Position numbers and translations under genes: made by a program
Part shown: piece by piece, positions 1 through 64,000 of the stretch
Layout: each line of letters begins with the position of its first letter
Position numbering within the stretch: the first letter of the stretch is position 1
Assembly (NCBI GenBank): GCA_041653595.1
Contig: JBAZFB010000001.1
Coordinates: 4,467-68,466 of the forward strand
From: Candidatus Omnitrophota bacterium
GTDB lineage: Bacteria; Omnitrophota; Gorgyraeia; Pluralincolimonadales; Pluralincolimonadaceae
Direction of reading: 5' to 3'
Length of the DNA: 64,000 nucleotides
The notes under the pieces: model-generated
Database searches by the model: none
Seen by the model: only the letters and a program-made list of their open reading frames with translations
Told to the model about the DNA's origin: nothing

Positions 1-323
1 CTTTTTCGACCTGTCAATGGAATTGACCTTTCCCCTGATTCCGTCTGCCAAGCATACTCCCGTAAATACAAAAACTATAAAAAATGCAACTACTCCTATC
101 CTCTTCATGCATCGCCCTCCTTTTTTAGCTGTGATCCTTAATCCTCCCGGATTATTACCCGCAAAAAGCCACGACATTTTTTCATATTCATATTTACCCC
201 TTTAAATTCTCAAAATGAAAAAAGGGACCCTTTCACGTTTCACGATTTGGGGATCAGAGAGGGATTCACTCGCGGAATTTGAGCACCTTGAACTTTTTGA
301 ACACCTAAAGCTTTTGTCTAATA

Positions 324-344
324 ATATCCCGCAAAGCGGGATAT
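324..344 (-). terminator. Hairpin ATATCCCGC-AAA-GCGGGATAT just downstream of the GH1 stop, preceded by a second short hairpin (CCTGC-GAA-GCAGG); probable end of the long minus-strand operon
   Basis: Perfect 9-bp inverted repeat read directly from the sequence; on the minus strand it is followed by a T-rich stretch (TATTAGACAAAAGCTTT). Confidence 0.4.
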
Positions 345-385
345 CTAGCGAAATCCTGCGAAGCAGGGTGTCCGTTTTGTCCGCT

Positions 386-1810
386 TCAGAAATCCAGTTT
401 TCCTGACTTGATGATTTGCTCGTATTCTCTTGCCGATCCTCGAATTGTTCGTTCCTGCGTCGTATAGTCCACCCCTATTAACCCAAATCGCGGAGCGAAC
501 CCGTCTGTCCACTCATAATTATCCAAGAACGACCAATAGAAATAACCGATCACAGGAGCCCCCTCATTCATCGCCAGGGCTACGGCCTTAAGATGTTCTA
601 AGATAAATACCGAACGCTTGGCATCATGATTTGTGCAAACGCCGTTTCCCGTGATCAAAATAGGCAGTTTGTATTTTGAAAATTTTTTGATCAACGTGTA
701 CAACCCTTTCGGATAAATTTCCCAGCCAAGGTAATTCCTCATGGCTAAAGGATCTTCTACGGCGAGCCCCTCACCTAAAATTTCAGGCAATAAAAACCCG
801 CGATTGGAAACATATTCCCGCTTAAAATAATCCAAGCCGATAAAATCCAGGGTTTTTGCTCTGGGAAGTTTTATGCTGAAAAAACCTAATATCTTCGCTT
901 TCCCCCGTATTAAGGCCTGAATAAATAAGTGATTGATCGCCTGGTCCCTTAAGCCCGCAGAGATCCGGTCCGGCAAAGAGTTGCTCGAGCGAGGCGAAAA
1001 TATGATCACCTGGTGGGCTATCCCGATCATAGGTTTATTCCAGCCTTTTTGGGCATAGGCTTCGTTGATCTTTACATAAGCCAGGACATGCGCTTCGGCT
1101 AAATTTTGCACGACTTTAAACGCATTTTCCGTTGACTTCTCCCCAGGCGGCCAACTCCCGACCATATAGCCGTTATACGCATAAGATGCCGGTTCATTCA
1201 ACGTTATCCAATAATGAACATCGCTGCCCAGAGTTTCTGTCGTTTTCCGCGCGTATCGGGCGAAAAGTTCCGGACTTTCATCCGAAAGCCATCCCCCCTT
1301 GCTCACAAACCATAAAGGGATCGTAAAATGATTCAACGTTACAATGGGCTCTAACCCCTTAGATTTCAGCGAAAGGATCATCTTGCGGTAATGCTCAAGG
1401 GCTGAGCCGTCAAATTGGCCCGGCGACGGCTCGATGCGGCTCCATTCAACGGAGAAACGATAAGCTGTAAACCCTAAAGATTGGGCGATCTTAAAATCCT
1501 CTTCAAAGCGGTTCCATTCATCACAAGCCAGTCCGGAACGCATTTTCAGGGGAACTTTCTGTTCCCACTGCCACCAGTCGTTATTGGTGTTGTTGCCTTC
1601 GACCTGATGAGAAGATGTGCCTGCCCCCCACAAAAATCCTTTCGGGAATGTAAATTCCTGCAGCGTAGGTACTGTTGTTGTTATGTTAGATCTTTCATAA
1701 GTATCGGCGCCGATATATCCCGGAACCATAAAAATAATAAGAAATAAGGAGAGGCCTGCGCAAATATTTTTTTTAACCTCATGTCCGGCTGTTTGCGGTC
1801 GGATTTGCAT
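386..1810 (-). CDS. GH1 beta-glucosidase family protein with an N-terminal membrane anchor or signal; the catalytic nucleophile Glu is replaced by Gly (ITGNG instead of I/VTENG)
   Basis: GH1 signature motifs TFPKGFLWGAGTSSHQVEG and ITLNEP are present. The nucleophile motif reads LPILITGNGVCT, with the Gly codon GGA at 647-649 on the minus strand. About 75% identical to the paralog at 11480-12874, which has SENG. Confidence 0.88.
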   Translation of the reverse strand: MQIRPQTAGHEVKKNICAGLSLFLIIFMVPGYIGADTYERSNITTTVPTLQEFTFPKGFLWGAGTSSHQVEGNNTNNDWWQWEQKVPLKMRSGLACDEWNRFEEDFKIAQSLGFTAYRFSVEWSRIEPSPGQFDGSALEHYRKMILSLKSKGLEPIVTLNHFTIPLWFVSKGGWLSDESPELFARYARKTTETLGSDVHYWITLNEPASYAYNGYMVGSWPPGEKSTENAFKVVQNLAEAHVLAYVKINEAYAQKGWNKPMIGIAHQVIIFSPRSSNSLPDRISAGLRDQAINHLFIQALIRGKAKILGFFSIKLPRAKTLDFIGLDYFKREYVSNRGFLLPEILGEGLAVEDPLAMRNYLGWEIYPKGLYTLIKKFSKYKLPILITGNGVCTNHDAKRSVFILEHLKAVALAMNEGAPVIGYFYWSFLDNYEWTDGFAPRFGLIGVDYTTQERTIRGSAREYEQIIKSGKLDF

Positions 1811-1822
1811 ATTAACCTCCTT

Positions 1823-2794
1823 TCACGAGGAGTGGCCGCCTGCTATGGTAAACCCAAGCAGTTCCTCCACCATCGATATGAGCAAAGCAGATTGTTTAGA
1901 CATGGCATCGATTACTTTCTTTTGCTCCTCATTAAGATGGCCATATGACCCGTCCTGAAGTAACGATATGTTCCCGCTGATCACTCCCAGCGGTGCGCGC
2001 AGTTTATGCGAGATAAGAGTTAAAGTATCCTGTTTTAGAAATTCCTCGCTGCGCGCTGCGGTAACATCACGCAAGATAAAAACAATGCTTAACAGCTCTC
2101 CGGCGGAATTTTTTATCAGGTCCAAATTCGCCTCTAAATATAATGCCTCCGCCGTTTCTGATTTTTGGCGTACAATATCAAATGTTTTATGCGCAATCGT
2201 TAGATCCGTAAGCGCTTCTTTACTTATAGAAACAGAATAATTCTTAAATAGCGTTTCGACCAAATTGACTTTTGCCGGATCGGTAATATTTAAGTAATTT
2301 AAGATCGCCGCATTGCTGTCTTTGATCAGGTAATCCGGGCTGCAGATGGCAATGCCATCGCTTATTTTATCGACCACTGCCTTGAATTTCTCTTTTTCAT
2401 CCAACTGCCGGAGATAATAACTTATCTTGAGTATGGACTTGACTCTTGCTAATAGTTCAACCTTATCAAAGGGCTTGGAGATAAAATCATCGCATCCTGC
2501 CTCAAGGGCTTTTACCTTGTCTTCGGTCTCCCTAAGCGCGGTTACCATGACCACCGGGATAAGGCGTGTCTTTTCATCGGCGCGCAATTTTTCCAGCACT
2601 TCTATGCCGGACATCCTGGGCATCATTATGTCCAGCAGGACCAGATCGATTTGATCGCCGGAAAGTATTTTCAGCGCTTCTTCACCGCTTGCCGCCTTGA
2701 CAATCTCATAACCCTGCGGAACAAGATACGCTTCGAGAAGTTCAACGCTTTGGAGCTGGTCATCAACAGCTAAAATTACCGGTCTGTCTTTCAT
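1823..2794 (-). CDS. Response-regulator receiver–PAS–HisKA protein with no HATPase_c catalytic domain
   Basis: N-terminal receiver motifs (ILAVDD…LVLLDIMMP…PVVMVTA), a central PAS-like region, and an H-box ISHKLRAPL. The ORF ends right after the dimerisation/phosphoacceptor region with no N/G1/G2 boxes. Confidence 0.72.
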   Translation of the reverse strand: MKDRPVILAVDDQLQSVELLEAYLVPQGYEIVKAASGEEALKILSGDQIDLVLLDIMMPRMSGIEVLEKLRADEKTRLIPVVMVTALRETEDKVKALEAGCDDFISKPFDKVELLARVKSILKISYYLRQLDEKEKFKAVVDKISDGIAICSPDYLIKDSNAAILNYLNITDPAKVNLVETLFKNYSVSISKEALTDLTIAHKTFDIVRQKSETAEALYLEANLDLIKNSAGELLSIVFILRDVTAARSEEFLKQDTLTLISHKLRAPLGVISGNISLLQDGSYGHLNEEQKKVIDAMSKQSALLISMVEELLGFTIAGGHSS

Positions 2795-2797
2795 CCT

Positions 2798-3166
2798 CTA
2801 CCCCTTGATAAATTTACTGATTTCTTTCGCGAAAGTGCGCGTATTTATCGGCTTGCCTATAAATCCGGAGTTAGATATGTCTTTTATCTCTTCCCTGCCT
2901 TCTGCCATTACGGAAGCAGTTACAAAAACAATGGGAATATCGCTTGTCTCTTTGTCTTGACGCAATATCCTGGCAGCTTCGCTACCGCGCATATCCGGAA
3001 GCCGCACATCCATAATTATGACATCCGGTTTTTCTTTCCTGACAATGGCAATTCCGCCGGAAGCATCTTGAGCTACAAATACTTCGAAGCCGGCGACCTC
3101 CAGGAGGTCTTTTTCCAGCGTCAGATTATTCACGTTATCATCGACAATTAAGACTTTCTTCCCCAT
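2798..3166 (-). CDS. Single-domain CheY-like response regulator
   Basis: LIVDDN…DVIIMDVRLPDM…IVFVTA receiver motifs across 122 aa. Confidence 0.85.
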   Translation of the reverse strand: MGKKVLIVDDNVNNLTLEKDLLEVAGFEVFVAQDASGGIAIVRKEKPDVIIMDVRLPDMRGSEAARILRQDKETSDIPIVFVTASVMAEGREEIKDISNSGFIGKPINTRTFAKEISKFIKG

Positions 3167-3167
3167 C

Positions 3168-4442
3168 TCACACCGCCTTTCTGGATATAACCGGCAAAGT
3201 AAACCTGACTTGAGTGCCTTTATTTAGCCCCTCTGATACTACGGAAAACTTCCCGCCATGCAGCTCAACCAGCTTCTTGGAGAGCGGCAAACCGAGACCG
3301 GTTCCCTCAGTTACCCGGGAATATGGAGTATCGACACGGAAAAACCCTTCAAATATTTTCCCCATGTTTTCAGATGCGATCCCGGCCCCCGTATCCCATA
3401 CCACTATTTCTATCTCGGAATCAACCTTTCTCGTAGAGGCCCGCATTCCTATTTTACCACCCTCGGGAGTAAATTTTACCGCGTTTGAAAGCAGGTTGTA
3501 AAGTATCTCTTTTACCCTGAGCTCATCCGCCTCAATATTCGGCAGATCTTCGGTTATTTCAAGCAACATTTGAAGCTTCTTTTTACTGACCATATCCGCT
3601 ACCAGCAGTGAAATGTCATTTAACAGGCTTTTCATGGGTAAGCTGGATAATGCCAGCTTCATCTTCCCCGCTTCAACTTTTGACATATCAAGTATCTGAT
3701 TTATCAGTAAGAGGAGATGTTTTCCGCTGGTTAGAACATATTCAACGTATTTTTTCTGCTTCTCATTAAGCGGCCCGAAAGTCTCGTCGTATAATATCTC
3801 GGAGAAACCGTTAATGGAGTTAAGCGGGGTCCTGAGCTCATGCGACATATTGGCCAGGAACTCGGATTTTGCCCGGGTGGTACGTTTTAACTCGGCGGCC
3901 AACTCCTGTAACTCTTCATGGGCTTTTTCCAGGCCTTTTTCTATCTCCCTGCGCCCGGTAATATCCTCGATAGCCAGGAGGATGATCCGCTCCTTGCCAA
4001 GCGCTCTTTCAATTTGCCGGGCATTCAAAAGCATTATGCGCCTGCCGATGGTAGTAAAATCGTGTTCAACCTCATAGTTATCGAAGGTTGCCTTTTGGGG
4101 AAGGATGGTTTCCAGCAGTTCCCGCAGCTTGGGGATATTCCACTGTTTATTGCCCAGGTCATAAATAAGTTGTCCCACGGTCTCTTCGGGTTTTACCTTA
4201 AAGACATCATAGAAGGAGCGGCTGACGGAGACCACCCTTAGATCTTGATCCAAAGCGATTAGGGATTCACGCACGGTGTTGATGATGCTCTCGGCATAGT
4301 TGCGGGCATCTTGGGCTAATCGCTCTGTTTTCTTACGCTGTTCAATTTCTTGGTGAAGCTTCTTAACATTCCTTCTTTCTGCGACGGTACGGATTCCTGC
4401 CTGATTCTTACATAATTTTTTGTTTTTCTTTATATCTTTCAT
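3168..4442 (-). CDS. Cytoplasmic sensor histidine kinase (coiled-coil/PAS–HisKA–HATPase_c); start probably at the internal Met (MKDIKK)
   Basis: H-box MSHELRTPLNSI, G2 box GTGLGLPLSKKLVELHGG, and no transmembrane segment. The start was trimmed to remove overlap with the GT4 stop at 4456. Confidence 0.82.
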   Translation of the reverse strand: MKDIKKNKKLCKNQAGIRTVAERRNVKKLHQEIEQRKKTERLAQDARNYAESIINTVRESLIALDQDLRVVSVSRSFYDVFKVKPEETVGQLIYDLGNKQWNIPKLRELLETILPQKATFDNYEVEHDFTTIGRRIMLLNARQIERALGKERIILLAIEDITGRREIEKGLEKAHEELQELAAELKRTTRAKSEFLANMSHELRTPLNSINGFSEILYDETFGPLNEKQKKYVEYVLTSGKHLLLLINQILDMSKVEAGKMKLALSSLPMKSLLNDISLLVADMVSKKKLQMLLEITEDLPNIEADELRVKEILYNLLSNAVKFTPEGGKIGMRASTRKVDSEIEIVVWDTGAGIASENMGKIFEGFFRVDTPYSRVTEGTGLGLPLSKKLVELHGGKFSVVSEGLNKGTQVRFTLPVISRKAV

Positions 4443-4455
4443 GGTTTCGCCTCTT

Positions 4456-5814
4456 TTAAAGTTTCCCTTCCTTGGTCGTGCCATTAGATCGGGGGTCTTC
4501 GCTCTTTTCCGTCGTATCTTTGATCTTTACGGGTTCTGTTTTCTGAAAATTTCCTTCGAACACTGATGTGGCAACGGACCTGATATAATTGCTGTAAATA
4601 TCCCACTCCGCTTTCATGCGCCACTGGAAAAGATACCGCGAACTGTTTTTCTTGCCCAGGGAAACAGATTTTCTTGATCTGATTTTATCATAAATTTCCA
4701 ACATGTGTTTTGCGGCAGACTTAATCGGGTATTTCTGTACCGTCATTCTTACGATCTGCTTCATGGCTAGCAACTCTTCAGGAGTCCGGGATAAAGACCA
4801 GGCAAGGGCATCAACAAAACTTTGCTGGTCCATCTCATTGAGCAACCGGCCGTTGTGGTAATCTTCTACGACTTCCCGCGCTCCCGGAGCATCCAATGCT
4901 ACCACCGGAACCCCTGCCGCCATGGCTTCAATAAGAACGATCCCTTGCGTTTCGCTTAATGAAGCGAACGCGAAAACATCCATGGCAAAATAAGCATCAA
5001 CCAGATGCTGATACTGCAAAACTCCGGTTAAATGTAACCTTTTTTCAAGGCCTGCCTTCACAAAGGCGTCCTTGATCATTTTTTCAGATGGCCCTTTGCC
5101 AACGATAAGGGCATGGACCCTTGGATCTTTTTTTAATAATTCGATCATACAATTTGTCAGAAATTCCAGATTCTTTTCCGGAGACAGCCGCCCGGCATGG
5201 CCGACTACTTTAGCATCTGGAGGGATGTTATTCCGCTGGCGAAAAGCTTTTCCATCGCCTTTTGAAAAACGTTCCGCGTCTACCCCTGTCGGGATAACCT
5301 CCATGGGGGTCTTAACACCTCTTTTAAGTAAGATATCCTGCACGCTTTCGCTGGGCACAATTACCTGGTCCACCAAATTGGAATATCCGGCGGCAAGCTT
5401 GACCATAAATCGCTTCACTCCCTCATTGTGAACCGGCCAATCATGCACGTACTGCTCAAACATACAGTGATAAGTAAATACAAGCGGTATGGCGTGCTGT
5501 CGACTGAGCCGTAATGCAAAATCTCCCATGAAAAACGGGCCGTGGCTATGCACAATATCCGGCACGAATTCTTTCATGTATCGCTTTAAGAGCCTAGAGA
5601 TCGGAAAATTAATGGAAAAAATAGTCCCCCTAAATTTTTGGATGGCCGGAATCCGGATAACGCCCGGTTCCTCTGTCGGCGCCCCCCCAAAGGCAGGAGT
5701 AACGATCAAAACCTCATGCCCTAAACTTCTAAATGCCTCGCTAAAAGAATAAACCGATTGCTCTAACCCTCCCACCATCGGAAAATAGGTATTCGTCATC
5801 ATGAGAATATTCAT
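4456..5814 (-). CDS. GT4-family glycosyltransferase (retaining GT-B fold)
   Basis: The EX7E region SETQGIVLIEAMAAGVPVVALD and the overall GT4 pattern. The start overlaps the stop of the upstream gene by 1 nt. Confidence 0.85.
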   Translation of the reverse strand: MNILMMTNTYFPMVGGLEQSVYSFSEAFRSLGHEVLIVTPAFGGAPTEEPGVIRIPAIQKFRGTIFSINFPISRLLKRYMKEFVPDIVHSHGPFFMGDFALRLSRQHAIPLVFTYHCMFEQYVHDWPVHNEGVKRFMVKLAAGYSNLVDQVIVPSESVQDILLKRGVKTPMEVIPTGVDAERFSKGDGKAFRQRNNIPPDAKVVGHAGRLSPEKNLEFLTNCMIELLKKDPRVHALIVGKGPSEKMIKDAFVKAGLEKRLHLTGVLQYQHLVDAYFAMDVFAFASLSETQGIVLIEAMAAGVPVVALDAPGAREVVEDYHNGRLLNEMDQQSFVDALAWSLSRTPEELLAMKQIVRMTVQKYPIKSAAKHMLEIYDKIRSRKSVSLGKKNSSRYLFQWRMKAEWDIYSNYIRSVATSVFEGNFQKTEPVKIKDTTEKSEDPRSNGTTKEGKL

Positions 5815-7271
5815 TATTTATCCTTTAGTTCTATGAGCGCTTTCCTGGCCGCCACGCATATCGCGTCGTAATGATCTTGCGCGCCCATGGACAGCCCTTC
5901 TTTTTCCAGATCTTCGGGGAGGAGCGGCTTGCCGAATCTCACCCTGATCGGGTGGCGTTTGGGATACTTTGCCGTGCTGGGCCATGCCTCATAAGCTCCT
6001 TCTATAGCCACAGGCACAAGCTTTGCTCCCGTCTCCTTAGCCAGGATACCGAACCCTTTTTTAAATTTCCCGACTTTGCCGGTAGTACTGCGCAACCCTT
6101 CCGGGAAATAACACAAACCTTTACCGCGTTGTAATACTAAATAAGCGCTGCGCAGCGCCTCCAGAAAATGCGTTGAATAATCAAATGGAATAAGTCTTTC
6201 CATTTTTACGATATCCCTTAAAAAACGGGATTTTACAAACGGCCTAAAATAATACGGTATGAATAAGAAGTAAAACATTTGCAGCACCGGCCTGCGCGGC
6301 AGGCAAGCGTTAATGGCAGGCCCGTCAAGATCGCTCGTGTGGTTTGGATACAGGATATAAGCCCCTTCTTTCGGCACGTTCTGTTCTCCTTCTGACTTAA
6401 TACTGAAAAACAATCTGAAGATCAAACAATCTATGGCTGTTATGCTGAATCTAAGCAGCCAGGCGAAAAAACCGGTGCTGAATTCGAGCGCTCCCAGATG
6501 CTCTTCTTTCGGAAGGACTTGTAAATGTTTTTTCCAGTAGTCCGGACTTAAAGGTAAACTTTTATCCTCCTCCGGGCGGATGCCTTTTGCTCCTTTTAAC
6601 GCATCCTTTATCCCCAGAATGAGGTCTTTTACAATAAAGGCCCGCGAGATCGCCTCATCTTTTATATCGGCGCTAAAAGCCAGCTCAAGGCGCGAAGCAA
6701 GCTCTATCCTGCCTAATGAATCTACGCCAAGGTCCAGCTCCAAAGAATCCTCAAGTATTATCGGTCTTTTAATACCGCTTTGCTCCTTTAGGCATTTTAA
6801 TATTTTTATGCCGGTCCCGGATCCTATCAACAGTTGGTCCGCGGCCGTTAGCTCCCCCGTTACCGGAAGAGCGCCTTCTATTCCTGCCCTCACCCTAGGC
6901 TCATATATTTCCTTGATCGCATTTCTATCTAACTTACCAAGCAGGTCATACGGTAGATCATCAAGCGTAATAGTAAAACCTTTAAGCCTTTTATAAATAG
7001 GGAGCGATGGCAAGACATTATCAAATCTCTCCTTAATGGCTAAATGCAGGTTCACTGAGGCGAATTTCCTGAAATTATCAAGATCCGGCCGGATGATAGC
7101 CCAAAGAATTTTGGATCCCTTTACATCATCCATTCCGGAGACTGTAAAGACGCACATCTCTGTAATAGGGGCGGCCTTTTTATAGAACTCCTCGATCTCT
7201 TCCGGGTAAATTTTCTTCCCCGACTTCAATATGATAAACTCTTTAAATCTGGCCACAAGGTCTTTTATCAT
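5814..7271 (-). CDS. Carrier-protein (ACP-like)–PlsC-type acyltransferase carrying only the C-terminal subdomain of an AMP-binding enzyme at its N-terminus
   Basis: N-terminus matches the AMP-binding C-terminal subdomain (…KIYPEEIEEFY…). Phosphopantetheine-attachment motif LELDLGVDSLGRIEL. PlsC motifs NHTSDLD (HX4D) and FPEGLRS. Truncated paralog of the 911-aa protein at 14860-17595. Confidence 0.75.
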   Translation of the reverse strand: MIKDLVARFKEFIILKSGKKIYPEEIEEFYKKAAPITEMCVFTVSGMDDVKGSKILWAIIRPDLDNFRKFASVNLHLAIKERFDNVLPSLPIYKRLKGFTITLDDLPYDLLGKLDRNAIKEIYEPRVRAGIEGALPVTGELTAADQLLIGSGTGIKILKCLKEQSGIKRPIILEDSLELDLGVDSLGRIELASRLELAFSADIKDEAISRAFIVKDLILGIKDALKGAKGIRPEEDKSLPLSPDYWKKHLQVLPKEEHLGALEFSTGFFAWLLRFSITAIDCLIFRLFFSIKSEGEQNVPKEGAYILYPNHTSDLDGPAINACLPRRPVLQMFYFLFIPYYFRPFVKSRFLRDIVKMERLIPFDYSTHFLEALRSAYLVLQRGKGLCYFPEGLRSTTGKVGKFKKGFGILAKETGAKLVPVAIEGAYEAWPSTAKYPKRHPIRVRFGKPLLPEDLEKEGLSMGAQDHYDAICVAARKALIELKDK

Positions 7272-9931
7272 TTACCCGCCTCATATTTCAATTCAATAGA
7301 ATTTGTTGCGGGTGTAATTATTACGCTCTTAAAACCGGGTAATCGGATATCGATCGGCGGTTCTTTCGCAAGCCATTGTCCGCGCCATTCGACAAGGATA
7401 TTTTCCCCTCGTAGTTTTATGGAAATTTGAATATCCCCAAAACTTGTCGGCGCGGGGCCAAACGCGATCGTCTGGTTTTTCTCCAGCCAGGCTCGCGGGA
7501 TCCCCGAACATAAAATTAATCGGTTGCCTTCTTCGCGCACAAAACAATTCCTTATCATTAAAACCCATTCCGCCGCGGCCCAGACATGCTGCCCGTCTCC
7601 CATACATCCCCCGCCTGTACGCGGATGTACCGACTCAGGCCATTGTCCTGTTGGCGAAGCCAATTTAGCCACTGCTGTCATCAAACCAAAATACCTGGGA
7701 TCACCTGCGCGCAAGAGCGCCTGTGATAAATGTAACGTAAGGTAAGGATTGATCCCTGAATGGGTCATGTCATGAAAAAAACCGCCGTGGACTAAACAAT
7801 TTTTCATTAAATAATCGGCTGTATCTAAGACCCTTGGATCGTTATGCTCAAAAACTCGAAGCGGATAGCTGGCGACCAAAGAGCCGATCGCTCCCGAATC
7901 TAAACGGCGATAAGGAGAGGCCGGTATCGCGGGTCTTTTTAAACGAACTTCTACTTTCTTTAAACTTTGATCTATGCTCTCCAATAATGCCTGCGATTCC
8001 GTTTCAAAATGAGCGGCCTCATCATTATCCTTATAAGCAGCGCACAAAAAGGCCGCTGCTTTCAATCCCGCAACCGCCCAAAAGTCATCCCAGTAATAAA
8101 AATCATTCGGCCCCAAATGCTCAGCGCTAAATCCGGACGGCAATAAACCTGCGTGAGGGTATGGCCCATTGGCGGGCAGTCGTTTTTTATAGATCCACTT
8201 GCCCGCTTTATAGATCGATTTTCCCCATTCTTTAGGCGGGAGATTTCCTGTCATCTCACAATACCGACGCATTATCCACAATGCCTCGCCGTTAGAATCC
8301 CATTCTCCTTCCTGAGAGAGGAAATAACCTTGGGCTGTCTGACGGGAGCGGAAACAATCCAATGAGCGCCGGACACGTTCCTTTAACCCGACGCATAGCA
8401 AACCATGTAATATAAAAGCGGCATCGCGAAACCAAAACCGCCGGTAAATATAAGGCCCGGGATAAACTTCCTTGGGAGAATGCAAAATCATGGTGCGGAT
8501 GGCAGCATCGTAAAGGAACTGAAAATCTTTATCGGGGATCTGCAATGAACACGCGCCCTGGAGGCTTTTCTTCCACGCAAGCTTCGCAGTTTCCCGGCGG
8601 CTGGAATAGGAATCTTTTTCAATTTTATTCTTAGTTAAAGGCACAGAAACGGTAATTTCTTGCGGTTCTCCCGCTTTCAATATAAAAATGGCCGCAGAGG
8701 TGGCCATGCCGACTTTACATGAAATTTCTTTTTCATCTTCCTTGGCTGACAAGCAGCTATAAACATCTCCTCGCTGATAATCTGAAAATACGCATCGATC
8801 CGGAGGTTTATCAAAATATACGAAGTTTTCTCGATTTACTTGCCAGCCTGACGAGCCTTCGAGGAGAGTAATATTATTTATAAAACTCACGCCTTCAGGG
8901 TTATAAGGCCTGAGAGAAACTACTAACTGCGCATTAACAGAAGCAGAACCTCTGATATTAACCTGGCAGATCGGCACTTCGGCTGAACCGGTAACTTGCG
9001 CATTTAATTGAAGCTTTAATTGCTCGAGACTGAATTCTGTAATCACGCAAAGATTGTCATCGAAACACAGTTTTTGCGATACATTTGGATTGCGCGACGG
9101 GATCAACGGGTCCCCCTCTTTTGGAATGATCCAAACATCAATAGACCAACCGTCATAACGGGGAGTAACAAGGCCGCAAGGATCTACAATAGGAAATTCG
9201 GTGCTGTCAGGAACGCCCAAAGCGGTCCAATTTCTATGTGTAAGATTAATTTGAGTTAATGAAAATGACCGCGGGATAAAGGCCTCGCACTCCGGATCAT
9301 ATTGGCATTCCACCCAATAAGGCCAGATCCAATCAAGGTTATGCTGAATGGCTATGCTATTGATCAGGCCCCGGGCATGCAAGACCACGCCTGAACGCAA
9401 TAGTTCAGTCGGAATCGCCACCTCTGAGGGTTGCGTGAAATTCTGTAATTGAGAAATAAATTTAATCGGGTCTAAAAACCCCCGCCGGCGCGCGACGGTC
9501 CTGACTATGAATTTTAACGGTGACCATTTCCATTGCGCAAAACTAAACTTTTCCTTCGATAAAGTCCTGAAAACCCACCATTTAAAACAAACAAAGGTAA
9601 ATATACCTGTTAATATCGTGGCAATGATCAAAGCTAAAAAAACAGCCCCGGGCCGCACATTGAGAATGGTTTGATTTGTAAAAACATTAATTCCCAAAGC
9701 TAAAAAATTAATCAGCGTATACCGGCCAACCTCAGCGTACGATTGTTGGTTGTGTTTAAACGTCCAAAATTTATTAAGCAAATACCCGACAATGCCCGCG
9801 CACGTAAAGGAAATCCCTTTAGATATGCTAAAAGACAAAAAATGAAATAAAATATAATAGACGCTAAAGTCTGTCGCATTGACGATAGTCCCTGCGATTA
9901 AAAACCGGATTATTTCTTTTTTAGTCTTCAT
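7268..9931 (-). CDS. Fusion of an N-terminal GtrA-like 4-TM domain to a large six-hairpin (alpha/alpha)6 glycoside-hydrolase-like domain (GDE_C, GH63 or GH15-like superfamily)
   Basis: N-terminal approx. 120 aa: IRFLIAGTIVNATDFSVYYILF…LLNKFWTFK, the GtrA pattern. C-terminal approx. 750 aa carry W-x-RD-xxF-type motifs (FWFRDAAFILHGLL) and GDGQHVWAAAEW. ATGA overlap with the downstream gene. Confidence 0.62.
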   Translation of the reverse strand: MKTKKEIIRFLIAGTIVNATDFSVYYILFHFLSFSISKGISFTCAGIVGYLLNKFWTFKHNQQSYAEVGRYTLINFLALGINVFTNQTILNVRPGAVFLALIIATILTGIFTFVCFKWWVFRTLSKEKFSFAQWKWSPLKFIVRTVARRRGFLDPIKFISQLQNFTQPSEVAIPTELLRSGVVLHARGLINSIAIQHNLDWIWPYWVECQYDPECEAFIPRSFSLTQINLTHRNWTALGVPDSTEFPIVDPCGLVTPRYDGWSIDVWIIPKEGDPLIPSRNPNVSQKLCFDDNLCVITEFSLEQLKLQLNAQVTGSAEVPICQVNIRGSASVNAQLVVSLRPYNPEGVSFINNITLLEGSSGWQVNRENFVYFDKPPDRCVFSDYQRGDVYSCLSAKEDEKEISCKVGMATSAAIFILKAGEPQEITVSVPLTKNKIEKDSYSSRRETAKLAWKKSLQGACSLQIPDKDFQFLYDAAIRTMILHSPKEVYPGPYIYRRFWFRDAAFILHGLLCVGLKERVRRSLDCFRSRQTAQGYFLSQEGEWDSNGEALWIMRRYCEMTGNLPPKEWGKSIYKAGKWIYKKRLPANGPYPHAGLLPSGFSAEHLGPNDFYYWDDFWAVAGLKAAAFLCAAYKDNDEAAHFETESQALLESIDQSLKKVEVRLKRPAIPASPYRRLDSGAIGSLVASYPLRVFEHNDPRVLDTADYLMKNCLVHGGFFHDMTHSGINPYLTLHLSQALLRAGDPRYFGLMTAVAKLASPTGQWPESVHPRTGGGCMGDGQHVWAAAEWVLMIRNCFVREEGNRLILCSGIPRAWLEKNQTIAFGPAPTSFGDIQISIKLRGENILVEWRGQWLAKEPPIDIRLPGFKSVIITPATNSIELKYEAGK

Positions 9932-10030
9932 ATCAGTTTTAAAGGGAATTCCTCCTTATGGCCGTCATAATACCGCCGAACGCCCCCGCGAATCATTGCC
10001 GGGGGGCGTTCGTGAGAATCTAGTCCTCAG

Positions 10031-10201
10031 CTATTTCTTTTTGCCGAGAAAAAAATACAGCACCATGCCGATAACGGGCAAAAAGAGTATCAGGATGATC
10101 CATAATGCCTTTTTGCCTGTCTCCATTGAACTTTTTACTGCATCAAGGATGGCAATAATATCTAGAACCAAAACAACTAGCCCTACTAGCATGCTTCCCA
10201 T
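10031..10201 (-). CDS. Small (56-aa) membrane protein with a PLDc_N-like domain; absent from the supplied ORF track because it is shorter than 60 aa
   Basis: A GGAGGA ribosome-binding site is followed by ATG. The translation MGSMLVGLVVLVLDIIAILDAVKSSMETGKKALWIILILFLPVIGMVLYFFLGKKK fits the PLDc_N (cardiolipin-synthase N-terminal) family pattern. Confidence 0.5.
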   Translation of the reverse strand: MGSMLVGLVVLVLDIIAILDAVKSSMETGKKALWIILILFLPVIGMVLYFFLGKKK

Positions 10202-10257
10202 GCGTCCTCCTTTTCCGTCTGCCGATAGGCAGACTTTATTTCCTTAGGTATAGTAAG

Positions 10258-11472
10258 CTATTTTCCCTCCGCCACAAGCCCGGGCGGAGCCTTGTGCCAC
10301 TTATACCCTTCTATCGCGTCATCATATCCGCGCTCAAAGAGCCTCTTCATTTCCTGCTTATCGAACATCTCCTGTTGATTAGGCTTAAAATCTTCCGGAA
10401 TATACGCTAAATTGTAATCCCATCCTTTTTCCTTCGCGAATGAGTATAGATTGTACGTGTCCCCGCCCATTTTTGACGCTGTGGCGGTCTCGATCAGGCG
10501 CGAGGTTATCGCAGTCAGATTGTCTTCCACCTGTTTCGAGTGCGGCGACATATAACAACAATTCAGGATATATAACCGCGTTCTGAATCCCTTGGGATCG
10601 ATCCCGGAAGATCGCGCCGCGGATCCCGCGCCTTCCAATAACGGATAAATATAAAAAACCCCTCCGATGACCCCGCCATCGGCATGCATCTCGTCATAGC
10701 GCCTGCCGCCGGCTTCGACTTGAAAATAGACCGGAGGAAGCATAGCCGGATACGAGCATGAGGCCAGGATTATTTTGCGGAATACCTTCACCGAATCCGG
10801 GCCTCCTTTGGATGCAAGCGCTCCCATATCCCATATAACAAACTCCTGAGCATCAAGATCCGAGGTCCCCACATATAGCCTGCGCCCCTTCGCATGCTCT
10901 TTGGCGATCTTCGCCATCAGATCCTCATTTACCATATCATCTATCTTTTTAGAGAACAGGGATGAGCTGTTCACGGAATTTCCGAATAGGATGCTAAAGA
11001 TGCCCTTTTGTTTCACCACGTCTTTGGTCGATATCGAGGTAAACAGGTCCGCAAGCTGGTCTTCAGATTCTTTTCCTGAAAACACGGCAATGGCTAGGAG
11101 CGACCCGCTTGAGTAGCCTGTAACTATTTTAAATACCGGCCGGGAGCCTTCCTTTGACCACCCTCTCAATAACCCTATACCGTAGGCGCTGTTCGATACG
11201 CCGCCTCCGATAATGAGCGCGGGATAGGTCTTTATACCGTCAACCATATAGTCCGATTTACCTTCTTCTTTAAACGAATCTGCCAGGCTTTTCCGCATAA
11301 AGAGAGAATCGGCCTTATACGTATAGTAGCGTAGATCCGGCATACCGACAACGACGGCCTTCCCGACAAGATTTTCCGGTACGGCATGCCGCACATGGGC
11401 GCAACCTGATGATGCCAGGAAGCAGGATATTGTCACCAGCGCATAAATAACCTTACGATATCGACTCTTCAT
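10258..11472 (-). CDS. Patatin-like phospholipase, lipoprotein
   Basis: GGGVSNSAYGIGLLRG oxyanion motif, GYSSGS (GxSxG), a DGG catalytic Asp, and a lipobox LASSGC. Confidence 0.85.
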   Translation of the reverse strand: MKSRYRKVIYALVTISCFLASSGCAHVRHAVPENLVGKAVVVGMPDLRYYTYKADSLFMRKSLADSFKEEGKSDYMVDGIKTYPALIIGGGVSNSAYGIGLLRGWSKEGSRPVFKIVTGYSSGSLLAIAVFSGKESEDQLADLFTSISTKDVVKQKGIFSILFGNSVNSSSLFSKKIDDMVNEDLMAKIAKEHAKGRRLYVGTSDLDAQEFVIWDMGALASKGGPDSVKVFRKIILASCSYPAMLPPVYFQVEAGGRRYDEMHADGGVIGGVFYIYPLLEGAGSAARSSGIDPKGFRTRLYILNCCYMSPHSKQVEDNLTAITSRLIETATASKMGGDTYNLYSFAKEKGWDYNLAYIPEDFKPNQQEMFDKQEMKRLFERGYDDAIEGYKWHKAPPGLVAEGK

Positions 11473-11479
11473 AATTCTC

Positions 11480-12874
11480 CTATGGGATCATTATTCCCGA
11501 ACGGATGATTTCTGCGAATTTTTCTGACGATGGCCGTATTATTCGTTCCTGCGTCGTATAGTCCACCCCTATCAACCCAAATCGCGGGACAAACCCTTCG
11601 TTCCATTCATAATTATCCAAGAGCGACCAATAAAGATAACCGATGACAGGGGCCCCCTCTTCCATCGCCTGCGCCACAGCCTTAAGATGCTCTACGATAA
11701 ATGCCACACGCTCGGTATCATCGTTGGTAGTAATCCCGTTTTCTGAAACCAAAAGGGGCAATTTGTACCGCGAAAATTCTTTAAGGAACATATACAATCC
11801 CTTCGGATAAATTTCCCATGAAAGAAAATTATATTTACCTGAATGACGGAACTGTTCTGCGGCTTCGCGCGCATTACCTGAAATTTCCGGGAATCCAAAC
11901 CCGCGGCTGGTGACAAAAACCCGCGTGTAATAATTCAAACCTATAAAATCCAGGGTTTTTCCTCTCGGCAAGTGAACATAGAAAAATCCTAAAATACAGG
12001 CTCTTCCCTGTACCAAAGCCTGGACAAATAATCGGTTAAACATCAAATCGCAAGAACCTGTCGCAACCCGGTCCATTAACGAATAGCCCGATGAAGCCTG
12101 GAATACGAGCACGCTTTGGGCAATCCCGACCATAGGCACTTCCCAGCCTTTTTGAGCATAGGTCTCTTTGATCTTTTCATACGCCAGGACATGCCCCAGA
12201 AGTAAATTTTTGAAAACTTTTAATGTTTTATCCGTTGATTTTTCTCCCGGCGGCCATTCGCCGCTCATATATCCCCTGAAGGCGTGGACAACCGGCTCAT
12301 TCAGCGTTATCCAATAATGGACATCGCCTCCGAGAGCATCGGTCACTTTCTGGGCGTATCTGGCAAATAGTTCCGGGGTCTTCTCTGAAAGCCACCCTCC
12401 CTGGTGCGCCAGCCATACGGGAACTGTAAAATGATACAAAGTCACAACAGGCTCTATCCCCTTTGACTTAAGCGAATTGATGACCTCGCGATAATGATCC
12501 AAGGCAGAGGCGTCAAATTGGCCTTCCCGGGGCTCAATGCGGCTCCATTCAATGGAGAAACGGTGGGCTGTGTGTCCTAAAGTCTGGGCAAGCTTAAAAT
12601 CCTCTTCAAAACGGTTCCATTGGTCGCACGCCTGGCCTGAACGAGTTACCGGGGGCCGGGTTTGTTCCCACTCCCACCAATCATTATTAGTATTATTCCC
12701 CTCGACCTGGTGAGAGGAGGTGGAAGCTCCCCATATAAAATCTTTCGGAAATGTAAACTTGTGCGGTACCGTTTTTGTTATTGCCGTTTTATTGATACCG
12801 GCACATCCGCTAAGAAGAAAAACAATCAGCGCGAGGACAATAGAACAACGGCTTTTTTTCGAATGAATTCGCAT
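11480..12874 (-). CDS. GH1 beta-glucosidase, lipoprotein; catalytically intact paralog
   Basis: TFPKDFIWGASTSSHQVEG, ITLNEP (acid/base) and LLVSENG (nucleophile) are all present, plus a lipobox LLSGCAG. Confidence 0.9.
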   Translation of the reverse strand: MRIHSKKSRCSIVLALIVFLLSGCAGINKTAITKTVPHKFTFPKDFIWGASTSSHQVEGNNTNNDWWEWEQTRPPVTRSGQACDQWNRFEEDFKLAQTLGHTAHRFSIEWSRIEPREGQFDASALDHYREVINSLKSKGIEPVVTLYHFTVPVWLAHQGGWLSEKTPELFARYAQKVTDALGGDVHYWITLNEPVVHAFRGYMSGEWPPGEKSTDKTLKVFKNLLLGHVLAYEKIKETYAQKGWEVPMVGIAQSVLVFQASSGYSLMDRVATGSCDLMFNRLFVQALVQGRACILGFFYVHLPRGKTLDFIGLNYYTRVFVTSRGFGFPEISGNAREAAEQFRHSGKYNFLSWEIYPKGLYMFLKEFSRYKLPLLVSENGITTNDDTERVAFIVEHLKAVAQAMEEGAPVIGYLYWSLLDNYEWNEGFVPRFGLIGVDYTTQERIIRPSSEKFAEIIRSGIMIP

Positions 12875-12906
12875 ATTGACCTTAACCTACCCCCTGCGTA
12901 TCTTCT

Positions 12907-13101
12907 TTATTTTCGAATTAAACCTAAAAACCCGACTATGGCAGCAGCAAATCCGCCGATCAGTAGCCATAGCGCCTTATCTGTAGGCGCACCCGTGAAA
13001 AAGCGCGAGACGTCGGAACTTGCTGAGTGGTAGGCGCTAAACCCAAAAACTAGCAAGATAATCCCTGCGACCAGAAGTGCGGCTGATGCACCCTTATTCA
13101 T
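12907..13101 (-). CDS. Small two-TM membrane protein (DUF3185-like)
   Basis: 64 aa with two hydrophobic helices separated by a short polar loop. Confidence 0.4.
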   Translation of the reverse strand: MNKGASAALLVAGIILLVFGFSAYHSASSDVSRFFTGAPTDKALWLLIGGFAAAIVGFLGLIRK

Positions 13102-13290
13102 ATATCCTCCTATTGTTTGTTTCCTGCTTTTGCAATAATTTTACCACTTTCCTGGAGATAAAACAATTGCGAGATTCCGTATTTTTCTGACTTTTTTCTA
13201 CTATAGAAATAAGTCAACAAAAAGAGGAATCCGCCAATTTACAAAATACAGGTTTCAGGTATACTTATAATCAGATAAAGGAGGTGCACC

Positions 13291-13947
13291 ATGTTTAGCC
13301 GTAAGGGAATGGTTTTGGCGGGGATTTTGAGTGCAGTCTTAATTTTCGTATTCGCGCGATCCGGGTTTTGCGTAACGGCGCCCGGTACGGACAAGGTGCG
13401 TCAAGTCTCGGGAGAGATCGTGTGGATCGACCTCAAACAAGGTACATTGCAACTTAGGCAGGAGGGAAACCGCAAAAAAGCGGTTGAGTACAGGATCAAC
13501 GCGCATGACACGTTTGTTACCGATCCGGCGCGCAAGGAATTCCTCACGCTGAACGACCTGCGTGTAGGCCAGGATGTAACATTAGAGCTTCCCGCCGTCC
13601 GCGACTGGAAGATCGTCAGTAAGATAATCGCCGAACCCTTGCCTGTCTTCGAAATAGTTACGGGGGATGTCGTAGCTATAGATACGGAAACAGGGATGAT
13701 GACCTTGCAGGTAATAGGCCGGGGACAGAACGAAGTGTCATATTTCGTATTTCAGCCGGATGATATCTACTATATGAAGAGCCCGAGCAAAGAACCCGTG
13801 CACCTGCAGGTCAAGCGAGGGGACAGGGTAAAAGTTGAATTCCTGCCGGATAGCGGAAAACAGCGCGCGCACTATATAACGCTGATGCCTGCTCCGGCGG
13901 CGGGGTCTACCACGACTACAACGACGACGACTACAACGGTTAAATAA
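13291..13947 (+). CDS. Secreted hypothetical protein with an internal duplicated module and a C-terminal deca-threonine tail
   Basis: A signal peptide, a ribosome-binding site AAAGGAGG before the ATG, two similar segments (GEIVWIDLKQGTLQL and GDVVAIDTETGMMTLQV), and a C-terminus …AAGSTTTTTTTTTTVK. Confidence 0.55.
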   Translation: MFSRKGMVLAGILSAVLIFVFARSGFCVTAPGTDKVRQVSGEIVWIDLKQGTLQLRQEGNRKKAVEYRINAHDTFVTDPARKEFLTLNDLRVGQDVTLELPAVRDWKIVSKIIAEPLPVFEIVTGDVVAIDTETGMMTLQVIGRGQNEVSYFVFQPDDIYYMKSPSKEPVHLQVKRGDRVKVEFLPDSGKQRAHYITLMPAPAAGSTTTTTTTTTTVK

Positions 13948-13981
13948 CCTTACAAACAATTTGCAGAACAGAAGAAATAAT

Positions 13982-14014
13982 AAATCCCTCAACAGTCAAC
14001 CTGTTGAGGGATTT
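13982..14014 (-). terminator. Rho-independent terminator (14-bp stem AAATCCCTCAACAG/CTGTTGAGGGATTT) after the lmo0937-type gene; it may also serve the convergent plus-strand gene
   Basis: Perfect inverted repeat; on the minus strand the stem is followed by TTATTATTTCTT. Confidence 0.6.
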
Positions 14015-14026
14015 ATTACGCGGCTA

Positions 14027-14828
<802 letters not shown>

Positions 14829-14859
14829 TATTCCTCCTTTGTTAGGGTTACTCTCCTTA

Positions 14860-17595
14860 TTATATGCTCCGTTTCCCCTTGAGCTTTATAACCTCTTCCC
14901 TTATGCCAAAGGCTATTGCCTCATATTCATCTTTGACCCCCGATCTTAGCCCCTCTTTCATGAGCTCGCCAAAATCAAAAGGCCTTCCAAAAGTTACTTT
15001 GATCGGATGAGGCCTCGGAAGCGGCTTTGTCCTCGGCCAGGATTCGTATGAACCCGTCATTAATACGGGAACCAGAGGGACATTCAGCTCTTTCGCCAAT
15101 ATCCCGACCCCTTTTTTGAATTCCTTAATATTTCCGTCGATAGTCCTTTGGCCCTCCGGGAAAATACAGATTATCTTGTCATTTCGAAGAACATAAGAAG
15201 ATGCCTGCATAGCTTCCACGAAGTGCATACCCGGATCGATGGGAATGACCCTGATATATTTTACGATATTTCTGATTAAGAACTGTTCGAAATAGGCCCT
15301 GAAACCTACGAAGAAAAGACTCTTTCGTAAACTCGCAGGCATAGAAGCCTCAATGATAAACGCGTCCAGGTAACTGCCGTGGTTGACGCACAGGATGCAC
15401 TTTCCCGTTCTCGGGATATTTTCTGTCCCGAAAACCTCAAGCCGCCAGATCACCCTGAAGACAAGGCGTAAAATTTCAGAGAATAGCAGCATCCCTAAAA
15501 TTGCCATCCGGTTCGGCGCCAGATTGACCTTTTTTATTATATCTTCGGCGGGTTTTTCATTTAAGATCTCATTCCATAGAGCGCGGCTCTTGACCTGCGG
15601 AATGAGCTCTCCCTGGACCCCTTCACCCGGGACCAGCCTCTCTATCCCGAGAATAAGTTCTTTAACGGTAGAGGCCTTAGCCATTACCTCATCCGGTATG
15701 GTAATGTTAAGCGCCTGCTCCAACATCACCATCAGCTCCACGCGGCCCAGCGAATCGATACCTAGATCTAATTCCAGATGATCGGCCGGGGATATCCCCC
15801 TTTTTAACTTCGCATGTTTATTAAGGGCTTCTATTATCCTGCTGCTGACACCGGAAGAGAGCAACCTGAGGTCCTCATCTGTAGCGGGAATTTCCTCCGC
15901 CGCGCCGTCTAATTTTATACCTTTAAGCTCATCCAGATATTTTTTCTTAACTTCATATCTTTTTATCTTGCCTAACCGCGTGCGCGGTATGCCCTCCTTT
16001 ACAATAATAAAGCCCTTGATGCGTTTGTAGGGAGCAAGTCCTTCAGACAGGTTTTCCAGCTCCCACCTGATCGTACTGTTAAGATCGACCTCTCCCTTCT
16101 CGCGGCAATAGTCAGCGTCAGGCACCACTACGGCGGACAGCCTCTCTTCCTCCGTTCCGCCGACGCCAAGGACGCATATTTCTTTAATGTAAGGGCTCTT
16201 GGTATAATGGGATTCTACCTCTTCGGGATAGATGTTTTTCCCGGAGCTTAAAACAATTATCTCTTTCTTCCTACCTGTAATATAAAGATAGCCGTCCTTG
16301 TCTATACGGCCAAGGTCGCCGGAGTAAAACCAGCCGTCCTTTAAAACGCTCGAGGTCTCGTCCGCCCGTTTATAGTAGCCTTTCATGACATTGGGGCCTT
16401 TGATCACCACCTCGCCCATACCCGCTGCGTCGGGACTGTCAATTTTCAATTCCACATCCGGGATCACTCTGCCGACAGAACCGATCTTCGGCTTCTTTAA
16501 CGGGTTGAAAGCTACTACTGGCGATGTTTCGGTAAGTCCGTATCCTTCAAGTATAGTGAAACCTATTTTCACAAGGAATCTCGCCGCTTCTTCATTTAAC
16601 TTTGCGCCGCCGCAGGCAAAAAATCTTAAAGCCCGCCCGAATGGCCGGTGTATTGCCGGCAGGGCAAACCTGCTTAAATTTATTCCGCTAAACCTTCTTA
16701 TTAGCCATAATATCTCTATCAGCCCTAAAAGAGGCATCCTTAACATAAACGGTATCTTCTTTATCTTATCCGATATACTCATATAAAACAGGGAAATGAG
16801 CTGCGGCACGCCTACCAATACCGTTACCCCTGCCTCCCTCATCCGGTCCAGCAATTCATCGCTCCTAATGCTCGAAGTATACGTGACCCCCGCGCGGCAG
16901 AAAAGAGGCGTGATCAGCGTGATCATAAATGGGTAGGCGTGATGCAACGGCAATATCGATATGAAAATATCCTTATCCGAGAAGAGTTTCAGCTTGTCGA
17001 TACTTTGAAAATCAGAGTAAATATTCTCATGCGTGAGCATCACCCCTTTTGGCTTATCGGTGGTGCCTGATGTATAGATAAGCGAAGCGATATCTTCGGA
17101 AAGGACCTCGGGCCATGCGGCGCCTTCAGATGAAGTAAGTTTTACCTGAGACAGGCCTATAAGGTTATCCTTTTGAATATCAAGGTCCAGGATGACGATC
17201 TTGTCCAGCCCTGACTTTATCTTATTAATATTTTTCGCCTGAAAAACGGCATAGGAGACAAATATGACCTTTGCGGCGCAGTCATTGATGAGATTTCCTA
17301 TCTCTTGTTCGGTCAGCTGCGGATCTAAAGGAACGCAGGTAAGGCCCGCAGCCATTATGCCTAAATAGATCACCGCCCATTCCGGACGGTTCTCTAAACA
17401 TATAGCCGCGAAGTCCCCCTTCTTAAAACCCTCTTTAATAAGAAACGCGCCTATCCTCAGGGAGAGGTCTTCTGTTTGCCCATATGTCCATCTCTCCCAG
17501 GCAGGGCCTTTTTTTATCTGAAGGCACACCCTGTCTGAAAACCGGGAAGAAATTTGGGCAAATATCTTATGGATGACCATATCTTCCTTTTTCAT
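14860..17595 (-). CDS. Tri-domain acyl-activating enzyme (AMP-binding)–ACP–PlsC-type acyltransferase (Aas-like but self-contained)
   Basis: AMP-binding motif [16 protein letters not shown]; carrier motif [15 protein letters not shown]; PlsC motifs VNHGSYLD and FPEGQRT. The start was set at MKKEDM, whose ATG overlaps the TGA of the upstream hydrolase (ATGA at 17592-17595). Confidence 0.85.
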
Positions 17596-18359
17596 AGTGT
17601 ACCAAGAAACCATTTTTTTACTTCTGTGACGAATTGCCCGGGATAATCCCGCATTAAGTACTCTGCGTGCGGCCCGTTCTTTATAATGATCATTTTCTTC
17701 GTCCCGCTTGCCTTTTGGTATAGGGCCTCGGAATGCCACGGCCTGATCACCCAATCCCGGCTGCCGTGCATGAACATGATCGGAATGGTGATCTTACCGA
17801 CGTTATCAATGGGCCTCTTCTTAGCCAGCCAGAATGGCCCCGGTCGCACGCCTTTACCGATTTTTCCCTTAGGATCCGATAAAATGTACGCCACGTCACC
17901 TTTCCAGTCAAGGGCCCATACCCAGTAATCAATTCTCGATATATTCGACGGCGCGCTGACACAAATAAAACTATCCACGCGTTTATCATTAGCGAGGAGA
18001 TTAATACTGATGCTTGCTCCCATAGAAAAAGCAACCAACCCGATCTTAGGGTATTGCGGAGCGATAAAATCTAATACCGCCCGTAAATCATTCTCTTCCC
18101 GGCTCGTCCAGGTAAACACGCCGCTGCTTTTGCCATGCCCGCGAAAATCAAACATAAAAATATCGTACTCTCCGCCAAGCGCCTGAGTCAACTGCTGCAA
18201 AAGCAGGCACTGTTTACTATTATAATAACCATGCGCAATAATGATAACGGCGAGCCCGCCATTCTTAAAATGCTGGAATGATATTTTCTGGCGGTCAACG
18301 GTGGCAAGCGTACCGCTGACTACCGCGGGAATAACTGCTTCAAGGCCCGGCGTTTTCAT
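17592..18359 (-). CDS. alpha/beta-fold hydrolase (lipase/thioesterase-like)
   Basis: GHGKSSG and AFSMGAS (GxSxG) motifs; translationally coupled to the downstream tri-domain enzyme. Confidence 0.8.
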   Translation of the reverse strand: MKTPGLEAVIPAVVSGTLATVDRQKISFQHFKNGGLAVIIIAHGYYNSKQCLLLQQLTQALGGEYDIFMFDFRGHGKSSGVFTWTSREENDLRAVLDFIAPQYPKIGLVAFSMGASISINLLANDKRVDSFICVSAPSNISRIDYWVWALDWKGDVAYILSDPKGKIGKGVRPGPFWLAKKRPIDNVGKITIPIMFMHGSRDWVIRPWHSEALYQKASGTKKMIIIKNGPHAEYLMRDYPGQFVTEVKKWFLGTL

Positions 18360-18432
18360 CGCCTTCTCCCCGGATATAAAATGTCCGCCCCGTTAGAGGC
18401 GGACATTTGTATTGTGAGAACCGATTATGCAT

Positions 18433-19041
18433 CTATCTTTGGAGCTTCGTGACCTTCGCGCCGTTCAGGCTGAGGTCATACATCAGTCCTTTTTCTCCGA
18501 ACACGAACGCGACGATCGGCTTGTTGGAAATAGCGCTGCTCATCTGGGTGCCTGCCCCGAGCGCTATGACAGCTACGGATGCGTCAGCGCCGATCTTCCA
18601 GCCCTGGCTATCCCTGAAATTCTTCAAAGCCTCATCGGTCATGAACGCGATTATAATGGTCTTCTTCTGCCCGCCAAGCTGGAATCCTATCGAAGCGGCG
18701 GCAGTACTATAATAATCGACCGTCTTACCGCGTATCCTGAGGGCCCCTTCTCCGTATTCTCCGCCTATTCCAATAGCCCCTTTAAAGACTGACGGAAAAA
18801 TAAGCAGACCCTTCGCCTTATCTATGACGTCACCGCCTCCTTTTATATCCTGAAGGGTTTTAAGCGATACATCCACTCCGGCATCTATATCCTTTGCGCT
18901 TACAGCATACGAATACGTCTCCAGGCAAAACATTACCGCAAAAGCCATGCATAAAACAGCCAACGCTCTCTTTACCATACGCATTTTTCCCATCTTCGGC
19001 TCCTTTCTATTGTTTTTGACCGTATTGCTTAAGAACTTCAT
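18433..19041 (-). CDS. Secreted SYLF (Ysc84/DUF500) lipid-binding domain protein
   Basis: Signal peptide followed by a SYLF-like region GGEYGEGALRIRGKTVDYYSTAAASIGFQLGGQKK. Confidence 0.65.
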   Translation of the reverse strand: MKFLSNTVKNNRKEPKMGKMRMVKRALAVLCMAFAVMFCLETYSYAVSAKDIDAGVDVSLKTLQDIKGGGDVIDKAKGLLIFPSVFKGAIGIGGEYGEGALRIRGKTVDYYSTAAASIGFQLGGQKKTIIIAFMTDEALKNFRDSQGWKIGADASVAVIALGAGTQMSSAISNKPIVAFVFGEKGLMYDLSLNGAKVTKLQR

Positions 19042-19155
19042 CTTCGTTTTGACCTATCTCTCCGGATATACGTAATTATAGACGCATAAAAAAATATGAG
19101 AATTGGCTAATTCACCTTTTTATTGACTTTTTTCCACCGAGCACACCACGAATCG

Positions 19156-19707
19156 TCACATAGGGGGCAAGGAGCTGAAATTGGCATCATCAAAATAGCA
19201 GCACCCCCCTGTCTTCTTTTTGGCAGCCTGGATCACTGCCTTGATCTTTGCTTTAGCGGCGCCTGAGGGCGCAATAACCGCCGGAGTTGATAAAAGCTTC
19301 CAAGTATCGCTGGCGACGGTAAGCGGAGGGCTCTTTATCGGCTCACTTATTATGACGTTATCGGTAGTGCACCATTCTATCTGTATCCACGCTTTAGAAT
19401 CGCCGGAAATAGAGTCGCCGGGCTTGCCTAAAATATAGACGCTCGCTTTATACTGCATGCCGGGAATTATTTTTATGTACTGTTCAAATGATCCGTCTCC
19501 ATAATCCCAAACCCAAGTCTTTCCGGATTGTTTGCCGCTCCTATAGGTTCCCGTATCATATGTGGCGTCGCCGTACAAACCCCATCCGGACGGACCAGCT
19601 TTTTCAAAACCCGGGTTGACAAGCAAATTACCTTGCTCAGCGAACGAGGATAAACCAACAGAGCTCAGGGCAAGGACAAGAAAACAAATAAGACATGATC
19701 TTCTCAT
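19156..19707 (-). CDS. Secreted CBM4_9-like (NPGFE-type) carbohydrate-binding protein, paralog 1
   Basis: Signal peptide then LLVNPGFEKA…; three paralogs occur in tandem; sits directly downstream of promoter cassette copy 1. Confidence 0.6.
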   Translation of the reverse strand: MRRSCLICFLVLALSSVGLSSFAEQGNLLVNPGFEKAGPSGWGLYGDATYDTGTYRSGKQSGKTWVWDYGDGSFEQYIKIIPGMQYKASVYILGKPGDSISGDSKAWIQIEWCTTDNVIISEPIKSPPLTVASDTWKLLSTPAVIAPSGAAKAKIKAVIQAAKKKTGGCCYFDDANFSSLPPM

Positions 19708-19721
19708 CCTTATGTTCCTCC

Positions 19722-19816
19722 TTTTATTTAGCTGGTTTTATTATAGGGGTAATGTCTTGCTATATCAAGGATTTTTGGGTATCAGGGAGGGATTTACTCG
19801 CGGAATTTGAGGCCAC
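19722..19816 (-). repeat. Promoter cassette copy 1 (-35 TTGATA at 19763-19768, -10 TATAAT at 19740-19745 on the minus strand, 17-bp spacer) plus the upstream arm GGAATTTGAG…
   Basis: Read directly from the sequence; about 80-90% identical to the copies at 22255, 25821 and 33681. Confidence 0.55.
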
Positions 19817-19873
19817 TATTAAGAAAATTTTGGGGCAGGGATCTTGGACCCCTGCCCCATCTCTAAACGAAAC

Positions 19874-20464
19874 TTACTTAACTGACTTTTTTCTGTTGAA
19901 ACCAAACAAACCGACCAATCCTGAGCCGAGCAAAAGCATGCTTGCCGGTTCCGGAACTGCCTGCGCATCAAAGTTGGCATTGTCGAAGTAGACATCATTG
20001 CCGCTATGGCTAGTAGGAGATACCAGAACATAACCCAGCTTTGCCGTCGTGGCGCCGTCCGGCGCTACCGTCCATGGAGTTTCAAAGTACGTCCAGTCGG
20101 TATTAGCGGTTGTAAGCTTGGCGCTCTCTACGGCCGTTCCCGCACCATCCCACTGGAACTGTATCCAAGCGCTACCGGTATCTAAACCGGCAGATTTCAG
20201 ATAGCCGCTTGCCTTATAGGCAACACCCCCCGTAACATCAACCGTCTGTTCGAACTTCCCATCGGCGTAGTTCCATGACCAAGCATGCGCTGACTGGGCG
20301 CCGCTCATCTTTACCTCTGTAACATAGTTGCTATCACCCCAGTTGCTCCAACCAGTGCCGGTTTCAAACCCAGGGTCGCTGAGCAAGTTAGCGGATGCTG
20401 TTGACGGCGTTGAGATAAGCGCGACTGCCATGATCACCAAAGTTGCAAAATAGAATTTCTTCAT
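19874..20464 (-). CDS. Secreted CBM4_9-like protein, paralog 2, with a C-terminal PEP-CTERM sorting signal
   Basis: Signal peptide, LLSDPGFETGTGW…, and a C-terminus VPEP-ASMLLLGSGLVGLFGF-NRKK, which is the canonical PEP motif plus TM helix plus basic tail. Confidence 0.7.
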   Translation of the reverse strand: MKKFYFATLVIMAVALISTPSTASANLLSDPGFETGTGWSNWGDSNYVTEVKMSGAQSAHAWSWNYADGKFEQTVDVTGGVAYKASGYLKSAGLDTGSAWIQFQWDGAGTAVESAKLTTANTDWTYFETPWTVAPDGATTAKLGYVLVSPTSHSGNDVYFDNANFDAQAVPEPASMLLLGSGLVGLFGFNRKKSVK

Positions 20465-20503
20465 TTAACTATTTCACCTCCTCTCTTTTCTTTATTCTTG
20501 TAT

Positions 20504-20527
20504 GTTTCTGCTCACGAGAGCAGAAAC
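20504..20527 (-). promoter_or_regulatory. 10-bp perfect stem-loop (GTTTCTGCTC-ACGA-GAGCAGAAAC) in the leader of paralog 2, about 35 nt upstream of its start codon
   Basis: Perfect inverted repeat; it shares the core GCTC(A/T)CG(A/T)GAGC with the hairpin at 21162-21189. Confidence 0.4.
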
Positions 20528-20590
20528 ATTAAAAATCTGTCTCTAATATCCTTCTCATCGGGAATAAGATCTGTTGCTTACATTAATATA

Positions 20591-21136
20591 TTACGGGACC
20601 GTCCTGAAATCCGCATCATCAAAATAGCAAGACCCCGGAGTGTTCTTTTGGGCAGCCTGGATCACTACCTTGATCTTTGCTTTAGCGGCGCTTGGGGGCG
20701 CAATAGCCGTCGGAGTTGATAAGATCGCCCAAGTGTCGCTGGCGCCGGCAAGAGGAGAGCTCTTTACCGGGTCACCAATTATGGCGCTATCGGCAGTGCA
20801 CCATTCTATCTGTATCCACACCTTAGAATCGCCGGAAATAGGGTCGCTGGGTTTACTTAAAACAGAGACGCTCGCTTTATACTGCGTGCCGGGAATTACA
20901 TCGACATACTGCTCGAATACTCCATCGCCATAATCCCAAGCCCAAGCCTTTCCGGATTGTATACCGCTCTTATAGGTTTCAGTATCATATGTAGAGTCGC
21001 CGTACAGATCCCATCCAAGCGAATCAGCTTTTTCAAAACCCGGGTTGACAAGCAAGTTACCGTCAGCAGCGAATAAGGACAAAATGAAGAAAGTCAAAAC
21101 GAAAACAAGAATACAGCCTACGCATACCCCTTTCAT
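20591..21136 (-). CDS. Secreted CBM4_9-like protein, paralog 3 (start at MKGVCVG, preceded by AAAGGAGGAAGG)
   Basis: LLVNPGFEKADSLGW…; about 70% identical to paralog 1; no PEP-CTERM. Confidence 0.65.
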   Translation of the reverse strand: MKGVCVGCILVFVLTFFILSLFAADGNLLVNPGFEKADSLGWDLYGDSTYDTETYKSGIQSGKAWAWDYGDGVFEQYVDVIPGTQYKASVSVLSKPSDPISGDSKVWIQIEWCTADSAIIGDPVKSSPLAGASDTWAILSTPTAIAPPSAAKAKIKVVIQAAQKNTPGSCYFDDADFRTVP

Positions 21137-21161
21137 GCTTCCCTTCCTCCTTTTTTTGATG

Positions 21162-21189
21162 CCTATGCTCTCGTGAGCATAAACATAGG
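21162..21189 (-). promoter_or_regulatory. Nested stem-loop CCTATGCTC-TCGTG-AGCAT-AAA-CATAGG in the leader of paralog 3, downstream of a TTGACA–17–TAACCT promoter (21187-21215)
   Basis: Inverted repeats read directly; -35 TTGACA at 21210-21215 and -10 TAACCT at 21187-21192 on the minus strand. Confidence 0.4.
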
Positions 21190-21234
21190 TTACCATATAG
21201 GCTTTATAATGTCAAGCCGATTTTATTGCTTTTT

Positions 21235-22233
21235 TTAGGTTGATTTTCTAATAACAAGTTTTGGCTCAAAAAAACGCGTGTAGTCCTTATTTTTGCCTTG
21301 GGGGATGACATTTTTGATCAATGTCTCGGCAGCCGCAAAGGCCATATCTTTTACCGGCTGAGAAATCGTAGATAAGGAAGGAGAAAAATTTTCACAGCTC
21401 GGTATATTGTCAAAGCCGATCACGGCTATATCTTTGGGTATATCCCTGCCGGCTTGTTTAATAGCTGACATCGCCGCAAGGGCCATCCTATCGTTTGCGG
21501 CAAAGACAGCGTCGGGGGGTTCTTTTAATGATAACAGCCTTTCGATGGCCAGTTTCTCATAATTAACATGATTATTATCATCGTTATATTGCACGTATTC
21601 AATTATTACCTGTTTGTCCGCCTCTTGTAAAGCTTTTTTATATCCTCTGAATCTATCCTCGGCATCCACCCAGTTCTTGTGGCCATGAATGAACGCTATC
21701 CTCTTGCGGCCGGAATCCAATAAATATTTTGTTGCCAGATAGCCTCCCGTAACATTATCGCAGTCGAAAGAAGAAAGATCCTTAAGATGCGAACATAAAA
21801 GGACTAAGGGTACCTTTTTATCCTGCAATCCAAGCACGTCTTTATAATTGTCTTTTCCGATAGCCGGCAAGATAAAACCTGATACTGATTTATTCAGATA
21901 CGTATTCAAACATTCAAAACTATTAAATTTATCCTGGGTAAATAACATGACTTGATAGCCTTCTTTCTTGGCGGCTTCACTTACACCTTTGATTATTTCC
22001 TGGACATAAGGCTCCATACTAAAGAGGCCTCCTCCAAAGAAAAGAAGCCCAAGGACGTTTATTTTTCCCGAAAGAAGTCTGGCGGAATGGATATTAGGAG
22101 CGTAGGGTTCTTTTTTAAGGTAATCCAGCACCAAAGCGCGGGTTTTTTCCGAAACATACCTGTCTTCCCTTAAGACCCGCGCTACGGTAAACCTTGATAC
22201 TTTTAATTTTTTTCCTATTTCCCTAAGGGACAT
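21235..22233 (-). CDS. LacI-family transcriptional regulator
   Basis: N-terminal helix-turn-helix LREIGKKLKVSRFTVARVL and a periplasmic-binding-protein-like C-terminal domain. Confidence 0.85.
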   Translation of the reverse strand: MSLREIGKKLKVSRFTVARVLREDRYVSEKTRALVLDYLKKEPYAPNIHSARLLSGKINVLGLLFFGGGLFSMEPYVQEIIKGVSEAAKKEGYQVMLFTQDKFNSFECLNTYLNKSVSGFILPAIGKDNYKDVLGLQDKKVPLVLLCSHLKDLSSFDCDNVTGGYLATKYLLDSGRKRIAFIHGHKNWVDAEDRFRGYKKALQEADKQVIIEYVQYNDDNNHVNYEKLAIERLLSLKEPPDAVFAANDRMALAAMSAIKQAGRDIPKDIAVIGFDNIPSCENFSPSLSTISQPVKDMAFAAAETLIKNVIPQGKNKDYTRFFEPKLVIRKST

Positions 22234-22254
22234 TGAAGCCTTAATCTCCTTCTC

Positions 22255-22325
22255 TCCTTAATTAGCTGGTTTTATTATAGGGATAATATCTTGCTATATC
22301 AAGGATTTTTGGGGATTAAAGGCGT
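22255..22325 (-). repeat. Promoter cassette copy 2 (-35 TTGATA at 22297-22302, -10 TATAAT at 22274-22279), positioned to drive the LacI regulator
   Basis: TTGATA, a 17-bp spacer, TATAAT, then AAAACCAGCTAA, as in the other copies. Confidence 0.55.
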
Positions 22326-22332
22326 CATCTCC

Positions 22333-24945
22333 CTATCGCCCCGCATACGCAAAGCGGGTCTGGAGCCGGATGTCGCGGGATGAACTGCCGACGAGAATGT
22401 CGAATTCGCCGGGTTCGGCGACCCAACCCTTCGCCTCAGCGTCGTAGAACGCGAGGGCTCGCTCGTTCAAACGGAAGATGACCTGCTTCGTTTCGCCCGG
22501 CGCCAACTCCACCTTCTCGAACCCCTTGAGCTCCTTCACGGGGCGGAGCAGGCGGGACTCGACATCGTGGACGTAGAGTTGCACGACTTCCTTGCCCTTG
22601 CGCTTGCCCGTGTTCGTGATGTCCACGCTAGCGACAAGGGTCTTGGGGTCCACATTCAGGTTGCTGTACTTGAATGTCGTGTAGGACAATCCGTGCCCGA
22701 ACGGGAAAAGGGGTTCCACGTTCCGAGTGTCGTAGTAACGGTAGCCGACCAGCAGGCCTTCCTTATACTCGCAGTCCTTATCGTTGTACTGCCCGATCGC
22801 GTGGGCTGGACAGTCCTCGAGCCGCTTGGGAAACGTGATCGGCAGCTTGCCGGAGGGGTTGACGTCACCGAACACGATGTCGGCCACGGCGTTTCCGGCT
22901 TCCATGCCGGCATACCACGTCTGGACCACGCAGGGCACTTTGTCGATCCACGGCATCTCTACGGCGCTGCCGGAGATCAGGAACACGGCAGTGCGCGGAT
23001 TGGCCGCCGCGACTGCCTCGATCAACTCGTTCTGCCGCCCGTGCAGCCGGATGTCACGACGGTCCTCACCCTCCATGTCGTACCGATGGTTCTGGCCCGC
23101 GAACACCAGCACGGCATCTGCCGCGCGCGCCGCCTTGATCGCCTCGGCAAATTCGACTTCGGGGCCGACGCGGGAGTCCGGCCGGACCCAACCCAGTTTG
23201 ACCATCGCATCGCCGCTGGATTCATAGTACTCCACCTCGAAGCGGTAGGTCTGGCCCGCGGCCAACTCGATCTTCGCGTCTTTCCGTTCCTCTGCATGAT
23301 CGGCCCAGTTGTCGATCACCACCTTGCCGTTGATCTTCAGCCTCGAACCGTCGTCGCTCGTGAGGCCCAAGTTATAGATCCCGTTGGCAGTCGGCAGGAT
23401 ATCAGCCGTCCACCGCGCGGAGAAGTTATCCTTGGATACACCTGCGGCCGGACCCAGGTCCTTCCAGTTAAAGTCCATGGCCTTCTCATACCGGATCTCG
23501 ACCGGCTGACCATTCAGATTACGGTTGTTGAAGTACTCGCCCTTCCAACTCCGGATGTTTGACTTGGGATCCGTGGTCTGCACATACTTATCGCTGATCG
23601 CTTCGAAGACCGTGGCGTCGCCCGTGTCCCGGTAGCCCTCCACGTACGTGATCTTAACCATTCCCCCGCCCTTGCGTTTCAGCCCCTCGAGCGGGGTGAT
23701 TTCGTAAAGCGCGCGGATCGCCGAACTGCCGCCTTGATTCGCATGCTGCATGACGGCGTTCTCGCCGATCACCGCGAGCTTCAGTGTCTTGTTAATGTCG
23801 AGCGGCAGGACGCCGTCGTTCTTCAGCAGCACCATCGCCTCGCCGGCGACATCCCGGACCGCCTGCTGGTTTGCGGCGGTGTTGCGCGATCCGGTCTTGC
23901 GTGTCGACGGATCAAGCATACCGGCCCGGATCATGAAGCGGAGGATCCGCCGGACCTTGTCGTCGACGACGCTCTCCGGAATCTCCCCGCGCTCGACGGC
24001 CTGCCGAAGGGGATTCGCAAAGAAGAAGGTGTCGTAGTTGTCCGACGTGCCCATCTCTATATCGAGCCCGTTCACCGCGGCATCGCGCGTGCTGTGCGTT
24101 CCGCCCCAGTCCGAAATACAGACGCCGTCGAACCCCCACTCCCCCTTGAGAATGTCGTTCACGAGGTACTTGTTCTCCCCGCACCACTGTCCCCGGAACT
24201 TGTTGTAGGAGGTCATGATAGTCCAGGCACCCGCGCGGACGGCCGCCTCGAACGCCGGCAGGTAAATTTCGCGCAGGGTGCGCTCGTCGGCCACCACGTT
24301 GACCCAACCGCGGTTCCACTCCTGGTTATTCAGCGCGTAGTGCTTCACGCACGCCGCCACATCGTTGCTCTGGATGCCGCGCACCACCTCGGACGCCATC
24401 TGGCCGACTTGGTACGGGTCCTCGCCGTAATACTCAAAATTGCGGCCACAGACGGGAGTGCGGACGATGTTGATGCCGGGGCCCAGGAGGATGTCCTTGT
24501 TACGATGACGCGCCTCCGTGCCCAATGTTTCGCCGAATCGGCGTCCCATTTCCCGATTCCAAGTCGATGCCAGCGCGGAGCCGGTCGGGAGATAGGTCAC
24601 GTAGTCATCCTCCCACCCCGCGGGCTCCCAGGAGTTGGCGGCGGTTTCGCGCCGTACTCCGTGCGGGCCGTCGGACATCGCCACACGGGGGATCCCCAGC
24701 CGTTCAATCCCGGCGGTATTGAACTTCGAATTGGCGTGGCAAAGCGAAAGCTTTTCGGCCAGCGACATCTGCTTCAGCAGGTCATTGATGCGTGTTTCAA
24801 TTGCCGGCACCGGCGCGAGGTTCTCAGCTTTGTCGATAGCGGTCGCGGCAACAGCTTGAGTTTCTGATCCAAAACCCTGGAGTCCGCCGCATGATATAGT
24901 GAATGTTACCAGAAGTGTGACGAAAATGTACTTAAACATATTCAT
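22333..24945 (-). CDS. GH3 beta-glucosidase (BglX-like) with a PA14 insertion and a C-terminal Fn3-like domain; secreted or lipoprotein. GC-rich gene.
   Basis: GH3 motifs (KHYALNNQE, GFDGVCISDWGG), a PA14-like segment (FSARWTADILPTANGIYNLGLTSDDGSRLKINGK), and an N-terminus MNMFKYIFVTLLVTFTISCGG. Confidence 0.9.
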   Translation of the reverse strand: MNMFKYIFVTLLVTFTISCGGLQGFGSETQAVAATAIDKAENLAPVPAIETRINDLLKQMSLAEKLSLCHANSKFNTAGIERLGIPRVAMSDGPHGVRRETAANSWEPAGWEDDYVTYLPTGSALASTWNREMGRRFGETLGTEARHRNKDILLGPGINIVRTPVCGRNFEYYGEDPYQVGQMASEVVRGIQSNDVAACVKHYALNNQEWNRGWVNVVADERTLREIYLPAFEAAVRAGAWTIMTSYNKFRGQWCGENKYLVNDILKGEWGFDGVCISDWGGTHSTRDAAVNGLDIEMGTSDNYDTFFFANPLRQAVERGEIPESVVDDKVRRILRFMIRAGMLDPSTRKTGSRNTAANQQAVRDVAGEAMVLLKNDGVLPLDINKTLKLAVIGENAVMQHANQGGSSAIRALYEITPLEGLKRKGGGMVKITYVEGYRDTGDATVFEAISDKYVQTTDPKSNIRSWKGEYFNNRNLNGQPVEIRYEKAMDFNWKDLGPAAGVSKDNFSARWTADILPTANGIYNLGLTSDDGSRLKINGKVVIDNWADHAEERKDAKIELAAGQTYRFEVEYYESSGDAMVKLGWVRPDSRVGPEVEFAEAIKAARAADAVLVFAGQNHRYDMEGEDRRDIRLHGRQNELIEAVAAANPRTAVFLISGSAVEMPWIDKVPCVVQTWYAGMEAGNAVADIVFGDVNPSGKLPITFPKRLEDCPAHAIGQYNDKDCEYKEGLLVGYRYYDTRNVEPLFPFGHGLSYTTFKYSNLNVDPKTLVASVDITNTGKRKGKEVVQLYVHDVESRLLRPVKELKGFEKVELAPGETKQVIFRLNERALAFYDAEAKGWVAEPGEFDILVGSSSRDIRLQTRFAYAGR

Positions 24946-25010
24946 ACCTTTGCTCCTTTTTATACAAATCATTTAATAATAGCTCCTTTTTTCATTGTTT
25001 CTCTTTATAT

Positions 25011-25024
25011 TGCCCACGTGGGCA
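25011..25024 (-). promoter_or_regulatory. Perfect 14-bp palindrome TGCCCACGTGGGCA (LacI-family operator architecture TG-N4-CG-N4-CA) inside the putative GH3 promoter spacer (TTAAAC–17–TATAAA)
   Basis: The palindrome is seen directly. It lies exactly between the candidate -35 and -10 elements, about 40-60 nt upstream of the GH3 start. The LacI-family regulator is the next gene downstream. Confidence 0.35.
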
Positions 25025-25102
25025 TAGTTTAACACATAATCACCCTTTTTCAAGAGAAATTTACTGCTTTTTTTATGGGAATTCTTGGCAAGGCTACACC
25101 AA

Positions 25103-25807
25103 TTACACGATTTTTCCAAAAAGGGCACCCACGGCGGCCGTCAACGCCATTGCTAATGCTCCCCAAAACGTAACGCGAATAGCTGCTCTCGCTATGGGTG
25201 CTCCGCCTACGAATGCCGCCAGCGCCCCTAACCCCGCGAGAAAAACAAGCGTGACCCCAAAAACAACGGGAACCAATTTCGTTCCCGGAACTACAAACAC
25301 GATGAGAAGCGGCATCGCTGCGCCGACAGAAAAACTCGCTGCCGATGCCCACGCGGCTTGTAACGGGTGAGCGATGAAATTAAGAGAGATGCCGAGTTCG
25401 TCACGGGCGTGTGCCGACAATGCGTCATGGGCCATCAATTGCTCGGCAACCTGTTTTGCGAGCGGCGGATCCAGTCCCCGGCCCTCGTAGATTGACGCCA
25501 GCTCCCTGTGCTCGTTTTCATTATCTACATCGAGTTCCTTGCGCTCGCGCGCCAGGTCTGCTCTTTCGGTATCGGCCTGTGAGCTTACCGATACGTACTC
25601 GCCGGCCGCCATTGACATCGCCCCTGCGACCAAACCGGCGACGCCGGCGACCAATACTGAACCTCTAGACGCGTGAGCCGCAGCTACGCCCACAATGAGG
25701 CTTGCGGTTGATACTATCCCATCGTTCGCGCCCAGAACTGCGGCACGTAACCAACCAATCCGGTACGTACGATGATGTTCCCTATGACTACTTCTGGCCG
25801 CCACCAT
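25103..25807 (-). CDS. VIT1/CCC1-family (DUF125) iron/manganese transporter
   Basis: LRAAVLGANDGIVSTASLIVGVAAA and the C-terminal TM repeats. GC-rich like the GH3 gene. Confidence 0.8.
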   Translation of the reverse strand: MVAARSSHREHHRTYRIGWLRAAVLGANDGIVSTASLIVGVAAAHASRGSVLVAGVAGLVAGAMSMAAGEYVSVSSQADTERADLARERKELDVDNENEHRELASIYEGRGLDPPLAKQVAEQLMAHDALSAHARDELGISLNFIAHPLQAAWASAASFSVGAAMPLLIVFVVPGTKLVPVVFGVTLVFLAGLGALAAFVGGAPIARAAIRVTFWGALAMALTAAVGALFGKIV

Positions 25808-25820
25808 TGTATCTTCCTTT

Positions 25821-25926
25821 CAGCCGAGGGAAACCTCTCTAATTTAGCTGGTTTTATTATAAGGGTTATATCTTAGTATTTCAATAATTTTTGCGGAATT
25901 AGAGAGGGGTTTTATCGCGAAATTTT
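25821..25926 (-). repeat. Promoter cassette copy 3 (-35 TTGAAA at 25879-25884, -10 TATAAT at 25856-25861) with a 5'UTR module AGAGAGGTTTCCCTCGGCTG; positioned to drive the VIT gene
   Basis: Read directly from the sequence. Confidence 0.55.
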
Positions 25927-26382
25927 TAATATTTTGTAGTGTAGAATACCTGCCGGAATTTTTATCTCTATTGCTTCGCCCTCTTTATGATTTATTAAAC
26001 CTTTGCCGACAGGCGATGAAACGGATATCTTCCCCTGCTTATAGTCCGCCTCTACCTCAGAAACCAGCATATACACTATCTTCTCTTCTGTATCCAGGTC
26101 CTCGAGCTCTACTGTCGCGCCGATCAAAATCTTGTCTTTAGGCATCTCTTCATCATTAAGAATACGCACATAGGCCAGCTTCGCTTCCAACTCGGCTATC
26201 TTTTTTTCATTAAAAGCCTGATCTTCCTTGGCGGCATCATATTCGGAATTCTCAGAAATGTCTCCGTGATCCCTGGCTTCTCCTATAGCTTTCGATAATT
26301 GCCTGCGCTTCACCGTTTTTAAGCGCTCCAGGTCCTTTACCAATTTTTGATAACCTTCTTCGGTCAGATATATATCGCTCAC
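25912..26382 (-). CDS. greA: Transcription elongation factor GreA
   Basis: GreA/GreB N-terminal coiled coil and a C-terminal FKBP-like domain (SPVGKGLINHKEGEAIEIKIPAG). Confidence 0.9.
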   Translation of the reverse strand: MSDIYLTEEGYQKLVKDLERLKTVKRRQLSKAIGEARDHGDISENSEYDAAKEDQAFNEKKIAELEAKLAYVRILNDEEMPKDKILIGATVELEDLDTEEKIVYMLVSEVEADYKQGKISVSSPVGKGLINHKEGEAIEIKIPAGILHYKILKISR

Positions 26383-26383
26383 A

Positions 26384-28210
26384 TTAGTTATCCTGCGAAA
26401 ATATTACTACTGTGTATGGCCCGATATTGATTTTTCCGGAGCAAGGCAACCCATCGATTTTTTCCTCATGGGCCTCGACATCAGGGGTAGGATGATTTGC
26501 AAAATTTGGGCCGTATTTATATGAGTCGCTGTTAAATCGCGTTTTCCACAATCCGGCCCGCGGAAAACCGATGACATAACCATCGCAGTTTTGATTTATC
26601 ATATTTACCACCACAACTACGCTATCGGCCGGGCCTTGTTTGTCCCAGCGATGGAAAGCGATGATCTTGGCTCCATCGTCAAAATGATAGATATGGGTAT
26701 TTTGACCGCACAACCCACGCGTCACACCCGATAGATTGCGCCGCAACGCGATCAGGTCCCTGTACATTCCAAAAATACCGTGTTCATCCTCAACACGGGA
26801 CCAGTCGATCGGGTCTTTATCCTGGAACCAGCGGTCTTCCAGCAACTCTTGCCCTTCAAAAATCATCGGGATGCCCGGTGAAGTAAGGACAAGAGCGCCG
26901 GCCAAAGTAGAACGTTTCTTGGAAAACCAGCTATCCACCTTGCCCGGCCAGATCTCCTCCGGCACCCTGGACCGGCCATTGGCGACCTCGTCATGGGACT
27001 CTGTATAAATAATCCGCCGAAAGACGTCTAGATCGTAACGATGCTCGATAGCTTTACTGACTGCCCCCAGATCACGGAGTTTATCATCACGTGTGATGAC
27101 GGCCTGGCGAACGGGGTGAACGAATTCGGCATCCCATTGCGCGTTAAAACCTGCGCCGCCCGCTCCTACATTTTTGATGACCCAGGGGTTATTTTTCATG
27201 CTTTCGCCGATGCTGATCTTGCCGGGAAACAATTGTTGGATCTCCGTATTGATCCACTGCATCAAGCTCCAGCCTTCGGGGATGGCATTAGCCGAATTGT
27301 TGTCACTACCGTCAATGCTTTTGATATAGGCTATCATGTCCCAGCGTAATCCGTCGGCGCGGTACTCCTCGAACCACATCAGGGCGTTATCGCGCAAATA
27401 TTGGCGCACTTCGCCCCGGCCGTAATCGGGGCGTGTCTCGCCCCAGGGCGTTTGCGAGCAACGATCATTGTAAAAGAAGATTCCTCCCTTATTATTTTCG
27501 CTCCAACCGTCAAACTGCCACAAACTAAGATCGCCCGGGCCAAAGTGGTTGTAGACGACATCTATGATAACAGCGATACCATGTTCATGGGCCGCCTTCA
27601 CAAATCGCTTGAGCGCATCCGGCCCGCCGTAAATACTCTCAACGGCAAAGGGAAGCGCCGGATTGTAGCCCCACGAAAAATCACCTGCAAACTCCGCGAC
27701 AGGCATCACTTCGATGGCATTGATACCCAATTTTTTGAGATAAGGGAATTTTTCAATGGCACTATCAAAAGTGCCCGGTTGTCCCTTTTTTTTGACGTTA
27801 AAAGTGCCGATGTGCATCTCGTAAATGACAAGCTCATTCCCCGTGGCCATATGAAACTTATTATCACCCCAGTCAAAGGCTTTGGGGTCATAGATAACTC
27901 CGTTGCCGGTTGAGCCGGTCACCTTTCTGGCATAAGGATCGATGCGGGAAAGAGGAGGAAGCTTCCAATCGACAGGGGTGTGGATCATATACCTGTACTC
28001 ATCTCCCGCTTTTGCTCCCGGCACGCCGATCGACCAGTAACCGCCCTCTTCTTTGGCCAGGGGTATCGAGGTATCGTTCCATTCGTTGAAGGTTCCGGCC
28101 ACATAAACCTTTTCTGCATGCGGCGCCCATACGCGAAACGTTACACCCCTTGCACCGGGTATGGCCCCCATGCTCGGGCGCTTTATCGCGTTATTGGTTT
28201 TTTTTGGCAT
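26384..28210 (-). CDS. GH13 alpha-amylase-family enzyme with an N-terminal CBM48 (TreZ/GlgX/GlgB-like)
   Basis: CBM48 segment (GVTFRVWAPHAEKVYVAGTFNEWN) and GH13 conserved regions (DVVYNH, GLRWDM, IGES, YTESHDE). Confidence 0.85.
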   Translation of the reverse strand: MPKKTNNAIKRPSMGAIPGARGVTFRVWAPHAEKVYVAGTFNEWNDTSIPLAKEEGGYWSIGVPGAKAGDEYRYMIHTPVDWKLPPLSRIDPYARKVTGSTGNGVIYDPKAFDWGDNKFHMATGNELVIYEMHIGTFNVKKKGQPGTFDSAIEKFPYLKKLGINAIEVMPVAEFAGDFSWGYNPALPFAVESIYGGPDALKRFVKAAHEHGIAVIIDVVYNHFGPGDLSLWQFDGWSENNKGGIFFYNDRCSQTPWGETRPDYGRGEVRQYLRDNALMWFEEYRADGLRWDMIAYIKSIDGSDNNSANAIPEGWSLMQWINTEIQQLFPGKISIGESMKNNPWVIKNVGAGGAGFNAQWDAEFVHPVRQAVITRDDKLRDLGAVSKAIEHRYDLDVFRRIIYTESHDEVANGRSRVPEEIWPGKVDSWFSKKRSTLAGALVLTSPGIPMIFEGQELLEDRWFQDKDPIDWSRVEDEHGIFGMYRDLIALRRNLSGVTRGLCGQNTHIYHFDDGAKIIAFHRWDKQGPADSVVVVVNMINQNCDGYVIGFPRAGLWKTRFNSDSYKYGPNFANHPTPDVEAHEEKIDGLPCSGKINIGPYTVVIFSQDN

Positions 28211-28221
28211 CCTCTTTTCTC

Positions 28222-29199
28222 CTACAACCCGACTTCTTTAATAACTTCTTTGATAGCGCTTGAAGATTTTTTGAGCGCCTTCTCTTCTTTTTTAGTAAGC
28301 TCGAGTGTCAAAAGCCCTCTAACGCCGTTCTTGTTAACTACGGCGGGAAGGCTTAGATATACATCGCGCATATCCAGATAACCGGTGATCAGGCTTGACA
28401 CAGGCAAGACCGCGTTTTCATCATGAAGGATCGCCTGTGTTATCCTTGCCAAAGACAGGCCGATCCCATATGACGTCTCGCCCTTCTTTTCTATGATCTT
28501 ATAGGCGGAATCCCTTACTTCGAAAAATATTTCTTCCAGCTTTTCCTCGTGGCGGCACCCGTGTCTGTCGCCGCACACTGAACAATAATTTTTAAACAAA
28601 ACCCCGCCGATCGTAGCGTTACTCCAAATAGGCGATTCACTATTCCCGTGCTCGCCCAGAATATAGGCATGGACGTTGTGCGGATCTATTTTACAGTGCT
28701 TGGCTAAAAGGAACCGGAAGCGCGCCGTATCCAGAACCGTCCCGGAGCCGATCACTTCATTTGCCGGCTTAGACGAAAATTTGTAAGCCGCGTACGATAG
28801 GATATCTACGGGATTGGTTGCAATCAAGAGGATGGCCGAAGGGGCATATTTGACTATCTGAGATACTACCTGCCGGAAGATCTCTACATTGTCTTTGGCA
28901 AGCGCGAGCCTGGTCTGGCCGGGCTTTTGCTTCTTACCGGCGGTTATCACCACCAGATCGGAATCTTTTATATCCGGGTAGTCTCCGGAGGCGATCTCAA
29001 CCGGTGAGAGATAAGGCGCGCCGTGGGACAGGTCCATGACTTCCCCTTCAAGGCGCTTTTTGTCCATATCGGTTATAACAACGCTTCTTGCCAGCCCTTT
29101 CATGATCAGCGCGTAGGCATAACGCATCCCCACGTTACCGCAACCGATGATTGAAACCTTTGGTCTTAATTCAGTTGTAGATTTACTGGTGGCGATCAA
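28222..29199 (-). CDS. L-lactate/malate dehydrogenase (TTG start overlapping the upstream TGA)
   Basis: KVSIIGCGNVGM Rossmann motif, a GQTRLALAKDN substrate loop, and IGEHGNSE. Confidence 0.9.
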   Translation of the reverse strand: MIATSKSTTELRPKVSIIGCGNVGMRYAYALIMKGLARSVVITDMDKKRLEGEVMDLSHGAPYLSPVEIASGDYPDIKDSDLVVITAGKKQKPGQTRLALAKDNVEIFRQVVSQIVKYAPSAILLIATNPVDILSYAAYKFSSKPANEVIGSGTVLDTARFRFLLAKHCKIDPHNVHAYILGEHGNSESPIWSNATIGGVLFKNYCSVCGDRHGCRHEEKLEEIFFEVRDSAYKIIEKKGETSYGIGLSLARITQAILHDENAVLPVSSLITGYLDMRDVYLSLPAVVNKNGVRGLLTLELTKKEEKALKKSSSAIKEVIKEVGL

Positions 29200-29345
29200 A
29201 GCGGTTTACGTCCGCTGATCAAACGCAAAAGAATAACGACAATAGCGATGACGAGCAAGACGTGTATAAACCCGCCCAAAGTGTATGAGGTGACCAGACC
29301 TAACAGCCAAAGCACGACCAAAATAACCGCGATTGTGTATAACAT
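29196..29345 (-). CDS. lmo0937-family small membrane protein (49 aa), copy 2; not in the ORF track
   Basis: A GGAGG ribosome-binding site then [49 protein letters not shown]; about 90% identical to copy 1. Confidence 0.6.
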   Translation of the reverse strand: MLYTIAVILVVLWLLGLVTSYTLGGFIHVLLVIAIVVILLRLISGRKPL

Positions 29346-29484
29346 GCTCCGCCTCCTTTTATGATGATATTATATAAGTATACGGCCTTGAATTAATTAT
29401 ACCATTTCAGTGGTACAAATATCAAGCGAGGCACACCACGCCCCTTTAGGGGCGGACATTTGTGCACTGTGTGGGAATTTTATC

Positions 29485-29964
29485 TTATTTTTCTTTCAGG
29501 TTCTCGAAGGTCTCCTCATGGGTTATCTCTTCGCTCATTATGTGGGTGACGAGCTGGTAGGTCGCGTGGTCTTTACCGAAGGTCTTTTTGGCGATCTTGT
29601 TATAGACCTCTATCGCCCCAGCTTCCGCGGCTGTGACTAGCTTGATTATCGTGTCGTAATCGTGTAAGTTCTTCATCACGCCCGGATACGGGCTGTTCGC
29701 GTTCTTCTCAATGTCGCTCAGGCTGCTTGTCGGGATGCCGCCAAGCTTGACTATTCTGTCCGCCAATTCCGTGGCATGCTCGAGCTCGTCCTTGGCAATC
29801 TTGCCCAGGAACTCGGCCATATCCTCATAGCCCTTCCCGTCAACGGTCTGAGACATGAACCACCACGCGTAGTAAGCGAGCCACTCGTCGCAATACGCCT
29901 TATTCAGGTCCTTGATAAGGTCCTTCAGGTCGATCCCGACTATTTCCCTGGCTTTCTTGCCCAT
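29485..29964 (-). CDS. Ferritin-like (bacterioferritin/Dps/rubrerythrin superfamily) protein
   Basis: 159-aa four-helix-bundle-type sequence with the E…EXXH metal-site spacing (DELEHATELADRIV…EEITHEE). Confidence 0.55.
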   Translation of the reverse strand: MGKKAREIVGIDLKDLIKDLNKAYCDEWLAYYAWWFMSQTVDGKGYEDMAEFLGKIAKDELEHATELADRIVKLGGIPTSSLSDIEKNANSPYPGVMKNLHDYDTIIKLVTAAEAGAIEVYNKIAKKTFGKDHATYQLVTHIMSEEITHEETFENLKEK

Positions 29965-29995
29965 TTTAACCCTCCTTTTTTTATGTTGCTCCCCA

Positions 29996-31975
29996 TTAAG
30001 GAATCCCTATTATAAGAAACAATCTCCCGACAAGCCCGCCTATCGTAACAGCCAGGACAATGGTAAACAATGATATTATCAGACTTTTCTTCCAGCCAAA
30101 CTCATGCTTTAAAACCGCAAGGGTCCCAATGCAAGGGAAGTACAAGGCAACAACCAGGGCGAATATGAATATCTGCAGAGGAGTCATAAAATTCAACAGG
30201 CTCGAGCTTCCCCCGAGCACAAACAGCAATGCTAATGCCATTTCTTTTCTTAGTATTCCGTAGATCAGCGTAATACCCGCAACAGCAGGGAGCATAAGCC
30301 AGCCGTTAATAATCGGAGAAAAGGGTTTTGCGAGGATTTCGAGGATACCATAAGCTTTGAGCAGGCCCAAGACAATAGAGCCTATGATAATCAAGGGAAA
30401 TGCGATCCCGATAAAACCTCTTACTCTCATCCATGTCTTTTTCCAGACATTCTTAAGCTGGGGTAACCGGTATTCCGGCATCTCCATTATAAGCCCGGTC
30501 GATTCACCGGGCAGGAACTTCCCAAGGATGTAGCCAACCGCAAATATAAGCAATAACACGATCCCATAGATCAAAAGCGCATAACCTGCCCCGATAAATT
30601 TCCCGACTGCGCCGAAGATAACAGCAGTCCTTGCTGAACATGGGATCATGCAAATCAAAATGGAGGTCAATATCCTGTCTTTCTTATTAGGCAATATGCG
30701 CGTTGCAAGCACTGCCGGAACGCTGCAGCCGAATCCGAGCATCATTGGTATGATGGCGTTGCCGTGCAAGTGCATCTTATGCATTAACCTGTCCAAAAGA
30801 TAAGCCATGCGGGGAAGATACCCTGTATCTTCCAATGCGCCCAGCGCCAGATAAAAGACAAAGATATACGGCAGCGCTATTTGCATCCCTGCATTTACGC
30901 CTTGCAGCCCCCAGCTAAGAGTTGTCTGCAAAATCGTACTCGGGATCACCTTTATGAGGGGGGCCGTTGGGTTAGTGACAATTATGTCAAACCATTTCCC
31001 GACCAGGTCGCTAAGATAATTCCCCACCGTAAACAGGGCGAAGAAAATCACGCTCATTACAATAACCAGCGAGATGCTTCCCGTCAGGGGCTCGGTCGTA
31101 AACCTGTCGAGAAAATCCTTAAAATGCTTTTTCGGCTTGCCCTTAATCATTACTTTCTGGGCTATTAATGCCGCCTGGCCATGGCGCTCCCGCGCGATCT
31201 CCGTATTAAGATCAAGGGCATGCTCTTTGCTGAGTTCATCTATGATCCTTCTGATCTTTTCCTTATGCCCGGCTTTCCCCCATTCAACATCATCTTCTTC
31301 AAGCAGGTTGATTGCCGCCGCTCGTTTCGGGATATCATCCTCTTCGACGATCCCCGCGATCTTATCAATTGCCCTTTCTATATGGTCATCATATATAACA
31401 TTATAATGATCGAGATCGGCAGGACCGCTCATAACAGCATCTATTGTCCTGACCAGCAGGTCTATGCCTGCTCCGCGCAACGCATCAATAGGCACAACAG
31501 GCACGCCCAGTAATGCGCTCAGGTTTTTATAATCTATGCTGATGCCCTTATCTTCTAACTCTTCATAAAAATTCAAGGCTATGACCATCGGGACCTGCAG
31601 CTCCAGTAATTGCAGGGTCAGGTAAAGATTGCGCTCTAAAAGCGCGGCATCCACCATATTTACTATTACGCCGGGCTTTTTCTCAATAATATAATCGGTG
31701 GCGACTCTTTCATCATCGCTTGATGAGCCAAGATTGTATATGCCTGGCAGATCAGCTACATGCAGAACCTTATCGCCAATTGCGGTTTTGCCCTCAAGGA
31801 TCTCGACAGTCGTTCCCGGATAATTTGATACTATAGCATCAGTAGTAGTAAGCTGGTTAAAAAGGCAGCTCTTGCCTGTATTTGGATTTCCGGCAAGCAC
31901 AATATCTGCGCCGCAAACTTTTGCGCCGAATTTATGCATATAGGCTTTCCCTGAAAGCCGGGGATGGCAGCTCAT
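29996..31975 (-). CDS. feoB: Ferrous iron transporter FeoB (start set at MSCHP, ATGA-coupled to the upstream gene)
   Basis: G-domain GNPNTGKSCLFNQLT and the polytopic membrane domain. Confidence 0.9.
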   Translation of the reverse strand: MSCHPRLSGKAYMHKFGAKVCGADIVLAGNPNTGKSCLFNQLTTTDAIVSNYPGTTVEILEGKTAIGDKVLHVADLPGIYNLGSSSDDERVATDYIIEKKPGVIVNMVDAALLERNLYLTLQLLELQVPMVIALNFYEELEDKGISIDYKNLSALLGVPVVPIDALRGAGIDLLVRTIDAVMSGPADLDHYNVIYDDHIERAIDKIAGIVEEDDIPKRAAAINLLEEDDVEWGKAGHKEKIRRIIDELSKEHALDLNTEIARERHGQAALIAQKVMIKGKPKKHFKDFLDRFTTEPLTGSISLVIVMSVIFFALFTVGNYLSDLVGKWFDIIVTNPTAPLIKVIPSTILQTTLSWGLQGVNAGMQIALPYIFVFYLALGALEDTGYLPRMAYLLDRLMHKMHLHGNAIIPMMLGFGCSVPAVLATRILPNKKDRILTSILICMIPCSARTAVIFGAVGKFIGAGYALLIYGIVLLLIFAVGYILGKFLPGESTGLIMEMPEYRLPQLKNVWKKTWMRVRGFIGIAFPLIIIGSIVLGLLKAYGILEILAKPFSPIINGWLMLPAVAGITLIYGILRKEMALALLFVLGGSSSLLNFMTPLQIFIFALVVALYFPCIGTLAVLKHEFGWKKSLIISLFTIVLAVTIGGLVGRLFLIIGIP

Positions 31976-32604
31976 TTTTTCTCCACAAATATGCTCGCGC
32001 AAACATCGGGCCCTAGGGCGATCTTGCTTCCTTTTATATTCAAGATCAGGGGTCCTCCGTTTAATTTGCGCACTACCCTGACTTTTGCCTGAGGAACAAA
32101 CCCGAGTGAATTCAAGCGCTCAAAGCATGCCTTGCTCTTGCTGGCTACAAACACAACCTCTGCCTTGCTTTTCTCCGGAAGCTGAGTCAACTCTACTACG
32201 TTGCTGTTCTTGTCGGGAATAGGATTGCCATCCGGACAAAGCTTCGGCTTCTTCAGCATGCTATCAAGCTTATCCGTTGCCGCGTCAGATAAAGCATGTT
32301 CCATGGCATGCGCTTCCTCATGGATATCTTTTTTTATTTTCAGATTTAGTACCCTGCTGAAAAAGACCTCCAGAAGCTGATGCTTTCTGACTATTTTTCT
32401 GGCTTCTTTGATCCCTAAGGCAGTAAGGCTGATCCCGCCGAAACGCTCGAAAGTAACTAATTTCTCCTTTTCAAGCCTTCTTATCATTTCGGAAACGCTT
32501 GGATCGGAAACCTTAAGCACACGTGCCAGTTCAGTAACCCTTGCAGCGCGGTTATTGCGGTACTGGATCATATACATTTCTTCGAGGTAATCTTCTTTTT
32601 TCAT
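31972..32604 (-). CDS. DtxR/MntR-family metalloregulator fused to a C-terminal FeoA (SH3-like) domain
   Basis: Helix-turn-helix RVTELARVLKVSDPSVSEMIRRLE, a dimerisation/metal-binding region, and a C-terminal FeoA-like segment VRKLNGGPLILNIKGSKIALG. Confidence 0.78.
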   Translation of the reverse strand: MKKEDYLEEMYMIQYRNNRAARVTELARVLKVSDPSVSEMIRRLEKEKLVTFERFGGISLTALGIKEARKIVRKHQLLEVFFSRVLNLKIKKDIHEEAHAMEHALSDAATDKLDSMLKKPKLCPDGNPIPDKNSNVVELTQLPEKSKAEVVFVASKSKACFERLNSLGFVPQAKVRVVRKLNGGPLILNIKGSKIALGPDVCASIFVEKK

Positions 32605-32614
32605 GGTCTTAATG

Positions 32615-32632
32615 TTAGGTTATCCTAACTTA
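32615..32632 (-). promoter_or_regulatory. DtxR-type iron box TTAGGTTATCCTAACTTA immediately upstream of the DtxR-FeoA/feoB operon
   Basis: Near-palindrome matching the TWAGGTWAGSCTWACCTWA consensus at about 14 of 19 positions, at the expected promoter position. Confidence 0.45.
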
Positions 32633-32679
32633 TTTATATAAGTTTATCACAGTTAAGTTATAAGTCAAGTAATTAATTT

Positions 32680-32727
32680 TTGAAAAAATAAAAAACGGCT
32701 ATGATCGCTGTTTCGACCATAGCCGTT
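32680..32727 (-). terminator. Rho-independent terminator: 10-bp stem AACGGCTATG/CATAGCCGTT followed on the minus strand by TTTTTTATTTTTT
   Basis: Read directly from the sequence; it lies downstream of the two-gene operon at 32797-33662. Confidence 0.6.
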
Positions 32728-32760
32728 AATCTCTCCCATTATCCGAGGAGAACGGAATTA

Positions 32761-32803
32761 CTGGGGTCCCTCTCCTATTTCATGAGGGGAAACCTCTCAA
32801 TTT
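32761..32803 (-). repeat. Partial copy of the cassette's 5'UTR module (GGGGTCCCTCTCCTATT…GAGGGGAAACCTCTC) with no promoter
   Basis: Matches positions 33681-33720 of copy 4. Confidence 0.4.
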
Positions 32804-33348
32804 TCCTTAACGAGATTTTTCAGCAGGTCTTCAATAATGCCGATATCTTTATCCTCAACCTGGCCTGAAGCGTAATATCTTATGATACCTTTCTTATTTA
32901 TGATTATCACATTGCTTTCGTCTTCCTTGGCGTGATAATCAGCGGACATTTTTCCATCCCAGTCGCCGTATATCGTCAACTTTTCCTTTTCCGAATTATG
33001 CCGGAGGTTCTTTTCCCACTCTCTTCTAAACAATACGCCTTGGCAATCGATCACTCCTATCCTGACAATATCTTTTTTTACGGAATCGGATTGTTCGTCG
33101 TAAAACACATCAAGGCTGGTCTTTAGTTTTCGGTTTTGCTCGATAGCGATTTTTGCTTCATAAAACAATACCACCACTTTGCCTTTTATATCATCTAAGG
33201 TCAATGCTTCTTTATCTCCCGATATGATTTTGAAAGAAGGGGCGGAGCTGCCGATTAAGCTGTCGTTTGCGGAATAGGCTGCAGATAATAAGAGTGGGGT
33301 GACGAGAAAAGAAACGATAAAAATTAAACGTGCCCTACGCATCACCAT
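32797..33348 (-). CDS. Secreted thioredoxin-fold (AhpC/TSA-like) protein lacking the peroxidatic Cys
   Basis: Signal peptide, then SAPSFKIISGDKEALTLDDIKGKVVVLFYEA, which resembles peroxiredoxin/TlpA substrate-entry motifs but has no Cys. Confidence 0.45.
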   Translation of the reverse strand: MVMRRARLIFIVSFLVTPLLLSAAYSANDSLIGSSAPSFKIISGDKEALTLDDIKGKVVVLFYEAKIAIEQNRKLKTSLDVFYDEQSDSVKKDIVRIGVIDCQGVLFRREWEKNLRHNSEKEKLTIYGDWDGKMSADYHAKEDESNVIIINKKGIIRYYASGQVEDKDIGIIEDLLKNLVKEN

Positions 33349-33662
33349 AACAAGTACCTAAATTGACCGATAGCGTTCATCCCTGCCGCGAATTGTCCCA
33401 GACCAAATATTAATCCCAATGCAAACTGGGCGACCGCAAATATTCCCACAGCAAACTGCGCTAAACCAAATATTAAACCGACTGCGAACTGCCCTATTGC
33501 GATTATGCCTATCGCGAATTGCCCGATCGCAATAACGCCTTTTGCCACAAGAAGTTTTCCTGTTTTGCGGTCTTTCCCGAAGGCGATGTGCACGAAGGGT
33601 AAGCCGAAAATTTCCGTCTTGCTCCTCCATTCATAACCGATATTCCAAATATCTTTTATCAT
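33342..33662 (-). CDS. Small (106-aa) protein whose C-terminal 70 aa are about 7 tandem decapeptide repeats of the form [IL]A[IV]GQFA[IV]G[IL]
   Basis: …GVIAIGQFAIGIIAIGQFAVGLIFGLAQFAVGIFAVAQFALGLIFGLGQFAAGMNAIGQFRYLLW. It is the first gene after promoter cassette copy 4. Confidence 0.5.
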   Translation of the reverse strand: MIKDIWNIGYEWRSKTEIFGLPFVHIAFGKDRKTGKLLVAKGVIAIGQFAIGIIAIGQFAVGLIFGLAQFAVGIFAVAQFALGLIFGLGQFAAGMNAIGQFRYLLW

Positions 33663-33680
33663 TTAAGTTACCGTTGAGAA

Positions 33681-33796
33681 TTGGGGTCCCTTTCCTATTA
33701 GGCGAGGGAAAACCTCTCTTATTTGGCAGGCTTTATTATAGAGGTAATATCCTACTATATCAAGGATTTTTGGGGACCAGAGAGGTAATTCCTCGC
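33681..33796 (-). repeat. Promoter cassette copy 4, the most complete (-35 TTGATA at 33758-33763, -10 TATAAT at 33735-33740) with a roughly 95-nt leader module
   Basis: Read directly from the sequence. Confidence 0.55.
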
Positions 33797-34531
33797 TTAA
33801 TATCCTTTTTTGCTCTTAAGTTCCTGGCACTGTTTTTTGATTATCCTCATCTCTTCCGGGTCAATGAGTTTAGAGATGGTAGCCATAAGCTCGGGGTATT
33901 GTTTTTCTATTCCCTTAGCCATGTCATTCCTCGGCTCCACATCCATATCTGCGATAGGTGCCTCAGTACCAGCAGTTATTTTTTCCCATGGCAATCCTTT
34001 TCCCCACTTGGCCGTTGCCCATGTTATGGGGAAATCAAATTCGCTCAAGGGGGTGGTTTTGGACCACATCAGTTCACCGGTTACAACTTCTTTTAATACC
34101 AGAGTGAGCTTCCCGCTGATTTTCAAGGTACTACCATTGCTTTTTTGGACAACCGATAACTCCAGCTTTGGCATTGCATATAAATCAATGGCTTTCTTGT
34201 CTTGATATGGTATCAAATCATAAGAATCAAAAGGGCCGCGGACAGTAAAGCCCTTTGCCGCAAGAAGTTTATTTAAATCTTGTTTTATCGCAGTATCTAA
34301 ATTGGCAAATTGCGGCCAGGTGGGCCACGGTGTAAAACTATTAGATTCAAAACTAACATTTGCTATCGCAAAAGTTACTCCGGCTGAACCGGGCGTTTCT
34401 TGCGAAGAGGGCGTATAATCAAAATTCGCCACGTATACAGCCTCTTCACCTTTGGACGCTGCCGCCAACGCATGGCTTGCGTAAATAACGGATAAAAGAA
34501 CAAATACTAAAACCACCGGATATTTTCTCAA
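33797..34531 (-). CDS. Secreted hypothetical protein
   Basis: A signal peptide (MRKYPVVLVFVLLSVIYASHALA) and no recognisable motifs. Confidence 0.45.
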   Translation of the reverse strand: MRKYPVVLVFVLLSVIYASHALAAASKGEEAVYVANFDYTPSSQETPGSAGVTFAIANVSFESNSFTPWPTWPQFANLDTAIKQDLNKLLAAKGFTVRGPFDSYDLIPYQDKKAIDLYAMPKLELSVVQKSNGSTLKISGKLTLVLKEVVTGELMWSKTTPLSEFDFPITWATAKWGKGLPWEKITAGTEAPIADMDVEPRNDMAKGIEKQYPELMATISKLIDPEEMRIIKKQCQELKSKKGY

Positions 34532-34564
34532 TGTATTTTTCCTTTCATGATATAGAATAAATTT

Positions 34565-34642
34565 TGGGGTGGCTGACGGGGATCGAACCCGCGACCCTTA
34601 GAACCACAATCTAATGCTCTAACCAGCTGAGCTACAGCCACC
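34565..34642 (-). tRNA. tRNA-His (GTG), with G-1 and an encoded CCA
   Basis: Manual fold: G-1, acceptor GTGGCTG/CAGCCAC, anticodon loop TTGTGGT, T-loop TTCGATC. Confidence 0.85.
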
Positions 34643-34663
34643 GCAGATCTAATTTTCAATTTT

Positions 34664-34741
34664 TGGCGCGCCTGGGGCGATTCGAACGCCCGACACCCTG
34701 CTTAGAAGGCAGGTGCTCTATCCAACTGAGCTACAGGCGCG
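34664..34741 (-). tRNA. tRNA-Arg (TCT)
   Basis: Manual fold: acceptor GCGCCTG/CAGGCGC, anticodon stem CCTGC/GCAGG, loop CTTCTAA. Confidence 0.85.
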
Positions 34742-34776
34742 TTGGCCCGCCCATCTGAGCGGGTAAATCTAATTTT

Positions 34777-34854
34777 TGGTCGGGGCGCTCGGACTTGAAC
34801 CGAGGACCTTCTGCTCCCAAAGCAGACGCGCTAGCCAAACTGCGCTACGCCCCG
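34777..34854 (-). tRNA. tRNA-Pro (TGG)
   Basis: Manual fold: acceptor CGGGGCG/CGCCCCG, anticodon stem TCTGC/GCAGA, loop TTTGGGA. Confidence 0.85.
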
Positions 34855-34961
34855 AAGATTAAAAAACGCTCCCAATCGTCGGGGAGCGAACGAAATTTGC
34901 CATTTAGATTTTACCAATTCGCGCTTGCAAAGTCAAACCCTTTTAATATAGAATATATGCC

Positions 34962-37874
34962 ATGCAGGAACAACCGAAACGCAGGGGTATCCCCTTTTTA
35001 CGGAAGATATTCTTCTTATTCATATTGTTCGTCATCCTGGGCTCTATCGGGCTTTGGTATGTCAACGAGAATATCATGCCCACGAAGGGTAAGTCGCTCA
35101 TTATCGAGTACCTCACAAAGGCGACCGGCCGCGAGGTCACGCTTGAGAGCGTCTATTACAACCCGTTCAGGGGCATCGTCCTGAGGAACCTGGCGATCTC
35201 CGACGAACCGAAATATAAAAGGAAGTTCCTGGAGGTCGGAAAGCTTTACCTGAATATCCTCTATATCCCCCTTCTCCATGAGAAGAAGCTGGTGATCTCG
35301 TCGGTAAGGATCGACTCGCCGAAAATAGCCCTCACCGTAGACGATCGGGACAAGTGGAACTTCCAGTCGCTCGCCTTCCTTAACCAGCCTAAATCCGGGG
35401 GCGGAGATATGACCACCATCGTCAACAGCGTCATCATATCCAACGCGCGGATAGCGCTCGAGGACCTCGCCGCCGTACCGGCTTTCAGGAAAGAATTGAA
35501 GGATACGGATCTCCAGGTATCTCTCTCGTACCCGCTTAAGATCAAATACAGGTTAAACTCCGGGCTTGACATAAAACAGGCTAATTTCTTTTCGGCCGAC
35601 GGGCAATTCGATCCCTTCAAAAAAAGCGCGACACTCAATCTTAAGCTTAAGGACATACCGCTTGCGGAATTCCAGCCGTATTACACGGATCTGCCGTTCA
35701 AGGCCCTGGCCGGGAACCTGAGCGGGAACATCAGCGCTTCCTATTCCCATGAGAAAAGCCTGACGGTCGCGACTGTCTCGTCGGTCACCGGGCTGGTCTT
35801 CGGCCGCGAGGATTACACCGCGAAAGGCGCCATCGACCTGAGCGGAAAGATAATTTTAGACCTAAAGGACAAGGCCGGAGCAAAGATGCCATGCGTCATA
35901 AACGCCGCCGCTAAACTGGCCGTGGTCGAGCTCGTATCGAAAGATTTCTCGGTAAAAGGCGACGTCGACGCGAACGGCAAATTCTCGTTCGACCTTAAGG
36001 ACAAGACCGTTCCCCTGAAATATACGGCCGACACGCAGCTGCGCGACACGAAGATCGCCGGAGTGCCGGTCTTCGGCGCAATAGACAGGATAAACGGAAA
36101 AATATACTTCGACGAGACGAAACTCTGGACAGACCTGCTTAAGGGGCTCGCAAAGGGTTTCGACTGCGTATTCTCCGGGACGGTAAAGGACTATAGCAAT
36201 CCCCGCCTGGACCTGACCGCAAAGACCGACCTCGACCTCGCGCGGCTCAACGAACTGCTTGCGCCGGATATGAAGGAAAAACTTAAGGGTTACACATTCA
36301 GCGGGATAAGCAAGCTCTCGCTTAACGTCAGCGGCATGCTGAAACAGCAGGATAAGGTCCCCCTCGCCTACATCGTTACTTCCGAACTTTTGGATTGCGG
36401 CGTAAAAACGGCTTTCCTGGATAAGCCCGTCAAATCGATAAACGGGAAGCTCGTCGTGAAACAGGACTCGCTGGCGCTGAAAGATATCTCGGCGTTCTTT
36501 GACGACAAAAAATACCTTTTAAGCGGAGAGGTAACGGGCTTCAAGGCGCCGGCGTGCGACCTCTCGCTCTCCTCGGATGACCTTAAGCTGAGGACGGCGT
36601 TCAAGTACATGGAAGATTCCGTGACGTTCGGAAAATTCGACGGACGGTACAAGGATACGGTCTTCAACCTCTCCGGGTCTTACGCTAATTTCAAGGATCC
36701 TGCCGTCAGCGTAAAGGGAACGGTCGTGACGAGGATTGGCGAGATATCCCGGCATCTCCCGAAGGAGAGCGCGGAATTCCTCAATAAACTCAATCCCGCC
36801 ACATCCCTCTCTTCCTCTTTTGAGTTCAAAGGAAAGGCAAGGAAACAGGAGACGTGGGACCTCCTGCTTAATAAATTTGAAGGGAAATCAAGCGCCGTAG
36901 ACCTGGCGGTTTTCGGCTCCATATCGGATTTCAAAGACCCTTCTCTGGACCTCCGCGGCAGCCTTAACACGACCGTTGAGGAGCTGAAAAAATTCCTGGC
37001 GCCGCAGCAGGCGGAGATGCTCACAAAGAGCGAGGTCGGCGGGGACCTTACATTGAAATTCGTATTTAAAGGCAAGCAAAAGTCCCAGGATACCTGGCAG
37101 GCCGACCTGATTGCCGATTCCCCGCAGGTCAACATCAAGAAATTTAAATTAGCCGGTTGCCATCTCGAGGCCAAATTCAAGGATAAGTTCCTGACTTTCC
37201 CCCGCGTCACCGCCAACCCGTATGACGGCGCATTAGCCGCTAACGCGGTCATCGATTTCAGCCAGCAGAATCCCCAGTATGTCGTGCAGGTCGCGGTGCG
37301 GGATATCGATATCAGCAGGTGGAAGGATGATACCGATATGAAAGATAAAAAACTGCAGGGGCGTTTTTCGGCGAACGCCGATTTGGGCGGGTTCGGGAGC
37401 AACCTGGAGACTCTGAAAGGCAAAGGAAAGTTCGAGATAAAAGACGGGCATTTCTGGGAATTGCCGGTATTCTCCGGGATAGCGAATATCCTTTATATAC
37501 CCGGGGTAAGCAATATAGCCTTCGGCGAAGCGCGCGGGACCTTTAGTATCGCGAACAAAAAAGTATATACGGAAGATACCCAGATGGTCTCCGAGCAGAT
37601 GAAACTGACAGGCAACGGCACGGTGGATTTCGACGGCAACCTCGATTTCCAGACCACCGTGACTTTCGACAAAGGCCTTCTTCAGATAGCTTCTCCCCTC
37701 GGGCCGTTCCGCGACTTCTTAATAGATAAAGAAGGCAATTATCTCGGCATCATAACACTGAACGGGACGACAAAAGACCCGAAGTTCAAGACCAACGCGC
37801 CTAGCTTTGACAGGATATTCCAAAACAAACTTTTCAATAACATCAAGAACGGGATCTTCGGAGGGAACGAATGA
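34962..37874 (+). CDS. AsmA-family (TamB/AsmA-like) envelope protein
   Basis: A single N-terminal TM then a roughly 940-aa periplasmic beta-rich region with the AsmA-like composition. Confidence 0.7.
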   Translation: MQEQPKRRGIPFLRKIFFLFILFVILGSIGLWYVNENIMPTKGKSLIIEYLTKATGREVTLESVYYNPFRGIVLRNLAISDEPKYKRKFLEVGKLYLNILYIPLLHEKKLVISSVRIDSPKIALTVDDRDKWNFQSLAFLNQPKSGGGDMTTIVNSVIISNARIALEDLAAVPAFRKELKDTDLQVSLSYPLKIKYRLNSGLDIKQANFFSADGQFDPFKKSATLNLKLKDIPLAEFQPYYTDLPFKALAGNLSGNISASYSHEKSLTVATVSSVTGLVFGREDYTAKGAIDLSGKIILDLKDKAGAKMPCVINAAAKLAVVELVSKDFSVKGDVDANGKFSFDLKDKTVPLKYTADTQLRDTKIAGVPVFGAIDRINGKIYFDETKLWTDLLKGLAKGFDCVFSGTVKDYSNPRLDLTAKTDLDLARLNELLAPDMKEKLKGYTFSGISKLSLNVSGMLKQQDKVPLAYIVTSELLDCGVKTAFLDKPVKSINGKLVVKQDSLALKDISAFFDDKKYLLSGEVTGFKAPACDLSLSSDDLKLRTAFKYMEDSVTFGKFDGRYKDTVFNLSGSYANFKDPAVSVKGTVVTRIGEISRHLPKESAEFLNKLNPATSLSSSFEFKGKARKQETWDLLLNKFEGKSSAVDLAVFGSISDFKDPSLDLRGSLNTTVEELKKFLAPQQAEMLTKSEVGGDLTLKFVFKGKQKSQDTWQADLIADSPQVNIKKFKLAGCHLEAKFKDKFLTFPRVTANPYDGALAANAVIDFSQQNPQYVVQVAVRDIDISRWKDDTDMKDKKLQGRFSANADLGGFGSNLETLKGKGKFEIKDGHFWELPVFSGIANILYIPGVSNIAFGEARGTFSIANKKVYTEDTQMVSEQMKLTGNGTVDFDGNLDFQTTVTFDKGLLQIASPLGPFRDFLIDKEGNYLGIITLNGTTKDPKFKTNAPSFDRIFQNKLFNNIKNGIFGGNE

Positions 37875-38448
37875 TGGTCCGCGCTTTCTTTAACGCGCGG
37901 CCGCGGTGGCTTATAGAATTCTTCTGTGAAGCGGAAAGTTCCGCGAAAGTCTTCTTGAATTCCGGCGAAAAGAATACCGGGTCGTAGCCGAAGCCGTTTG
38001 CGCCCTTGGGTTCAAAAGTTATCCTGCCGGAGCATTCTCCCCTGACTATACCTTTAATGCCGTCAGGCCCGGCGATCGCGACCACAGAAACGAATTTAGC
38101 TCCCCTCTTATTCCCCGGCACACTCTCAAGAAGCCTTAACAGTTTCCGGTTATTACCTTCATAGTCGGCTTTATTTCCCGCGAACCTAGCGGAACGGACG
38201 CCCGGCCTTCCGCCGAGCGCTTTGACGGCAAGGCCCGAATCATCGGCCATAACCAACCGTTTTGTGTATTTCGCTATCTTAAGGGCTTTGAGCCTGGCGT
38301 TCGCCTCGAAAGTCTTTCCCGTCTCTTTTACCTTCGGGGCACCGGGAAAATCGTTCAGGTCGAGGACTTTTATGCCGAGGCCTTTAAGGAGGGCTTTGAG
38401 CTCACGCTTCTTTTCTTTATTCCTTGATGATATGACTATCTCGAACAC
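37843..38448 (-). CDS. rdgB: dITP/XTP pyrophosphatase RdgB (Ham1)
   Basis: FEPKGANGFGYDPVF and SHRGRALKK motifs. Confidence 0.85.
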   Translation of the reverse strand: MFEIVISSRNKEKKRELKALLKGLGIKVLDLNDFPGAPKVKETGKTFEANARLKALKIAKYTKRLVMADDSGLAVKALGGRPGVRSARFAGNKADYEGNNRKLLRLLESVPGNKRGAKFVSVVAIAGPDGIKGIVRGECSGRITFEPKGANGFGYDPVFFSPEFKKTFAELSASQKNSISHRGRALKKARTIIRSLRRSRS

Positions 38449-39171
38449 TTAAATACCCAATGTCTTCTTCTGTATGTCGATAAGCTGGCCTATGCCCTTC
38501 TTGGCGAGTTCGAGCAATTTATGCAGCTCTTCGCCGTCAAAAGGTTCGCCCTCGGCCGTTCCCTGGACCTCGATGAACTTCCCCCCGCCGGTCATGACGA
38601 TATTCATGTCGACATCGGCGTTCGAGTCCTCCTGGAAAGTCAGGTCGAGGACCGGCTCGCCTTTTATCATGCCTACGCTTGTCGCGGCCACGTAATCGAG
38701 CACCGGGATCTTCGTTATCATGCCCTTCTTCTTCATCCATGATAACGCGTCGGCAAGCGCGATGAAACTTCCGGTTATCGAGGCGCAACGCGTGCCGCCG
38801 TCCGCCTGGATGACGTCGCAATCTATCCAGACCGACCTTTCCCCTAATACCGGGAGGTCGACCACGGCCCTGAGCGAACGCCCGACCAGGCGCTGTATTT
38901 CGTGCGTCCTTCCGCCTATCGCGCCCCGGACCGCTTCCCTCTGCACCCTCTGCTGGCACGAACGGGGAAGCATACCGTATTCGGAAGTCACCCAGCCCGT
39001 CCCCTTGCCCTTAAGGAACATCGGGACATTCTCTTCGACCGAGGCGGAGCAGATGACCTTCGTCTCGCCCAATTCCATAAGGCACGACCCTTCGGCGAAT
39101 TTCATATAATTGCGCGTGACATTCACCTTCCTTAAGAATTCCGCGCCGCGCCCGTCCGCTCTTTTTATCAT
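38449..39171 (-). CDS. rph: Ribonuclease PH
   Basis: [13 protein letters not shown]… and [18 protein letters not shown]. Confidence 0.9.
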
Positions 39172-39172
39172 T

Positions 39173-39688
39173 CTATATTTCCTTTCCCATTGCGTCTATC
39201 CCGACGATAGCGGGAAAATCTTTTAACTTCAATTCGTAAACAGCCTCCGCGCCCAGGTCTTTATACAAGACCGGCTTCGCGTCTATTATCATTTTGGAAA
39301 GATACGCGCCGGCGCCGGCGATAGTGATAAAATAGACCGCCTTATGCCTCTTTATCGCGCGCCTGACATCCTCGGAACGCGAACCTTTTCCTATCATTCC
39401 CTTAAGCCCGGCCTTCAAGAGGTGCGGCGTAAAGAAATCCATCCTGCTTGAAGTGGTCGGGCCGCATGAGCCTACGGCTTTCCCCGGGCGCGCGGGAGTG
39501 GGCCCCGCGTAATAGATCACCTGGCCCCTGAGGTCCAACGGCATCTTCTTTTTCGCGTATGCCCCTACCAGCCTGAAATGCGCCTGGTCGCGGGCGGTAT
39601 AGACAGGGCCGTTCAGCAACACCTCATCGCCTGCCCTGAGAGTTTTTATTACGTCGTCTTTAAGAGGTAACTGGATAGAGCGTATCAT
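39173..39688 (-). CDS. Class I fumarate hydratase (Fe-S hydro-lyase), beta subunit
   Basis: Fumerase_C-type sequence; adjacent to the alpha subunit. Confidence 0.85.
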
Positions 39689-39689
39689 T

Positions 39690-40532
39690 CTAAAGTGTGG
39701 CTGTCGCGCTCCTCGTCGCGTGGCAGGATATGCTTACGCAGACCGGAAGGCCGGCTATATGGGTCGGATATGTCTCTATATTGACGCCCAGGCAGGTGGC
39801 CCCGCCGCCGAACCCCATCGGGCCGATCTTTAAGGCGTTTATCTTCTTAAATAATTCCTTTTCCAACCCCGCGATATGGCGTTTTGCGCTCCGTTTATCT
39901 ATAGGGCGCATCAGCGCTTTTTTAGACAAAAGGCATGCCTTATCAAGGGTGCCGCCGAGGCCCACGCCTATAATATACGGCGGGCATGCGTCGGCGCCGG
40001 CTTTCTTTACCGATTCGATCACGAACGCCCCGATCTCATCCGCGCCCTGGGTAGGGTTGAGCATCTTGACGGCGGTCTTGTTCTCGCTGCCGAACCCTTT
40101 GGGTACGACGGTTATCCTTACTTTGTTCCCCGGGACTATCTCCTCGTGTATGACCGCAGGCGCGTTATCCCTTGTATTGACCCTCAGGATAGGGTCGGCG
40201 ACAACAGATTTGCGCAGGTGGCCTTTTTTGTATCCTTCGCGGATACCGTCATTGACCGCTCCGGAAAGACTGCCGCCCGTAAGGCTGACGCCCTGTCCTA
40301 TCTCTATAAATACGACTGCCATCCCGGTATCCTGGCAGATCGCTATTCTTTCATATTTCGCTATCGCGGCGTTGGAGAGGAGTATTTTAAGGATATTTTT
40401 GGCCTTCCGGTCTTTTTCGGCCAGGTATGCTTTCCTTATGGCGCGGACAATATCCCCGCGCAGGATGAGGTTTGCCTCGACCGCGAGCTTCGCGACCGCG
40501 GACTTTATTTTTTTGACATTTATCTTTTTCAT
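39690..40532 (-). CDS. Class I fumarate hydratase, alpha subunit
   Basis: ICQDTGMAVVFIEIG and the Cys ligands of the Fumerase N-terminal domain. Confidence 0.85.
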   Translation of the reverse strand: MKKINVKKIKSAVAKLAVEANLILRGDIVRAIRKAYLAEKDRKAKNILKILLSNAAIAKYERIAICQDTGMAVVFIEIGQGVSLTGGSLSGAVNDGIREGYKKGHLRKSVVADPILRVNTRDNAPAVIHEEIVPGNKVRITVVPKGFGSENKTAVKMLNPTQGADEIGAFVIESVKKAGADACPPYIIGVGLGGTLDKACLLSKKALMRPIDKRSAKRHIAGLEKELFKKINALKIGPMGFGGGATCLGVNIETYPTHIAGLPVCVSISCHATRSATATL

Positions 40533-41239
40533 TTTACACCCTTGATCTTATGGAGTTGCGGTATTATCCTCACGTCCTTCAGTTTCGCCAGCGCCTTCTT
40601 CTGCCAATCGAGAAGTTTGGCGTTTTCAGGGACGCCCTTGAACTCCCCGAAGGCAGAGGCCGGCTGGAATATAAGCGGTATATTCCTGTCGATGCTCTCT
40701 ATCAACGCGATAGCCTTTTCGACATCGGCGTCGTGGGTCTCGTTCGTGACGACCATCTTGATAAAAACTTCTTTCTCTTTAGCCGCTTTCAGGAATTCGA
40801 AGTGCTCTTCCCAAAAATGCCTGTTCTTCGTCGAGGACGGCAGTTTGATATCCATGGCGATGACATCGACAAGGCCTATCACTTCCTTCGCCTTATCCGG
40901 GAGGGTCCCGTTCGTATCGAGGTGTATCTTATATCCCCTTTCCTTTAGCGCCGGCAGGAGGACTTTCAGGAATTGCGTGTGAAGTAAAGGTTCACCTCCC
41001 GTTATCGTGACAGCCTTCGCTTTTTTACCTTTATCCGCGTCGAATACCTTATCGACGACAGCCCTTATCGAAGACTCTTCGGGCGCTTCCGGCTGTGGCG
41101 TATCGCAAAACGCGCAGCGCAGGTTGCAGCCGTGGAAACGGACGAAGACATGGTCCTCTCCGGCATAGACACCCTCGCCCTGGATAGAGAGGAAGACTTC
41201 GGTCACTTTCGCAGTAGGTTGTTTGAATATTATTTTCAT
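40529..41239 (-). CDS. queE: 7-carboxy-7-deazaguanine synthase QueE (radical SAM)
   Basis: CNLRCAFCDT cluster motif; start set at MKIIFK, ATGA-coupled to the queC stop. Confidence 0.85.
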   Translation of the reverse strand: MKIIFKQPTAKVTEVFLSIQGEGVYAGEDHVFVRFHGCNLRCAFCDTPQPEAPEESSIRAVVDKVFDADKGKKAKAVTITGGEPLLHTQFLKVLLPALKERGYKIHLDTNGTLPDKAKEVIGLVDVIAMDIKLPSSTKNRHFWEEHFEFLKAAKEKEVFIKMVVTNETHDADVEKAIALIESIDRNIPLIFQPASAFGEFKGVPENAKLLDWQKKALAKLKDVRIIPQLHKIKGVK

Positions 41240-41913
41240 CTCTTTTTCGAGGGGTCTTTTATCTTGGCCTCCCTGAAACCTTTTTCCCTTATGATGCACG
41301 AATCACACGTAAGGCAAGGGCCCTTGCCTCCGGCGTAGCACGACCACGTATATTCGTACGGCACGCCCAATTTCGTCCCCAACCTGATGATCCGCGCTTT
41401 TGCCATGCCTATGAGCGGCGTAAATATCTTTATCTTGGCGCCGGCTTTTGTTCCGCGCTTAATCAATTTATTGAAAACTTTATAATATCCGGGCCTGCAA
41501 TCGGGATACCCGCTGAAATCGACCGCGTTCGCGCCGATAAATATCGCGGTCGCGCCTGTCGCCTCGGCGCAGGAAACCGCGAAACTCAGAAATACCGTGT
41601 TCCTTGCCGGCACATAAGTGGCCGGTATCCCTTTTGCCGGATGCCTTCCGCTCTTTGGCACGGCTATGCGCCTGTCAAGGAGGGCGCTCCCTTTCCACGG
41701 CAAAGCGATCTTTATGATCTCGTAATCCGCGCCGCAGGATCCGGCGATCTTCTTCGCGCTTTCGATCTCTTTTTTATGGCGCTGTCCGTAATCAAAGACC
41801 AGGCACTTGCAATCGTATCCCTTGCTCTTCGCGTAATAAAGCGTAGTCGCGGAATCCAACCCGCCCGACAGCAATACCACCGCCTTCCTTGTCCTGCGCG
41901 TGCGATTCTTCAT
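41236..41913 (-). CDS. queC: 7-cyano-7-deazaguanine synthase QueC
   Basis: SGGLDSAT PP-loop and a C-terminal zinc motif CLTCDSC. Confidence 0.9.
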   Translation of the reverse strand: MKNRTRRTRKAVVLLSGGLDSATTLYYAKSKGYDCKCLVFDYGQRHKKEIESAKKIAGSCGADYEIIKIALPWKGSALLDRRIAVPKSGRHPAKGIPATYVPARNTVFLSFAVSCAEATGATAIFIGANAVDFSGYPDCRPGYYKVFNKLIKRGTKAGAKIKIFTPLIGMAKARIIRLGTKLGVPYEYTWSCYAGGKGPCLTCDSCIIREKGFREAKIKDPSKKR

Positions 41914-42278
41914 TCAAAATACGTGGCGCAGGAATCCCTCGTCTCCCAGACGCTCACGCGCCTCAGCGAGACCTTATCGCCCTTAAGCGCCTTCTTTAAA
42001 TTATCGTATATATACTTCGCGATATTCTCCGCGGAGGGATTGCCTTTTTTAAAGAATATTATGCCGTTCAAGTCGCGGTGGTCGAGCGAATCCAGGACGG
42101 CGTTCAATTTATTCCTAAGGGTCCTGAAATCTATCGCCAGGCCGCCGTGGTCCAGTTTTTTCGTCGCCGCGAAAACCTCGACGTCCCAATTGTGGCCGTG
42201 GAGGGCCTCGCATTTGCCGCGGTAGCCCTTCAGCCTGTGCGCGCCGCTGAAACTCCCTTTTACCGATACCTCAAACAT
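41910..42278 (-). CDS. queD: 6-carboxy-5,6,7,8-tetrahydropterin synthase QueD
   Basis: PTPS-fold motifs CEALHGHNW. Confidence 0.85.
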   Translation of the reverse strand: MFEVSVKGSFSGAHRLKGYRGKCEALHGHNWDVEVFAATKKLDHGGLAIDFRTLRNKLNAVLDSLDHRDLNGIIFFKKGNPSAENIAKYIYDNLKKALKGDKVSLRRVSVWETRDSCATYFE

Positions 42279-43071
42279 CCTTCACCTGCTCCGCTGTCTT
42301 GACGTCCGTGCCGAGGAACCTTTTCGCGACGGTCAGGAACTTACCCGGCGCGTCGCTTACATAAAATCTGGAACGTCCCGCCCTCCGGCCCGGGTATTTC
42401 AACCCGCACTCCTCAAGCAAGTTCCTCGCCTCTATGGCGGTCTCCTCGGCCGAATCCACAAGTTTTACCGCCTTACCCATCACCTTTTGTATGGCGGGTT
42501 TCAGGAGAGGGTAATGCGTGCAGCCGAGGATCACCGTATCTATCTTCTTTTCTTTGAGCCCGGAGAGATATTTCCCCGCCGCTATGTCGACTATGCCGTC
42601 GCCGGCCCAACCCTCTTCGACGAGCGGGACGAATAGAGGGCAGTCCTTGCTGTAAACTTTGATCTTCGGGTCGAGGGCATTTATCTCCTTCTCATAGGCC
42701 TTGCTCAGGACCGTAGCCGTCGTCCCTATTACGCCCACCCGGCCGTTCCTGGTCGAGCGTATCGCCGCCTTCGCGCCGGGCTTGATGACGCCGATTATCG
42801 GCACGCTGAAATATTTGGAGAGGAAAGGCAATCCTATCGCGGACGAAGTGTTGCAGGCGATGATAATAAGCTTCACGTCGAAATTCAGCAGGAAGAGGAC
42901 GTTCTCTATCGAAAATTTCTTTATCGTCGACGGGGATTTCGTGCCGTAAGGGACGCGCGCGGTGTCGCCGAAATAGATGATATCCTCGGCAGGCATCTCT
43001 TTCGCCAGTTGCTTGACGACGGTGAGCCCGCCTACACCCGAGTCAAAGACCCCTATAGGCTTATCTCTCAT
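42271..43071 (-). CDS. murI: Glutamate racemase
   Basis: GVFDSGVGGLTV, IIACNTSS, GCTHYP. Confidence 0.9.
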   Translation of the reverse strand: MRDKPIGVFDSGVGGLTVVKQLAKEMPAEDIIYFGDTARVPYGTKSPSTIKKFSIENVLFLLNFDVKLIIIACNTSSAIGLPFLSKYFSVPIIGVIKPGAKAAIRSTRNGRVGVIGTTATVLSKAYEKEINALDPKIKVYSKDCPLFVPLVEEGWAGDGIVDIAAGKYLSGLKEKKIDTVILGCTHYPLLKPAIQKVMGKAVKLVDSAEETAIEARNLLEECGLKYPGRRAGRSRFYVSDAPGKFLTVAKRFLGTDVKTAEQVKDV

Positions 43072-44177
43072 TTGGTAAATCCGTCGGTAGATTCATAGAT
43101 CTTCTTGTAATTGAGTATCCCTTTCGCTATCGCCGATGCTACATCCTCCCTGCACGAGGCGCTCTTAAGGTCTTTTTCTTCCGCGGGATTGGATATAAAA
43201 CCGATCTCGACCAGCACGGCCGGCATCTGCGCGCCCTTTAATACATAGAACCTCGCGCTCTTGACGCCGCGGCAATAAAGGGAGGTAGACGCGTCCACGG
43301 ATTTCGAGATATTCCGGGCTAGCTCTATCGATTCTTCCCTGTTCTCGGTATATACGAGGTCCCAGAGCGTCGCCTCGAGGTCTGTATTGCGGCGCTGGAA
43401 AGAGGAATCGTCAAATTTCAGGAAAGAATTTTCTGCGGCCTCCACGGCGCGGGCGTTGTCATCGACCGCGGTCGACAGGTAATATACCTCGAACCCCTTC
43501 GCGCCTTTCAGTCTCGCCGAATTGGCATGGATACTGACAAAGAAATCTACGTTGTTCTCGTTGGCTATCTGCGACCTCTTTTCCAGCGGGATAAACCTGT
43601 CCCTGTCGCGGGTCATTACCACATCGACGCCGTTCTCGTTGAGCTGTTCTTTTACGCGCCTGGCTACATCGAGGACGAGGTCTTTTTCTTTTAATCCGGT
43701 CCGGCCTACCGCCCCGGGATCATTGCCGCCGTGGCCCGCATCGATAACAACCTTCCTTACCAGGTATTTCTGTGTGACCGGCGGCCTGGGGCCGGTGATC
43801 CGCGGAGGGCTGAGCACTCTAGCTATCGAATTGATGGCAAAATCGGCGGGTATCGCGGCCGAACCCTCATAAAAAACCACCGGGGAGCTTAATCTTTCCG
43901 GCTTTCCGTTTATAGCGGCGTAGTCCATGCCGACATAAAAAGCGAATATCTTGTTTTCCTTGATTAGGTCGGCCCTTCTCGCCACCGGGTCCCATTCGCA
44001 CCTGGCCTGGTAGTATCCGGCGATGAGCGTCAGCGGGATATAACTCTTGCCGTCGATCTTCACGGCCTGCGATGAAAGCGCGCCCCGTATCTCTCCCATC
44101 CTCGGGGCGGTCGCGCATCCCGCGGTAAAAAGAAGAAGCGCCGCGAAAATCACCAGGAACAGCCTTCTCGTTATCAT
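43068..44177 (-). CDS. N-acetylmuramoyl-L-alanine amidase (Amidase_3)
   Basis: VVIDAGHGGNDPGA, FVSIHANS, VLVEIGFISNPAEE. Confidence 0.88.
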   Translation of the reverse strand: MITRRLFLVIFAALLLFTAGCATAPRMGEIRGALSSQAVKIDGKSYIPLTLIAGYYQARCEWDPVARRADLIKENKIFAFYVGMDYAAINGKPERLSSPVVFYEGSAAIPADFAINSIARVLSPPRITGPRPPVTQKYLVRKVVIDAGHGGNDPGAVGRTGLKEKDLVLDVARRVKEQLNENGVDVVMTRDRDRFIPLEKRSQIANENNVDFFVSIHANSARLKGAKGFEVYYLSTAVDDNARAVEAAENSFLKFDDSSFQRRNTDLEATLWDLVYTENREESIELARNISKSVDASTSLYCRGVKSARFYVLKGAQMPAVLVEIGFISNPAEEKDLKSASCREDVASAIAKGILNYKKIYESTDGFTK

Positions 44178-44199
44178 TCTCCCCTTAAATGGTGGAGGC

Positions 44200-44540
44200 G
44201 CGGGGATTCGAACCCCGGTCCTTAAGTCACTCGATAAGAGCTCCTACGTGCGTTTCCTGCGTTTTGTCATTCGCCCTTCACGGCCGCGCGAGCAGGCCCG
44301 CTGCCGGAAAGACTAGCCTTTTGATCTTCTTGTCCCATTTCTTAAAGGCGAAAGGAATGGGACCAGCCTGCTGCGGTGTCCGACCCGGCTTCGCAGGCAA
44401 AACCGGAGGACATGCTGCTTAATTAAGCAGCTAGCGCGAGTTCATTCGCGTTTAACTTTGTTGCCAGGTTTTAACGAGGCCACCTGACACCCTCGGCACG
44501 CAACCCTTAACTTGCTTCTTAAGTCGAAGCCTTTCGCCCC
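44200..44540 (-). ncRNA. ssrA: tmRNA (ssrA); tag reading frame encodes ANELALAA
   Basis: 5' end GGGGGCGAAAGGCTTCGAC…, 3' tRNA-like end GGGGTTCGAATCCCCGCGCCTCCACCA, and the internal ORF GCG AAT GAA CTC GCG CTA GCT GCT TAA with the stop inside a GCTGCTTAATTAAGCAGC hairpin. Confidence 0.85.
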
Positions 44541-44541
44541 C

Positions 44542-44991
44542 TCACTTTCCTCTAAACTCCCGACGCAGATCCCTGTCGGAGTCGCGTTTCTTGATATCGT
44601 CACGCCTGTCATAGAGCTTTTTGCCCTTCACCAGGGCGATCTCTGCCTTGGCCATGCCCTTCTTGAAATATATCTTCAGCGGGACAAGAGTAAGGCCTTT
44701 CTGGGCCAGATCCCCCTGAAGCTTGTTTATCTGGGGCTTATGCATCAATAGCTTGCGCCGCCTCTTAGGGTCGGGCGCGAACCTGCCGGCCTGAGGATAC
44801 GGCGATATGTGCATATTATAGAGAAAAAGCTCGTCATCGTCTATCCTGGCAAAACTGTCCTTCAGGTTTGCCTTCTTGTCCCTCAGGGACTTTACCTCCG
44901 CGCCCTGAAGGGCTATACCCGCCTCGAAGGTCTCGAGGATGTGGTAATTATGACGGGCTTCCCTATTTGTGGCAACTGTCTCGTCTGCCAT
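44542..44991 (-). CDS. smpB: SsrA-binding protein SmpB
   Basis: NREARHNYHILETFEAGIALQGAEVKSLR…; start trimmed to MADETV. Confidence 0.88.
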   Translation of the reverse strand: MADETVATNREARHNYHILETFEAGIALQGAEVKSLRDKKANLKDSFARIDDDELFLYNMHISPYPQAGRFAPDPKRRRKLLMHKPQINKLQGDLAQKGLTLVPLKIYFKKGMAKAEIALVKGKKLYDRRDDIKKRDSDRDLRREFRGK

Positions 44992-45086
44992 TTTGTGGTA
45001 ATAATATATCATATCGAAGCTGATAAAGCAATGGGGCCGCCGGGGGGTCTCCGCGCCCCACTGAGGTGGGATGTTCGCATTTTCCA

Positions 45087-45115
45087 TTGAAAAACGCCCC
45101 GATTATCGGTATAAT
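45087..45115 (+). promoter_or_regulatory. Consensus sigma70 promoter TTGAAA–17–TATAAT for the phosphorylase gene
   Basis: Read directly from the sequence, about 22 nt upstream of the ATG. Confidence 0.5.
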
Positions 45116-45137
45116 CTATTAAGTTTTAAAGAAAACC

Positions 45138-47150
45138 ATGGAAGACTACCTTAAAGAATTCCTAGATCTTGTCAAAGTCCACCGGTTCGAGGAGTTATAT
45201 TCGAAAGATATAACCGCTGAAAACTACTTCGGCTTCCCCCTGCGGAGCATTGTCGAGGCGGAGAAGAGGCTCCTCTCCGCGGAAGAACCGTCGGTGGCCT
45301 ATCTCTCGATGGAATACGGCCTCGGGACCAGCATCTACAATACATTTATCCCGGCGAAACCCGTTTCGGAATCCAATATCCTGCCCAGGCAGAACATATT
45401 TTCGAATATGAGGATACGGGATTATTACTTCAGTTTCAAGGTGGACCACAGGATAATGGACCTGCCTATCTACAGCGGCGGCCTCGGCGTCCTAGCCGGA
45501 GATACGCTCAAATCCTCGGCGGACTTAAACGTATCCCTGGCGGCGATCGGTATACTCTGGCGCAAGGGGTATTTCAAGCAGAACTTCTGGTACAAGGACG
45601 GGCAGGTGCCTGAGGAGCTCAATTGGGACCCGTATTCGTACCCGGGCCTCATCCCCCTCGATACGGTCATTAAGATACCGCTAAGCGGCGGCGACCTGCT
45701 GCTCCGGCTCTGGAAATATTACGTATACAGTTTCGACAAGAAACACGTCATACCGCTTACCCTCCTTGATTCCGACGTCGAGGGAAATAACCCGGAATTC
45801 AGGACGCTCACCGACCAGCTCTACAGGAGCGATAATTCCTACATAAAGATCGTTCAGCGCGTGATACTCGGGATAGGCGGGATAAAAGCGCTCGAGGCTC
45901 TCGGCTATTCGATAAGGAAATACCACCTAAATGAGGGGCACGCGGCTCTCGCGCTCGTCCAGAAGGCGGACGCGCTGCAAAAAGACGGCCTGGCCTCGCT
46001 CGAAAAAGATTTTATTTACACATGCCATACGCCGGTCGCGGCCGGCCATGACCGTTTCCCGATAAAAGAGCTTGAGAAGATCCTTCCCCTGGAGAATGTC
46101 GATTTCATAAGAAATCACGGCCTCGAGGGAGATGACACCGCGAACTTCACGCAGCTCCTCCTTAATTGCTGCGACCATGTGAACGCGGTCGCGAAAAAAC
46201 ACGGCGAGGTGACCCGGCTGCAATTCCCGCAGCATGCGGACAAGATACAAACGATAACCAACGGCATCCACATCCCGACGTGGATATCCGGCAGTTTCTC
46301 CGACCTGTTGAAAAAATACGGGAACGATATCGGCCAATGCGCCTCCGGGCACGCGGAACCTGCCGACCTCGAGAAACTCAGGAACAATAACGAGTTCAGG
46401 CTTGATCTATGGAAAGCTCACCAGGAGAACAAGCGCAACCTGCAGTCGATATTCGAGAACTGGGACATCAGGGAGAACGTCTTTACGGTATGCTGGGCGC
46501 GAAGGATAGCCGCTTACAAGAGGCCGAGCCTGATATTCCAGGATCCCCGGCGCCTGGTCGATATAGCGAACAGGGTCGGCCCTATCCAGGTGGTCATCGC
46601 CGGGAAGGCGCATCCCAACGACAACCTCGTCGGGACATTCATAAACAACATAATGAACACGATAGACGCGCTGGGGACACAGGGCTCGTCCATCAGGATA
46701 ATAATGCTCGAGAATTATGACATATTTTTCGGGAAGATCCTCAGTAACTCGGTCGATGTCTGGCTTAATAATCCCCTTCCCCCGTTCGAGGCCTCCGGCA
46801 CGAGCGGGATGAAGGCTATACTAAACGGGGTCGTCCAGCTCTCCACGCTCGACGGGTGGGTCGTGGAGGCCGAGGACGCGGGCATGGGCGAGATATTCGG
46901 GTACCGGCACAAGACAGGCGAGCCGATAGGCAATGAACTTGACCTTCGCCTTGACGCCGATTCCGGCGAGCTCTATAACGCGCTGGAGAGGCTGGTAAAA
47001 CTCTATTACGAGACAAACCGGGACGGCAACGCCAATGCGGGTTCCAAATGGATCGATATTATGATAAACTGTATGATACAAAGCCATTACTTCAACACCT
47101 GCAGGATGGTCAAGGAATACCGCGACAAGATGTGGTTCGATAAGAATTAG
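45138..47150 (+). CDS. alpha-glucan phosphorylase family protein (GT35, DUF3417-type)
   Basis: GGLGVLAGD, HLNEGHAAL and AGKAHPND (PLP-Lys region). Confidence 0.8.
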   Translation: MEDYLKEFLDLVKVHRFEELYSKDITAENYFGFPLRSIVEAEKRLLSAEEPSVAYLSMEYGLGTSIYNTFIPAKPVSESNILPRQNIFSNMRIRDYYFSFKVDHRIMDLPIYSGGLGVLAGDTLKSSADLNVSLAAIGILWRKGYFKQNFWYKDGQVPEELNWDPYSYPGLIPLDTVIKIPLSGGDLLLRLWKYYVYSFDKKHVIPLTLLDSDVEGNNPEFRTLTDQLYRSDNSYIKIVQRVILGIGGIKALEALGYSIRKYHLNEGHAALALVQKADALQKDGLASLEKDFIYTCHTPVAAGHDRFPIKELEKILPLENVDFIRNHGLEGDDTANFTQLLLNCCDHVNAVAKKHGEVTRLQFPQHADKIQTITNGIHIPTWISGSFSDLLKKYGNDIGQCASGHAEPADLEKLRNNNEFRLDLWKAHQENKRNLQSIFENWDIRENVFTVCWARRIAAYKRPSLIFQDPRRLVDIANRVGPIQVVIAGKAHPNDNLVGTFINNIMNTIDALGTQGSSIRIIMLENYDIFFGKILSNSVDVWLNNPLPPFEASGTSGMKAILNGVVQLSTLDGWVVEAEDAGMGEIFGYRHKTGEPIGNELDLRLDADSGELYNALERLVKLYYETNRDGNANAGSKWIDIMINCMIQSHYFNTCRMVKEYRDKMWFDKN

Positions 47151-47154
47151 ACGG

Positions 47155-47241
47155 GCCGAAGTGGCGGAACTGGCATACGCGCTGCGTTCAGGGCGCAGTG
47201 ACCGTAAGGTCTTGAGAGTTCAAATCTCTCCTTCGGCACCA
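47155..47241 (+). tRNA. tRNA-Leu (CAG)
   Basis: Manual fold: acceptor GCCGAAG/CTTCGGC, D-arm GCG…CGC, anticodon stem CTGCG/CGCAG with loop TTCAGGG, a long variable arm GACC-GTAA-GGTC, and T-arm GAGAG-TTCAAAT-CTCTC. Confidence 0.8.
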
Positions 47242-47268
47242 TTTGATCCAACCTGAATGAAAGGAGGC

Positions 47269-47745
47269 ATGGAGATGGCGATAGCGGCGAAGTTAAAGAA
47301 ATACCTGGACTCGAACAAGGTCAAATACAAGGCGCTAAAGCACAAACTCGCCTACACCGCCCAGGAGATAGCGGCCGCGCAGGAAGTGCCGGGTAAACAG
47401 GTCGTAAAATCGGTGCTGGTAAAAGCCGGCGACAGGTTCGTCCTCGCTGTCCTGCCCGCGATACACCTCATCGACGCGAAGAAGCTCAAGGCCGTCCTGA
47501 AGTGCAAGTCCATAAAGATCGCCACTGAAAAGGATATCAAGAAGGTCATCCCGGATTACAAGCCCGGCTCGATGCCGCCGTTCGGGAACCTCTTCGGCCT
47601 CGAGACCTGCGCCGACAAGATGCTTAAGGAAGATGTGGAGATCGTATTCAACGGCGGGACTCACACCGATACGGTGAAGATGAAATACGCGGATTTTGAA
47701 AAACTGGCGAAACCGAAGGTCTCGGATTTCGGCAAACACGTATAA
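47269..47745 (+). CDS. YbaK/ProX-type aminoacyl-tRNA deacylase domain protein
   Basis: YbaK/ProX domain pattern (…SVLVKAGDRFVLAVLP…NGGTHTD…); a ribosome-binding site AAAGGAGG lies upstream. Confidence 0.7.
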   Translation: MEMAIAAKLKKYLDSNKVKYKALKHKLAYTAQEIAAAQEVPGKQVVKSVLVKAGDRFVLAVLPAIHLIDAKKLKAVLKCKSIKIATEKDIKKVIPDYKPGSMPPFGNLFGLETCADKMLKEDVEIVFNGGTHTDTVKMKYADFEKLAKPKVSDFGKHV

Positions 47746-47759
47746 CAACCTCGACTTTT

Positions 47760-49290
47760 TCAAAACCCCAGATTCCTGTCCAAGCTCCTGTAATTTATCG
47801 CCTCGGAGATATGTTCTGCAGATATCGTCTCTGTTCCCGCGAGGTCGGCTACCGTCCTCGCGATCTTGAGCACCTTATCATAGCCCCTCGCGCTCAGGCC
47901 TAGCTCCAGGATCGCCAGCTTCAAAAGTTCCGCCGCTTCTTTATCTATTCGGCAGAATTGCTCGAGGTGTTTCGGGGAGAGATGGGCGTTACAGAATATA
48001 TTCAGCCCTTTATACCTTTCCCCCTGCATCTTCCTCGCCTTATCCACCCTCTCTTTTATATCCGCCGAACTCTCGCCCCTGCTCTTATTGGAGAGCTCCT
48101 TATATCTCAATGACGGGACCTCGAGATGTATATCTATCCTGTCCAATAGCGGGCCCGAGACCTTAGAAAGGTAACGTTGGATCGCCGGCGGCGCAGTGGC
48201 ATTCCTTCTTCGGGTCGGTAAAATATCCGCACGGGCACGGGTTCATCGCGGCGACGAGCATGAATTTGGCCGGGTAACTGAAATTATACGCGGCCCTCGA
48301 AACGGTGATCGTCCCTCCTTCAAGCGGCTGGCGCAAAGCCTCCAAAGCGTCGCGATGGAATTCCGGGAGCTCGTCCAAAAATAGCACGCCGTTATGCGCG
48401 AGGCTTATCTCCCCGGGCTTTAAAACCTTGCCTCCCCCGACAAGGCCGGCATATGAGACCGTATGGTGCGGCATGCGGAACGGGCGCCGCGAGACCAGGA
48501 AGTTCCTGCTGTCGAGCAGCCCCGAGACGCTGTGGATCTTTGTCGTCTCGAGCATCTCCCCGAAGGATAGCCCCGGCAATATGGTTACCAGCCGCTGGGC
48601 GAGCATCGTCTTGCCGGAGCCGGGCGGGCCGATCATAAGGACGTTGTGGCCGCCGGCGGCCGCGACCTCGAGGCCGCGCTTTACGTGCCATTGCCCTTTT
48701 ACGTCGCTGAAATCTATATCAGAACCGCCGGACGGCTTCGGCGCCCCGGCAAGATCGACTTTCAACGGTTCGATCTTCGCGTTGCCCTTCAGGAAATTCA
48801 CCACTTCGCCGAGGTCCTTCGCCGAAAAGACCGAGATCCCGCTGACGATGGCCGCCTCCCTGGCGTTTTCCGACGGCAGGATAAAATCATTCCCCCCGTT
48901 CTCCGAAATACCTATCGCGATAGGCAGGGCGCCGTTTATCGGCCTCAGCCCGCCGTCAAGCGATAGCTCCCCGCAAAATACTTTTCCGTCCACATGGCCC
49001 TGCTCCAGGTCCCCGGCGGAGACGAGCAAGCCCAACGCTATGGCCAGGTCAAAAGAAGCCCCTTCTTTCCGCAGATCCGCCGGCGCCAGGTTTATCGTTA
49101 TCTTTTTCGGATGCAATTTAAAACCGGAATTTTTTATCGCCGAGACGACCCTGTCCCTGCTTTCCCTGACCGCGGTATCCGGGAGGCCGACTATCGTAAA
49201 ACCCGGCAGGCCTCCGCTGGTATCCACCTCTACATCAACTTTCTTCGCTTCTATCCCCAGCACTGTCCTGCTTTCTATTTTCGCAAGCAT
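47760..49290 (-). pseudogene. comM: YifB/ComM Mg-chelatase-like AAA+ protein, split into two ORFs by a frameshift around 48150-48165
   Basis: The N-terminal ORF (48163-49290) ends …[25 protein letters not shown]. The conserved continuation [23 protein letters not shown] is in the +1 frame and continues as ORF 47760-48146. This is either a genuine frameshift or an indel error. Confidence 0.6.
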
Positions 49291-49291
49291 T

Positions 49292-49660
49292 TTAGCTCCA
49301 GAATGCGTCCTTTATGATTTCAGTATCCTTTATGTTGCCCTTTTTGTCGAAGATCACCGAAACACAATCAAATCTTGAATCATGGTCCAAAAGACCATAT
49401 TTCATCTGAAAAACGGTCGCGACCCGCCTTATATGCTGTCTCTTGGTATGGTTTATCGTCTCGTACGGAAGCCCGTACCCGTCATCCGACCTGGAGCGGA
49501 CCTCAATAAATACGAGCGTTCCCCGGTCCATCGCGATTATATCTATCTCCCCGAACCTGCAGCGGAACTTCCGCGCGATTATGCTGTAGCCTCTTAAGGC
49601 GAGGGACCTCGCCGCGTGCGTCTCGCCGAGGTCCCCCAATTCCTTATTCCCCACTTCCAA
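49292..49660 (-). CDS. yraN: YraN-family (UPF0102) endonuclease
   Basis: GETHAARSL…GEIDIIA…VFIEVRSR. Confidence 0.8.
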
Positions 49661-49907
49661 AGGCTTCCATCACGACCTTATCGATCTCTTTCTTGGCTTC
49701 GTCATTTAACGGGTAGGCCGTAGGGTACCATTTGCCGTCGTTACCGGCCTGCTGGGGGCCGGATACGAATAATCCGTTCTTACCCTCCACCACCCGGAAC
49801 CCCTTCACCAGGAACTCCTCGCCGATGGCGACGTCCGCGAACGCCTTGAGCGAGCCTTCTCCGTCGAACCTGTACAGCCTCTTTACGCTGAAATTGAGCA
49901 TCTGCAT
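49644..49907 (-). CDS. spoVG: SpoVG-family regulator
   Basis: FADVAIGEEFLVKGFRVVEGKNGLFVSGP matches SpoVG along its length. Confidence 0.8.
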   Translation of the reverse strand: MQMLNFSVKRLYRFDGEGSLKAFADVAIGEEFLVKGFRVVEGKNGLFVSGPQQAGNDGKWYPTAYPLNDEAKKEIDKVVMEAFGSGE

Positions 49908-49997
49908 GCCCTCCTTTCAGCTATATAGACGTAAGTTTTGGGCAAATTCTTTCAATTATTTTTGAAATATTTTCGGAAGGCGGGAAAAGAAGTTACG

Positions 49998-51026
49998 CTA
50001 GAACCTGCAATAAAGTCCCAGGGAGGTGATGGAGCCGGAGTATTTCTGGGTAGGGTTATTAGAGAGGTTTTGCCTGTATGAATAGCTGAGGCCTAAAGTC
50101 GCATTCTTGTAAATGTCGTAAAAAAGCGACGCGGATGAAACCCAGGTCCTGTCTTTCTCCGCTTGAGTAGCGTCTCCCGGGATAGTCCTGCCCGAATAAT
50201 TCCTGAATTGCCTGTAATATGAAAAAGAGGCGCTCATCTTGCCGGTCAGGAGGTATATCATCGAAGATCCGAGCCTCAGGGATTGATAATCGTAATAATC
50301 GAGGAAATTGTCGTTGGAGTCGTTGTAGTAATATTCGCCGAAGACCTTGAACATCGTCTTTTTCAAATAGACACCCAGGTCGTAATAGACGGTGTTCCTG
50401 CTGTCCTGCCTCTTACGGTCGGATATCATGCCCGAGGCGTCGAGCGTCCTCATGTCGGAATAATGCCTGTAGAAATACTCGTAATTGAACGAATGGAAGA
50501 AATTATTCGGCAGCTTCTGTTTCAGCACCAGCCCGACCTTGTCGCCGAGGTAATTGCCGTCGGCGTTCGCCTGGTATTCGACCAATTCGACGTCATTGTA
50601 GGCCGTAAGCGTCATGCCGCCCGGGAGTTTCCCGTCGAAACCGAATTTTAAGTCCACGTCCGTAAGGTTGGCGTCGGTCTCCTTCCAGTAAGTTATGTTA
50701 TGCGCCGATATCCCGCCGGTGACATCCCACCTGCCGCTTAACGGATATGAGACGCCGGCGTCGACGATGGCCTCTGAAAATGTGTCCTGGGCCCTGCGCG
50801 GGTCAAGGAAGACGTTATTATCGTATCCCTGGATCGCCGCGGCCAACAATTTCGTCCGGTATCTCTGCCCTTCTTTTACGGCCTCAACCTTCTTGTAGGC
50901 CTTCTCCTCTGACTTTCCGAGGTATTTTTCGGTCGTCTGTTCTTCTTTTATGTCAGCCGCGTTTACAGGAAAAGAGAATATCAATACTATAAACAGCGCG
51001 AAAAGAAACAGTGACAATTTATTCAT
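49998..51026 (-). CDS. Outer-membrane beta-barrel protein (C-terminal Phe)
   Basis: Signal peptide MNKLSLFLFALFIVLIFSFPVNA, alternating amphipathic strands, and a terminal …LGLYCRF. Confidence 0.55.
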   Translation of the reverse strand: MNKLSLFLFALFIVLIFSFPVNAADIKEEQTTEKYLGKSEEKAYKKVEAVKEGQRYRTKLLAAAIQGYDNNVFLDPRRAQDTFSEAIVDAGVSYPLSGRWDVTGGISAHNITYWKETDANLTDVDLKFGFDGKLPGGMTLTAYNDVELVEYQANADGNYLGDKVGLVLKQKLPNNFFHSFNYEYFYRHYSDMRTLDASGMISDRKRQDSRNTVYYDLGVYLKKTMFKVFGEYYYNDSNDNFLDYYDYQSLRLGSSMIYLLTGKMSASFSYYRQFRNYSGRTIPGDATQAEKDRTWVSSASLFYDIYKNATLGLSYSYRQNLSNNPTQKYSGSITSLGLYCRF

Positions 51027-51054
51027 TATCTCCCTATGCGGCATTACGGATATG

Positions 51055-51894
51055 TTAATAATGCGGGCCTCCGACTTGACCGCCGCCTCCTCTTCCAACC
51101 GTCCCCTCCTGCCGGATCCTGTCGTTTATTATATTTTTGTCTTCCGTTTCCCGGAGGTCCTGCTTAAAATCGTCCCGTTTTTCGGTCGCCGCTTCTATCG
51201 CCTGGATATCATTAAATTCGCCGGACCTGTCTATTTCTTTTTCGCCGCCGGCCTGCAGGCGGTCGTTCAGGTCGTCGCGCCATGAGTTCCAATCCTGTTT
51301 GTCCCTATCCGCCAGCTCAATGAGTTCGCCGGGCGCCTGGAACCTGTCTATCATCACCTCCCACCCTTCCCTGACCAGGATCTCTTTTATTAATTTACCG
51401 TCCTGGTCGTAAGCCTGGACGAATATCTCATCCTCAAAGGCCTTGACGTTATCCCTTTTTTCGGAAGCGGAGACATCCCATCCGCTTCCCCTTGCCCCGG
51501 CGATGATGGTGGGTGTTTTTATCTCAAAGGAAGTCCCTTTATCAAGCTTTTTGACCAGCGAACGTATCCTGCCCTGGGGCAGCTCTATCTGTTTAAGCAT
51601 CCTTCCGCGCAGGACAAGCGTCGAGCTCTCCTCAAGCCTGACCAGGTTCTTGTTCTCGCTATCAAAAGAGATCTCTATGGCCGCGCCCTTTCCTGTCTTG
51701 GCGGTATCGCCGTCGGCTAGAAGCATGCCTTTTTTCGCGGAGATCCATTCGGCCTTGCCGGCCCTCTGGACTTTCGCGTCGCCTTTGGCGAAGATCACCC
51801 TCGCTTCCCTTTCCAGCTCCTTGGCGCAAAGGGACAAGGGGCTAAAGAACAGGAAACCGAACAACAAAAAATATACCGGAAATTTAAGCCTCAT
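51055..51894 (-). CDS. Secreted FecR-domain protein with an acidic C-terminal extension
   Basis: A FecR-like segment FEIKTPTIIAGARGSGWDV. Confidence 0.55.
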   Translation of the reverse strand: MRLKFPVYFLLFGFLFFSPLSLCAKELEREARVIFAKGDAKVQRAGKAEWISAKKGMLLADGDTAKTGKGAAIEISFDSENKNLVRLEESSTLVLRGRMLKQIELPQGRIRSLVKKLDKGTSFEIKTPTIIAGARGSGWDVSASEKRDNVKAFEDEIFVQAYDQDGKLIKEILVREGWEVMIDRFQAPGELIELADRDKQDWNSWRDDLNDRLQAGGEKEIDRSGEFNDIQAIEAATEKRDDFKQDLRETEDKNIINDRIRQEGTVGRGGGGQVGGPHY

Positions 51895-51912
51895 ATCCTT
51901 CCTCTTCTGTTA

Positions 51913-52572
51913 TTACTTCTTGGGACCGGACTTTGGCGGGACTTCCTTGCCTTTCATGAGAAGCTTCCAGGGATTCCGCTTCACTTCGTCGCTGAATTCC
52001 TTTAAGTTCTCGGAAGAGTCCTTGAGGTTCGCGGATGAATCCTTGAGATTCATTATCGTAGCCCTGATATCGTCCTTATTCTCTACGAGGACGGTGTCGG
52101 CATCGCCCATAAGTTTCTGCAAATCCTGCACCGCGGAATCCACTTTAGCTATGAGCTCTTCCATAACGAACGGGTCTACCCCTGTCAATGTCTTGCCTTT
52201 TTCGACGACTGGCGAACCTTTTTTCCCGCCGGTTATCTCGATGTATTTCTCCCCTATCAGCCCGGTCGTGCTTATCATTATCTTTGAATCTTCCCTGACC
52301 CTGGTCCCGTCGTTAAGGGTGAGCTGGACAAGCACTTTGGTCTCATCATTATCATAGATATGCGCGACCTTCTTCACCTCTCCTACGTTGACGCCCGCCA
52401 GTTTTACCGGCGCCTTGTCTTCGAGGCCGTTTACGTAACTGAACATGACATTAAGGTCGTAGCCCCCGATAACCTTCTTCCCGCCCCCCATCATCGCGGA
52501 GATATACATAAACACCAATACCGCGGCTACGACGACTATCCCGGTCTTTATCTCGTTATTGAATTTAGCCAT
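51913..52572 (-). CDS. mlaD: MlaD (MCE-domain) protein
   Basis: N-terminal TM followed by an MCE domain. Confidence 0.8.
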   Translation of the reverse strand: MAKFNNEIKTGIVVVAAVLVFMYISAMMGGGKKVIGGYDLNVMFSYVNGLEDKAPVKLAGVNVGEVKKVAHIYDNDETKVLVQLTLNDGTRVREDSKIMISTTGLIGEKYIEITGGKKGSPVVEKGKTLTGVDPFVMEELIAKVDSAVQDLQKLMGDADTVLVENKDDIRATIMNLKDSSANLKDSSENLKEFSDEVKRNPWKLLMKGKEVPPKSGPKK

Positions 52573-52608
52573 GTCATTGCTCCTTTTTATGGTGAGCCAA
52601 GCGAACCA

Positions 52609-53400
52609 TTATTTTGTCAATTCCTCGAGGTATCCCTCATCCGGCGCGAAGAACCGCATCGGGCCTTCTATGGTCCCGTTTATGAACTGCTGTATATATT
52701 CGTTCTTGGAATTCCTTATCTCGTCTTTAGTCCCTATCTGCAGGACCTTGCCTTTATATAACATCACTATCCTGTCGGCTATCCTAAAGACGGAATTCAT
52801 GTCATGGGTGACCACGACCGAAGTGATCGACAGCGCGCCGGCGAGGTCGACTATCAGTTTATCGACGACCGCGGTCACGACAGGGTCGAGGCCGGCCGAC
52901 GGCTCGTCATAGAAGATTATCTCCGGGTCGAGGGCCACAGCGCGGGCGAGTCCGACGCGCTTCCTCATGCCTCCTGAAAGCTGCGACGGCATAAGATGGC
53001 CGAAGCCGCGGAGGCCTACCTGGTTGAGCTTCATCTTTACCATGATCTTTATGATGTGCTCGTCGAGCTTGGTGTGCTCCCTGAGCGGGAGCGCGATGTT
53101 CTCCTCGACGGTAAGCGAATCGAACAGAGCGGCCGACTGAAAGAGCATGCCGAAGCGTTTTTTCAGCCGATCCATCTGGCTTTCCTTCAGGCGGGTAATA
53201 TCCTCCCCGAAGAGATGGATCTTCCCGGCATCGGGTCTTAACTGCCCTATTATATGGCGCAAGAGGGTTGATTTCCCGCAGCCGGACCCGCCTACGATGA
53301 CGATCGTTTCGCCCTTATAAACCTCGAGATTTATGTTCTCCAGGACGCGGCGCCCGTCGAACGCTTTCACGAGGTTCTCTATCTTTATGACAGTTTCCAT
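52609..53400 (-). CDS. mlaF: MlaF ABC ATPase
   Basis: Walker A GGSGCGKST and an LSGGMRKRVGLARA signature. Confidence 0.88.
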   Translation of the reverse strand: METVIKIENLVKAFDGRRVLENINLEVYKGETIVIVGGSGCGKSTLLRHIIGQLRPDAGKIHLFGEDITRLKESQMDRLKKRFGMLFQSAALFDSLTVEENIALPLREHTKLDEHIIKIMVKMKLNQVGLRGFGHLMPSQLSGGMRKRVGLARAVALDPEIIFYDEPSAGLDPVVTAVVDKLIVDLAGALSITSVVVTHDMNSVFRIADRIVMLYKGKVLQIGTKDEIRNSKNEYIQQFINGTIEGPMRFFAPDEGYLEELTK

Positions 53401-53413
53401 ATTATCCGCCGTT

Positions 53414-54208
53414 TTACACGTTCGCGAAATAGAATATACCGGTCAATATTGCGTCAGCCAGTATTATGAGTATAAAACTTATAACGACGCTAAGGGTGGT
53501 AGAGCGCCCGACGCCCTCGGCGCCGCCTTTCGTATTAAGGCCCTGATAGCATCCGATCATCGATATGATTACGGCGAAGACGACGCTCTTTAAAAGGCCG
53601 GTCATCACATCCTTCGCCACGAGGAATTCAAAATTTGTCTTTATATAAAGGCCCGGGCTTATCTTGAGGTTATAGACGCCGACCAGATACCCTCCGAACA
53701 TCCCTACCAGGTCTCCCATTATCGTAAGGGCGGGAAGCATGATGAGGAGGGCTAAAAATCTCGGCACGACCAAAAACCTTACCGGGTTGAGGGCCATCGT
53801 CTCGAGCGCCTCTATCTGCTCGGTTACTTTCATGGTGCCTAGTTCCGCCGCTATCGCGGAACCGACTCTCCCTGCGACCACGAGCGCTATCAGCACCGGC
53901 CCCATCTCACGGCACATCGAGACGCTGATAAGGGCCGCCACGAACCTCACCGCGCCGAGCTTATCCAGCTGGTACGCGCCCTGCATCGCGAGGACTATTC
54001 CTATGAACAACGTGACAAAAAATACTATCAGGATGGACTGTACGCCTGCGAAGACCATCTGTTGGAAGATGTACCGCCTTCCGATAAATTTGCCTATAAA
54101 AGGCGCGAATAACAGCCAGTATAGGGTATTAAAAAACAACGCGAACACGTCCCATATCGCCGTGCCCGCGCTCAGGGTAGCCCTGCCTATAGCTTGCAAA
54201 ATGTTCAT
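53414..54208 (-). CDS. mlaE: MlaE ABC permease
   Basis: Permease with the MlaE family pattern. Confidence 0.85.
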   Translation of the reverse strand: MNILQAIGRATLSAGTAIWDVFALFFNTLYWLLFAPFIGKFIGRRYIFQQMVFAGVQSILIVFFVTLFIGIVLAMQGAYQLDKLGAVRFVAALISVSMCREMGPVLIALVVAGRVGSAIAAELGTMKVTEQIEALETMALNPVRFLVVPRFLALLIMLPALTIMGDLVGMFGGYLVGVYNLKISPGLYIKTNFEFLVAKDVMTGLLKSVVFAVIISMIGCYQGLNTKGGAEGVGRSTTLSVVISFILIILADAILTGIFYFANV

Positions 54209-54224
54209 AGAGCCTTCATCCTCT

Positions 54225-54557
54225 TTAAGCGGACTTTAAGGCATCCTCTTCTGTGGCGTATATCTCGAAAAGTTTCTCTAATTTTGTTATTTCAAACAGG
54301 CTCTTCACCTTAGGGGTGAGGCTGGCGAGCTTAAGCTTGCCGCCTATGCTCTTTATCTTCTGGTGCGCCTCGACGAGCGTTGCCAGTCCGGACGAGTCGA
54401 CATAAGCCACTCCGGCTAGGTTTATGACGGCTTTCTGCGCCTTCGAATCCAGGACCTTAATAAAGGCCTTCCTGAAATCCGGGGATGAGGTGAAATTTAT
54501 CTCGCCCTCCACTTCCAGCACGACCGCGTCTCCGACCTTCCTATCTTTTACTACCAT
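54225..54557 (-). CDS. STAS-domain protein (MlaB or anti-sigma-factor antagonist)
   Basis: STAS fold sequence with a conserved Ser-containing region …VDSSGLATLVEA. Confidence 0.7.
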   Translation of the reverse strand: MVVKDRKVGDAVVLEVEGEINFTSSPDFRKAFIKVLDSKAQKAVINLAGVAYVDSSGLATLVEAHQKIKSIGGKLKLASLTPKVKSLFEITKLEKLFEIYATEEDALKSA

Positions 54558-54969
54558 GGGCTTTACCTCCGCTTATAAATTTTATCATCTTTATCTCGTT
54601 TCCGCTATCATTATATATGACCTCATCCATGAGGTTATTTATCAAAAAGATGCCGCGGCCGCCGTGCTTGAGTATATTCGCGTCGGAGCGCGGGTCAGGC
54701 GTGGCCTTGTAATCGAAACCTGCGCCCTGGTCGCGGACGGTTATCTCGAGCTTCCCCCCGGAAAACGCGTAGCTGATAACGACCGGCAGCCTGTCGTCAA
54801 GCTTGTTGCCGTATTTTATGGCGTTTATGACCGCCTCTTCCAGGCAAAGCCTTATGTCGAAGAGCGTCTCCTTGTCCAGCTTGAGTTCCCTGAGCGCGCG
54901 GATCAGTTTGGCTGAGGCGAGTTTTATATATTTAGGATCGCTCGGTATCTCGAAGACGAGATCTTTCAT
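54541..54969 (-). CDS. RsbW/SpoIIAB-like anti-sigma factor serine kinase (HATPase_c_2)
   Basis: N-box [11 protein letters not shown] and G1 box RDQGAGFD. Confidence 0.65.
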
Positions 54970-55925
54970 TCCGTTGAGAACGCTCCTATCTTCCTGTATT
55001 TTTCGTATCTGGCTTCTATGAGAGCAGCCGGCGCCAGTGCCGAAAGGTCTTTAAGGTATCTTTTTACGGCTTCTTTTATCGCGGCCGCTGTCATGGCCGG
55101 GTCGCGGTGGGCGCCGCCCAGAGGTTCGTGCACTATTTCATCGATAAGCCCGAGCCCCAAAAGGTCCTGCGCGGTCAATTTTAAGGCCTTCGCCGCGTCC
55201 GGGGCCCTTGCCCTGTCCTTCCAGAGTATTGCGGCGCAGCCTTCGGGCGAGATCACGGAATAATACGCGTTCTCGAGGACGCATATCCTGTCACCCACGC
55301 CTATTCCCAACGCGCCGCCTGAACCGCCCTCGCCGATGATGAAACATATGATCGGCACCTTTATGCGCGCCATCTCCATGAGGTTCAAAGCTATCGCCTC
55401 GGCTTGTCCCCTCTCTTCCGCGCCGATGCCGGGATAAGCGCCGGGCGTGTCTATGAAGACTATCACGGGCAGCTTGAACTTCTCGCCCAGCTTCATCACC
55501 CTCATCGCCTTCCTGTACCCTTCCGGATGCGCGGAGCCGAAGTTCCTCATCAGGTTCTCTTTGGTGTCACGGCCCTTCTGGTGGCCCATGACGATGACCT
55601 TCTGCCCGTCTATCTTCGCAAAGCCGCATATCAGGGCCTTGTCATCGCCGAAGACCCTGTCCCCGTGTATCTCGGAAAAATCGGTCATGATAAGCCCTAC
55701 GTAATCTAAAGTATAAGGCCTTTTGGGATGGCGGGCGATCTGGACCCTCTGCCAGGGAGTGAGCCCTTCGAAGACCTCTTTTTTTACCTTGTCGAGCTTG
55801 TCCTCGAGTTTCTTTATCTCCGTGGAGAGGTCTATGTTCTCCGAGGAGGTGAATTTCTTGAGCTCTTCGATCTTGCGCTCAAGCTCAAGTATGGGTTTTT
55901 CGAAATCCAGGCCGATTCCGTTCAT
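54966..55925 (-). CDS. accA: Acetyl-CoA carboxylase carboxyltransferase alpha subunit
   Basis: AccA family along its full length (…[18 protein letters not shown]…). Confidence 0.9.
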
Positions 55926-55934
55926 ATGGGCTCT

Positions 55935-56729
55935 TTAGTCGACTATCGTGACTTCTGTGCCTTCCGGCAATATACCGTAAAGTTCCTCGACTTCGCTGTT
56001 AAGCATCCTTACGCAGCCGGCCGTCGCCTGTTTTCCGAGGGAGGACGGGTCGGTCGTGCCGTGGATACCGTATCCTTCCTTGGAAATGCCCATCCAGCGC
56101 GTCCCCAGTATATTCTCCGGGCTTCCCGGAGGGACGGCCGCGCCCGTCTTATACCAGACCGGGTCGACCAGTTTCGTCGTTATCTTGAAAGTGCCTACGG
56201 GCGTGCAGTTGTTCAGGCCGGTGGCAACCTTGTAAGTCTTCATTACGTTATCGTTCTGCTTGAGCATGAGTATATTCTGCGATTTATCGACGACGACGCT
56301 GAATTTCGAGGTCACTACTTTTAATTTCTGCCCCAGCCTTATGTTATCGCCGGTAAGGTTATTGGATTTCTTGATGAGGTCGACGGTCGTACCGAAGACC
56401 TTCGCTATCTTGCCCAGCGTATCTCCGGCCTGGACCGTGTATTCCCTGCTGTCGCTGTCCACGATCGGCGAGAAGAGTATCTTCATGCTGAGCTCTTCCG
56501 CTTTCGGTTTCGCAACTTTTACTATCGCCGGGTCCGGATACTCCTCATATGCTTTTTTGTAGGCATCCCTCGCCTCCGGGATCTTATTATCCTTCTCATA
56601 GAGCGCGGCCTGCGATAGCAACGCCTCGCCCTCTTTAGGTGCGAACTGGATCTTGGGCAGGAATATTACTAGTAATCCTATCACTACTACCGCGATCACT
56701 ACCGCGGGCAAAAAAGCTTTTATCTTCAT
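55935..56729 (-). CDS. LysM-domain L,D-transpeptidase (YkuD)
   Basis: LysM YTVQAGDTLGKIAK and the catalytic HGT…GCVRM. Confidence 0.85.
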   Translation of the reverse strand: MKIKAFLPAVVIAVVVIGLLVIFLPKIQFAPKEGEALLSQAALYEKDNKIPEARDAYKKAYEEYPDPAIVKVAKPKAEELSMKILFSPIVDSDSREYTVQAGDTLGKIAKVFGTTVDLIKKSNNLTGDNIRLGQKLKVVTSKFSVVVDKSQNILMLKQNDNVMKTYKVATGLNNCTPVGTFKITTKLVDPVWYKTGAAVPPGSPENILGTRWMGISKEGYGIHGTTDPSSLGKQATAGCVRMLNSEVEELYGILPEGTEVTIVD

Positions 56730-56747
56730 GTTACTGCGTCTCCCTTT

Positions 56748-57197
56748 CTAAAGCATTATGATTGCGGCGATCACTATCCCTATCAACGAACCTACAAATA
56801 CTTCAAAAGGCGTGTGCCCGATGAGTTCCTTGAGCCTGCTTTCCTGTATCTTCCGGCGCCAGTAGATGTCATCCATTATCTTGTTCAGGATCTCGGCCTG
56901 CTGGCCTGTGGCGCGCCTGACACCCTGCGCATCGAAGGCGATGACAACAGCAAAGACCAGAGCGGCGACAAAAAGCGCCGAATCGAATCCCTGCTGGATG
57001 CCGACGGCGGTAGCCAGGGCCATCACGCCTGAAGAGTGGGCGCTGGGCATGCCGCCGGTGCTCACCACCCAGCGGAAGTTAAATTTCCTCTCCCTGATGC
57101 TGTTTATGACTATCTTGATGGTTTGGGCGGTCACCCAGCCAAGGAGCGTGGCCCAAAAGACCTTGTTCTGGAAGACCAGGAAGACTGAGTTATTCAT
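56748..57197 (-). CDS. DUF212 / divergent PAP2 family membrane protein
   Basis: GGMPSAHSSGVMALATAV, a PAP2-like motif. Confidence 0.7.
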   Translation of the reverse strand: MNNSVFLVFQNKVFWATLLGWVTAQTIKIVINSIRERKFNFRWVVSTGGMPSAHSSGVMALATAVGIQQGFDSALFVAALVFAVVIAFDAQGVRRATGQQAEILNKIMDDIYWRRKIQESRLKELIGHTPFEVFVGSLIGIVIAAIIML

Positions 57198-57245
57198 ATC
57201 TGGTGTCTATTATACTATATTTTTGCCGGGCTTGATAATAAAAAA

Positions 57246-57812
57246 TCACGACTTTATGAGCGAGAGCGTCTCGGACCGCGTCTTCTCGTTCGAACGGAAT
57301 ACGCCCCTCACCGCGCTCGTGACCGTCGATATCCCGGGCTTCTTCAAACCCCTCATCGACATGCAGAGATGCTCGGCCTCTATCACGACCATGCATCCGC
57401 GGGGCTTGAGCTCGCGCATTATGACCTCGGCGATCTGGGTCGTAAGCCTTTCCTGGACCTGCGGCCTCTTGGCGAGTATATCTACCGCCCTGCCCAGCTT
57501 GCTTAAGCCAGTCACCCTGCCCTCTTTTGGGATATAGGCGATATGGGCCCTCCCGAGGAACGGCAACAGGTGGTGTTCGCACACGGAATAAAGAGGAATA
57601 TTCTTAAGGAGGATTATCTCCTCGTGTTTCTGGTCGAGGACGACCTCGAGTTCCTTGGCCGGGTCCTGGCTTATCCCGGCGAATATCTCCCCGTACATCT
57701 CCGCTACCCTGCGCGGGGTCTCCTGCAGGTCTTTGCGTTTAGGGTTCTCTCCGACCGCCTCGAGTATCATAGTCACGGCCTTGATTATCTTCTTCTTGTC
57801 GATCTCTCTCAC
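57246..57812 (-). CDS. folE: GTP cyclohydrolase I
   Basis: CEHHLLPF and QVQERLT. Confidence 0.92.
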
Positions 57813-57831
57813 TTGATTTTTCCTTTCTATC

Positions 57832-59217
57832 CTATTTCCCGATACAAAATTGCGAGAATACCTTATCGAGTATATCGTCGGTCACGGTCTCTCCGACCAT
57901 CTCGCCTATGCAATCTAGCGATTCCCTGAGCTCTATCGCTATCAATTCGGGCGAGAGTTTTCCATCTACCGCCTTGATCGCCTCCGTCAGCGATTCGTAC
58001 GAGCGCCTCAGCGCGTCCTTCTGCCTGGCGTTCGTTATCACCGCGCCCTCGGCCGCGCGCACACCGCCTCCGAAGACTTTTTCAGCCATCTTCTCTTTAA
58101 GCCCGCCGATGCCTTCGCCTGACTTCGCGGATACTTCCGCGACCGTCTCGCCTTTAGCGACGGCGAACGTTAATTTCCTCGCAAGGTCGATCTTATTCAG
58201 GACTACTATCCTCTGCCGGCCTTTCGTATCCTCGAGCAATACCCTGTCCTCATCTGTAAGGCGGGAACTCGCGTCGAGGAGGAGCAGTACCAGGTCGGCG
58301 GCCTCGATATGCTCGCGGCTCCTCAGCACGCCCTCCCTTTCGACTATGTCCTCGGTAGGAGTGATGCCGGCCGTATCTGTCAGTTTGAAAGGGATCCCCA
58401 GGATATTGACGAATTCCTCGATGGTATCCCTTGTCGTGCCCGGTATATGGGTGACTATGGCCCGCTCTCTTCCGATGAGCGCGTTAAGCAGGCTTGATTT
58501 CCCGACATTCGGCTTGCCGCATATTACGCAAGAAATACCTTCCCTCAGGATAATGCCCCTGTCCGCCGTCTCCAGCAGCCGCGAGATCTCCAGTTTCACG
58601 GATCCCAGGCGTTCCGAGGTCTTCGCCCCGGATAATATCTCCATATCTTCATCTGGAAAATCTATTGAAGCCTCGACCTCCGCAGATATTGAAATAAGTT
58701 CATCCCTTATCTTGTTAAGGCTGGATGAGAGCCTGCCGTCGAGCTGGCCCAGCGCCGCCCTTAGCGAGGCGTCGGTCTTTGCCCTTATTATATCGAGGAC
58801 AGCCTCGGCCTGCGTAAGGTCAAGCCTGCCGTTGATAAAAGCGCGCTTTGTGAACTCGCCGGGTTCGGCGAGCCGCGCCCCGTTCTCCAATACAAGCCCC
58901 AGCGCCTTTTTTAACGGTATTACGCCGCCGTGGCAGCTTATCTCTACGACCTCTTCCTTTGTGTAGCTTTTCGGGGCCCTCATTACGGTCAACAGGGCCT
59001 CATCTACAACCACGCCCTTATCATGGACATGGCCGAAATGCGAAGTGAATGAACGGAAGCTCGACGGGAGTTTCCCTTTTTTAGAGCGGAATATCCTGTC
59101 GGCTATCTCGGCGGCGTCCTTCCCGCTCAGGCGCACTATGCCGATAGCGCATTCGCCCAAAGAGGTCGATATCGCCGCTATGGTATCTTCCGCGCCTATT
59201 TTAGACTGCTTTTTCAT
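57832..59217 (-). CDS. mnmE: tRNA modification GTPase MnmE
   Basis: [15 protein letters not shown]-domain and a C-terminal CIGK. Confidence 0.92.
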
Positions 59218-60553
59218 TTATTAAGCTCTTCTTTCCCAGATATTTTAAGGCCTCGCCGACCACGAATAACGAACCGGTAACTAGTATAAGGTCTTCCTGC
59301 CCCGCGTGGCGCCGCGCCAGTTCCACGGCTTCCCCCGCGTTGAATGTCGCGACCGACCTCTTCTCGTAATCCGGAAAATCCTTCCGTATCTTTTCCGGCG
59401 ATACGGCTCGCGGCGAATCTGCCCTGGTAAAGAAGATCTCGTCGGCAAGCGGAAAAAGGTTGCGAGCCAGGCCTTTTATGTCTTTCCCGGAGGAGACGCC
59501 GAATACAAGATAAAGTTTTTTATAGGAGAAGATGCTTTTTACCGTCTCTTTGAGCGCCTGCGCCGACGCCTCGTTCTGCGCGCCGTCGAGTATTATCCAC
59601 GGCGATTTTGAGACGACCTGGAGCCTCCCCGGCCAATTGACGTTCCTTATTCCGCCGGTTATATTATGCGAACATATCGTTATGCCGCGCGCCCTCAGGG
59701 ATTCTATCAGCCCGATGGCGGCTGCGGCGTTCGCGGCCTGATGCCTCCCCAGGAGAGGAGTTGTCAGTAAAGCGTATTCGCCGTATAGGCCGCGGACATT
59801 GAAAGTTTGCTCCTCCGGGCTCGCCGTAAGCGGCTCGTAAGATATATCCTTGCCCACGAGGTAAAGTTTCGCTTTCCTGTCAGCGGCCGCCTTGCGTATG
59901 CAATTCAATACCGCCGGTTCCTGTTCGGCGGAGACGACGATGGAATTCTCTTTTATTATGCCGCACTTCTCCTTAGCGATCGCCTCAACGGTCTTTCCGA
60001 GCCTGTCCGTATGGTCGAGGCTTACCGGGGATATCCCTACAGCCAGGGGATCGAGCGTATTCGTGGCGTCGAGCCTGCCTCCCATCCCGACCTCTATCAC
60101 GGCGATATCCGTTTTCTTTATGCTGAAGAAGAGGAAGGCCAGCGCCGTATAGACCTCGAAGAAGGAAGGCGGACCGAACCTGGATGATTTTGAAAAATTG
60201 TCGAGGAACTTCTTTATCCTCGCCACGAGGGCCGCGACCTCGGCCTCTTCGATATCCCTCTCCTTCGGGAAGGATATCCTTATGCGTTCCTTAAAATCCA
60301 GCAGATGCGGGGATGTGTACAGGCCGGCTTTTATCCCGCCCTCTTTCAATATCGAATATACGAAAGCGCAGGTCGAGCCCTTGCCCTTGGTCCCGGCTAT
60401 GTGTATCGACCTGAAATTACGCTGGGGGTTCCCCAGCCCGTCGAGCAGTGCCCGCATCCTGTCCAATTTCATCACGGAGCGGTAATCGTATACGGGACGC
60501 TTCTCGTAATCTACGAATGAATCGAGGTATTTTAGCGCTTCCTGATAGGTCAT
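59201..60553 (-). CDS. folC: Folylpolyglutamate synthase/dihydrofolate synthase
   Basis: Mur-ligase P-loop IHIAGTKGKGST. Confidence 0.88.
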   Translation of the reverse strand: MTYQEALKYLDSFVDYEKRPVYDYRSVMKLDRMRALLDGLGNPQRNFRSIHIAGTKGKGSTCAFVYSILKEGGIKAGLYTSPHLLDFKERIRISFPKERDIEEAEVAALVARIKKFLDNFSKSSRFGPPSFFEVYTALAFLFFSIKKTDIAVIEVGMGGRLDATNTLDPLAVGISPVSLDHTDRLGKTVEAIAKEKCGIIKENSIVVSAEQEPAVLNCIRKAAADRKAKLYLVGKDISYEPLTASPEEQTFNVRGLYGEYALLTTPLLGRHQAANAAAAIGLIESLRARGITICSHNITGGIRNVNWPGRLQVVSKSPWIILDGAQNEASAQALKETVKSIFSYKKLYLVFGVSSGKDIKGLARNLFPLADEIFFTRADSPRAVSPEKIRKDFPDYEKRSVATFNAGEAVELARRHAGQEDLILVTGSLFVVGEALKYLGKKSLINEKAV

Positions 60554-60559
60554 ATGAGG

Positions 60560-62128
60560 TTAATGCCTGAAATGCCTTACGCCGGTCGTCACCATCGCGA
60601 TCCTGGCCTTATCCGCGGCCTTGACGGAATCCTCGTCTTTTATCGAGCCGCCCGGCTGTATTATAGCGGATATGCCCGCTTTTCCAGCCAATTGCACCGA
60701 ATCCGGCTTCGGGAAGAACCCGTCGGTCGCGAGGCAGGAATCCTTGGCGCTCTTCCCCGCTTTCCTGATGGCTATTTTCGCCGAATCGACCCTGCTCGGC
60801 TGCCCGCCGCCTATGCCCACCGTCTTCTCCCCCTTAACGATGACTATAGCATTAGACCTGACGTGCTTAGCTACTTTCCATGCGAAAAGGAGTGATTTTA
60901 TCTGGCTTTCCGAAGGGCTTTTCTTTGTCACAGTCTTCAGGTCTGACTTCCCGATCCCGAGCTCATCCTGCTCCTGCAGCAACATCCCGCCCTCGATCTT
61001 CTTTACGTCGCATGAATAGACGCCGCGTTCAGGCCCTTTTCCAATATCTTTATATTCGATTATCCGCACGTTCTTCTTCTCGGTCAGTATCTTAAGGGCG
61101 GCGGCCTCATAAGAGGGGGCGATCACGCATTCCAGGAACCCCGAATCCGATATCGCCTTCGCGGTCTTTACGTCGACCTTCCTGTTGAGGCCCACTATGC
61201 CGCCGAACGCCGAAAGGGTATCGCAGGCAAAGGCATCTTTATATGCCTGGTCGAGCCGCAGGGATGAAGCGACCCCGCAGGGAGAATTATGCTTGACGAC
61301 GCACGCGGTGGGAGCCTCAAAATCCTTTACTATCTGGACCGCGGAGTGCAGGTCCAGGAAGTTATTGAACGAGAGTTCCTTGCCATGAAGCTGTTTCATA
61401 TTCCCGAAACCGTAAGCCGGTTTTACCGCGTCTGCGTAGAAGGCGGCCTTCTGGTGCGGATTCTCGCCGTAACGCAGGCCCTGCGCCCTCTCGAAGACGA
61501 GATGGAGCAGGTCGGGGAATTTGTCCTTTGTCCGGCCCAAACGTCCGCTTAAAAAAGCGTATATCGCCGCGTCATACTTCGCCGTATGGCCGAATGCCTC
61601 TAACGCGAGCGCCTCGCGCGTGTCATCCGAAAGGGAACAATCGTTCTTCTGCAATTCCATCAGCACGCAGAGGTACCTGCCGGGATTGCATAAGACGGCG
61701 ACATCATCGAAGTTCTTGGCGGCCGAGCGTATCATCGCCGGCCCGCCTATATCTATCATCTCTACGGCCGCATCGAGCTTGACCCTGGGATTCCTGACCG
61801 TGTCCTCGAACGGGTAGAGGTTCACGACGACCATGTCGATCAGGCCTATTTTGTGCTTCCTGGCCTGGGACATGTGTTCTTTGTCGCCGCGTCGCGCGAG
61901 TATCCCGCCGTGGATCTTGGGGTGGAGGGTCTTCACGCGCCCGCTCAGCATCTCGGGAGAACCCGTCACGTCCGAGATGGCGCGGATCTTTATCCTGTTC
62001 TCTTTCAGGACCTTCGCGGTCCCGCCTGTCGAGATGATCTCCACGCCTAGCTTCTCGAGTCCCCTGGCGAAATCGACAATGCCCTTCTTGTCGGAAACGC
62101 TGATAAGCGCCCTCTTTATCCTAGTCAT
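60560..62128 (-). CDS. purH: Bifunctional AICAR transformylase/IMP cyclohydrolase
   Basis: MGS-like N-terminal domain (RALISVSDKKGIV) and an AICARFT domain. Confidence 0.92.
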   Translation of the reverse strand: MTRIKRALISVSDKKGIVDFARGLEKLGVEIISTGGTAKVLKENRIKIRAISDVTGSPEMLSGRVKTLHPKIHGGILARRGDKEHMSQARKHKIGLIDMVVVNLYPFEDTVRNPRVKLDAAVEMIDIGGPAMIRSAAKNFDDVAVLCNPGRYLCVLMELQKNDCSLSDDTREALALEAFGHTAKYDAAIYAFLSGRLGRTKDKFPDLLHLVFERAQGLRYGENPHQKAAFYADAVKPAYGFGNMKQLHGKELSFNNFLDLHSAVQIVKDFEAPTACVVKHNSPCGVASSLRLDQAYKDAFACDTLSAFGGIVGLNRKVDVKTAKAISDSGFLECVIAPSYEAAALKILTEKKNVRIIEYKDIGKGPERGVYSCDVKKIEGGMLLQEQDELGIGKSDLKTVTKKSPSESQIKSLLFAWKVAKHVRSNAIVIVKGEKTVGIGGGQPSRVDSAKIAIRKAGKSAKDSCLATDGFFPKPDSVQLAGKAGISAIIQPGGSIKDEDSVKAADKARIAMVTTGVRHFRH

Positions 62129-62162
62129 TTATCGCTCCTGTTTTGGGATACTTCTAGGTAGG

Positions 62163-62750
62163 CTAATATTTTAGCAGGTTTAGTTCCTGCCTGTAAAGCT
62201 GGATTTCGCGGCGGAGGGAGGTTATCTCTTCTTCGAGAGGCGCCAGTTCCTGCTTCGCCTTCTCTACATTGTTCTGCAATTCGGCTTGTTCCTGCGTCGA
62301 GAGGCTTAATTTCTTATTATCGAGGAGGCCCTTCTGGTTCTTTATAGAACTCCTGATGGACGATGCCCGCGCTTCCTTGCCGGCCAGTTTCACCTTCAGC
62401 TCTTCGGCCTTGCTGTTTATCTTCTGCCTCTCGGGGTCAAGGTTGGCGTTAAGGTCGTGGGTCTTCGCGTAAAGGTCCTTCCTCGCGGCCTTGAGTTCCT
62501 CTTCAAGTTCCATTATCTTCGAGTTTATCTCGCCCTGTTTCGCGCGGAATTCGCCGTTCATTGTCTCTATCCGGGAATCTATCTGGGCCTTTTTATCGAG
62601 GACAGCCTTGAAAGAGGGGTCGAACTCGAGCAGCGCGGCCTTTATCTCTTCGGGTTTCTGCTGGGGCCCGCAGCCCAGGAATAATAACGGCAAGGTGGCC
62701 GCCGCGGCGATCGATATGAAGAGTCTTTTCGCGCCCATGCTTATCATCAT
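62163..62750 (-). CDS. Coiled-coil lipoprotein (Skp/OmpH-like?)
   Basis: Lipobox LFLGCG and heptad-rich sequence. Confidence 0.45.
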   Translation of the reverse strand: MMISMGAKRLFISIAAAATLPLLFLGCGPQQKPEEIKAALLEFDPSFKAVLDKKAQIDSRIETMNGEFRAKQGEINSKIMELEEELKAARKDLYAKTHDLNANLDPERQKINSKAEELKVKLAGKEARASSIRSSIKNQKGLLDNKKLSLSTQEQAELQNNVEKAKQELAPLEEEITSLRREIQLYRQELNLLKY

Positions 62751-63976
62751 GCGGCGGCTGGTTTCGTCTCGGCCGTCTTTACGTCCTTCTTGCCCTGAGC
62801 CGAGGCGTAGGTCTTCGCGGGTTTTCCCTGATGGTTGACCCTTACCACTTCGCCTTCCTCGACAGGCTCATGATAGGTGAATATCTGTCCGGCGAAATTC
62901 CTTAAGGTAAAGGAGCCCTTTGCCTGCGATATGACGTAGTTCGGCGCCACGGGTATCTTTCCGCCCCCGCCGGGCGCGTCGACGACATACGTCGGGACCG
63001 CGTAGCCCGATGTATGGCCGCGCATCTTCTCCATTATATTTATCCCGGTCGCTATCGGCGTCCTGAAGTGGCTAATGCCTTTCGCCGGATCGCACTGGTA
63101 AATATAATAAGGCCGCACCCTGGCTTTAAGGAGCTCGTGCATGAGCCTGCGCATCGTAGACGGCCTGTCGTTTACGCCTTTTAACAGCACCGTCTGGCTC
63201 CCGAGCGGCACGCCCGCGTCCGCCAGCATATCGCACGCCTTCCTGCAGCGTTTTGTCAGTTCCTTCGGATGGTTGAAATGGAGCGATATCCATACCGGGG
63301 AATATTTCTTAAGCATCGATACCAGGCTCTCGGTCACCCTCATCGGGACCGTGACCGGCATCCTCGTCCCGATGCGGACGAATTCGACGCTCGGGATATC
63401 CTTCAAATTCTTAATGATATCATCCAGCGTCTCGTCCGGCAGCATGAGCGGGTCTCCGCCGGAGATCAGGACGTCGCGTATCCTGCGGTTGGACCTTATA
63501 TATTCATACGCCTTCTCGAAATTCTGCGGGCTTGTCAGGTGCGCCTCCGACCCGACGATCCTCCTCCTCGTGCAATGGCGGCAATACATCGCGCATTTCT
63601 CCGTCGCCAACAGGAGCACCCTGTCCGGATACCTGTGGACGAGCCCGGGGACAGGCGAGTCCTTGTCCTCCCCGCACGGGTCTTCCATATCAAAAGCCGA
63701 GACATCGAACTCCTCGGCCGTCGGTATCGCCTGCTTCCTGATGGGGCAGGTCGGCCTCATCTCGTCTATAAGCGAAAGCCAATACGGCGTTATCGCCATC
63801 AGGAGACGGCCCTTCGACCTTTTGACCCCGATCTCTTCGGACGGGGTGAGCTTGATGACCTCTTTCAGGCCGTCATAGGTCATTATCCTGTTCTTTATCT
63901 GCCAATGCCAATCCTCCCAGTCGCTTTCAGGCACGTCCTTCCAGTGTTCTGCCAAGGAATTAGAGGCGTTTATCAA
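62747..63976 (-). CDS. kamA: Lysine 2,3-aminomutase-family radical SAM enzyme (KamA/EpmB-like)
   Basis: CAMYCRHCTRRR (CxxxCxxC) and an N-terminus …WQIKNRI. Confidence 0.85.
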   Translation of the reverse strand: MINASNSLAEHWKDVPESDWEDWHWQIKNRIMTYDGLKEVIKLTPSEEIGVKRSKGRLLMAITPYWLSLIDEMRPTCPIRKQAIPTAEEFDVSAFDMEDPCGEDKDSPVPGLVHRYPDRVLLLATEKCAMYCRHCTRRRIVGSEAHLTSPQNFEKAYEYIRSNRRIRDVLISGGDPLMLPDETLDDIIKNLKDIPSVEFVRIGTRMPVTVPMRVTESLVSMLKKYSPVWISLHFNHPKELTKRCRKACDMLADAGVPLGSQTVLLKGVNDRPSTMRRLMHELLKARVRPYYIYQCDPAKGISHFRTPIATGINIMEKMRGHTSGYAVPTYVVDAPGGGGKIPVAPNYVISQAKGSFTLRNFAGQIFTYHEPVEEGEVVRVNHQGKPAKTYASAQGKKDVKTAETKPAAA

Positions 63977-64000
63977 CGTGAACTCCTTTCTTGTAGGGCC

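Follow-up and report, generated by a model that had tools for sequence, protein, structure and literature searches.

An alpha/beta hydrolase linked by gene overlap and fusion to a reductase-less ACS-ACP-AT protein in Omnitrophota

Why would a bacterium couple an alpha/beta hydrolase to an enzyme predicted to activate, carry and transfer acyl chains within a single polypeptide? The question is raised by a gene pair in the window analyzed here, a 64-kb stretch of DNA (64,000 nucleotides) from a Candidatus Omnitrophota contig (JBAZFB010000001.1); all features given with coordinates below lie on its minus strand. The 255-residue hydrolase, hyd-A (17592..18359), terminates in GTL followed by a TGA stop codon (17594-17592), which overlaps the ATG (17595-17593) of a 911-residue tri-domain protein (14860..17595). 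The junction, read directly from the sequence, is CT-ATGA-AA, with the overlap at 17592..17595. In a mechanical ORF list the long reading frame opens with the TTG at 17754; homologue alignments begin at the ATG at 17595 and not at this TTG, hence the assigned length of 911 residues. The original prediction described an ATGA coupling between a GxSxG hydrolase and a gene encoding adenylation, carrier and acyltransferase domains in that order in one chain, and both the overlap and the domain order (Pfam) are present.

The adenylation core (residues 1-438; 16282..17595) matches Pfam AMP-binding over residues 17-408 (E=1.6e-78) and carries an 11-residue motif at positions 174-184 and a GYGLTE motif at 351-356. 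Both are at least 90% conserved in an alignment of 37 sequences, with identities down to 31%, that includes ElbD-type proteins and was used to assess residue conservation throughout the tri-domain protein. The adenylation C-terminal subdomain (residues 439-560; 15916..16281; Pfam AMP-binding_C at 459-543 and AMP-binding_C_3) contributes an invariant Arg442 and a Lys543 conserved in at least 90% of the sequences. The ACP-like carrier domain (residues ~585-660; 15616..15843; Pfam PP-binding at 600-648, E=5.6e-10) bears the motif LGIDSLG; its phosphopantetheine site, Ser615 (codon 15751-15753), is the built-in serine anticipated from a DSLG motif and is invariant, and Asp614 is nearly so. The chain ends with a PlsC/LPLAT-type acyltransferase (residues ~690-911; 14863..15528; Pfam PF01553 at 718-846, E=5.2e-22), which comprises an amphipathic or hydrophobic helix at residues 698-716 (hydropathy 1.92), an NHGSYLD motif of the HX4D type (His739, codon 15379-15381; Asp744, codon 15364-15366) and FPEGQR at 812-817. 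His739, Asp744 and Gly815 are invariant, and the sole solved relative of this domain by sequence is the T. maritima PlsC (5kym, E=3.4e-10).

A hydrophobic insertion interrupts the adenylation core at residues ~267-321 (Kyte-Doolittle hydropathy of 1.84 at 281-299); FadD-type models skip two stretches there and E. coli Aas does not have it. The closest solved sequences to the adenylation domain are CoA ligases (malonyl-CoA synthetase and FadD13), as are its best NCBIfam matches, and the best 60 solved sequences include no FAAL. A5 (E356) and A7 (D427) are 71 residues apart, and this interval aligns to Aas without any surplus residues on the tri-domain side. FAALs are distinguished by a specific insertion of ~20 residues located within the A5-A7 interval, for which this alignment appears to leave no room. 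Fusions of FAAL-type domains to an LPLAT/AGPAT-like domain have been reported as an unusual, uncharacterized arrangement (PMC8460268, PMC12820801); their adenylation domains are FAAL-like, whereas that of the tri-domain protein is closest to CoA ligases, and these surveys do not describe coupling to a hydrolase.

The order of the three domains was thought to have no counterpart among characterized systems, a view that does not stand. ElbD of Myxococcus xanthus, which participates in ether-lipid biosynthesis, contains the same ACS-ACP-AT series, preceded by a FAR domain; activity of its ACS and ACP parts has been demonstrated in vitro, whereas that of its acyltransferase could not be (PMC9131029). 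FAR-less ElbD homologues were noted in 2014, and "ElbD-like homologues" are known from other phyla. Residues ~8-905 of the tri-domain protein share 33-36% identity with proteins of the full ElbD architecture (defined in the relatives as NAD_binding_4, Sterile, AMP-binding, PP-binding and Acyltransferase) and correspond to their C-terminal 900 residues, with the carrier serine and the HX4D motif common to both. When grouped at 50% identity, full-length versions without a FAR domain still make up at least 150 clusters in many phyla, the family occurring in Omnitrophota, Nitrospirota, Methylomirabilota, Acidobacteriota, Dadabacteria, Spirochaetota and Fusobacterium. With its domain order, its length of ~900 residues and its intact motifs, the tri-domain protein is a FAR-less member of this ACS-ACP-AT family. 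The family is thus large and already noticed but barely studied: it is common, half of what the original prediction named as refuting it, although its FAR-less members have not been characterized biochemically.

The protein also recalls Aas of E. coli, which returns acyl chains to the lysophospholipids that LplT flips inward (PMC11416262). The adenylation and acyltransferase domains of Aas share 29% (E=8e-33) and 24% identity (E=2e-12), respectively, with their tri-domain counterparts, but the acyltransferase is N-terminal in Aas and C-terminal here, and Aas uses a soluble ACP whereas the tri-domain protein has a carrier domain of its own. Scores against the NCBIfam Aas models reach 261.9 bits for PRK08633 (cut-off 1221) and 211 for PRK06814 (cut-off 1349). 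The reaction logic of Aas, in which a free fatty acid and ATP yield a carrier thioester used for lysolipid re-acylation (PMC11416262), could apply equally here, and by this analogy the tri-domain enzyme would be a self-contained, domain-permuted functional counterpart of Aas. In relatives from two phyla, an ATG22-like MFS gene lies directly upstream of the tri-domain gene, and in relatives it overlaps the 5' end of the latter much as lplT overlaps aas. We considered this MFS partner as an LplT orthologue and dropped the assignment, as it matches no NCBIfam LplT model at E<=0.001 and BLASTP detects no resemblance to LplT of E. coli; the analogy is kept. The 64-kb window contains no MFS gene resembling it.

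Hyd-A is a member of the Hydrolase_4 family, its best Pfam match (E=2.6e-19; 69.9 bits for a gathering cut-off of 27). Its nucleophile is Ser112 within GFSMG (codon 18024-18026), accompanied by Asp202 (codon 17754-17756), His231 (codon 17667-17669) and an HG oxyanion motif at residues 43-44; all five positions are invariant among 43 hydrolase homologues. The fold was confirmed, with a mean pLDDT of 81 for the AF2 model, and the cap (residues 147-178) is strongly conserved within Omnitrophota and poorly modeled. All catalytic motifs of the hydrolase and of the tri-domain protein are conserved, to a degree far beyond chance among the homologues of either protein. Hyd-A shares with monoglyceride lipase/lysophospholipase-type hydrolases (Rv0183, human MGLL and the Pf2001 esterase) the Ser-Asp-His triad, the HG oxyanion motif, and the core fold with its cap (Foldseek E 1e-13 to 1e-18), at only 15-21% identity, and differs from them in its coupling or fusion to an acyltransferase that contains a carrier. 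Its Foldseek neighbors include the Pf2001 esterase, monoglyceride lipases, cinnamoyl esterases and the thioesterases DcsB and GrgF; lipases and thioesterases are both found, and this comparison does not discriminate between the two roles.

The linkage between the two genes recurs across Omnitrophota. The same 4-bp overlap is found at locus L089, and at L081 a one-nucleotide difference (CTGATGAAA vs CTATGAAAA) turns the overlap into an in-frame fusion. Such fusions, in which the hydrolase is N-terminal and directly precedes the adenylation domain, at the position held by FAR in ElbD, occur in four protein clusters from several sources with differing junctions, one of which has no methionine at the junction. 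The hydrolase overlaps or adjoins the tri-domain gene in several Omnitrophota lineages, and a hyd-A orthologue is still located upstream despite inserted genes in four loci (L001, L003, L090 and L091). For 29 of the 78 tri-domain clusters, the longest contig has exactly the same size as that of a hydrolase cluster. In L082 and L092, the 3' end of the tri-domain gene is overlapped by a hydrolase of a second family (23% identity), which in L086 and L027 is found upstream of the gene; this linkage was acquired independently, in Omnitrophota and Planctomycetia, and in some relatives the second family and the ATG22-like MFS transporter take the place of hyd-A. The hydrolase does not adjoin the tri-domain gene in several Omnitrophota/PVC loci (L002/L085 and L083) nor in any of the 23 full-length loci from other phyla, where only the MFS gene recurs (in two Acidobacteriota loci) and the other neighbors vary (HD-GYP/GAF, Nramp, ThiF, HlyIII and M20 peptidase). 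The fusions and the repeated adjacency despite rearrangements support a functional link that is not due to chance, and this link is the new part of our findings.

The gene pair is embedded in a loose, rearranging lipid-gene neighborhood of the Omnitrophota lineage, which also comprises a two-component system. A possibly associated 485-residue paralog (5814..7271; Pfam PP-binding and Acyltransferase) consists of an adenylation C-terminal subdomain, a carrier and an acyltransferase without the adenylation core. It shares 38% identity with residues 439-908 of the tri-domain protein (E=7e-98) and is maintained at ~485 residues in at least 120 Omnitrophota clusters; it may work together with the tri-domain enzyme. 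The 887-residue ORF preceding it was evaluated as the missing adenylation core and rejected, being composed of a GtrA-like membrane domain and an unrelated large domain. Also possibly associated are a GT4 glycosyltransferase (4456..5814; Pfam GT4), whose best named match is an alpha-monoglucosyl-diacylglycerol synthase (NF049988; E=5e-41, 141 bits, below the cut-off of 400), a GH1 beta-glucosidase-like gene (11480-12874; Pfam, and NCBIfam BGL below the curated cut-off) and, after it, a patatin-like phospholipase gene (10258-11472; Pfam). Patatin, GH1, GT4 and the truncated carrier-acyltransferase paralog recur near the tri-domain gene in relatives, as do a GDSL lipase and an esterase: in L091 the GT4 orthologue directly precedes hyd-A, and 0.7 kb downstream of the tri-domain gene there is a patatin orthologue (75% identity); in L084 a GH1 orthologue (67% identity) immediately follows the tri-domain gene. 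Furthermore, hyd-A is fused in L090 to a GT4 without a carrier domain, at most a candidate orthologue of the window GT4.

We propose, with about an even chance of being right, that the module is an Aas analogue carrying out ATP-driven fatty-acid salvage and re-acylation of a membrane lipid at the cytoplasmic face, and that the hydrolase provides it with fatty acid or lysolipid. Motifs and the analogy with ElbD and Aas predict that the ACSL/FadD-like adenylation domain would convert a free long-chain fatty acid to acyl-AMP, that the acyl group would then be loaded onto the phosphopantetheine arm at Ser615 of the protein's own carrier, and that the PlsC-type domain (H739/D744) would transfer it to a hydroxyl group on an acceptor of the lyso-glycerolipid or glycerol-phosphate type. 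The co-translated hydrolase, putatively a monoglyceride lipase/lysophospholipase-like esterase, would deacylate a phospho- or glyco-glycerolipid and thereby yield free fatty acid, lysolipid acceptor, or both, so that the net outcome could be acyl-chain exchange or recycling without soluble ACP or CoA. We favor a lipid-esterase role because Hydrolase_4 is the best Pfam family and monoglyceride lipases are fold neighbors, because in two relatives a GT4 without a carrier domain is the fusion partner or neighbor of hyd-A, and because patatin, GDSL lipase and esterase genes are found nearby and the MFS gene directly upstream in two phyla. Of the acyl-chain editing cycle originally envisaged, the functional tie to the hydrolase is thus supported, and deacylation followed by re-acylation fits the nearby lipolytic and glycolipid genes; thioesterase action on the carrier is a rival to be taken seriously.

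In this rival, which we judge unlikely but worth weighing, the chemistry of the tri-domain enzyme is unchanged and the hydrolase works on the carrier, either by type-II-thioesterase-like editing that clears the phosphopantetheine arm when it is mis-primed or stalled, or as a release or second acyl-transfer domain to which the carrier hands its acyl group. The hydrolase of the fused forms sits where FAR, which also acts on an activated acyl group, sits in ElbD, and overlap or fusion ties the two tightly and 1:1, as would befit a partner in proofreading. DcsB and GrgF are trans-acting alpha/beta-hydrolase thioesterases, and their presence among the fold neighbors means that hyd-A could act on an acyl-carrier thioester. 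However, Pfam Thioesterase (PF00975) does not match hyd-A at E<=0.01, Hydrolase_4 being best, and the GT4 to which hyd-A is fused offers no carrier. Plain hydrolysis of the acyl-carrier would moreover amount to a futile, ATP-burning cycle, and such a partner is absent from the majority of the tri-domain family, which extends over many phyla.

It is improbable that the module, instead of re-acylating a membrane glycerolipid, acylates an exopolysaccharide, a PEP-CTERM/exosortase-associated product, an amino-lipid or a secondary metabolite. PEP-CTERM and carbohydrate-binding-like genes are located 1-3 kb upstream, and GT4, GtrA-like and GH genes lie nearby. Exosortase-A systems come with a dedicated acyl-CoA ligase (the NCBIfam TIGR03098 family), a carrier protein and two hydrolases. 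We nevertheless rejected this assignment since the scores fall far below the cut-offs: TIGR03098 reaches 167.7 bits against a cut-off of 592 and ranks under generic FadD models, and hyd-A matches no exosortase-associated hydrolase model at E<=0.001. In addition, the upstream neighbors are not conserved in relatives and the acyltransferase has its nearest counterparts in PlsC and Aas.

We regard as very unlikely that the tri-domain protein is an ElbD orthologue making alkyl ether lipids, as metagenomic surveys assume. Its identity to ElbD-type proteins extends over the whole ACS-ACP-AT series and passes the blastp thresholds of one such survey (PMC11868695), and split elbD genes with a separate reductase ORF are known (bioRxiv 10.64898/2026.06.23.733905). 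Yet Pfam detects no FAR domain (NAD_binding_4 and Sterile) in the 911-residue protein, tblastn with two FAR domains as queries finds no FAR-like sequence in the 64-kb window at E<=1, and none is present in 14 related Omnitrophota loci at E<=1e-3. Likewise, nine Omnitrophota/PVC relatives with listed domains (full-length members of ~880-940 residues) have no reductase domain. The annotated neighbors include neither HAD (elbB-like) nor NAD-epimerase (elbE-like) genes, and FAR-containing representatives form their own clade in a neighbor-joining tree, apart from the Omnitrophota clade. The absence of FAR makes ether-lipid synthesis unlikely, and Pontiella carries such homologues yet makes no ether lipids (PMC11868695).

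Finally, hyd-A could be an unrelated housekeeping esterase and the fusions assembly or indel artefacts, given that fusion and overlap differ by a single nucleotide, as is typical of long-read assembly errors, and that many related loci have no adjoining hydrolase, but we give this very little credence since the four fused clusters stem from several sources with different junctions, one without a start codon, and since the linkage survives gene insertions and order changes and was acquired anew with the second hydrolase family in Omnitrophota and Planctomycetia.

Our findings are real and only moderately new, the hydrolase link being new and the domain order known. They bear on BLAST surveys, in which proteins of this kind are tallied as "ElbD homologues" and taken as a sign of ether-lipid potential; among Black Sea Omnitrophota MAGs, one such survey counts them in 93 of 267 (PMC11868695). 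As the tri-domain protein and the other full-length family members of ~880-940 residues found here have no reductase domain, inferences of ether lipids should check domain architecture. For the large ACS-ACP-AT family, represented in many phyla, the fusion and neighborhood links offer concrete, testable hypotheses of role, the clues being two alpha/beta hydrolase families, a GT4 resembling glucosyl-diacylglycerol synthases, the ATG22-like MFS transporter, patatin and GH1.

A more far-reaching version of the proposed re-acylation module, speculative and with a low probability as a whole, is that hydrolase, adenylation, carrier and acyltransferase together form a complete bacterial "Lands-cycle" machine. 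Such a machine might swap acyl chains on phospho- or glycolipids, or rebuild them from scavenged host or environmental lipid via the ATG22-like MFS; it might load the 485-residue paralog in trans, and might act within a two-component-regulated lipid-renovation cluster of ultra-small, possibly host-dependent Omnitrophota, as a single polypeptide in some lineages. The Omnitrophota literature that we searched makes no statement on lipid metabolism beyond one incidental mention of short-chain fatty acids. If acyl-chain salvage or editing by this module is true, it would bear on how these very small uncultured bacteria build and maintain their membranes.

The hydrolase ORF (17592–18359, minus strand) encodes a 255-aa protein whose C-terminus (...GTL) is followed by a TGA stop, and the tri-domain gene (14860–17595, minus strand) starts at an ATG at 17595–17593, with an ATGA common to the stop of the former and the start of the latter. 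In the ORF listing of this part of the window, the minus strand carries all genes around the module. A mechanical ORF list places the start of the long ORF at a TTG (17754); since homologues align from the ATG at 17595 and not from this TTG, we took the product to be 911 aa long. Pfam profiles place AMP-binding at residues 17–408 (E=1.6e-78), AMP-binding_C at 459–543 (E=3.4e-08), PP-binding at 600–648 (E=5.6e-10) and acyltransferase PF01553 at 718–846 (E=5.2e-22) of this protein, whereas the best family for the hydrolase is Hydrolase_4 (E=2.6e-19). ORF coordinates and Pfam domains thus confirm the original prediction that a hydrolase is coupled through ATGA to a single adenylation–carrier–acyltransferase chain. 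No NCBIfam equivalog reached its cut-off for either protein.

An alignment of 37 tri-domain homologues, with identities as low as 31%, shows no variation at the carrier Ser615, at H739 and D744 of the HX4D motif or at G815; the carrier-motif serine is thus intact. That alignment also shows conservation of 90% or more for the adenylation motifs TSG...PKG and YGLTE and for D427, R442 and K543. Likewise, Ser112, Asp202, His231 and the HG oxyanion motif do not vary among 43 hydrolase homologues. These conservation patterns indicate that the catalytic residues of both proteins are intact and under selection.

The Fe/Mn superoxide dismutase gene sodB (14199–14828, minus strand) starts 31 bp past the tri-domain stop and ends before a strong terminator-like hairpin (14019–13977), and promoter-like sites occur upstream of the SYLF and CBM-like genes, all of these signals being consensus matches only. 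Hydrolase, tri-domain gene and sodB may therefore lie on one transcript. The proximity of sodB to the module is not conserved in relatives, nor are a PEP-CTERM protein gene (19874–20464, minus strand), which also precedes a strong terminator-like hairpin (19859–19831), and the CBM-like and NTTRR-F1-domain protein genes flanking it (19156–21196, minus strand) kept beside the module. The GC content rises from about 0.45–0.48 at 1–22 kb to 0.58 at 22–24 kb, over a GH3/PA14 gene (22333–24972), and is 0.52–0.55 in the second half of the window (36000–64000), making a mosaic origin possible.

The tri-domain protein resembles E. coli Aas, the acyl-ACP synthetase/2-acyl-GPE acyltransferase, in its adenylation domain (29% identity, E=8e-33) and its acyltransferase domain (24% identity, E=2e-12), but the two proteins have opposite domain orders. 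By sequence, T. maritima PlsC is the acyltransferase domain's sole relative of solved structure. The solved sequences nearest to the adenylation domain are CoA ligases (malonyl-CoA synthetase and FadD13), with no FAAL among the best 60 matches. A hydrophobic insertion at approximately residues 267–321 of the adenylation domain, skipped by FadD-type models and absent from Aas, resembles the additional stretch found in long-chain acyl-CoA synthetases of the ACSL/FAA1 type. Another hydrophobic helix (residues 698–716) lies ahead of the acyltransferase domain, in the position of the membrane-anchoring helices of PlsC.

The architecture search that had been proposed as a check revealed that the tri-domain arrangement is common. 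The same three domains occur in at least 120 clusters of a 90%-cluster database at 52–100% identity, with all named members belonging to Omnitrophota or PVC, and nearly all non-fragments among the best 150 representatives of a 50%-cluster library align over their full length at 32–52% identity. Species-representative genomes carry full-length copies in Omnitrophota, Nitrospirota, Methylomirabilota/NC10, many Acidobacteriota, Dadabacteria, Spirochaetota and a Fusobacterium. Some representatives are 1430–1517 aa long, their match to the tri-domain protein beginning at about residue 540–600; the three that we scanned all contain NAD_binding_4, Sterile, AMP-binding and Acyltransferase domains, and PP-binding was detected in two of them. 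This is the architecture of ElbD, the Myxococcus xanthus ether-lipid enzyme with fatty acyl reductase (FAR), ACS, ACP and AT domains, whereas the window protein has no reductase domain. A neighbor-joining tree groups the proteins with a reductase domain in a single clade, nested among those that lack it; the window protein falls elsewhere, in a separate Omnitrophota clade. The ACS and ACP activities of ElbD have been confirmed in vitro, its acyltransferase activity could not be demonstrated, and reductase-less ElbD-like homologues, without lipid data, have been mentioned in other phyla (review PMC9131029). ‘ElbD homologues’ were found by blastp in 93 of 267 Omnitrophota MAGs from Black Sea metagenomes (PMC11868695), and FAAL surveys refer to adenylation–LPLAT fusions as unusual and uncharacterised (PMC8460268; PMC12820801). 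Given the ElbD architecture and these mentions, the view that this domain order is unknown from characterised systems is untenable. The domain scan also returned three family variants (P0279, P0317 and P0357), one in which three PP-binding stretches stand in tandem between the adenylation domain and the acyltransferase, the others being proteins of ~1160–1180 aa with two adenylation domains.

Within Omnitrophota, the hydrolase is truly linked to the tri-domain gene. We refer to the window's hydrolase and its orthologues as hyd-A. The same 4-bp overlap recurs in locus L089, whose tri-domain protein is 78% identical to that of the window; four 90%-clusters (P0017, P0046, P0049 and P0056) are in-frame hydrolase–tri-domain fusions of ~1160 aa, and in L081 one nucleotide separates the fusion from the overlap arrangement. 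The fusion junctions all differ (TL-MKRED, TL-IKKDD, TLGQMKDAQKD and TL-VKKEN) and one of the four clusters lacks the start codon at this point, which argues against a shared sequencing artefact. The hyd-A orthologue keeps its upstream place even where other genes have come in before the tri-domain gene: L001 has a 192-aa ORF of no known family there, L003 a PCMT fragment, and L090 and L091 a two-component cassette of three or four genes. As a crude proxy for linkage, 29 of the 78 unfused tri-domain clusters equal a hydrolase cluster in longest contig size. The link is not universal: no hydrolase adjoins the tri-domain gene in L002/L085, in L083, in L084 (where a two-component cassette takes up the 4-kb flank) or in any of 23 full-length loci from other phyla.

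The tri-domain gene is also tied to another family of alpha/beta hydrolases, hyd-B, which shares 23% identity with the hydrolase of the window. A hyd-B gene overlaps the 3' end of the tri-domain gene in L082 (7736–8530) and L092 (6745–7539) and lies upstream of it in L086 (1974–2756) and in the Planctomycetia contig L027 (1965–2762), and pseudogene-like remnants of its C-terminus are found downstream in L086 (6789–6926) and L003 (9135–9332).

An ATG22-like (PF11700) MFS gene is located immediately 5' of the tri-domain gene in L086 and L092 (2776–4008 in each), overlapping its 5' end, and in the P0119 locus; the Acidobacteriota loci L017 (4399–5970) and L022 (219–1562) have homologues with ~30% identity in this upstream position. 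This layout mirrors lplT–aas of E. coli, in which LplT is the lysophospholipid flippase partner of Aas. The MFS transporter has no detectable similarity to LplT, and no MFS partner is found within the 64-kb window. In a Fusobacterium MAG (L023), a haemolysin-III/PAQR-family membrane protein gene (5136–5768) lies directly upstream of the tri-domain gene.

Downstream of the tri-domain gene, at a distance of 2–4.6 kb, a GH1 beta-glucosidase-like gene has a patatin-like phospholipase gene directly behind it (10258–12874, minus strand); a second GH1 paralog is present at 386–1810. In L091, the gene after the tri-domain gene is the patatin orthologue (7192–8388), and in L084 it is the GH1 orthologue (6748–8670), where the called product is a 640-aa acyltransferase+GH1 protein. 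Further on, an overlapping run (4456–9931, minus strand), with histidine-kinase and two-component genes after it, encodes an 887-aa protein with a GtrA-like membrane domain and a large domain without a family, a 485-aa paralog of the tri-domain protein and a GT4 glycosyltransferase, with overlaps of 4 bp and 1 bp, respectively. The paralog (5814–7271, minus strand; 38% identity to tri-domain residues 439–908, E=7e-98) comprises the adenylation C-terminal subdomain, carrier and acyltransferase without the adenylation core; at least 120 Omnitrophota clusters preserve its length of ~485 aa, and its annotation is plain PlsC. One idea is that the tri-domain enzyme could load the carrier of this paralog in trans. 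The best named match of the GT4, below cut-off, is alpha-monoglucosyl-diacylglycerol synthase, followed by other lipid glycosyltransferases; its orthologue directly precedes hyd-A in L091 (1–1116), and in L090 (1–234) a single 698-aa protein combines a GT4 with hyd-A. Two other loci have a GDSL-lipase/TPR gene and a PF00756 esterase gene next to the module. The module of this lineage thus sits within a rearranging group of genes that hydrolyse lipids, glycosylate them or transfer acyl chains. Elsewhere the window holds ordinary housekeeping genes, such as those for FeoB, an AsmA/YhdP-like protein, a Mur ligase, PurH and MnmE. The AsmA/YhdP-like (lipid transport) gene (34962–37874, plus strand) is 17 kb away; such a gene follows the tri-domain/hydrolase pair in L082 (8721–10364), and L081 carries genes for MlaE, MlaF and MlaD 2.7 kb downstream (11188–13489).

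The AF2 model of hyd-A has a mean pLDDT of 81 and a confident core, whereas the cap (residues 147–178) is poorly modelled yet strongly conserved. Its Foldseek neighbours include esterases and lipases (Pf2001 esterase, cinnamoyl esterases and the monoglyceride lipases Rv0183 and human MGLL) as well as the trans-acting thioesterases DcsB and GrgF, and the modelled fold by itself does not tell a lipid esterase from a carrier thioesterase. A thioesterase-like enzyme editing or releasing the carrier-bound acyl group would agree with the place of hyd-A at the N-terminus of the fusions, where ElbD has its reductase. We nevertheless consider this role unlikely and favour a lipid substrate, because hyd-A is fused to a GT4 without a carrier domain, hyd-B was recruited independently and other lipases are nearby.

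Because the motifs are intact, and given how ElbD and Aas behave, we predict that the adenylation domain adenylates a free fatty acid, that the acyl group passes to the built-in carrier at Ser615 and that the PlsC-type domain transfers it, on the cytoplasmic side of the membrane, to a hydroxyl group of an acceptor of the lyso-glycerolipid or glycerol-phosphate type. We consider this chemistry probable, and a non-glycerolipid acceptor improbable. An ether-lipid role like that of ElbD is more improbable still, because no reductase was detected in the tri-domain protein, in the window (E≤1) or in 14 related Omnitrophota loci (E≤1e-3). Coincidental adjacency of the hydrolase is the least credible reading in view of the four differing fusion junctions, one without a start codon. 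We tentatively propose, from the fusions and neighbourhoods, that the hydrolase may strip an acyl chain off a phospho- or glyco-glycerolipid and feed the fatty acid, the lysolipid or both to the tri-domain enzyme. The outcome would be acyl exchange or salvage driven by ATP, a statement that, taken whole, we regard as evenly balanced.

In summary, the tri-domain protein is a further member of a known, large and poorly characterised family. Variations that the literature we searched does not describe are its coupling and fusion to the hydrolase, the fusion of GT4 with hydrolase, the MFS partner and the paralog without an adenylation core. Such homologues should not be taken as ether-lipid markers, and a widespread orphan enzyme family gains concrete hypotheses of function.

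Follow-up and report, generated by a model that had tools for sequence, protein, structure and literature searches.

Three predicted exported CBM-like proteins, one with a PEP-CTERM sorting signal, encoded beside a LacI-family regulator in an Omnitrophota bacterium

The SusE/SusF-like SGBPs of Bacteroidota PULs are non-catalytic, CBM-like proteins that are displayed on the cell; their genes, in many cases diverging paralogues, have glycoside hydrolase genes and a sugar-responsive regulator as neighbours. A different route to the cell envelope is the PEP-CTERM/exosortase (EpsH) sorting system (Haft et al. 2006, as cited in PMC3048395), to which the models TIGR02595, PF07589, TIGR02602 and TIGR02914 are tied. 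The roles of PEP-CTERM/exosortase cargo are mostly obscure, and the Omnitrophota are an uncultured group of debated lifestyle, for which host-dependent or predatory habits with surface adhesins have been proposed (PMC10066038). All components of the locus described here are of known kinds and it therefore adds an example, not a new principle; the trio of genes at its centre is a tidy, fairly ordinary new example of known systems.

The trio lies on the minus strand of the window, by which we mean the whole 64-kb stretch of DNA analysed, and is transcribed in the order C, B, A. The three ORFs were found at the coordinates reported for them in an earlier note on this DNA, all on the minus strand, and their C-termini read as quoted there:

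20591..21136, minus strand: gene C (181 aa; WC317_00125; ORF list), product a predicted exported, single-domain CBM_4_9-like beta-sandwich protein without an anchor, C-terminus ...CYFDDADFRTVP before the stop codon
19874..20464, minus strand: gene B (196 aa; MFA5338542.1; ORF list), product a predicted exported CBM16-like beta-sandwich protein with a PEP-CTERM sorting signal at its C-terminus
19877..19960, minus strand: PEP-CTERM signal of B, VPEPASMLLLGSGLVGLFGFNRKKSVK, with PEP motif, transmembrane helix and basic cluster
19156..19707, minus strand: gene A (183 aa; WC317_00115, MFA5338541.1; ORF list), product a predicted exported CBM_4_9-like beta-sandwich protein without an anchor, C-terminus ...CCYFDDANFSSLPPM before the stop codon

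The start of gene C at 21136 is backed by a GGAGG ribosome-binding site and by the orthologue P0001; an alternative ATG at 21196 is positioned upstream of the inferred -10 element. All three N-termini consist of a signal-peptide-like segment followed by NLL(V/S)(N/D)PGFE. In B, the segment MKKFYFATLVIMAVALISTPSTASA before NLL shows, by inspection, a basic n-region, a hydrophobic core and an A-S-A site, and AF2 placed a helix at the N-terminus (residues 2-17). A and C are 67% identical as proteins and 80% identical as DNA, and B is 36-37% identical to A (BLASTP E = 8e-35) and 41% identical to C. The earlier description of three copies about 60-70% identical, all starting LLxNPGFE after a signal peptide, is thus accurate for the identity of the A/C pair and for the signal-peptide-like segment of all three, but not for B, which reads LLSDPGFE and is only 36-41% identical to either relative. 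Lipoprotein anchoring of A or C was considered and rejected, as their signal peptides have cysteines yet, by inspection, no lipobox. A conserved disulfide in the A/C type was also rejected: C170 is kept, but C113, with which it might pair, is substituted in several orthologues.

The proposal that these proteins are CBM-like jelly rolls was supported by structure prediction, Foldseek and profile searches alike. AF2 modelled A and B as beta-sandwiches (pLDDT 88.4 and 89.4), and the top Foldseek matches of the two models were CBM16, CBM61, CBM22, CBM4 and a porphyran-binding CBM (E 1e-9 to 1e-6, probability 1.00), with target-normalised TM-scores of ~0.7 against CBM structures. The matches of A include CBM61, CBM16, CBM22 and CBM4, and the best match of B was CBM16 2zey (E = 1.5e-9). 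Family profiles matched the sequences of solved structures at E values of 1e-8 to 1e-10 overall (CBM22, E = 2.5e-10; CBM16, E = 7e-10). With Pfam CBM_4_9 (PF02018), A scored 23.6 bits and C 17.2 bits, both under the gathering cut-off of 25.9, and a scan of B gave no match to this model; a precomputed PF02018 match is present in some members of the A/B/C protein family. On these predicted structures and profile searches, A, B and C belong to the CBM4/9/16/22/61 beta-sandwich group. They share with its structures (Pfam CBM_4_9 clan; 2ZEX, 2XOM, 4XUP, 1GUI) the jelly-roll beta-sandwich together with an NxxxNxGFE start at the N-terminus and a YxDD strand at the C-terminus, but they stand alone at ~155 aa without an attached catalytic domain, are 13-24% identical to the CBM structures and score below the Pfam gathering cut-off. 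The conserved residues W42, W65, W67, Y86, W107, Q109, W112 and W136 alternate along strands, as read from the sequence. The CBM16 cleft pattern is only partly traceable by sequence: a W-x-x-W/Y motif aligns with W-Q-D-W of CBM16-1, but the second aromatic residue fails to align.

The C-terminal tail of B was recognised by both models of the sorting signal, PF07589 (residues 169-192, 30.5 bits against a cut-off of 20.7) and TIGR02595 (24.2 bits against a cut-off of 16), and the AF2 model has a helix at residues 173-187. The same scan of A and C gave no PEP-CTERM match, and the tail of B is the sole one of its kind across the six frames of the window, so that the assignment of PEP-CTERM to the middle copy only is now backed by scores at curated cut-offs. 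In addition to the tail, with its VPEP, transmembrane helix and Arg/Lys cluster, B resembles known cargo of the system in its signal-peptide-like N-terminus (by inspection), and the organism looks diderm, with Mla and AsmA genes in the window. It also resembles the small PEP-CTERM NCBIfam families (FxDxF NF038126, NF038129, THxN, PepA), which combine 165-260 aa, a signal peptide, one domain and a tail; however, their matches to the trio were far under cut-offs and covered mostly the tail alone. The curated NCBIfam PEP-CTERM subfamilies and the NTTRR-F1 domain were accordingly rejected as the family of the trio, all scores being far under cut-offs, and none of the curated NCBIfam models scanned describes that family. 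The locus differs from the PEP-CTERM/exosortase system as first described, in an exopolysaccharide-biosynthesis context, in that the cargo, in this locus and next to the exosortase, is CBM-like and GH26-like under LacI-type regulators, and in that two of the three paralogues (A and C) have most likely dropped the signal.

The earlier note had stated that the window has no exosortase and that the sorting partner lies elsewhere, and had proposed searching the genome for an exosortase and further PEP-CTERM proteins. Both statements were upheld. Pfam and NCBIfam scans of the 47 longer ORFs found no exosortase or EpsI in the window, and neither did tblastn of the window with two Omnitrophota exosortases and EpsI proteins. 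A location on the window's own 185,650-nt contig was rejected, as no match of the exosortase search came from that contig. On another contig of the same MAG, of 53,949 nt, we found an exosortase (MFA5339481.1) and EpsI (MFA5339482.1), in the gene order TPR protein, exosortase, EpsI, PEP-CTERM protein, GH26-like enzyme with a PEP-CTERM tail (locus L015, MFA5339478-84). The exosortase-EpsI operon is flanked by WC317_04955/04960, with the locus-tag prefix common to A and C (WC317_00115/00125). As this is a MAG assembly, the assignment of the exosortase contig to the same organism, and with it the link between exosortase and trio, depends on binning; in close relatives (PHO67 tags), too, trio and exosortase occur within one assembly. 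A genome lacking an exosortase, which had been named as telling against the sorting reading, is therefore not what was found. The exosortase of L013, a 70% identical homologue, scored 150.8 bits with 8TM_EpsH (cut-off 105.55) but fell short of every named subtype (XrtA, 170 where 208 is required). A literature search for links between Omnitrophota and exosortases or PEP-CTERM brought up nothing of relevance.

A carbohydrate context, as the earlier glycan-related reading would have it, is visible around the trio: a LacI-family gene, a GH3 gene and two GH1 genes (Pfam) in the window, and the PEP-CTERM-tailed GH26-like enzyme beside the exosortase. The GH3 gene is a conserved upstream neighbour, with the same synteny in loci L006 and L007. 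The genes and regulatory elements that surround the trio are as follows:

22333..24972, minus strand: GH3 beta-glucosidase (Pfam), with a PA14 insert and a lipoprotein-like signal peptide
21235..22233, minus strand: LacI-family regulator (332 aa; MFA5338544.1), directly upstream of C
21187..21230, minus strand: inferred promoter P_C, AGCAAT, 10 nt, TTGACA (-35, 21215-21210), 17 nt, extended -10; directly after the LacI stop codon, read from the sequence
21192-21187, minus strand: TAACCT of the extended -10 of P_C (TGGTAACCT)
21164..21181, minus strand: C-leader palindrome, TATGCTC-ACGA-GAGCATA, starting ~1 base after the -10
20502..20529, minus strand: C-B intergenic palindrome, ATGTTTCTGCTC-TCGT-GAGCAGAAACAT, ~40 nt upstream of the B start codon
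19831..19859, minus strand: intrinsic terminator after B, 13-bp stem with 9 G-C pairs and a T-rich tail
19721..19806, minus strand: promoter cassette of A, TTGATA-17-TATAAT at 19768-19740 (11/12 matches)

The LacI-family assignment is supported by PF00356 (33.4 bits, cut-off 27) and by Peripla_BP_1/3/4 domains, and orthologues of this regulator adjoin B-type genes in L004-L009. P_C is the sole AGCAAT-N-TTGACA site in the window; its -10 is too weak for a consensus scan, and P_C is thus an inferred promoter, although this same promoter is also found in front of the B-type gene in L004 and L008. The earlier statement that A is driven by a repeated promoter cassette was supported: the cassette is directly upstream of A, three further full copies occur in the window, one copy precedes the LacI gene (22255-22340), and in L006/L007 and L008/L009, too, the A-type gene has this cassette in front of it. 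The companion statement, that the other two copies keep their own leaders, is incomplete, since the leaders of C and B have a common core, TGCTC-N4-GAGCA (two sites against 0.08 expected by chance). The C-leader palindrome is conserved in L001, L006 and L007. The core of the C-B palindrome, TTTCTGCTCTCGNGAGCAGAA, is kept upstream of B-type genes in L004, L006 and L008, whose LacI proteins are 69-98% identical to that of the window, and a different leader motif is found where LacI is only 30% identical. An intrinsic terminator role for the C-B hairpin was rejected, as it has no T-tract; the terminator after B is conserved in L006.

Tree and synteny place the A-type, B-type and C-type genes in separate orthologous groups. 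The order of the trio is the same in two related MAGs and different in one more distant MAG, and in related genomes it adjoins an orthologous LacI regulator. Taken as events particular to this one genome, the distinct fates that had been proposed for the three copies are not supported, since the orthologous groups and the A-type cassette are kept in related MAGs. All three genes are under purifying selection and functional (orthologue dN/dS: A, 0.30; B, 0.11; C, 0.10). Between the paralogues A and C, dN/dS was 0.47-0.58 (NG86) or 0.98-1.18 (YN00); clear positive selection between them was rejected, as the ratio is raised but not convincingly >1, and orthologues give 0.10-0.30. A diversity-generating or hypermutation origin of the A/C differences was also rejected, the substitutions being gene-wide and mostly transitions, with no adenine bias. 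In the tree, the A/C clade, which has no anchor, and the B clade are sisters, and the two fall within a wider set of homologues that all bear PEP-CTERM.

Taken as a whole, the locus is best explained as encoding glycan binders, tethered and free, under regulation, a reading that we consider reasonably probable. What the analysis shows are the genes with their paralogy, predicted fold and PEP-CTERM tail, the exosortase in one assembly with them, the kept synteny and the purifying selection; we infer glycan binding by A, B and C, and likewise their ligand, the cellular location of each protein, regulation by LacI and the direction of the anchor change. All three would be Sec-exported by a diderm Omnitrophota cell as non-catalytic, single beta-sandwich glycan binders of ~155 aa when mature. 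B, keeping the presumably ancestral PEP-CTERM signal, would be recognised, cleaved and retained in the envelope by the exosortase-EpsI of the same MAG, and A and C, the sister clade in which the transmembrane and basic part would have been lost, would be released in soluble form into the periplasm or outside the cell. Behind the LacI gene, C and B would form one transcription unit with a TTGACA/extended -10 promoter, a conserved palindrome in both leaders and a terminator downstream of B; a sugar signal, acting through the LacI-family regulator, probably switches this unit. A would be transcribed separately, and probably constitutively, from the strong consensus sigma-70 promoter of the cassette, a type that also drives lacI.

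The direction of the anchor change bears on this account. According to the earlier note, one copy had gained a PEP-CTERM anchor; the ancestor would then have been a free secreted CBM-like protein. Small homologues without an anchor do occur in other lineages, 13 of the 31 small representatives having no PEP-type or VPxP-type tail, and our tree, built by neighbour joining from short sequences, is rooted at its midpoint, which makes the direction that it indicates a matter of parsimony, not proof. Nevertheless, we regard a gain in the B lineage as improbable. The signal is present in 49/49 sequences from the B clade and from the more distant homologues that B retrieved; A and C form a narrow anchor-less clade nested inside this larger set, which makes loss the more parsimonious course. 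Furthermore, A/C-clade proteins have C-termini of the form F-x-x-VP or LPxM, and the A/C type stops exactly at the VP of the VPEP position, where C has TAA in place of the GAA of B. The anchor was most likely lost in the A/C ancestor, by what the sequences suggest was truncation at the VP(EP) motif. Such a truncation might instead mark A and C as decaying, non-functional copies of a PEP-CTERM gene: the anchor is missing, dN/dS between the paralogues is high and all three codon positions have nearly equal shares of the differences. This is scarcely credible for genes with intact frames, predicted signal peptides and ribosome-binding sites, a confident structure model and orthologue dN/dS of 0.10-0.30, and of which both types are kept as separate orthologous groups in several genomes.

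Two further readings concern what the locus responds to and what it binds. The C and B leader palindromes may be LacI operators or RNA hairpins. As 5' or intercistronic stem-loops they would act in mRNA stabilisation or processing, and the neighbouring LacI gene would have no regulatory meaning for the trio. The predicted hairpins are strong (C leader, -14.7 kcal/mol, z = -5.1; C-B, 12 base pairs, z = -2.6), the C mRNA is predicted to begin at the C-leader hairpin, and the stem of this hairpin has G.U pairs, with an A-to-G change in L006 (A-U to G.U) that keeps pairing. Against this, the sequence of the inner 8 bp does not vary between genomes with proteins only ~70-75% identical, and there are no compensatory changes; the identity of the motif tracks LacI orthology; and an Rfam search of the leaders gave no meaningful match. 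The element also has a central CG and lies between the promoter and the ribosome-binding site, both typical of LacI-family operators. We judge the RNA reading to be quite possible, though less likely than not. Less plausible still, and in our view unlikely, is that the trio are surface adhesins that bind host or prey envelope polysaccharide rather than nutrient glycans, with B tethered and A and C acting as soluble competitors or matrix components. The habits proposed for the Omnitrophota (PMC10066038) would suit such a role, the fold is also found in receptor-binding parts of phage tailspikes, and the paralogues A and C have diverged fast (dN/dS 0.47-0.98). However, the lineage of this MAG is not known to be host-associated, selection on the orthologues is of the ordinary purifying kind, and the trio is linked with a LacI-type sugar regulator and with GH3/GH1 genes, with a GH26-like enzyme at the exosortase locus.

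Under the preferred reading, of tethered and free glycan binders, possible functional analogues are the SusE/SusF-like SGBPs, which the trio would resemble in being non-catalytic, CBM-like proteins for display, in its diverging paralogues and in its glycoside hydrolase and sugar-responsive regulator neighbours. The trio's family has no sequence relationship to them, no SusC/SusD genes occur at its locus, and SGBPs are anchored by N-terminal lipidation as against PEP-CTERM in B. We tentatively speculate, as something possible rather than probable, that Omnitrophota use an unnamed exosortase subtype as the anchor of a sugar-regulated surface system for glycan capture and degradation that is functionally PUL-like. 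This would comprise LacI-controlled CBM-like PEP-CTERM proteins, PEP-CTERM-tagged glycoside hydrolases (e.g. GH26-like) and conserved, ‘genetically pre-released’ A/C proteins as soluble partners of the tethered form. If true, the PEP-CTERM system, which is poorly understood, would have a part in nutrition beyond exopolysaccharide/biofilm biology. Tethered and untethered forms of one domain stand side by side in several genomes and offer a natural comparison. Together, the trio and the exosortase loci of the same and related MAGs connect the sorting system with cargo that is CBM-like or of the glycoside-hydrolase kind and is under regulators of the sugar type; more distant Omnitrophota have a single locus that combines an exosortase and EpsI with a LacI gene and several homologues of B.

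The minus strand carries three open reading frames arranged head to tail, directly downstream of a LacI-type regulator gene.

21235-22233, minus strand: LacI regulator gene
20591-21136, minus strand: gene C, 181 aa, starting at the ATG behind a GGAGG ribosome-binding site
19874-20464, minus strand: gene B, 196 aa
19156-19707, minus strand: gene A, 183 aa

A longer C reading frame, extending to 21196, was set aside because its start lies 5' of the inferred -10 element. Exact-sequence look-up identified the products as MFA5338541.1 (A; WC317_00115), MFA5338542.1 (B), MFA5338543.1 (C; WC317_00125) and MFA5338544.1 (LacI), all encoded on one 185,650-nt contig of a Candidatus Omnitrophota metagenome-assembled genome (MAG). 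At the N-terminus of each of the three paralogues, a basic stretch gives way to a hydrophobic one that closes with an A-x-A-like site; NLL(V/S)(N/D)PGFE comes next. Judged by sequence, their paralogy is real. The earlier note had put all three at about 60-70% identity, which holds for A and C (67% protein and 80% DNA identity) but not for B, which is 36-37% identical to A (BLASTP E = 8e-35) and 41% identical to C.

Among the trio, a PEP-CTERM tail was found in B only (PF07589, 30.5 against a cut-off of 20.7; TIGR02595, 24.2 against 16), and it is the sole such tail across all frames of the window. The tail is absent in 25/25 A/C-type homologues, whose C-termini run a few residues past the final FDDAxF strand, ending in F-x-x-VP (C type) or an LPxM-like sequence (A type); the exception is one homologue extended by a long divergent stretch. 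VPEP, a transmembrane segment and RRKK are present in every B-type and every more distant homologue. A neighbour-joining tree built on the domain places the anchor-less clade as sister to that of B, with both nested among PEP-CTERM-bearing sequences. Additionally, the codon following ...GTC CCG is TAA in C and GAA in B. Because of the missing A/C tails, the nested position of the clade and the TAA at the GAA position, loss of the anchor by truncation is more likely than the gain proposed earlier, the direction being read by parsimony on a midpoint-rooted tree.

Neither exosortase nor EpsI was found in the window, either by scanning its 47 longer ORFs against protein families or by tblastn. In the Omnitrophota loci reached via distant B homologues, genes for a TPR protein, an exosortase and EpsI are grouped with those for a B homologue, a LacI regulator and several further PEP-CTERM paralogues. 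The exosortase of one such locus, L013, matched 8TM_EpsH at 150.8 bits (cut-off 105.55); the sole one scanned against NCBIfam, it reached no named subtype. A search with this exosortase retrieved MFA5339481.1 (P0095); it and B come from the same three datasets. The genes beside it bear the locus tags WC317_04955 and WC317_04960, which puts them in the assembly that contains the window. Thus the sorting partner does lie elsewhere, as the earlier note had supposed: on another contig of the same MAG, with the usual caveat of MAG binning.

L015 (exosortase locus), 2244-5749 of a 53,949-nt contig: TPR protein, exosortase, EpsI, 225-aa PEP-CTERM protein, GH26-like enzyme

The GH26-like enzyme has its own PEP-CTERM tail, ending VPEPASLLLLG.... 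In the two closest relatives the trio and an exosortase both occur within one assembly (PHO67 tags). In the exosortase-EpsI operons of Omnitrophota (L010-L015), PEP-CTERM proteins and a PEP-CTERM-tailed GH26-like enzyme come next, and a single locus in other MAGs combines the exosortase with a LacI gene and several CBM-like PEP-CTERM paralogues. We found no literature linking Omnitrophota with exosortase/PEP-CTERM sorting.

The predicted CBM-like jelly roll was borne out at the level of fold. Pfam CBM_4_9 scored below its cut-off of 25.9 bits for A (23.6) and C (17.2), and was not found in the Pfam scan of B. Profiles built from 60-77 homologues matched solved CBM22, CBM16, CBM61, CBM4 and porphyran-binding module sequences, with E down to 2.5e-10. 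The AlphaFold models of A and B (pLDDT 88.4 and 89.4) are all-beta sandwiches, that of B ending in a helix at residues 173-187, and the top Foldseek matches (E 1e-9 to 1e-6) were CBM16, CBM61, CBM22, CBM4, the Fbs1 sugar-binding domain and carbohydrate-binding parts of phage tailspikes. We infer carbohydrate binding by A, B and C. No curated NCBIfam model covers A-, B- or C-type proteins; all components of the system belong to known kinds. In a search without word index, the domain mostly occurred as repeats within large proteins, and its small representatives had PEP-CTERM tails (16/31) or VPxP variants (2/31).

The three genes appear to be expressed from two promoters of different character.

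P_C, inferred promoter of C, minus strand, directly after the LacI stop codon: AGCAAT, 10 nt, TTGACA, 17 nt, TGGTAACCT
19721-19806, 22255-22340, 25837-25922 and 33716-33801, minus strand: copies of a promoter cassette, ~50-86 nt, CAAAAATCCTTGATATAGNAAGANATTACCCCTATAATAAAACCAGCTAAAT
246-283: upstream half of the cassette alone

A strong terminator lies 3' of B, and the cassette (TTGATA-17-TATAAT) stands between it and A; C and B therefore appear to form a single regulated unit, and A appears to be expressed independently and probably constitutively. The cassette precedes unrelated genes in the window (A, LacI, a VIT1-like gene and a 106-aa membrane ORF) as well as the A-type gene in relatives, and occurs in the related MAG loci L006 and L007 (three copies each) and the more distant L008 and L009. 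Its spacer and the region past the -10 element are as conserved as the hexamers. The P_C promoter also occurs upstream of the B-type gene in more distant genomes. The layouts recur in relatives, and the "distinct fates" attributed to the paralogues are not peculiar to this genome.

In the C leader, the palindrome TATGCTC-ACGA-GAGCATA starts one base past the -10 element, and the C-B spacer contains ATGTTTCTGCTC-TCGT-GAGCAGAAACAT. The window has two instances of their common core, TGCTC-N4-GAGCA, where chance would give 0.08. The palindromes may act at the mRNA level, given the strong RNA hairpins predicted for both and a substitution in one relative that is compatible with G.U pairing. The B-leader palindrome keeps its sequence in genomes with a LacI of 69-98% identity, whereas loci with LacI only 30% identical have a different repeated motif, AAACACGTGTCGA. 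This tracking of LacI identity favours the palindromes as candidate LacI operators. The PEP-CTERM gene leaders of L010 (8911-9089, 9717-10000), L013 (8002-8180, 8808-9108) and L015 (3710-3911) each contain two copies of AAACACGTGTCGA (or ...GTTTCGA), with a TAGCAAT element ~10 nt upstream of TTGACA; P_C shares their AGCAAT-N10-TTGACA arrangement, with a different palindrome.

Two related MAGs share the order VIT1, GH3, LacI, C, B, A, Ysc84, SOD; the arrangement is C, A, LacI, B, C in a more distant genome and just LacI, B, A in another. A-type and C-type genes form separate orthologous groups in the tree. Among orthologues, dN/dS was 0.30 (A), 0.11 (B) and 0.10 (C), compared with 0.05-0.13 in neighbouring genes, so that A and C are each constrained. 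Between the paralogues A and C it was 0.47-0.98, with differences even across codon positions (38, 28 and 41 sites at positions 1, 2 and 3), and non-synonymous exceeded synonymous codon differences in every 20-codon window, including the 17 over the mature domain. This pattern is consistent with amino-acid change that was faster after duplication and was later constrained; with orthologue dN/dS of 0.10-0.30, it does not fit decay of A or C.

The best-supported reading is that A, B and C would be non-catalytic glycan-binding proteins in a sugar-regulated neighbourhood, of which the exosortase pathway would tether one, the other two being released. Sugar-related neighbours within the window are one GH3 and two GH1 genes; the exosortase has the PEP-CTERM-tagged GH26-like enzyme beside it. 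A role in adhering to other cells would be a reasonable alternative in view of phylum-level proposals for Omnitrophota (PMC10066038). More interestingly, exosortase sorting may here serve the capture of nutrient glycans.

The two GH1 beta-glucosidase paralogues (386-1810 and 11480-12874) share 76-77% DNA identity over repeated segments and flank a lipid/glycolipid block of a GT4 glycosyltransferase, an ACP-acyltransferase fusion, a GtrA-domain protein and a patatin-like phospholipase. At 14860-17754, a 964-aa fusion of AMP-ligase, acyl carrier domain and acyltransferase, with its start listed as TTG, overlaps by ~160 nt the alpha/beta-hydrolase gene that precedes it (17592-18359); the real start of the fusion is probably further downstream. 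A 160-nt direct repeat with 83% identity (14022-14181 and 29191-29350) has one copy downstream of the superoxide dismutase gene and the other between a rubrerythrin/ferritin-like and a lactate/malate dehydrogenase-like ORF. The region 25103-33662 is a run of metal/oxidative-stress genes, two of them behind cassette copies; VIT1 was confirmed via L006 synteny annotation, and the FeoB-like, DtxR-like, rubrerythrin/ferritin-like and redoxin-like labels are based only on inspection of the translations.

Follow-up and report, generated by a model that had tools for sequence, protein, structure and literature searches.

Four accessory gene units in the window, the 64,000-nucleotide stretch of a Candidatus Omnitrophota genome analysed here, are each preceded on the minus strand by a copy of one short intergenic module centred on a sigma70-type promoter sequence. 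The same module stands before unrelated genes in about 10 other Omnitrophota genomes and has been gained and lost before orthologous genes. With guarded confidence, it probably represents a lineage-specific promoter and 5′-leader of an Omnitrophota clade, spread by recombination and acting with shared factors.

Copies of the module in the window

The four copies were grouped as one 86-nt family by a repeat search and recovered by an nhmmer profile (E 1e-24 to 1e-33). They are far beyond chance, for which the expectation is zero: in comparison with shuffled sequences, a 41-nt degenerate core was found 3 times versus 0.00 expected, and TATAATAAAACCAGCTAA 4 times versus 0.02. Repeat family, profile and shuffles thus bear out the four minus-strand copies of the original prediction. 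Its figure of at least 80% identity is valid for a common 57-nt core (79–89% pairwise), consisting in order of an A-tract, TTGA(T/A)A, 17 bp, TATAAT and AAAaCCaGCtAA, but not over 79 nt, where identity is 65–82%.

The copy at 33679–33802 (nhmmer E 5e-40, profile positions 4–127) is full and begins directly past the stop codon of ORF 33797–34531. It comprises the left arm (33779–33802), the A-tract, the −35 (33763–33758) and −10 (33740–33735) hexamers, a predicted +1 at about 33728, the right arm (33719–33696) and the leader module (33718–33682); its 24-nt inverted repeat is 83% complementary, with arms 59 nt apart, and the promoter scan scored it 11/12. The sequence following TATAAT, originally described as common to all copies, reads AAAGCCTGCCAA in this one (given as 33681) and not AAAACCAGCTAA. 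The copy at 25815–25923 (nhmmer E 6e-22; −35 25884–25879, −10 25861–25856) carries a left arm that has diverged and is joined to the final codons of greA, and a perfect 11-nt inverted repeat CCTCTCTAATT/AATTAGAGAGG; the Shine-Dalgarno sequence of the VIT1 gene is the AGGA(A)G region of the module. A leader had been ascribed to two copies, and in this second one (25821 in the original prediction) it is truncated. The copy at 22251–22324 is core only, with the A-tract, −35 (22302–22297), −10 (22279–22274) and AAAACCAGCTAA; lacking both left arm and leader, it passes directly into the LacI Shine-Dalgarno sequence. No upstream arm is recognizable here (22255 in the original prediction), the stretch in question being the end of a GH3 gene plus about 15 nt. 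The copy at 19721–19807 consists of left arm and core (−35 19768–19763, −10 19745–19740, predicted +1 at about 19733); the terminator of the upstream gene (19859–19831) lies before it, its similarity ends where the CBM-like gene has its Shine-Dalgarno sequence, and orthologous copies are present in relatives L008 and L003.

Two promoter-less pieces lie on the same strand. The fragment at 245–383 contains the CGGACAAAACGGACA box (383–369), a hairpin CCTGCTTCGCAGG, GTGCTCAAATT repeats and a left arm (274–253), and is homologous to the region upstream of sRNA-type loci in L007 and L005; the profile detected it as an arm-only match at 246–282 (E 1e-6), in agreement with the partial copy suspected near 246. 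The unit at 32690–32804 comprises a leader module (32798–32762), a second CUCUCC/GGGAGAG hairpin and an intrinsic terminator (32727–32694), so that the leader-only copy expected before a terminator is indeed there; this piece and the 3′ portion of the sRNA-type unit in L007 share 93% identity. In this position the leader module recurs in the 3′ UTR of a two-gene operon (33662–32797), which is flanked by the modules at 33718–33682 and 32798–32762 as a direct repeat, the arrangement expected from a single crossover between two copies.

Cargo genes

The operon behind the copy at 33679–33802 (32797–33662, minus strand, as are all cargo genes of the window) encodes a GQFA-repeat membrane protein (33342–33662) and an AhpC/TSA-like protein (32797–33348). 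A VIT1-family transporter (25103–25807; PF01988, E 4e-70) follows the copy at 25815–25923. The core-only copy precedes 19874–22233, with genes for a LacI-family regulator (21235–22233), a CBM-like paralog (20591–21196) and a PEP-CTERM protein (19874–20464), and the copy at 19721–19807 precedes 18433–19707, coding for a CBM-like secreted protein (19156–19707) and a Ysc84/SYLF protein (18433–19041). Pfam matched Ysc84/SYLF, VIT1 and LacI, while the AhpC-TSA match is weak and that to CBM_4_9 weak and sub-threshold; the cargo assignments made earlier are upheld by these matches, except that the peroxiredoxin-like protein, described as Cys-less, has one Cys.

Family-wide the cargo is diverse, including KatG, VIT1, Prx-like, PDZ, TPR, carbonic anhydrase, LacI and greA genes and, as read from translations, MscS-like, P-type-ATPase-like, histidine-kinase-like and rhomboid-like ones. 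Much of it is secreted or surface-associated, and no common function was found among the cargo genes of the window and its relatives.

Architecture and predicted promoter

The minimal unit of about 57 nt comprises an UP-like A-tract (CCCCAAAAATCC), TTGATA, a near-fixed 17-bp spacer, TATAAT and AAAACCAGCTAAAT. In the full unit (about 125–145 nt) this is supplemented by a CGGACA-N3-CGGACA box farther upstream, by a left arm (CGCGAGGAAATCCCTCTCTAAT) and by a right arm with leader (ATTAGAGAGGTTTTCCCTCGCGCAATAGGAGAGGGACCCCA), which would be part of the predicted transcript. The left arm and the first 22 nt of the right arm form an inverted repeat; upstream arm and leader are mutual inverted repeats of 24–32 nt, 75–83% complementary and spaced 51–59 nt, and each arm is itself a small palindrome, GAGG-N5-CCTC, the two pairing in inverted orientation. 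CAAAAAT, 2 nt upstream of the −35 hexamer, is invariant in the window copies (4/4) and nearly so in the whole family. Conservation among copies and species holds at individual positions throughout spacer, discriminator and flanks. The module is a mosaic across loci, represented by the arm only, the core only or the module only, and in a subfamily (L047_8118, L055_5339) arms and leader are kept with a different promoter core, which argues that they are selected in their own right. Compensatory changes in the leader hairpin affect only 2 of 9 pairs, most columns being invariant, and those between left and right arm, inspected by eye in the alignment, are not consistent, so that no role as RNA or as cruciform is demonstrated.

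A sigma70 scan gave 11/12 for all four window copies, each with TTGATA or TTGAAA, a 17-bp spacer and TATAAT, exactly as had been predicted for every full copy; with an unrelated site at 29425 (spacer of 18 bp), they make up the top five promoter sites in 18–36 kb. Copies in relatives show the same hexamer match and spacing (11/12, 17 bp). The A-rich tract corresponds to an UP element (about −46 to −38), the proximal subsite of which was reportedly defined by Estrem et al. as AAAAAARNR at −46 to −38. Sigma70 transcription is expected to start 6–8 nt downstream of the −10 hexamer, and the starts predicted from the sequence would be at about 19733, 22267, 25849 and 33728. Spacers unrelated to the module are found in the tRNA-operon promoter (34936) and in two promoter-like sites (29425 and 32668), indicating that it is not the generic promoter of this organism. 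These differences and its recurrence before unrelated genes in about 10 other genomes substantiate the proposed discrete, reusable promoter module.

Distribution in Omnitrophota

A strict core pattern matches 8 Omnitrophota species representatives, whose flanks align too, and a metagenome scan added 11 loci, bringing the family to about 30 non-redundant copies from MAGs and metagenomes. The module is restricted to Omnitrophota, where it occurs in at least 10 related species. All copies are intergenic, and every judgeable one (about 27 of the 30 non-redundant copies, those with enough downstream sequence) is directed at a co-directional ORF. Copy number is low, 1–4 per genome (strict matches 1–2 per MAG), a possible underestimate as it was derived from fragmented MAGs and a pattern built on the copies of the window. 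The copies are clustered in a flexible region adjoining tRNA-Pro/Arg/His. Identity between genomes at the locus beside the tRNA genes is 78–88% for the element and 70–84% for the tRNA genes themselves, and the ORFs on either side of the element are not homologous.

At least four relatives contain a predicted terminator-ended RNA of 107–120 nt without an ORF. These sRNA-type units (L007, L005, L063 and L055) consist of promoter, module, second hairpin and terminator. Among Rfam 15 families only tmRNA and tRNAs reached the gathering score, and neither the leader nor the sRNA-type regions gave any relevant match with E values as high as 10. Three features of the family were absent from the original prediction: the inverted repeats of arm and leader, the inter-species distribution and this ORF-less, terminator-ended transcript.

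Gain, loss and junctions

Comparison of orthologous loci, proposed originally as a check, revealed presence and absence of the element in relatives: it is missing before LacI in L003, before the CBM-like gene in L052 and from the 3′ flank of greA in L047. In L047 greA ends AAATTTCGCGATGA without the element; these 11 nt of greA are present in the window too, where they run on into the arm, and the estimated chance of such an 11-nt match between greA and arm at a fixed offset is about 4e-5. Six copies without a leader lose their similarity precisely at the Shine-Dalgarno sequence of the cargo, which is aligned with GAGAGG of the module. Such microhomology junctions are few, comprising one clean empty site and the Shine-Dalgarno pattern. 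The 15 full-length copies have no target-site duplications and share no flank k-mer above chance. Joining at pre-existing microhomology fits the "recombinogenic" part of the original prediction; "mobile" in the sense of a transposon is not supported, given the lack of target-site duplications, conservation past the repeats, missing arms, single orientation and low copy number, and no IS, plasmid or phage relative was found.

Interpretation and alternative explanations

In the proposed mechanism, housekeeping sigma70 RNA polymerase would start about 7 nt past TATAAT, and the transcript would begin with AGCUAAAU, leading into a stem-loop leader of purine and pyrimidine boxes or directly into the Shine-Dalgarno sequence of the cargo. 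Because the cross-species conservation of spacer, arms and upstream box is as strong as that of tRNA genes, they most likely bind shared factors; these may be a DNA-binding regulator, an RNA-binding factor acting on the leader, or both. The conservation of spacer, arms and CGGACA-N3-CGGACA box also raises the likelihood of the second option of the original prediction, a putative regulon with a shared regulator site, although the cargo genes have no function in common. The terminator-ended, ORF-less unit of relatives looks like an ancestral or master form. New copies before protein genes would have arisen by recombination and not by cut-and-paste transposition, possible routes being duplication, joining through short homology (at the left arm and the Shine-Dalgarno-like GAGAGG box) and Campbell-type exchange between copies. 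In the window this would have produced four accessory transcription units, each with a promoter of its own, in the flexible region beside tRNA-Pro/Arg/His. A bolder and rather improbable extension is that the module is the promoter and 5′ domain of an undescribed small RNA, that protein genes which captured it by recombination form a regulon, either co-regulated with the small RNA by a common DNA- or RNA-binding factor or buffered by the small RNA as a decoy for this factor, and that the direct repeats provide homology handles for excising and re-inserting promoter-equipped cassettes in the tRNA-flanking region.

It is possible, but on present evidence unlikely, that RNA is the selected unit, the leader, completed in its full form by second hairpin and terminator, being a cis-regulatory attenuator or riboswitch-like element or the 5′ domain of a trans-acting sRNA, which the promoter simply accompanies. 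This would agree with the ORF-less units of at least four species, with the second hairpin kept in L007, L005, L063 and L055 despite different sequences and lengths, with the alternation of purine (GAGAGG) and pyrimidine (CCCUC, CUCUCC) boxes, which permits mutually exclusive hairpins, with the subfamily of different promoter core and with the module in the 3′ UTR at 32798–32762. Yet about one third of the copies, two of the four window copies among them, are leaderless and keep the core, covariation is weak, the leader fold has a z-score of only −1.3, and no Rfam family matches; the left arm, lying upstream of the predicted start site, would not belong to the transcript, and the unrelated functions of the cargo are unlike a riboswitch regulon. 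Still harder to sustain is an origin as a Correia-like MITE, a non-autonomous element with terminal inverted repeats and an internal sigma70 promoter, moved by a transposase encoded elsewhere and kept where it drives a gene. The module is indeed small, non-coding and intergenic, its inverted repeats bracket 51–59 nt, it is polymorphic between relatives, and its flexible region beside tRNA genes carries an integrated island in one relative; inverted repeats and such clustering would also be expected of a decayed MITE family, and MITEs with sigma70 promoters and low copy number (1–22 per genome) are documented (PMC10969869). Against this stand, besides the absence of target-site duplications, similarity running past the inverted repeats by at least 17 nt on the left (CGGACA box, CGGACAAAACGGACA) and at least 19 nt on the right (CAATAGGAGAGGGACCCCA), and the many copies without one arm, which end at microhomologies instead of repeat termini. 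No judgeable copy faces away from its downstream gene, 69 kb of unselected sequence from relatives contain 0 copies, neither plasmid nor phage sequences match the module, and the 26 window ORFs scanned (0.4–38 kb) encode no transposase or recombinase domain.

Promoters such as those of the Bacteroides capsule loci and fimS are inverted between repeats by site-specific recombinases, making accessory genes phase-variable. Conserved inverted repeats on both sides of the promoter, seen at several loci of one genome, and the secreted or surface-associated nature of much cargo recall such a switch, which is nevertheless very improbable here, as 0 of about 30 assembled copies are in the OFF orientation, one repeat is often missing, the same ORF scan detected no recombinase, and reverse-strand profile matches reflect only weak self-symmetry of the arms. 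Least credible of all is ordinary convergence of strong promoters on the sigma70 consensus with neither shared ancestry nor extra function: the hexamers and A-tract are typical of any strong promoter, but copies and species match position by position through spacer, discriminator and flanks, shuffles yield 0 matches and other promoter-like sites of the window differ. This reading is already contradicted by the shuffle, cross-species and alignment evidence.

Significance and comparison with known systems

Omnitrophota are uncultivated and lack genetic tools, and their transcription control is almost unknown. The module is a candidate portable strong promoter and 5′ UTR for the phylum, being conserved and evidently functional before unrelated genes, and points to an undescribed small RNA and to putative factors for the CGGACA box, arms and spacer. 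It offers a concrete case of promoter recruitment traceable to microhomology junctions instead of transposition and, if confirmed, would show how accessory genes of tRNA-flanking flexible regions gain expression signals.

Correia elements (CREE) of Neisseria and the promoter-bearing MITEs MITEAba12, QMITE1 and BrickBuilt are likewise non-coding intergenic repeats of about 100–150 nt with inverted repeats on both sides and a sigma70-type promoter, often directly upstream of genes; they too can be co-transcribed from upstream, in which case the arms could form an RNA hairpin, and vary in presence between relatives (PMC10969869). Unlike them, the module has no TA or other target-site duplication, is conserved beyond its inverted repeats, and ends at microhomologies in partial copies. 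Its promoter occupies the centre and would transcribe through one arm, whereas MITE promoters lie at the element ends, and it is of very low copy number, clustered, always in gene-driving orientation and without a known transposase partner. The module resembles Correia elements in what they do but fails the tests for a MITE.

With BIME/REP sequences and REPINs of Enterobacteria and Pseudomonas it shares the mosaic of short modules, palindromic arms in inverted pairs, and different module combinations at each locus, between co-directional genes. REPINs depend on the RAYT transposase, and REP/BIME sequences are high-copy, mostly 3′ of genes and without promoters, whereas a consensus promoter is the invariant centre of the module. 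The fimS and Mpi-dependent Bacteroides promoters similarly occupy several loci per genome, between inverted repeats and before accessory or surface genes; the module differs in its single orientation, often single repeat and lack of an invertase in the 26 scanned ORFs of the window. Like the module, rrn-type promoters with UP elements combine hexamers close to the consensus and a spacer of 17 bp with an A-tract immediately before −35. Unlike these, the module also has a fixed sequence in its spacer, its discriminator and flanks of about 60 nt, and it is reused before unrelated accessory genes; the tRNA operon of the window has a promoter of another type.

Copies of the element in the window

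The four minus-strand copies of the promoter-leader element described in the original prediction, at 19721-19807 (copy 19722), 22251-22324 (copy 22255), 25815-25923 (copy 25821) and 33679-33802 (copy 33681), were borne out by several searches. A repeat search of the window returned them as a single 86-nt family (D4), and a profile built from them found all four again with E-values of 1e-24 to 1e-33, together with an arm-only fragment at 246-282. The block common to the four sites is CAAAAAT-nn-TTGA(T/A)A, 17 bp, TATAAT, AAA(A/G)CC(A/T)GC(T/C)AA; the expected numbers of matches in shuffled sequence were 0.00 and 0.02 for two core patterns. In a consensus scan each copy scored 11/12 against the promoter consensus with a 17-bp spacer, and the four copies plus an unrelated site at 29425 are the five top-scoring promoter sites between 18 and 36 kb.

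Several details required correction. Pairwise identity of the copies is 79-89% within the 57-nt core, comprising the A-tract, -35 box, spacer, -10 box and the block after it, but only 65-82% over 79 nt, so the 80% identity claimed earlier is valid for the core alone. Copy 33681 departs from the supposedly shared block following TATAAT, copy 22255 lacks the upstream arm that had been ascribed to every full copy, and the leader module of copy 25821 is truncated. The leader-only copy at 32798-32762, preceding a terminator at 32727-32694, is real, and the cargo genes had been correctly identified: a CBM-like secreted protein, LacI, VIT1, and a GQFA membrane protein together with one resembling Prx.

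Anatomy and consensus

The left arm and the initial stretch of the leader form a pair of inverted repeats, a feature that had been missed. Their length is 24 nt in copy 33681, where complementarity is 83%, and up to 32 nt in relatives, with a separation of 51-59 nt; either arm by itself makes up a small palindrome (GAGG-N5-CCTC). As a consensus, the family has AAATTCCGCGAGGAAATCCCTCTCTAATCCCCAAAAATCC TTGATA TAGTAAGATATTACCCC TATAAT AAAACCAGCTAAATTAGAGAGGTTTTCCCTCGCGCAATAGGAGAGGGACCCCA. Many copies in other genomes carry the box CGGACAAAACGGACA directly 5' of the left arm, which in the window occurs solely at 383-369, beside a promoter-less left arm. The diverged copies L047_8118 and L055_5339 have another promoter core but retain both arms and the leader, which suggests that selection acts on arms and leader separately from the core. 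Inspection of the family alignment revealed no consistent covariation between left and right arms.

An extra optional motif, (TATAATA)TTTGCACCGTGC(AA), partly palindromic and absent from the window, directly follows the leader module in four non-redundant copies (L003 2382-2392, L020 1896-1886, L047 7994-7984 and L057 8489-8499).

Orientation and cargo

All copies with enough downstream sequence to judge are followed by an ORF on the same strand, and each has a further ORF on that strand ending 0-300 nt before it. Cargo in relatives includes KatG (in L005), PDZ and TPR proteins, carbonic anhydrase, DUF1646 and, in L052, greA; MscS-like, glycosyltransferase-like, histidine-kinase-like, P-type-ATPase-like and rhomboid-like proteins were read from translations. 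Since these functions are unrelated, a single functional regulon is unlikely. The reading that the element in L056 drives smpB was rejected, the downstream ORF not being SmpB. The 244-aa ORF 5' of the tRNA-adjacent copy was dismissed as a cognate factor because it has the look of a secreted protein without a significant Pfam match and is missing from relatives.

An iron/oxidative-stress gene cluster (Prx-like, DtxR-like, FeoB, ferritin/rubrerythrin-like, VIT1) occupies 25103-33662 of the window. Within it, ORF 31972-32604 encodes a DtxR/IdeR-family repressor with a FeoA domain, and FeoB comes immediately after it. Upstream of this ORF a perfect palindrome, GTTAGGATAACCTAAC (32614-32629, minus strand), overlaps a promoter-like TTGACT-16-TAAACT. 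Since the palindrome looks like a classic DtxR box, autoregulation of the gene is probable. A DtxR/iron regulon for the element was rejected, as the palindrome is not found in it and its cargo is not exclusively metal-related.

Gain, loss and junctions

Comparison of orthologous loci, the check proposed in the original prediction, revealed the element to be present or absent next to the same genes (before the CBM-like gene and LacI, and at the 3' flank of greA). The CBM-like gene is preceded by the element in three cases (window, L008, L003) and lacks it in L052, where the gene directly follows greA. A separate copy precedes LacI in the window, and none does in L003. At a Cys-rich gene the element includes the leader in L004 and L055 and lacks it in L008, and a copy downstream of the Ysc84 gene in L012 has no counterpart in the window.

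The cleanest empty site is at greA. The L047 gene, 90% identical at the nucleotide level, ends with ...AAATTTCGCGATGA followed by unrelated sequence, while these native codons (KISR) continue directly into the arm in the window, ...AAATTTCGCGATAAAACCCCTCTCTAAT... This arrangement indicates that the 11 nt aligning with the arm consensus AAATTCCGCGA predate the arrival of the element; by our own estimate, the chance of at least 10/12 matches at one offset is ~4e-5. In all six leaderless copies (6/6) similarity stops exactly at the Shine-Dalgarno sequence of the cargo, which aligns with the Shine-Dalgarno-like GAGAGG of the module. No target-site duplications were found flanking element copies.

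The operon 33662-32797 lies between diverged direct module copies at 33718-33682 and 32798-32762, identical at 31/37 positions; such bracketing would be the expected outcome of a single crossover between element copies. Three paralogous gene pairs with 76-85% nucleotide identity record a history of segmental duplication in the region: GH1 glycosidases (386-1810 and 11480-12874), small membrane proteins of ~55 aa with a DUF1328-like look (14022-14181 and 29191-29350) and CBM-like secreted proteins (19175-19474 and 20604-20903).

Distribution and genomic location

The window belongs to an Omnitrophota bacterium. When one genome was scanned for each GTDB species, a strict core pattern matched at least eight Omnitrophota-type MAGs, one of them labelled Planctomycetales, and gave three obvious chance matches in AT-rich Firmicutes. 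The Planctomycetales-labelled contig (L013, CAZNGC010000145.1, 'uncultured Planctomycetales') carries two tandem copies and a greA gene 75% identical in nucleotides to that of the window; probably, either the bin is mislabelled or the contig has been mis-binned. A looser pattern over metagenome contigs yielded at least 51 loci, 11 with profile support; one further profile-bearing locus, L032, was excluded as a duplicate of L002. Three contigs, two of them among the 11 profile loci, are 100% identical to the window (metagenomes Ga0172380 and Ga0265297). Fully identical contigs also occur in run SRR18595300, and a search for contigs that would extend the source contig found only short identical ones. 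Removal of duplicates left about 30 non-redundant copies among the matches listed. Strict matches, again among those listed, number only one or two per MAG, the MAGs being fragmented and the scans pattern-based. Plasmids and phages gave no element match; a viral origin was rejected, as the single viral-contig match was due to chance and undetected by the profile.

The copies cluster, with three in 8 kb in L003, three in 8 kb in L005, three in 6 kb in L055 and four in 14 kb in the window. None was found in the other 50 kb of window sequence with the profile that detected the arm-only fragment, or in 69 kb of unselected sequence around an AsmA-like gene in four relatives (63-92% amino-acid identity). 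The window copies are located in a gene-variable stretch adjoining tRNA-Pro/Arg/His (34565-34854), and a full copy also lies 1-1.5 kb beyond tRNA-His in L002, L004, L014/L047 and L052, with different ORFs on either side in each genome. In alignments of this locus with the window copy the element is 78-88% identical and the tRNA genes 70-84%, while the intervening sequence is essentially unalignable. In the relative L069 the tRNA-His flank (5174-9124) encodes a large serine recombinase, DUF2924, Vsr, two DNA methylases and a ParB-methylase, an integrated island at the position taken in the window by the flexible region rich in element copies.

Small-RNA-type form and RNA structure

Four loci, in L007, L005 (the copy at 4438), L063 and L055, have a second CUCUC/GAGAG hairpin after the promoter and module, as well as a strong stem with a U-run; these ORF-less units have predicted transcripts of 107-120 nt. 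The otherwise matching L055 and L063 loci differ by a 140-nt structured insertion exactly after the GGGAC of the module (L055 140-285 versus L063 1100-1105). Cargo starts at this same point in other copies, which would make it a likely hot spot for insertions. The window holds such a unit in pieces: the upstream region and left arm at 383-245, and the module, second hairpin and terminator at 32804-32690, the latter 93% identical to L007.

RNAalifold predicted a CCCCUC/GAGGGG hairpin from 20 leaders, with compensatory change in 2/9 pairs, a weak covariation. Folding of the leader by itself is not better than that of shuffled sequences (z = -1.3), and the z-score of the 3' unit (-4.2) is mostly due to the terminator; a structured leader RNA is thus plausible. 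No Rfam family was matched by the element. The sequence CAGAGAGG bears what we take to be a passing likeness to a PyrR-binding loop, a reading dropped since Rfam gave no match and the cargo does not comprise pyrimidine genes. Neither CsrA nor Hfq occurs among the collected locus sequences, a scope at which their absence is uninformative.

Other conserved motifs

A palindromic terminator-like hairpin, (A)AATGTCCGCC-N6-GGCGGACATTT, is repeated in the window (18383-18404 and 29436-29457, minus strand) and in L007 (1299-1278). It includes the CGGACA half-site also present in the box 5' of the element and may represent a further family of binding sites or, alternatively, a shared terminator. Another conserved intergenic block, 5' of a GH3 gene (window 24989-25083, minus strand; L003 3214-3296; L008 6013-6107), combines TTGAAA-16-TAAACT with a perfect palindrome of 14 nt, TGCCCACGTGGGCA, that may be an operator; a portion of the block, TAAAAAAAGCAaTAAA, recurs at window 21237-21212. 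The DUF134 gene promoter in L007 (565-590, minus strand) has a 24-nt perfect palindrome, TGTTATGCACATATGTGCATAACA, right after TATAAT. A tmRNA with the tag ANELALAA (44190-44541) lies directly 3' of ORF 44542-45087, which is SmpB by position and whose L068 counterpart carries the SmpB Pfam domain; tRNA-Leu is at 47155-47241.

Nature of the element and comparison with known systems

The sequence comparisons fit a functional promoter/leader cassette under purifying selection over its whole length, whose copies would duplicate by recombination. Mere similarity among sigma70 promoters fails to account for the family, since spacer and flanks are conserved in the element and the promoter-like sites of the tRNA operon and of the dtxR-like and DUF1328-like genes have other spacers and flanks. 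Selection on the leader RNA may be a partial alternative, given that a third of the copies keep the core but have no leader.

The suggestion of a mobile module is not supported in the transposon sense: a transposon or MITE fails on the boundaries of similarity, the orientation, the copy number and the lack of target-site duplications. An inverton fails on orientation, as a flipped copy was not found. While membership of the MITE class is thus unsupported for the recombination-duplicated cassette that we favor, the nearest functional analogue of the Omnitrophota element is the Correia element, which carries sigma70 promoters, is positioned upstream of genes and has TIR hairpins cut by RNase III (PMC10969869).
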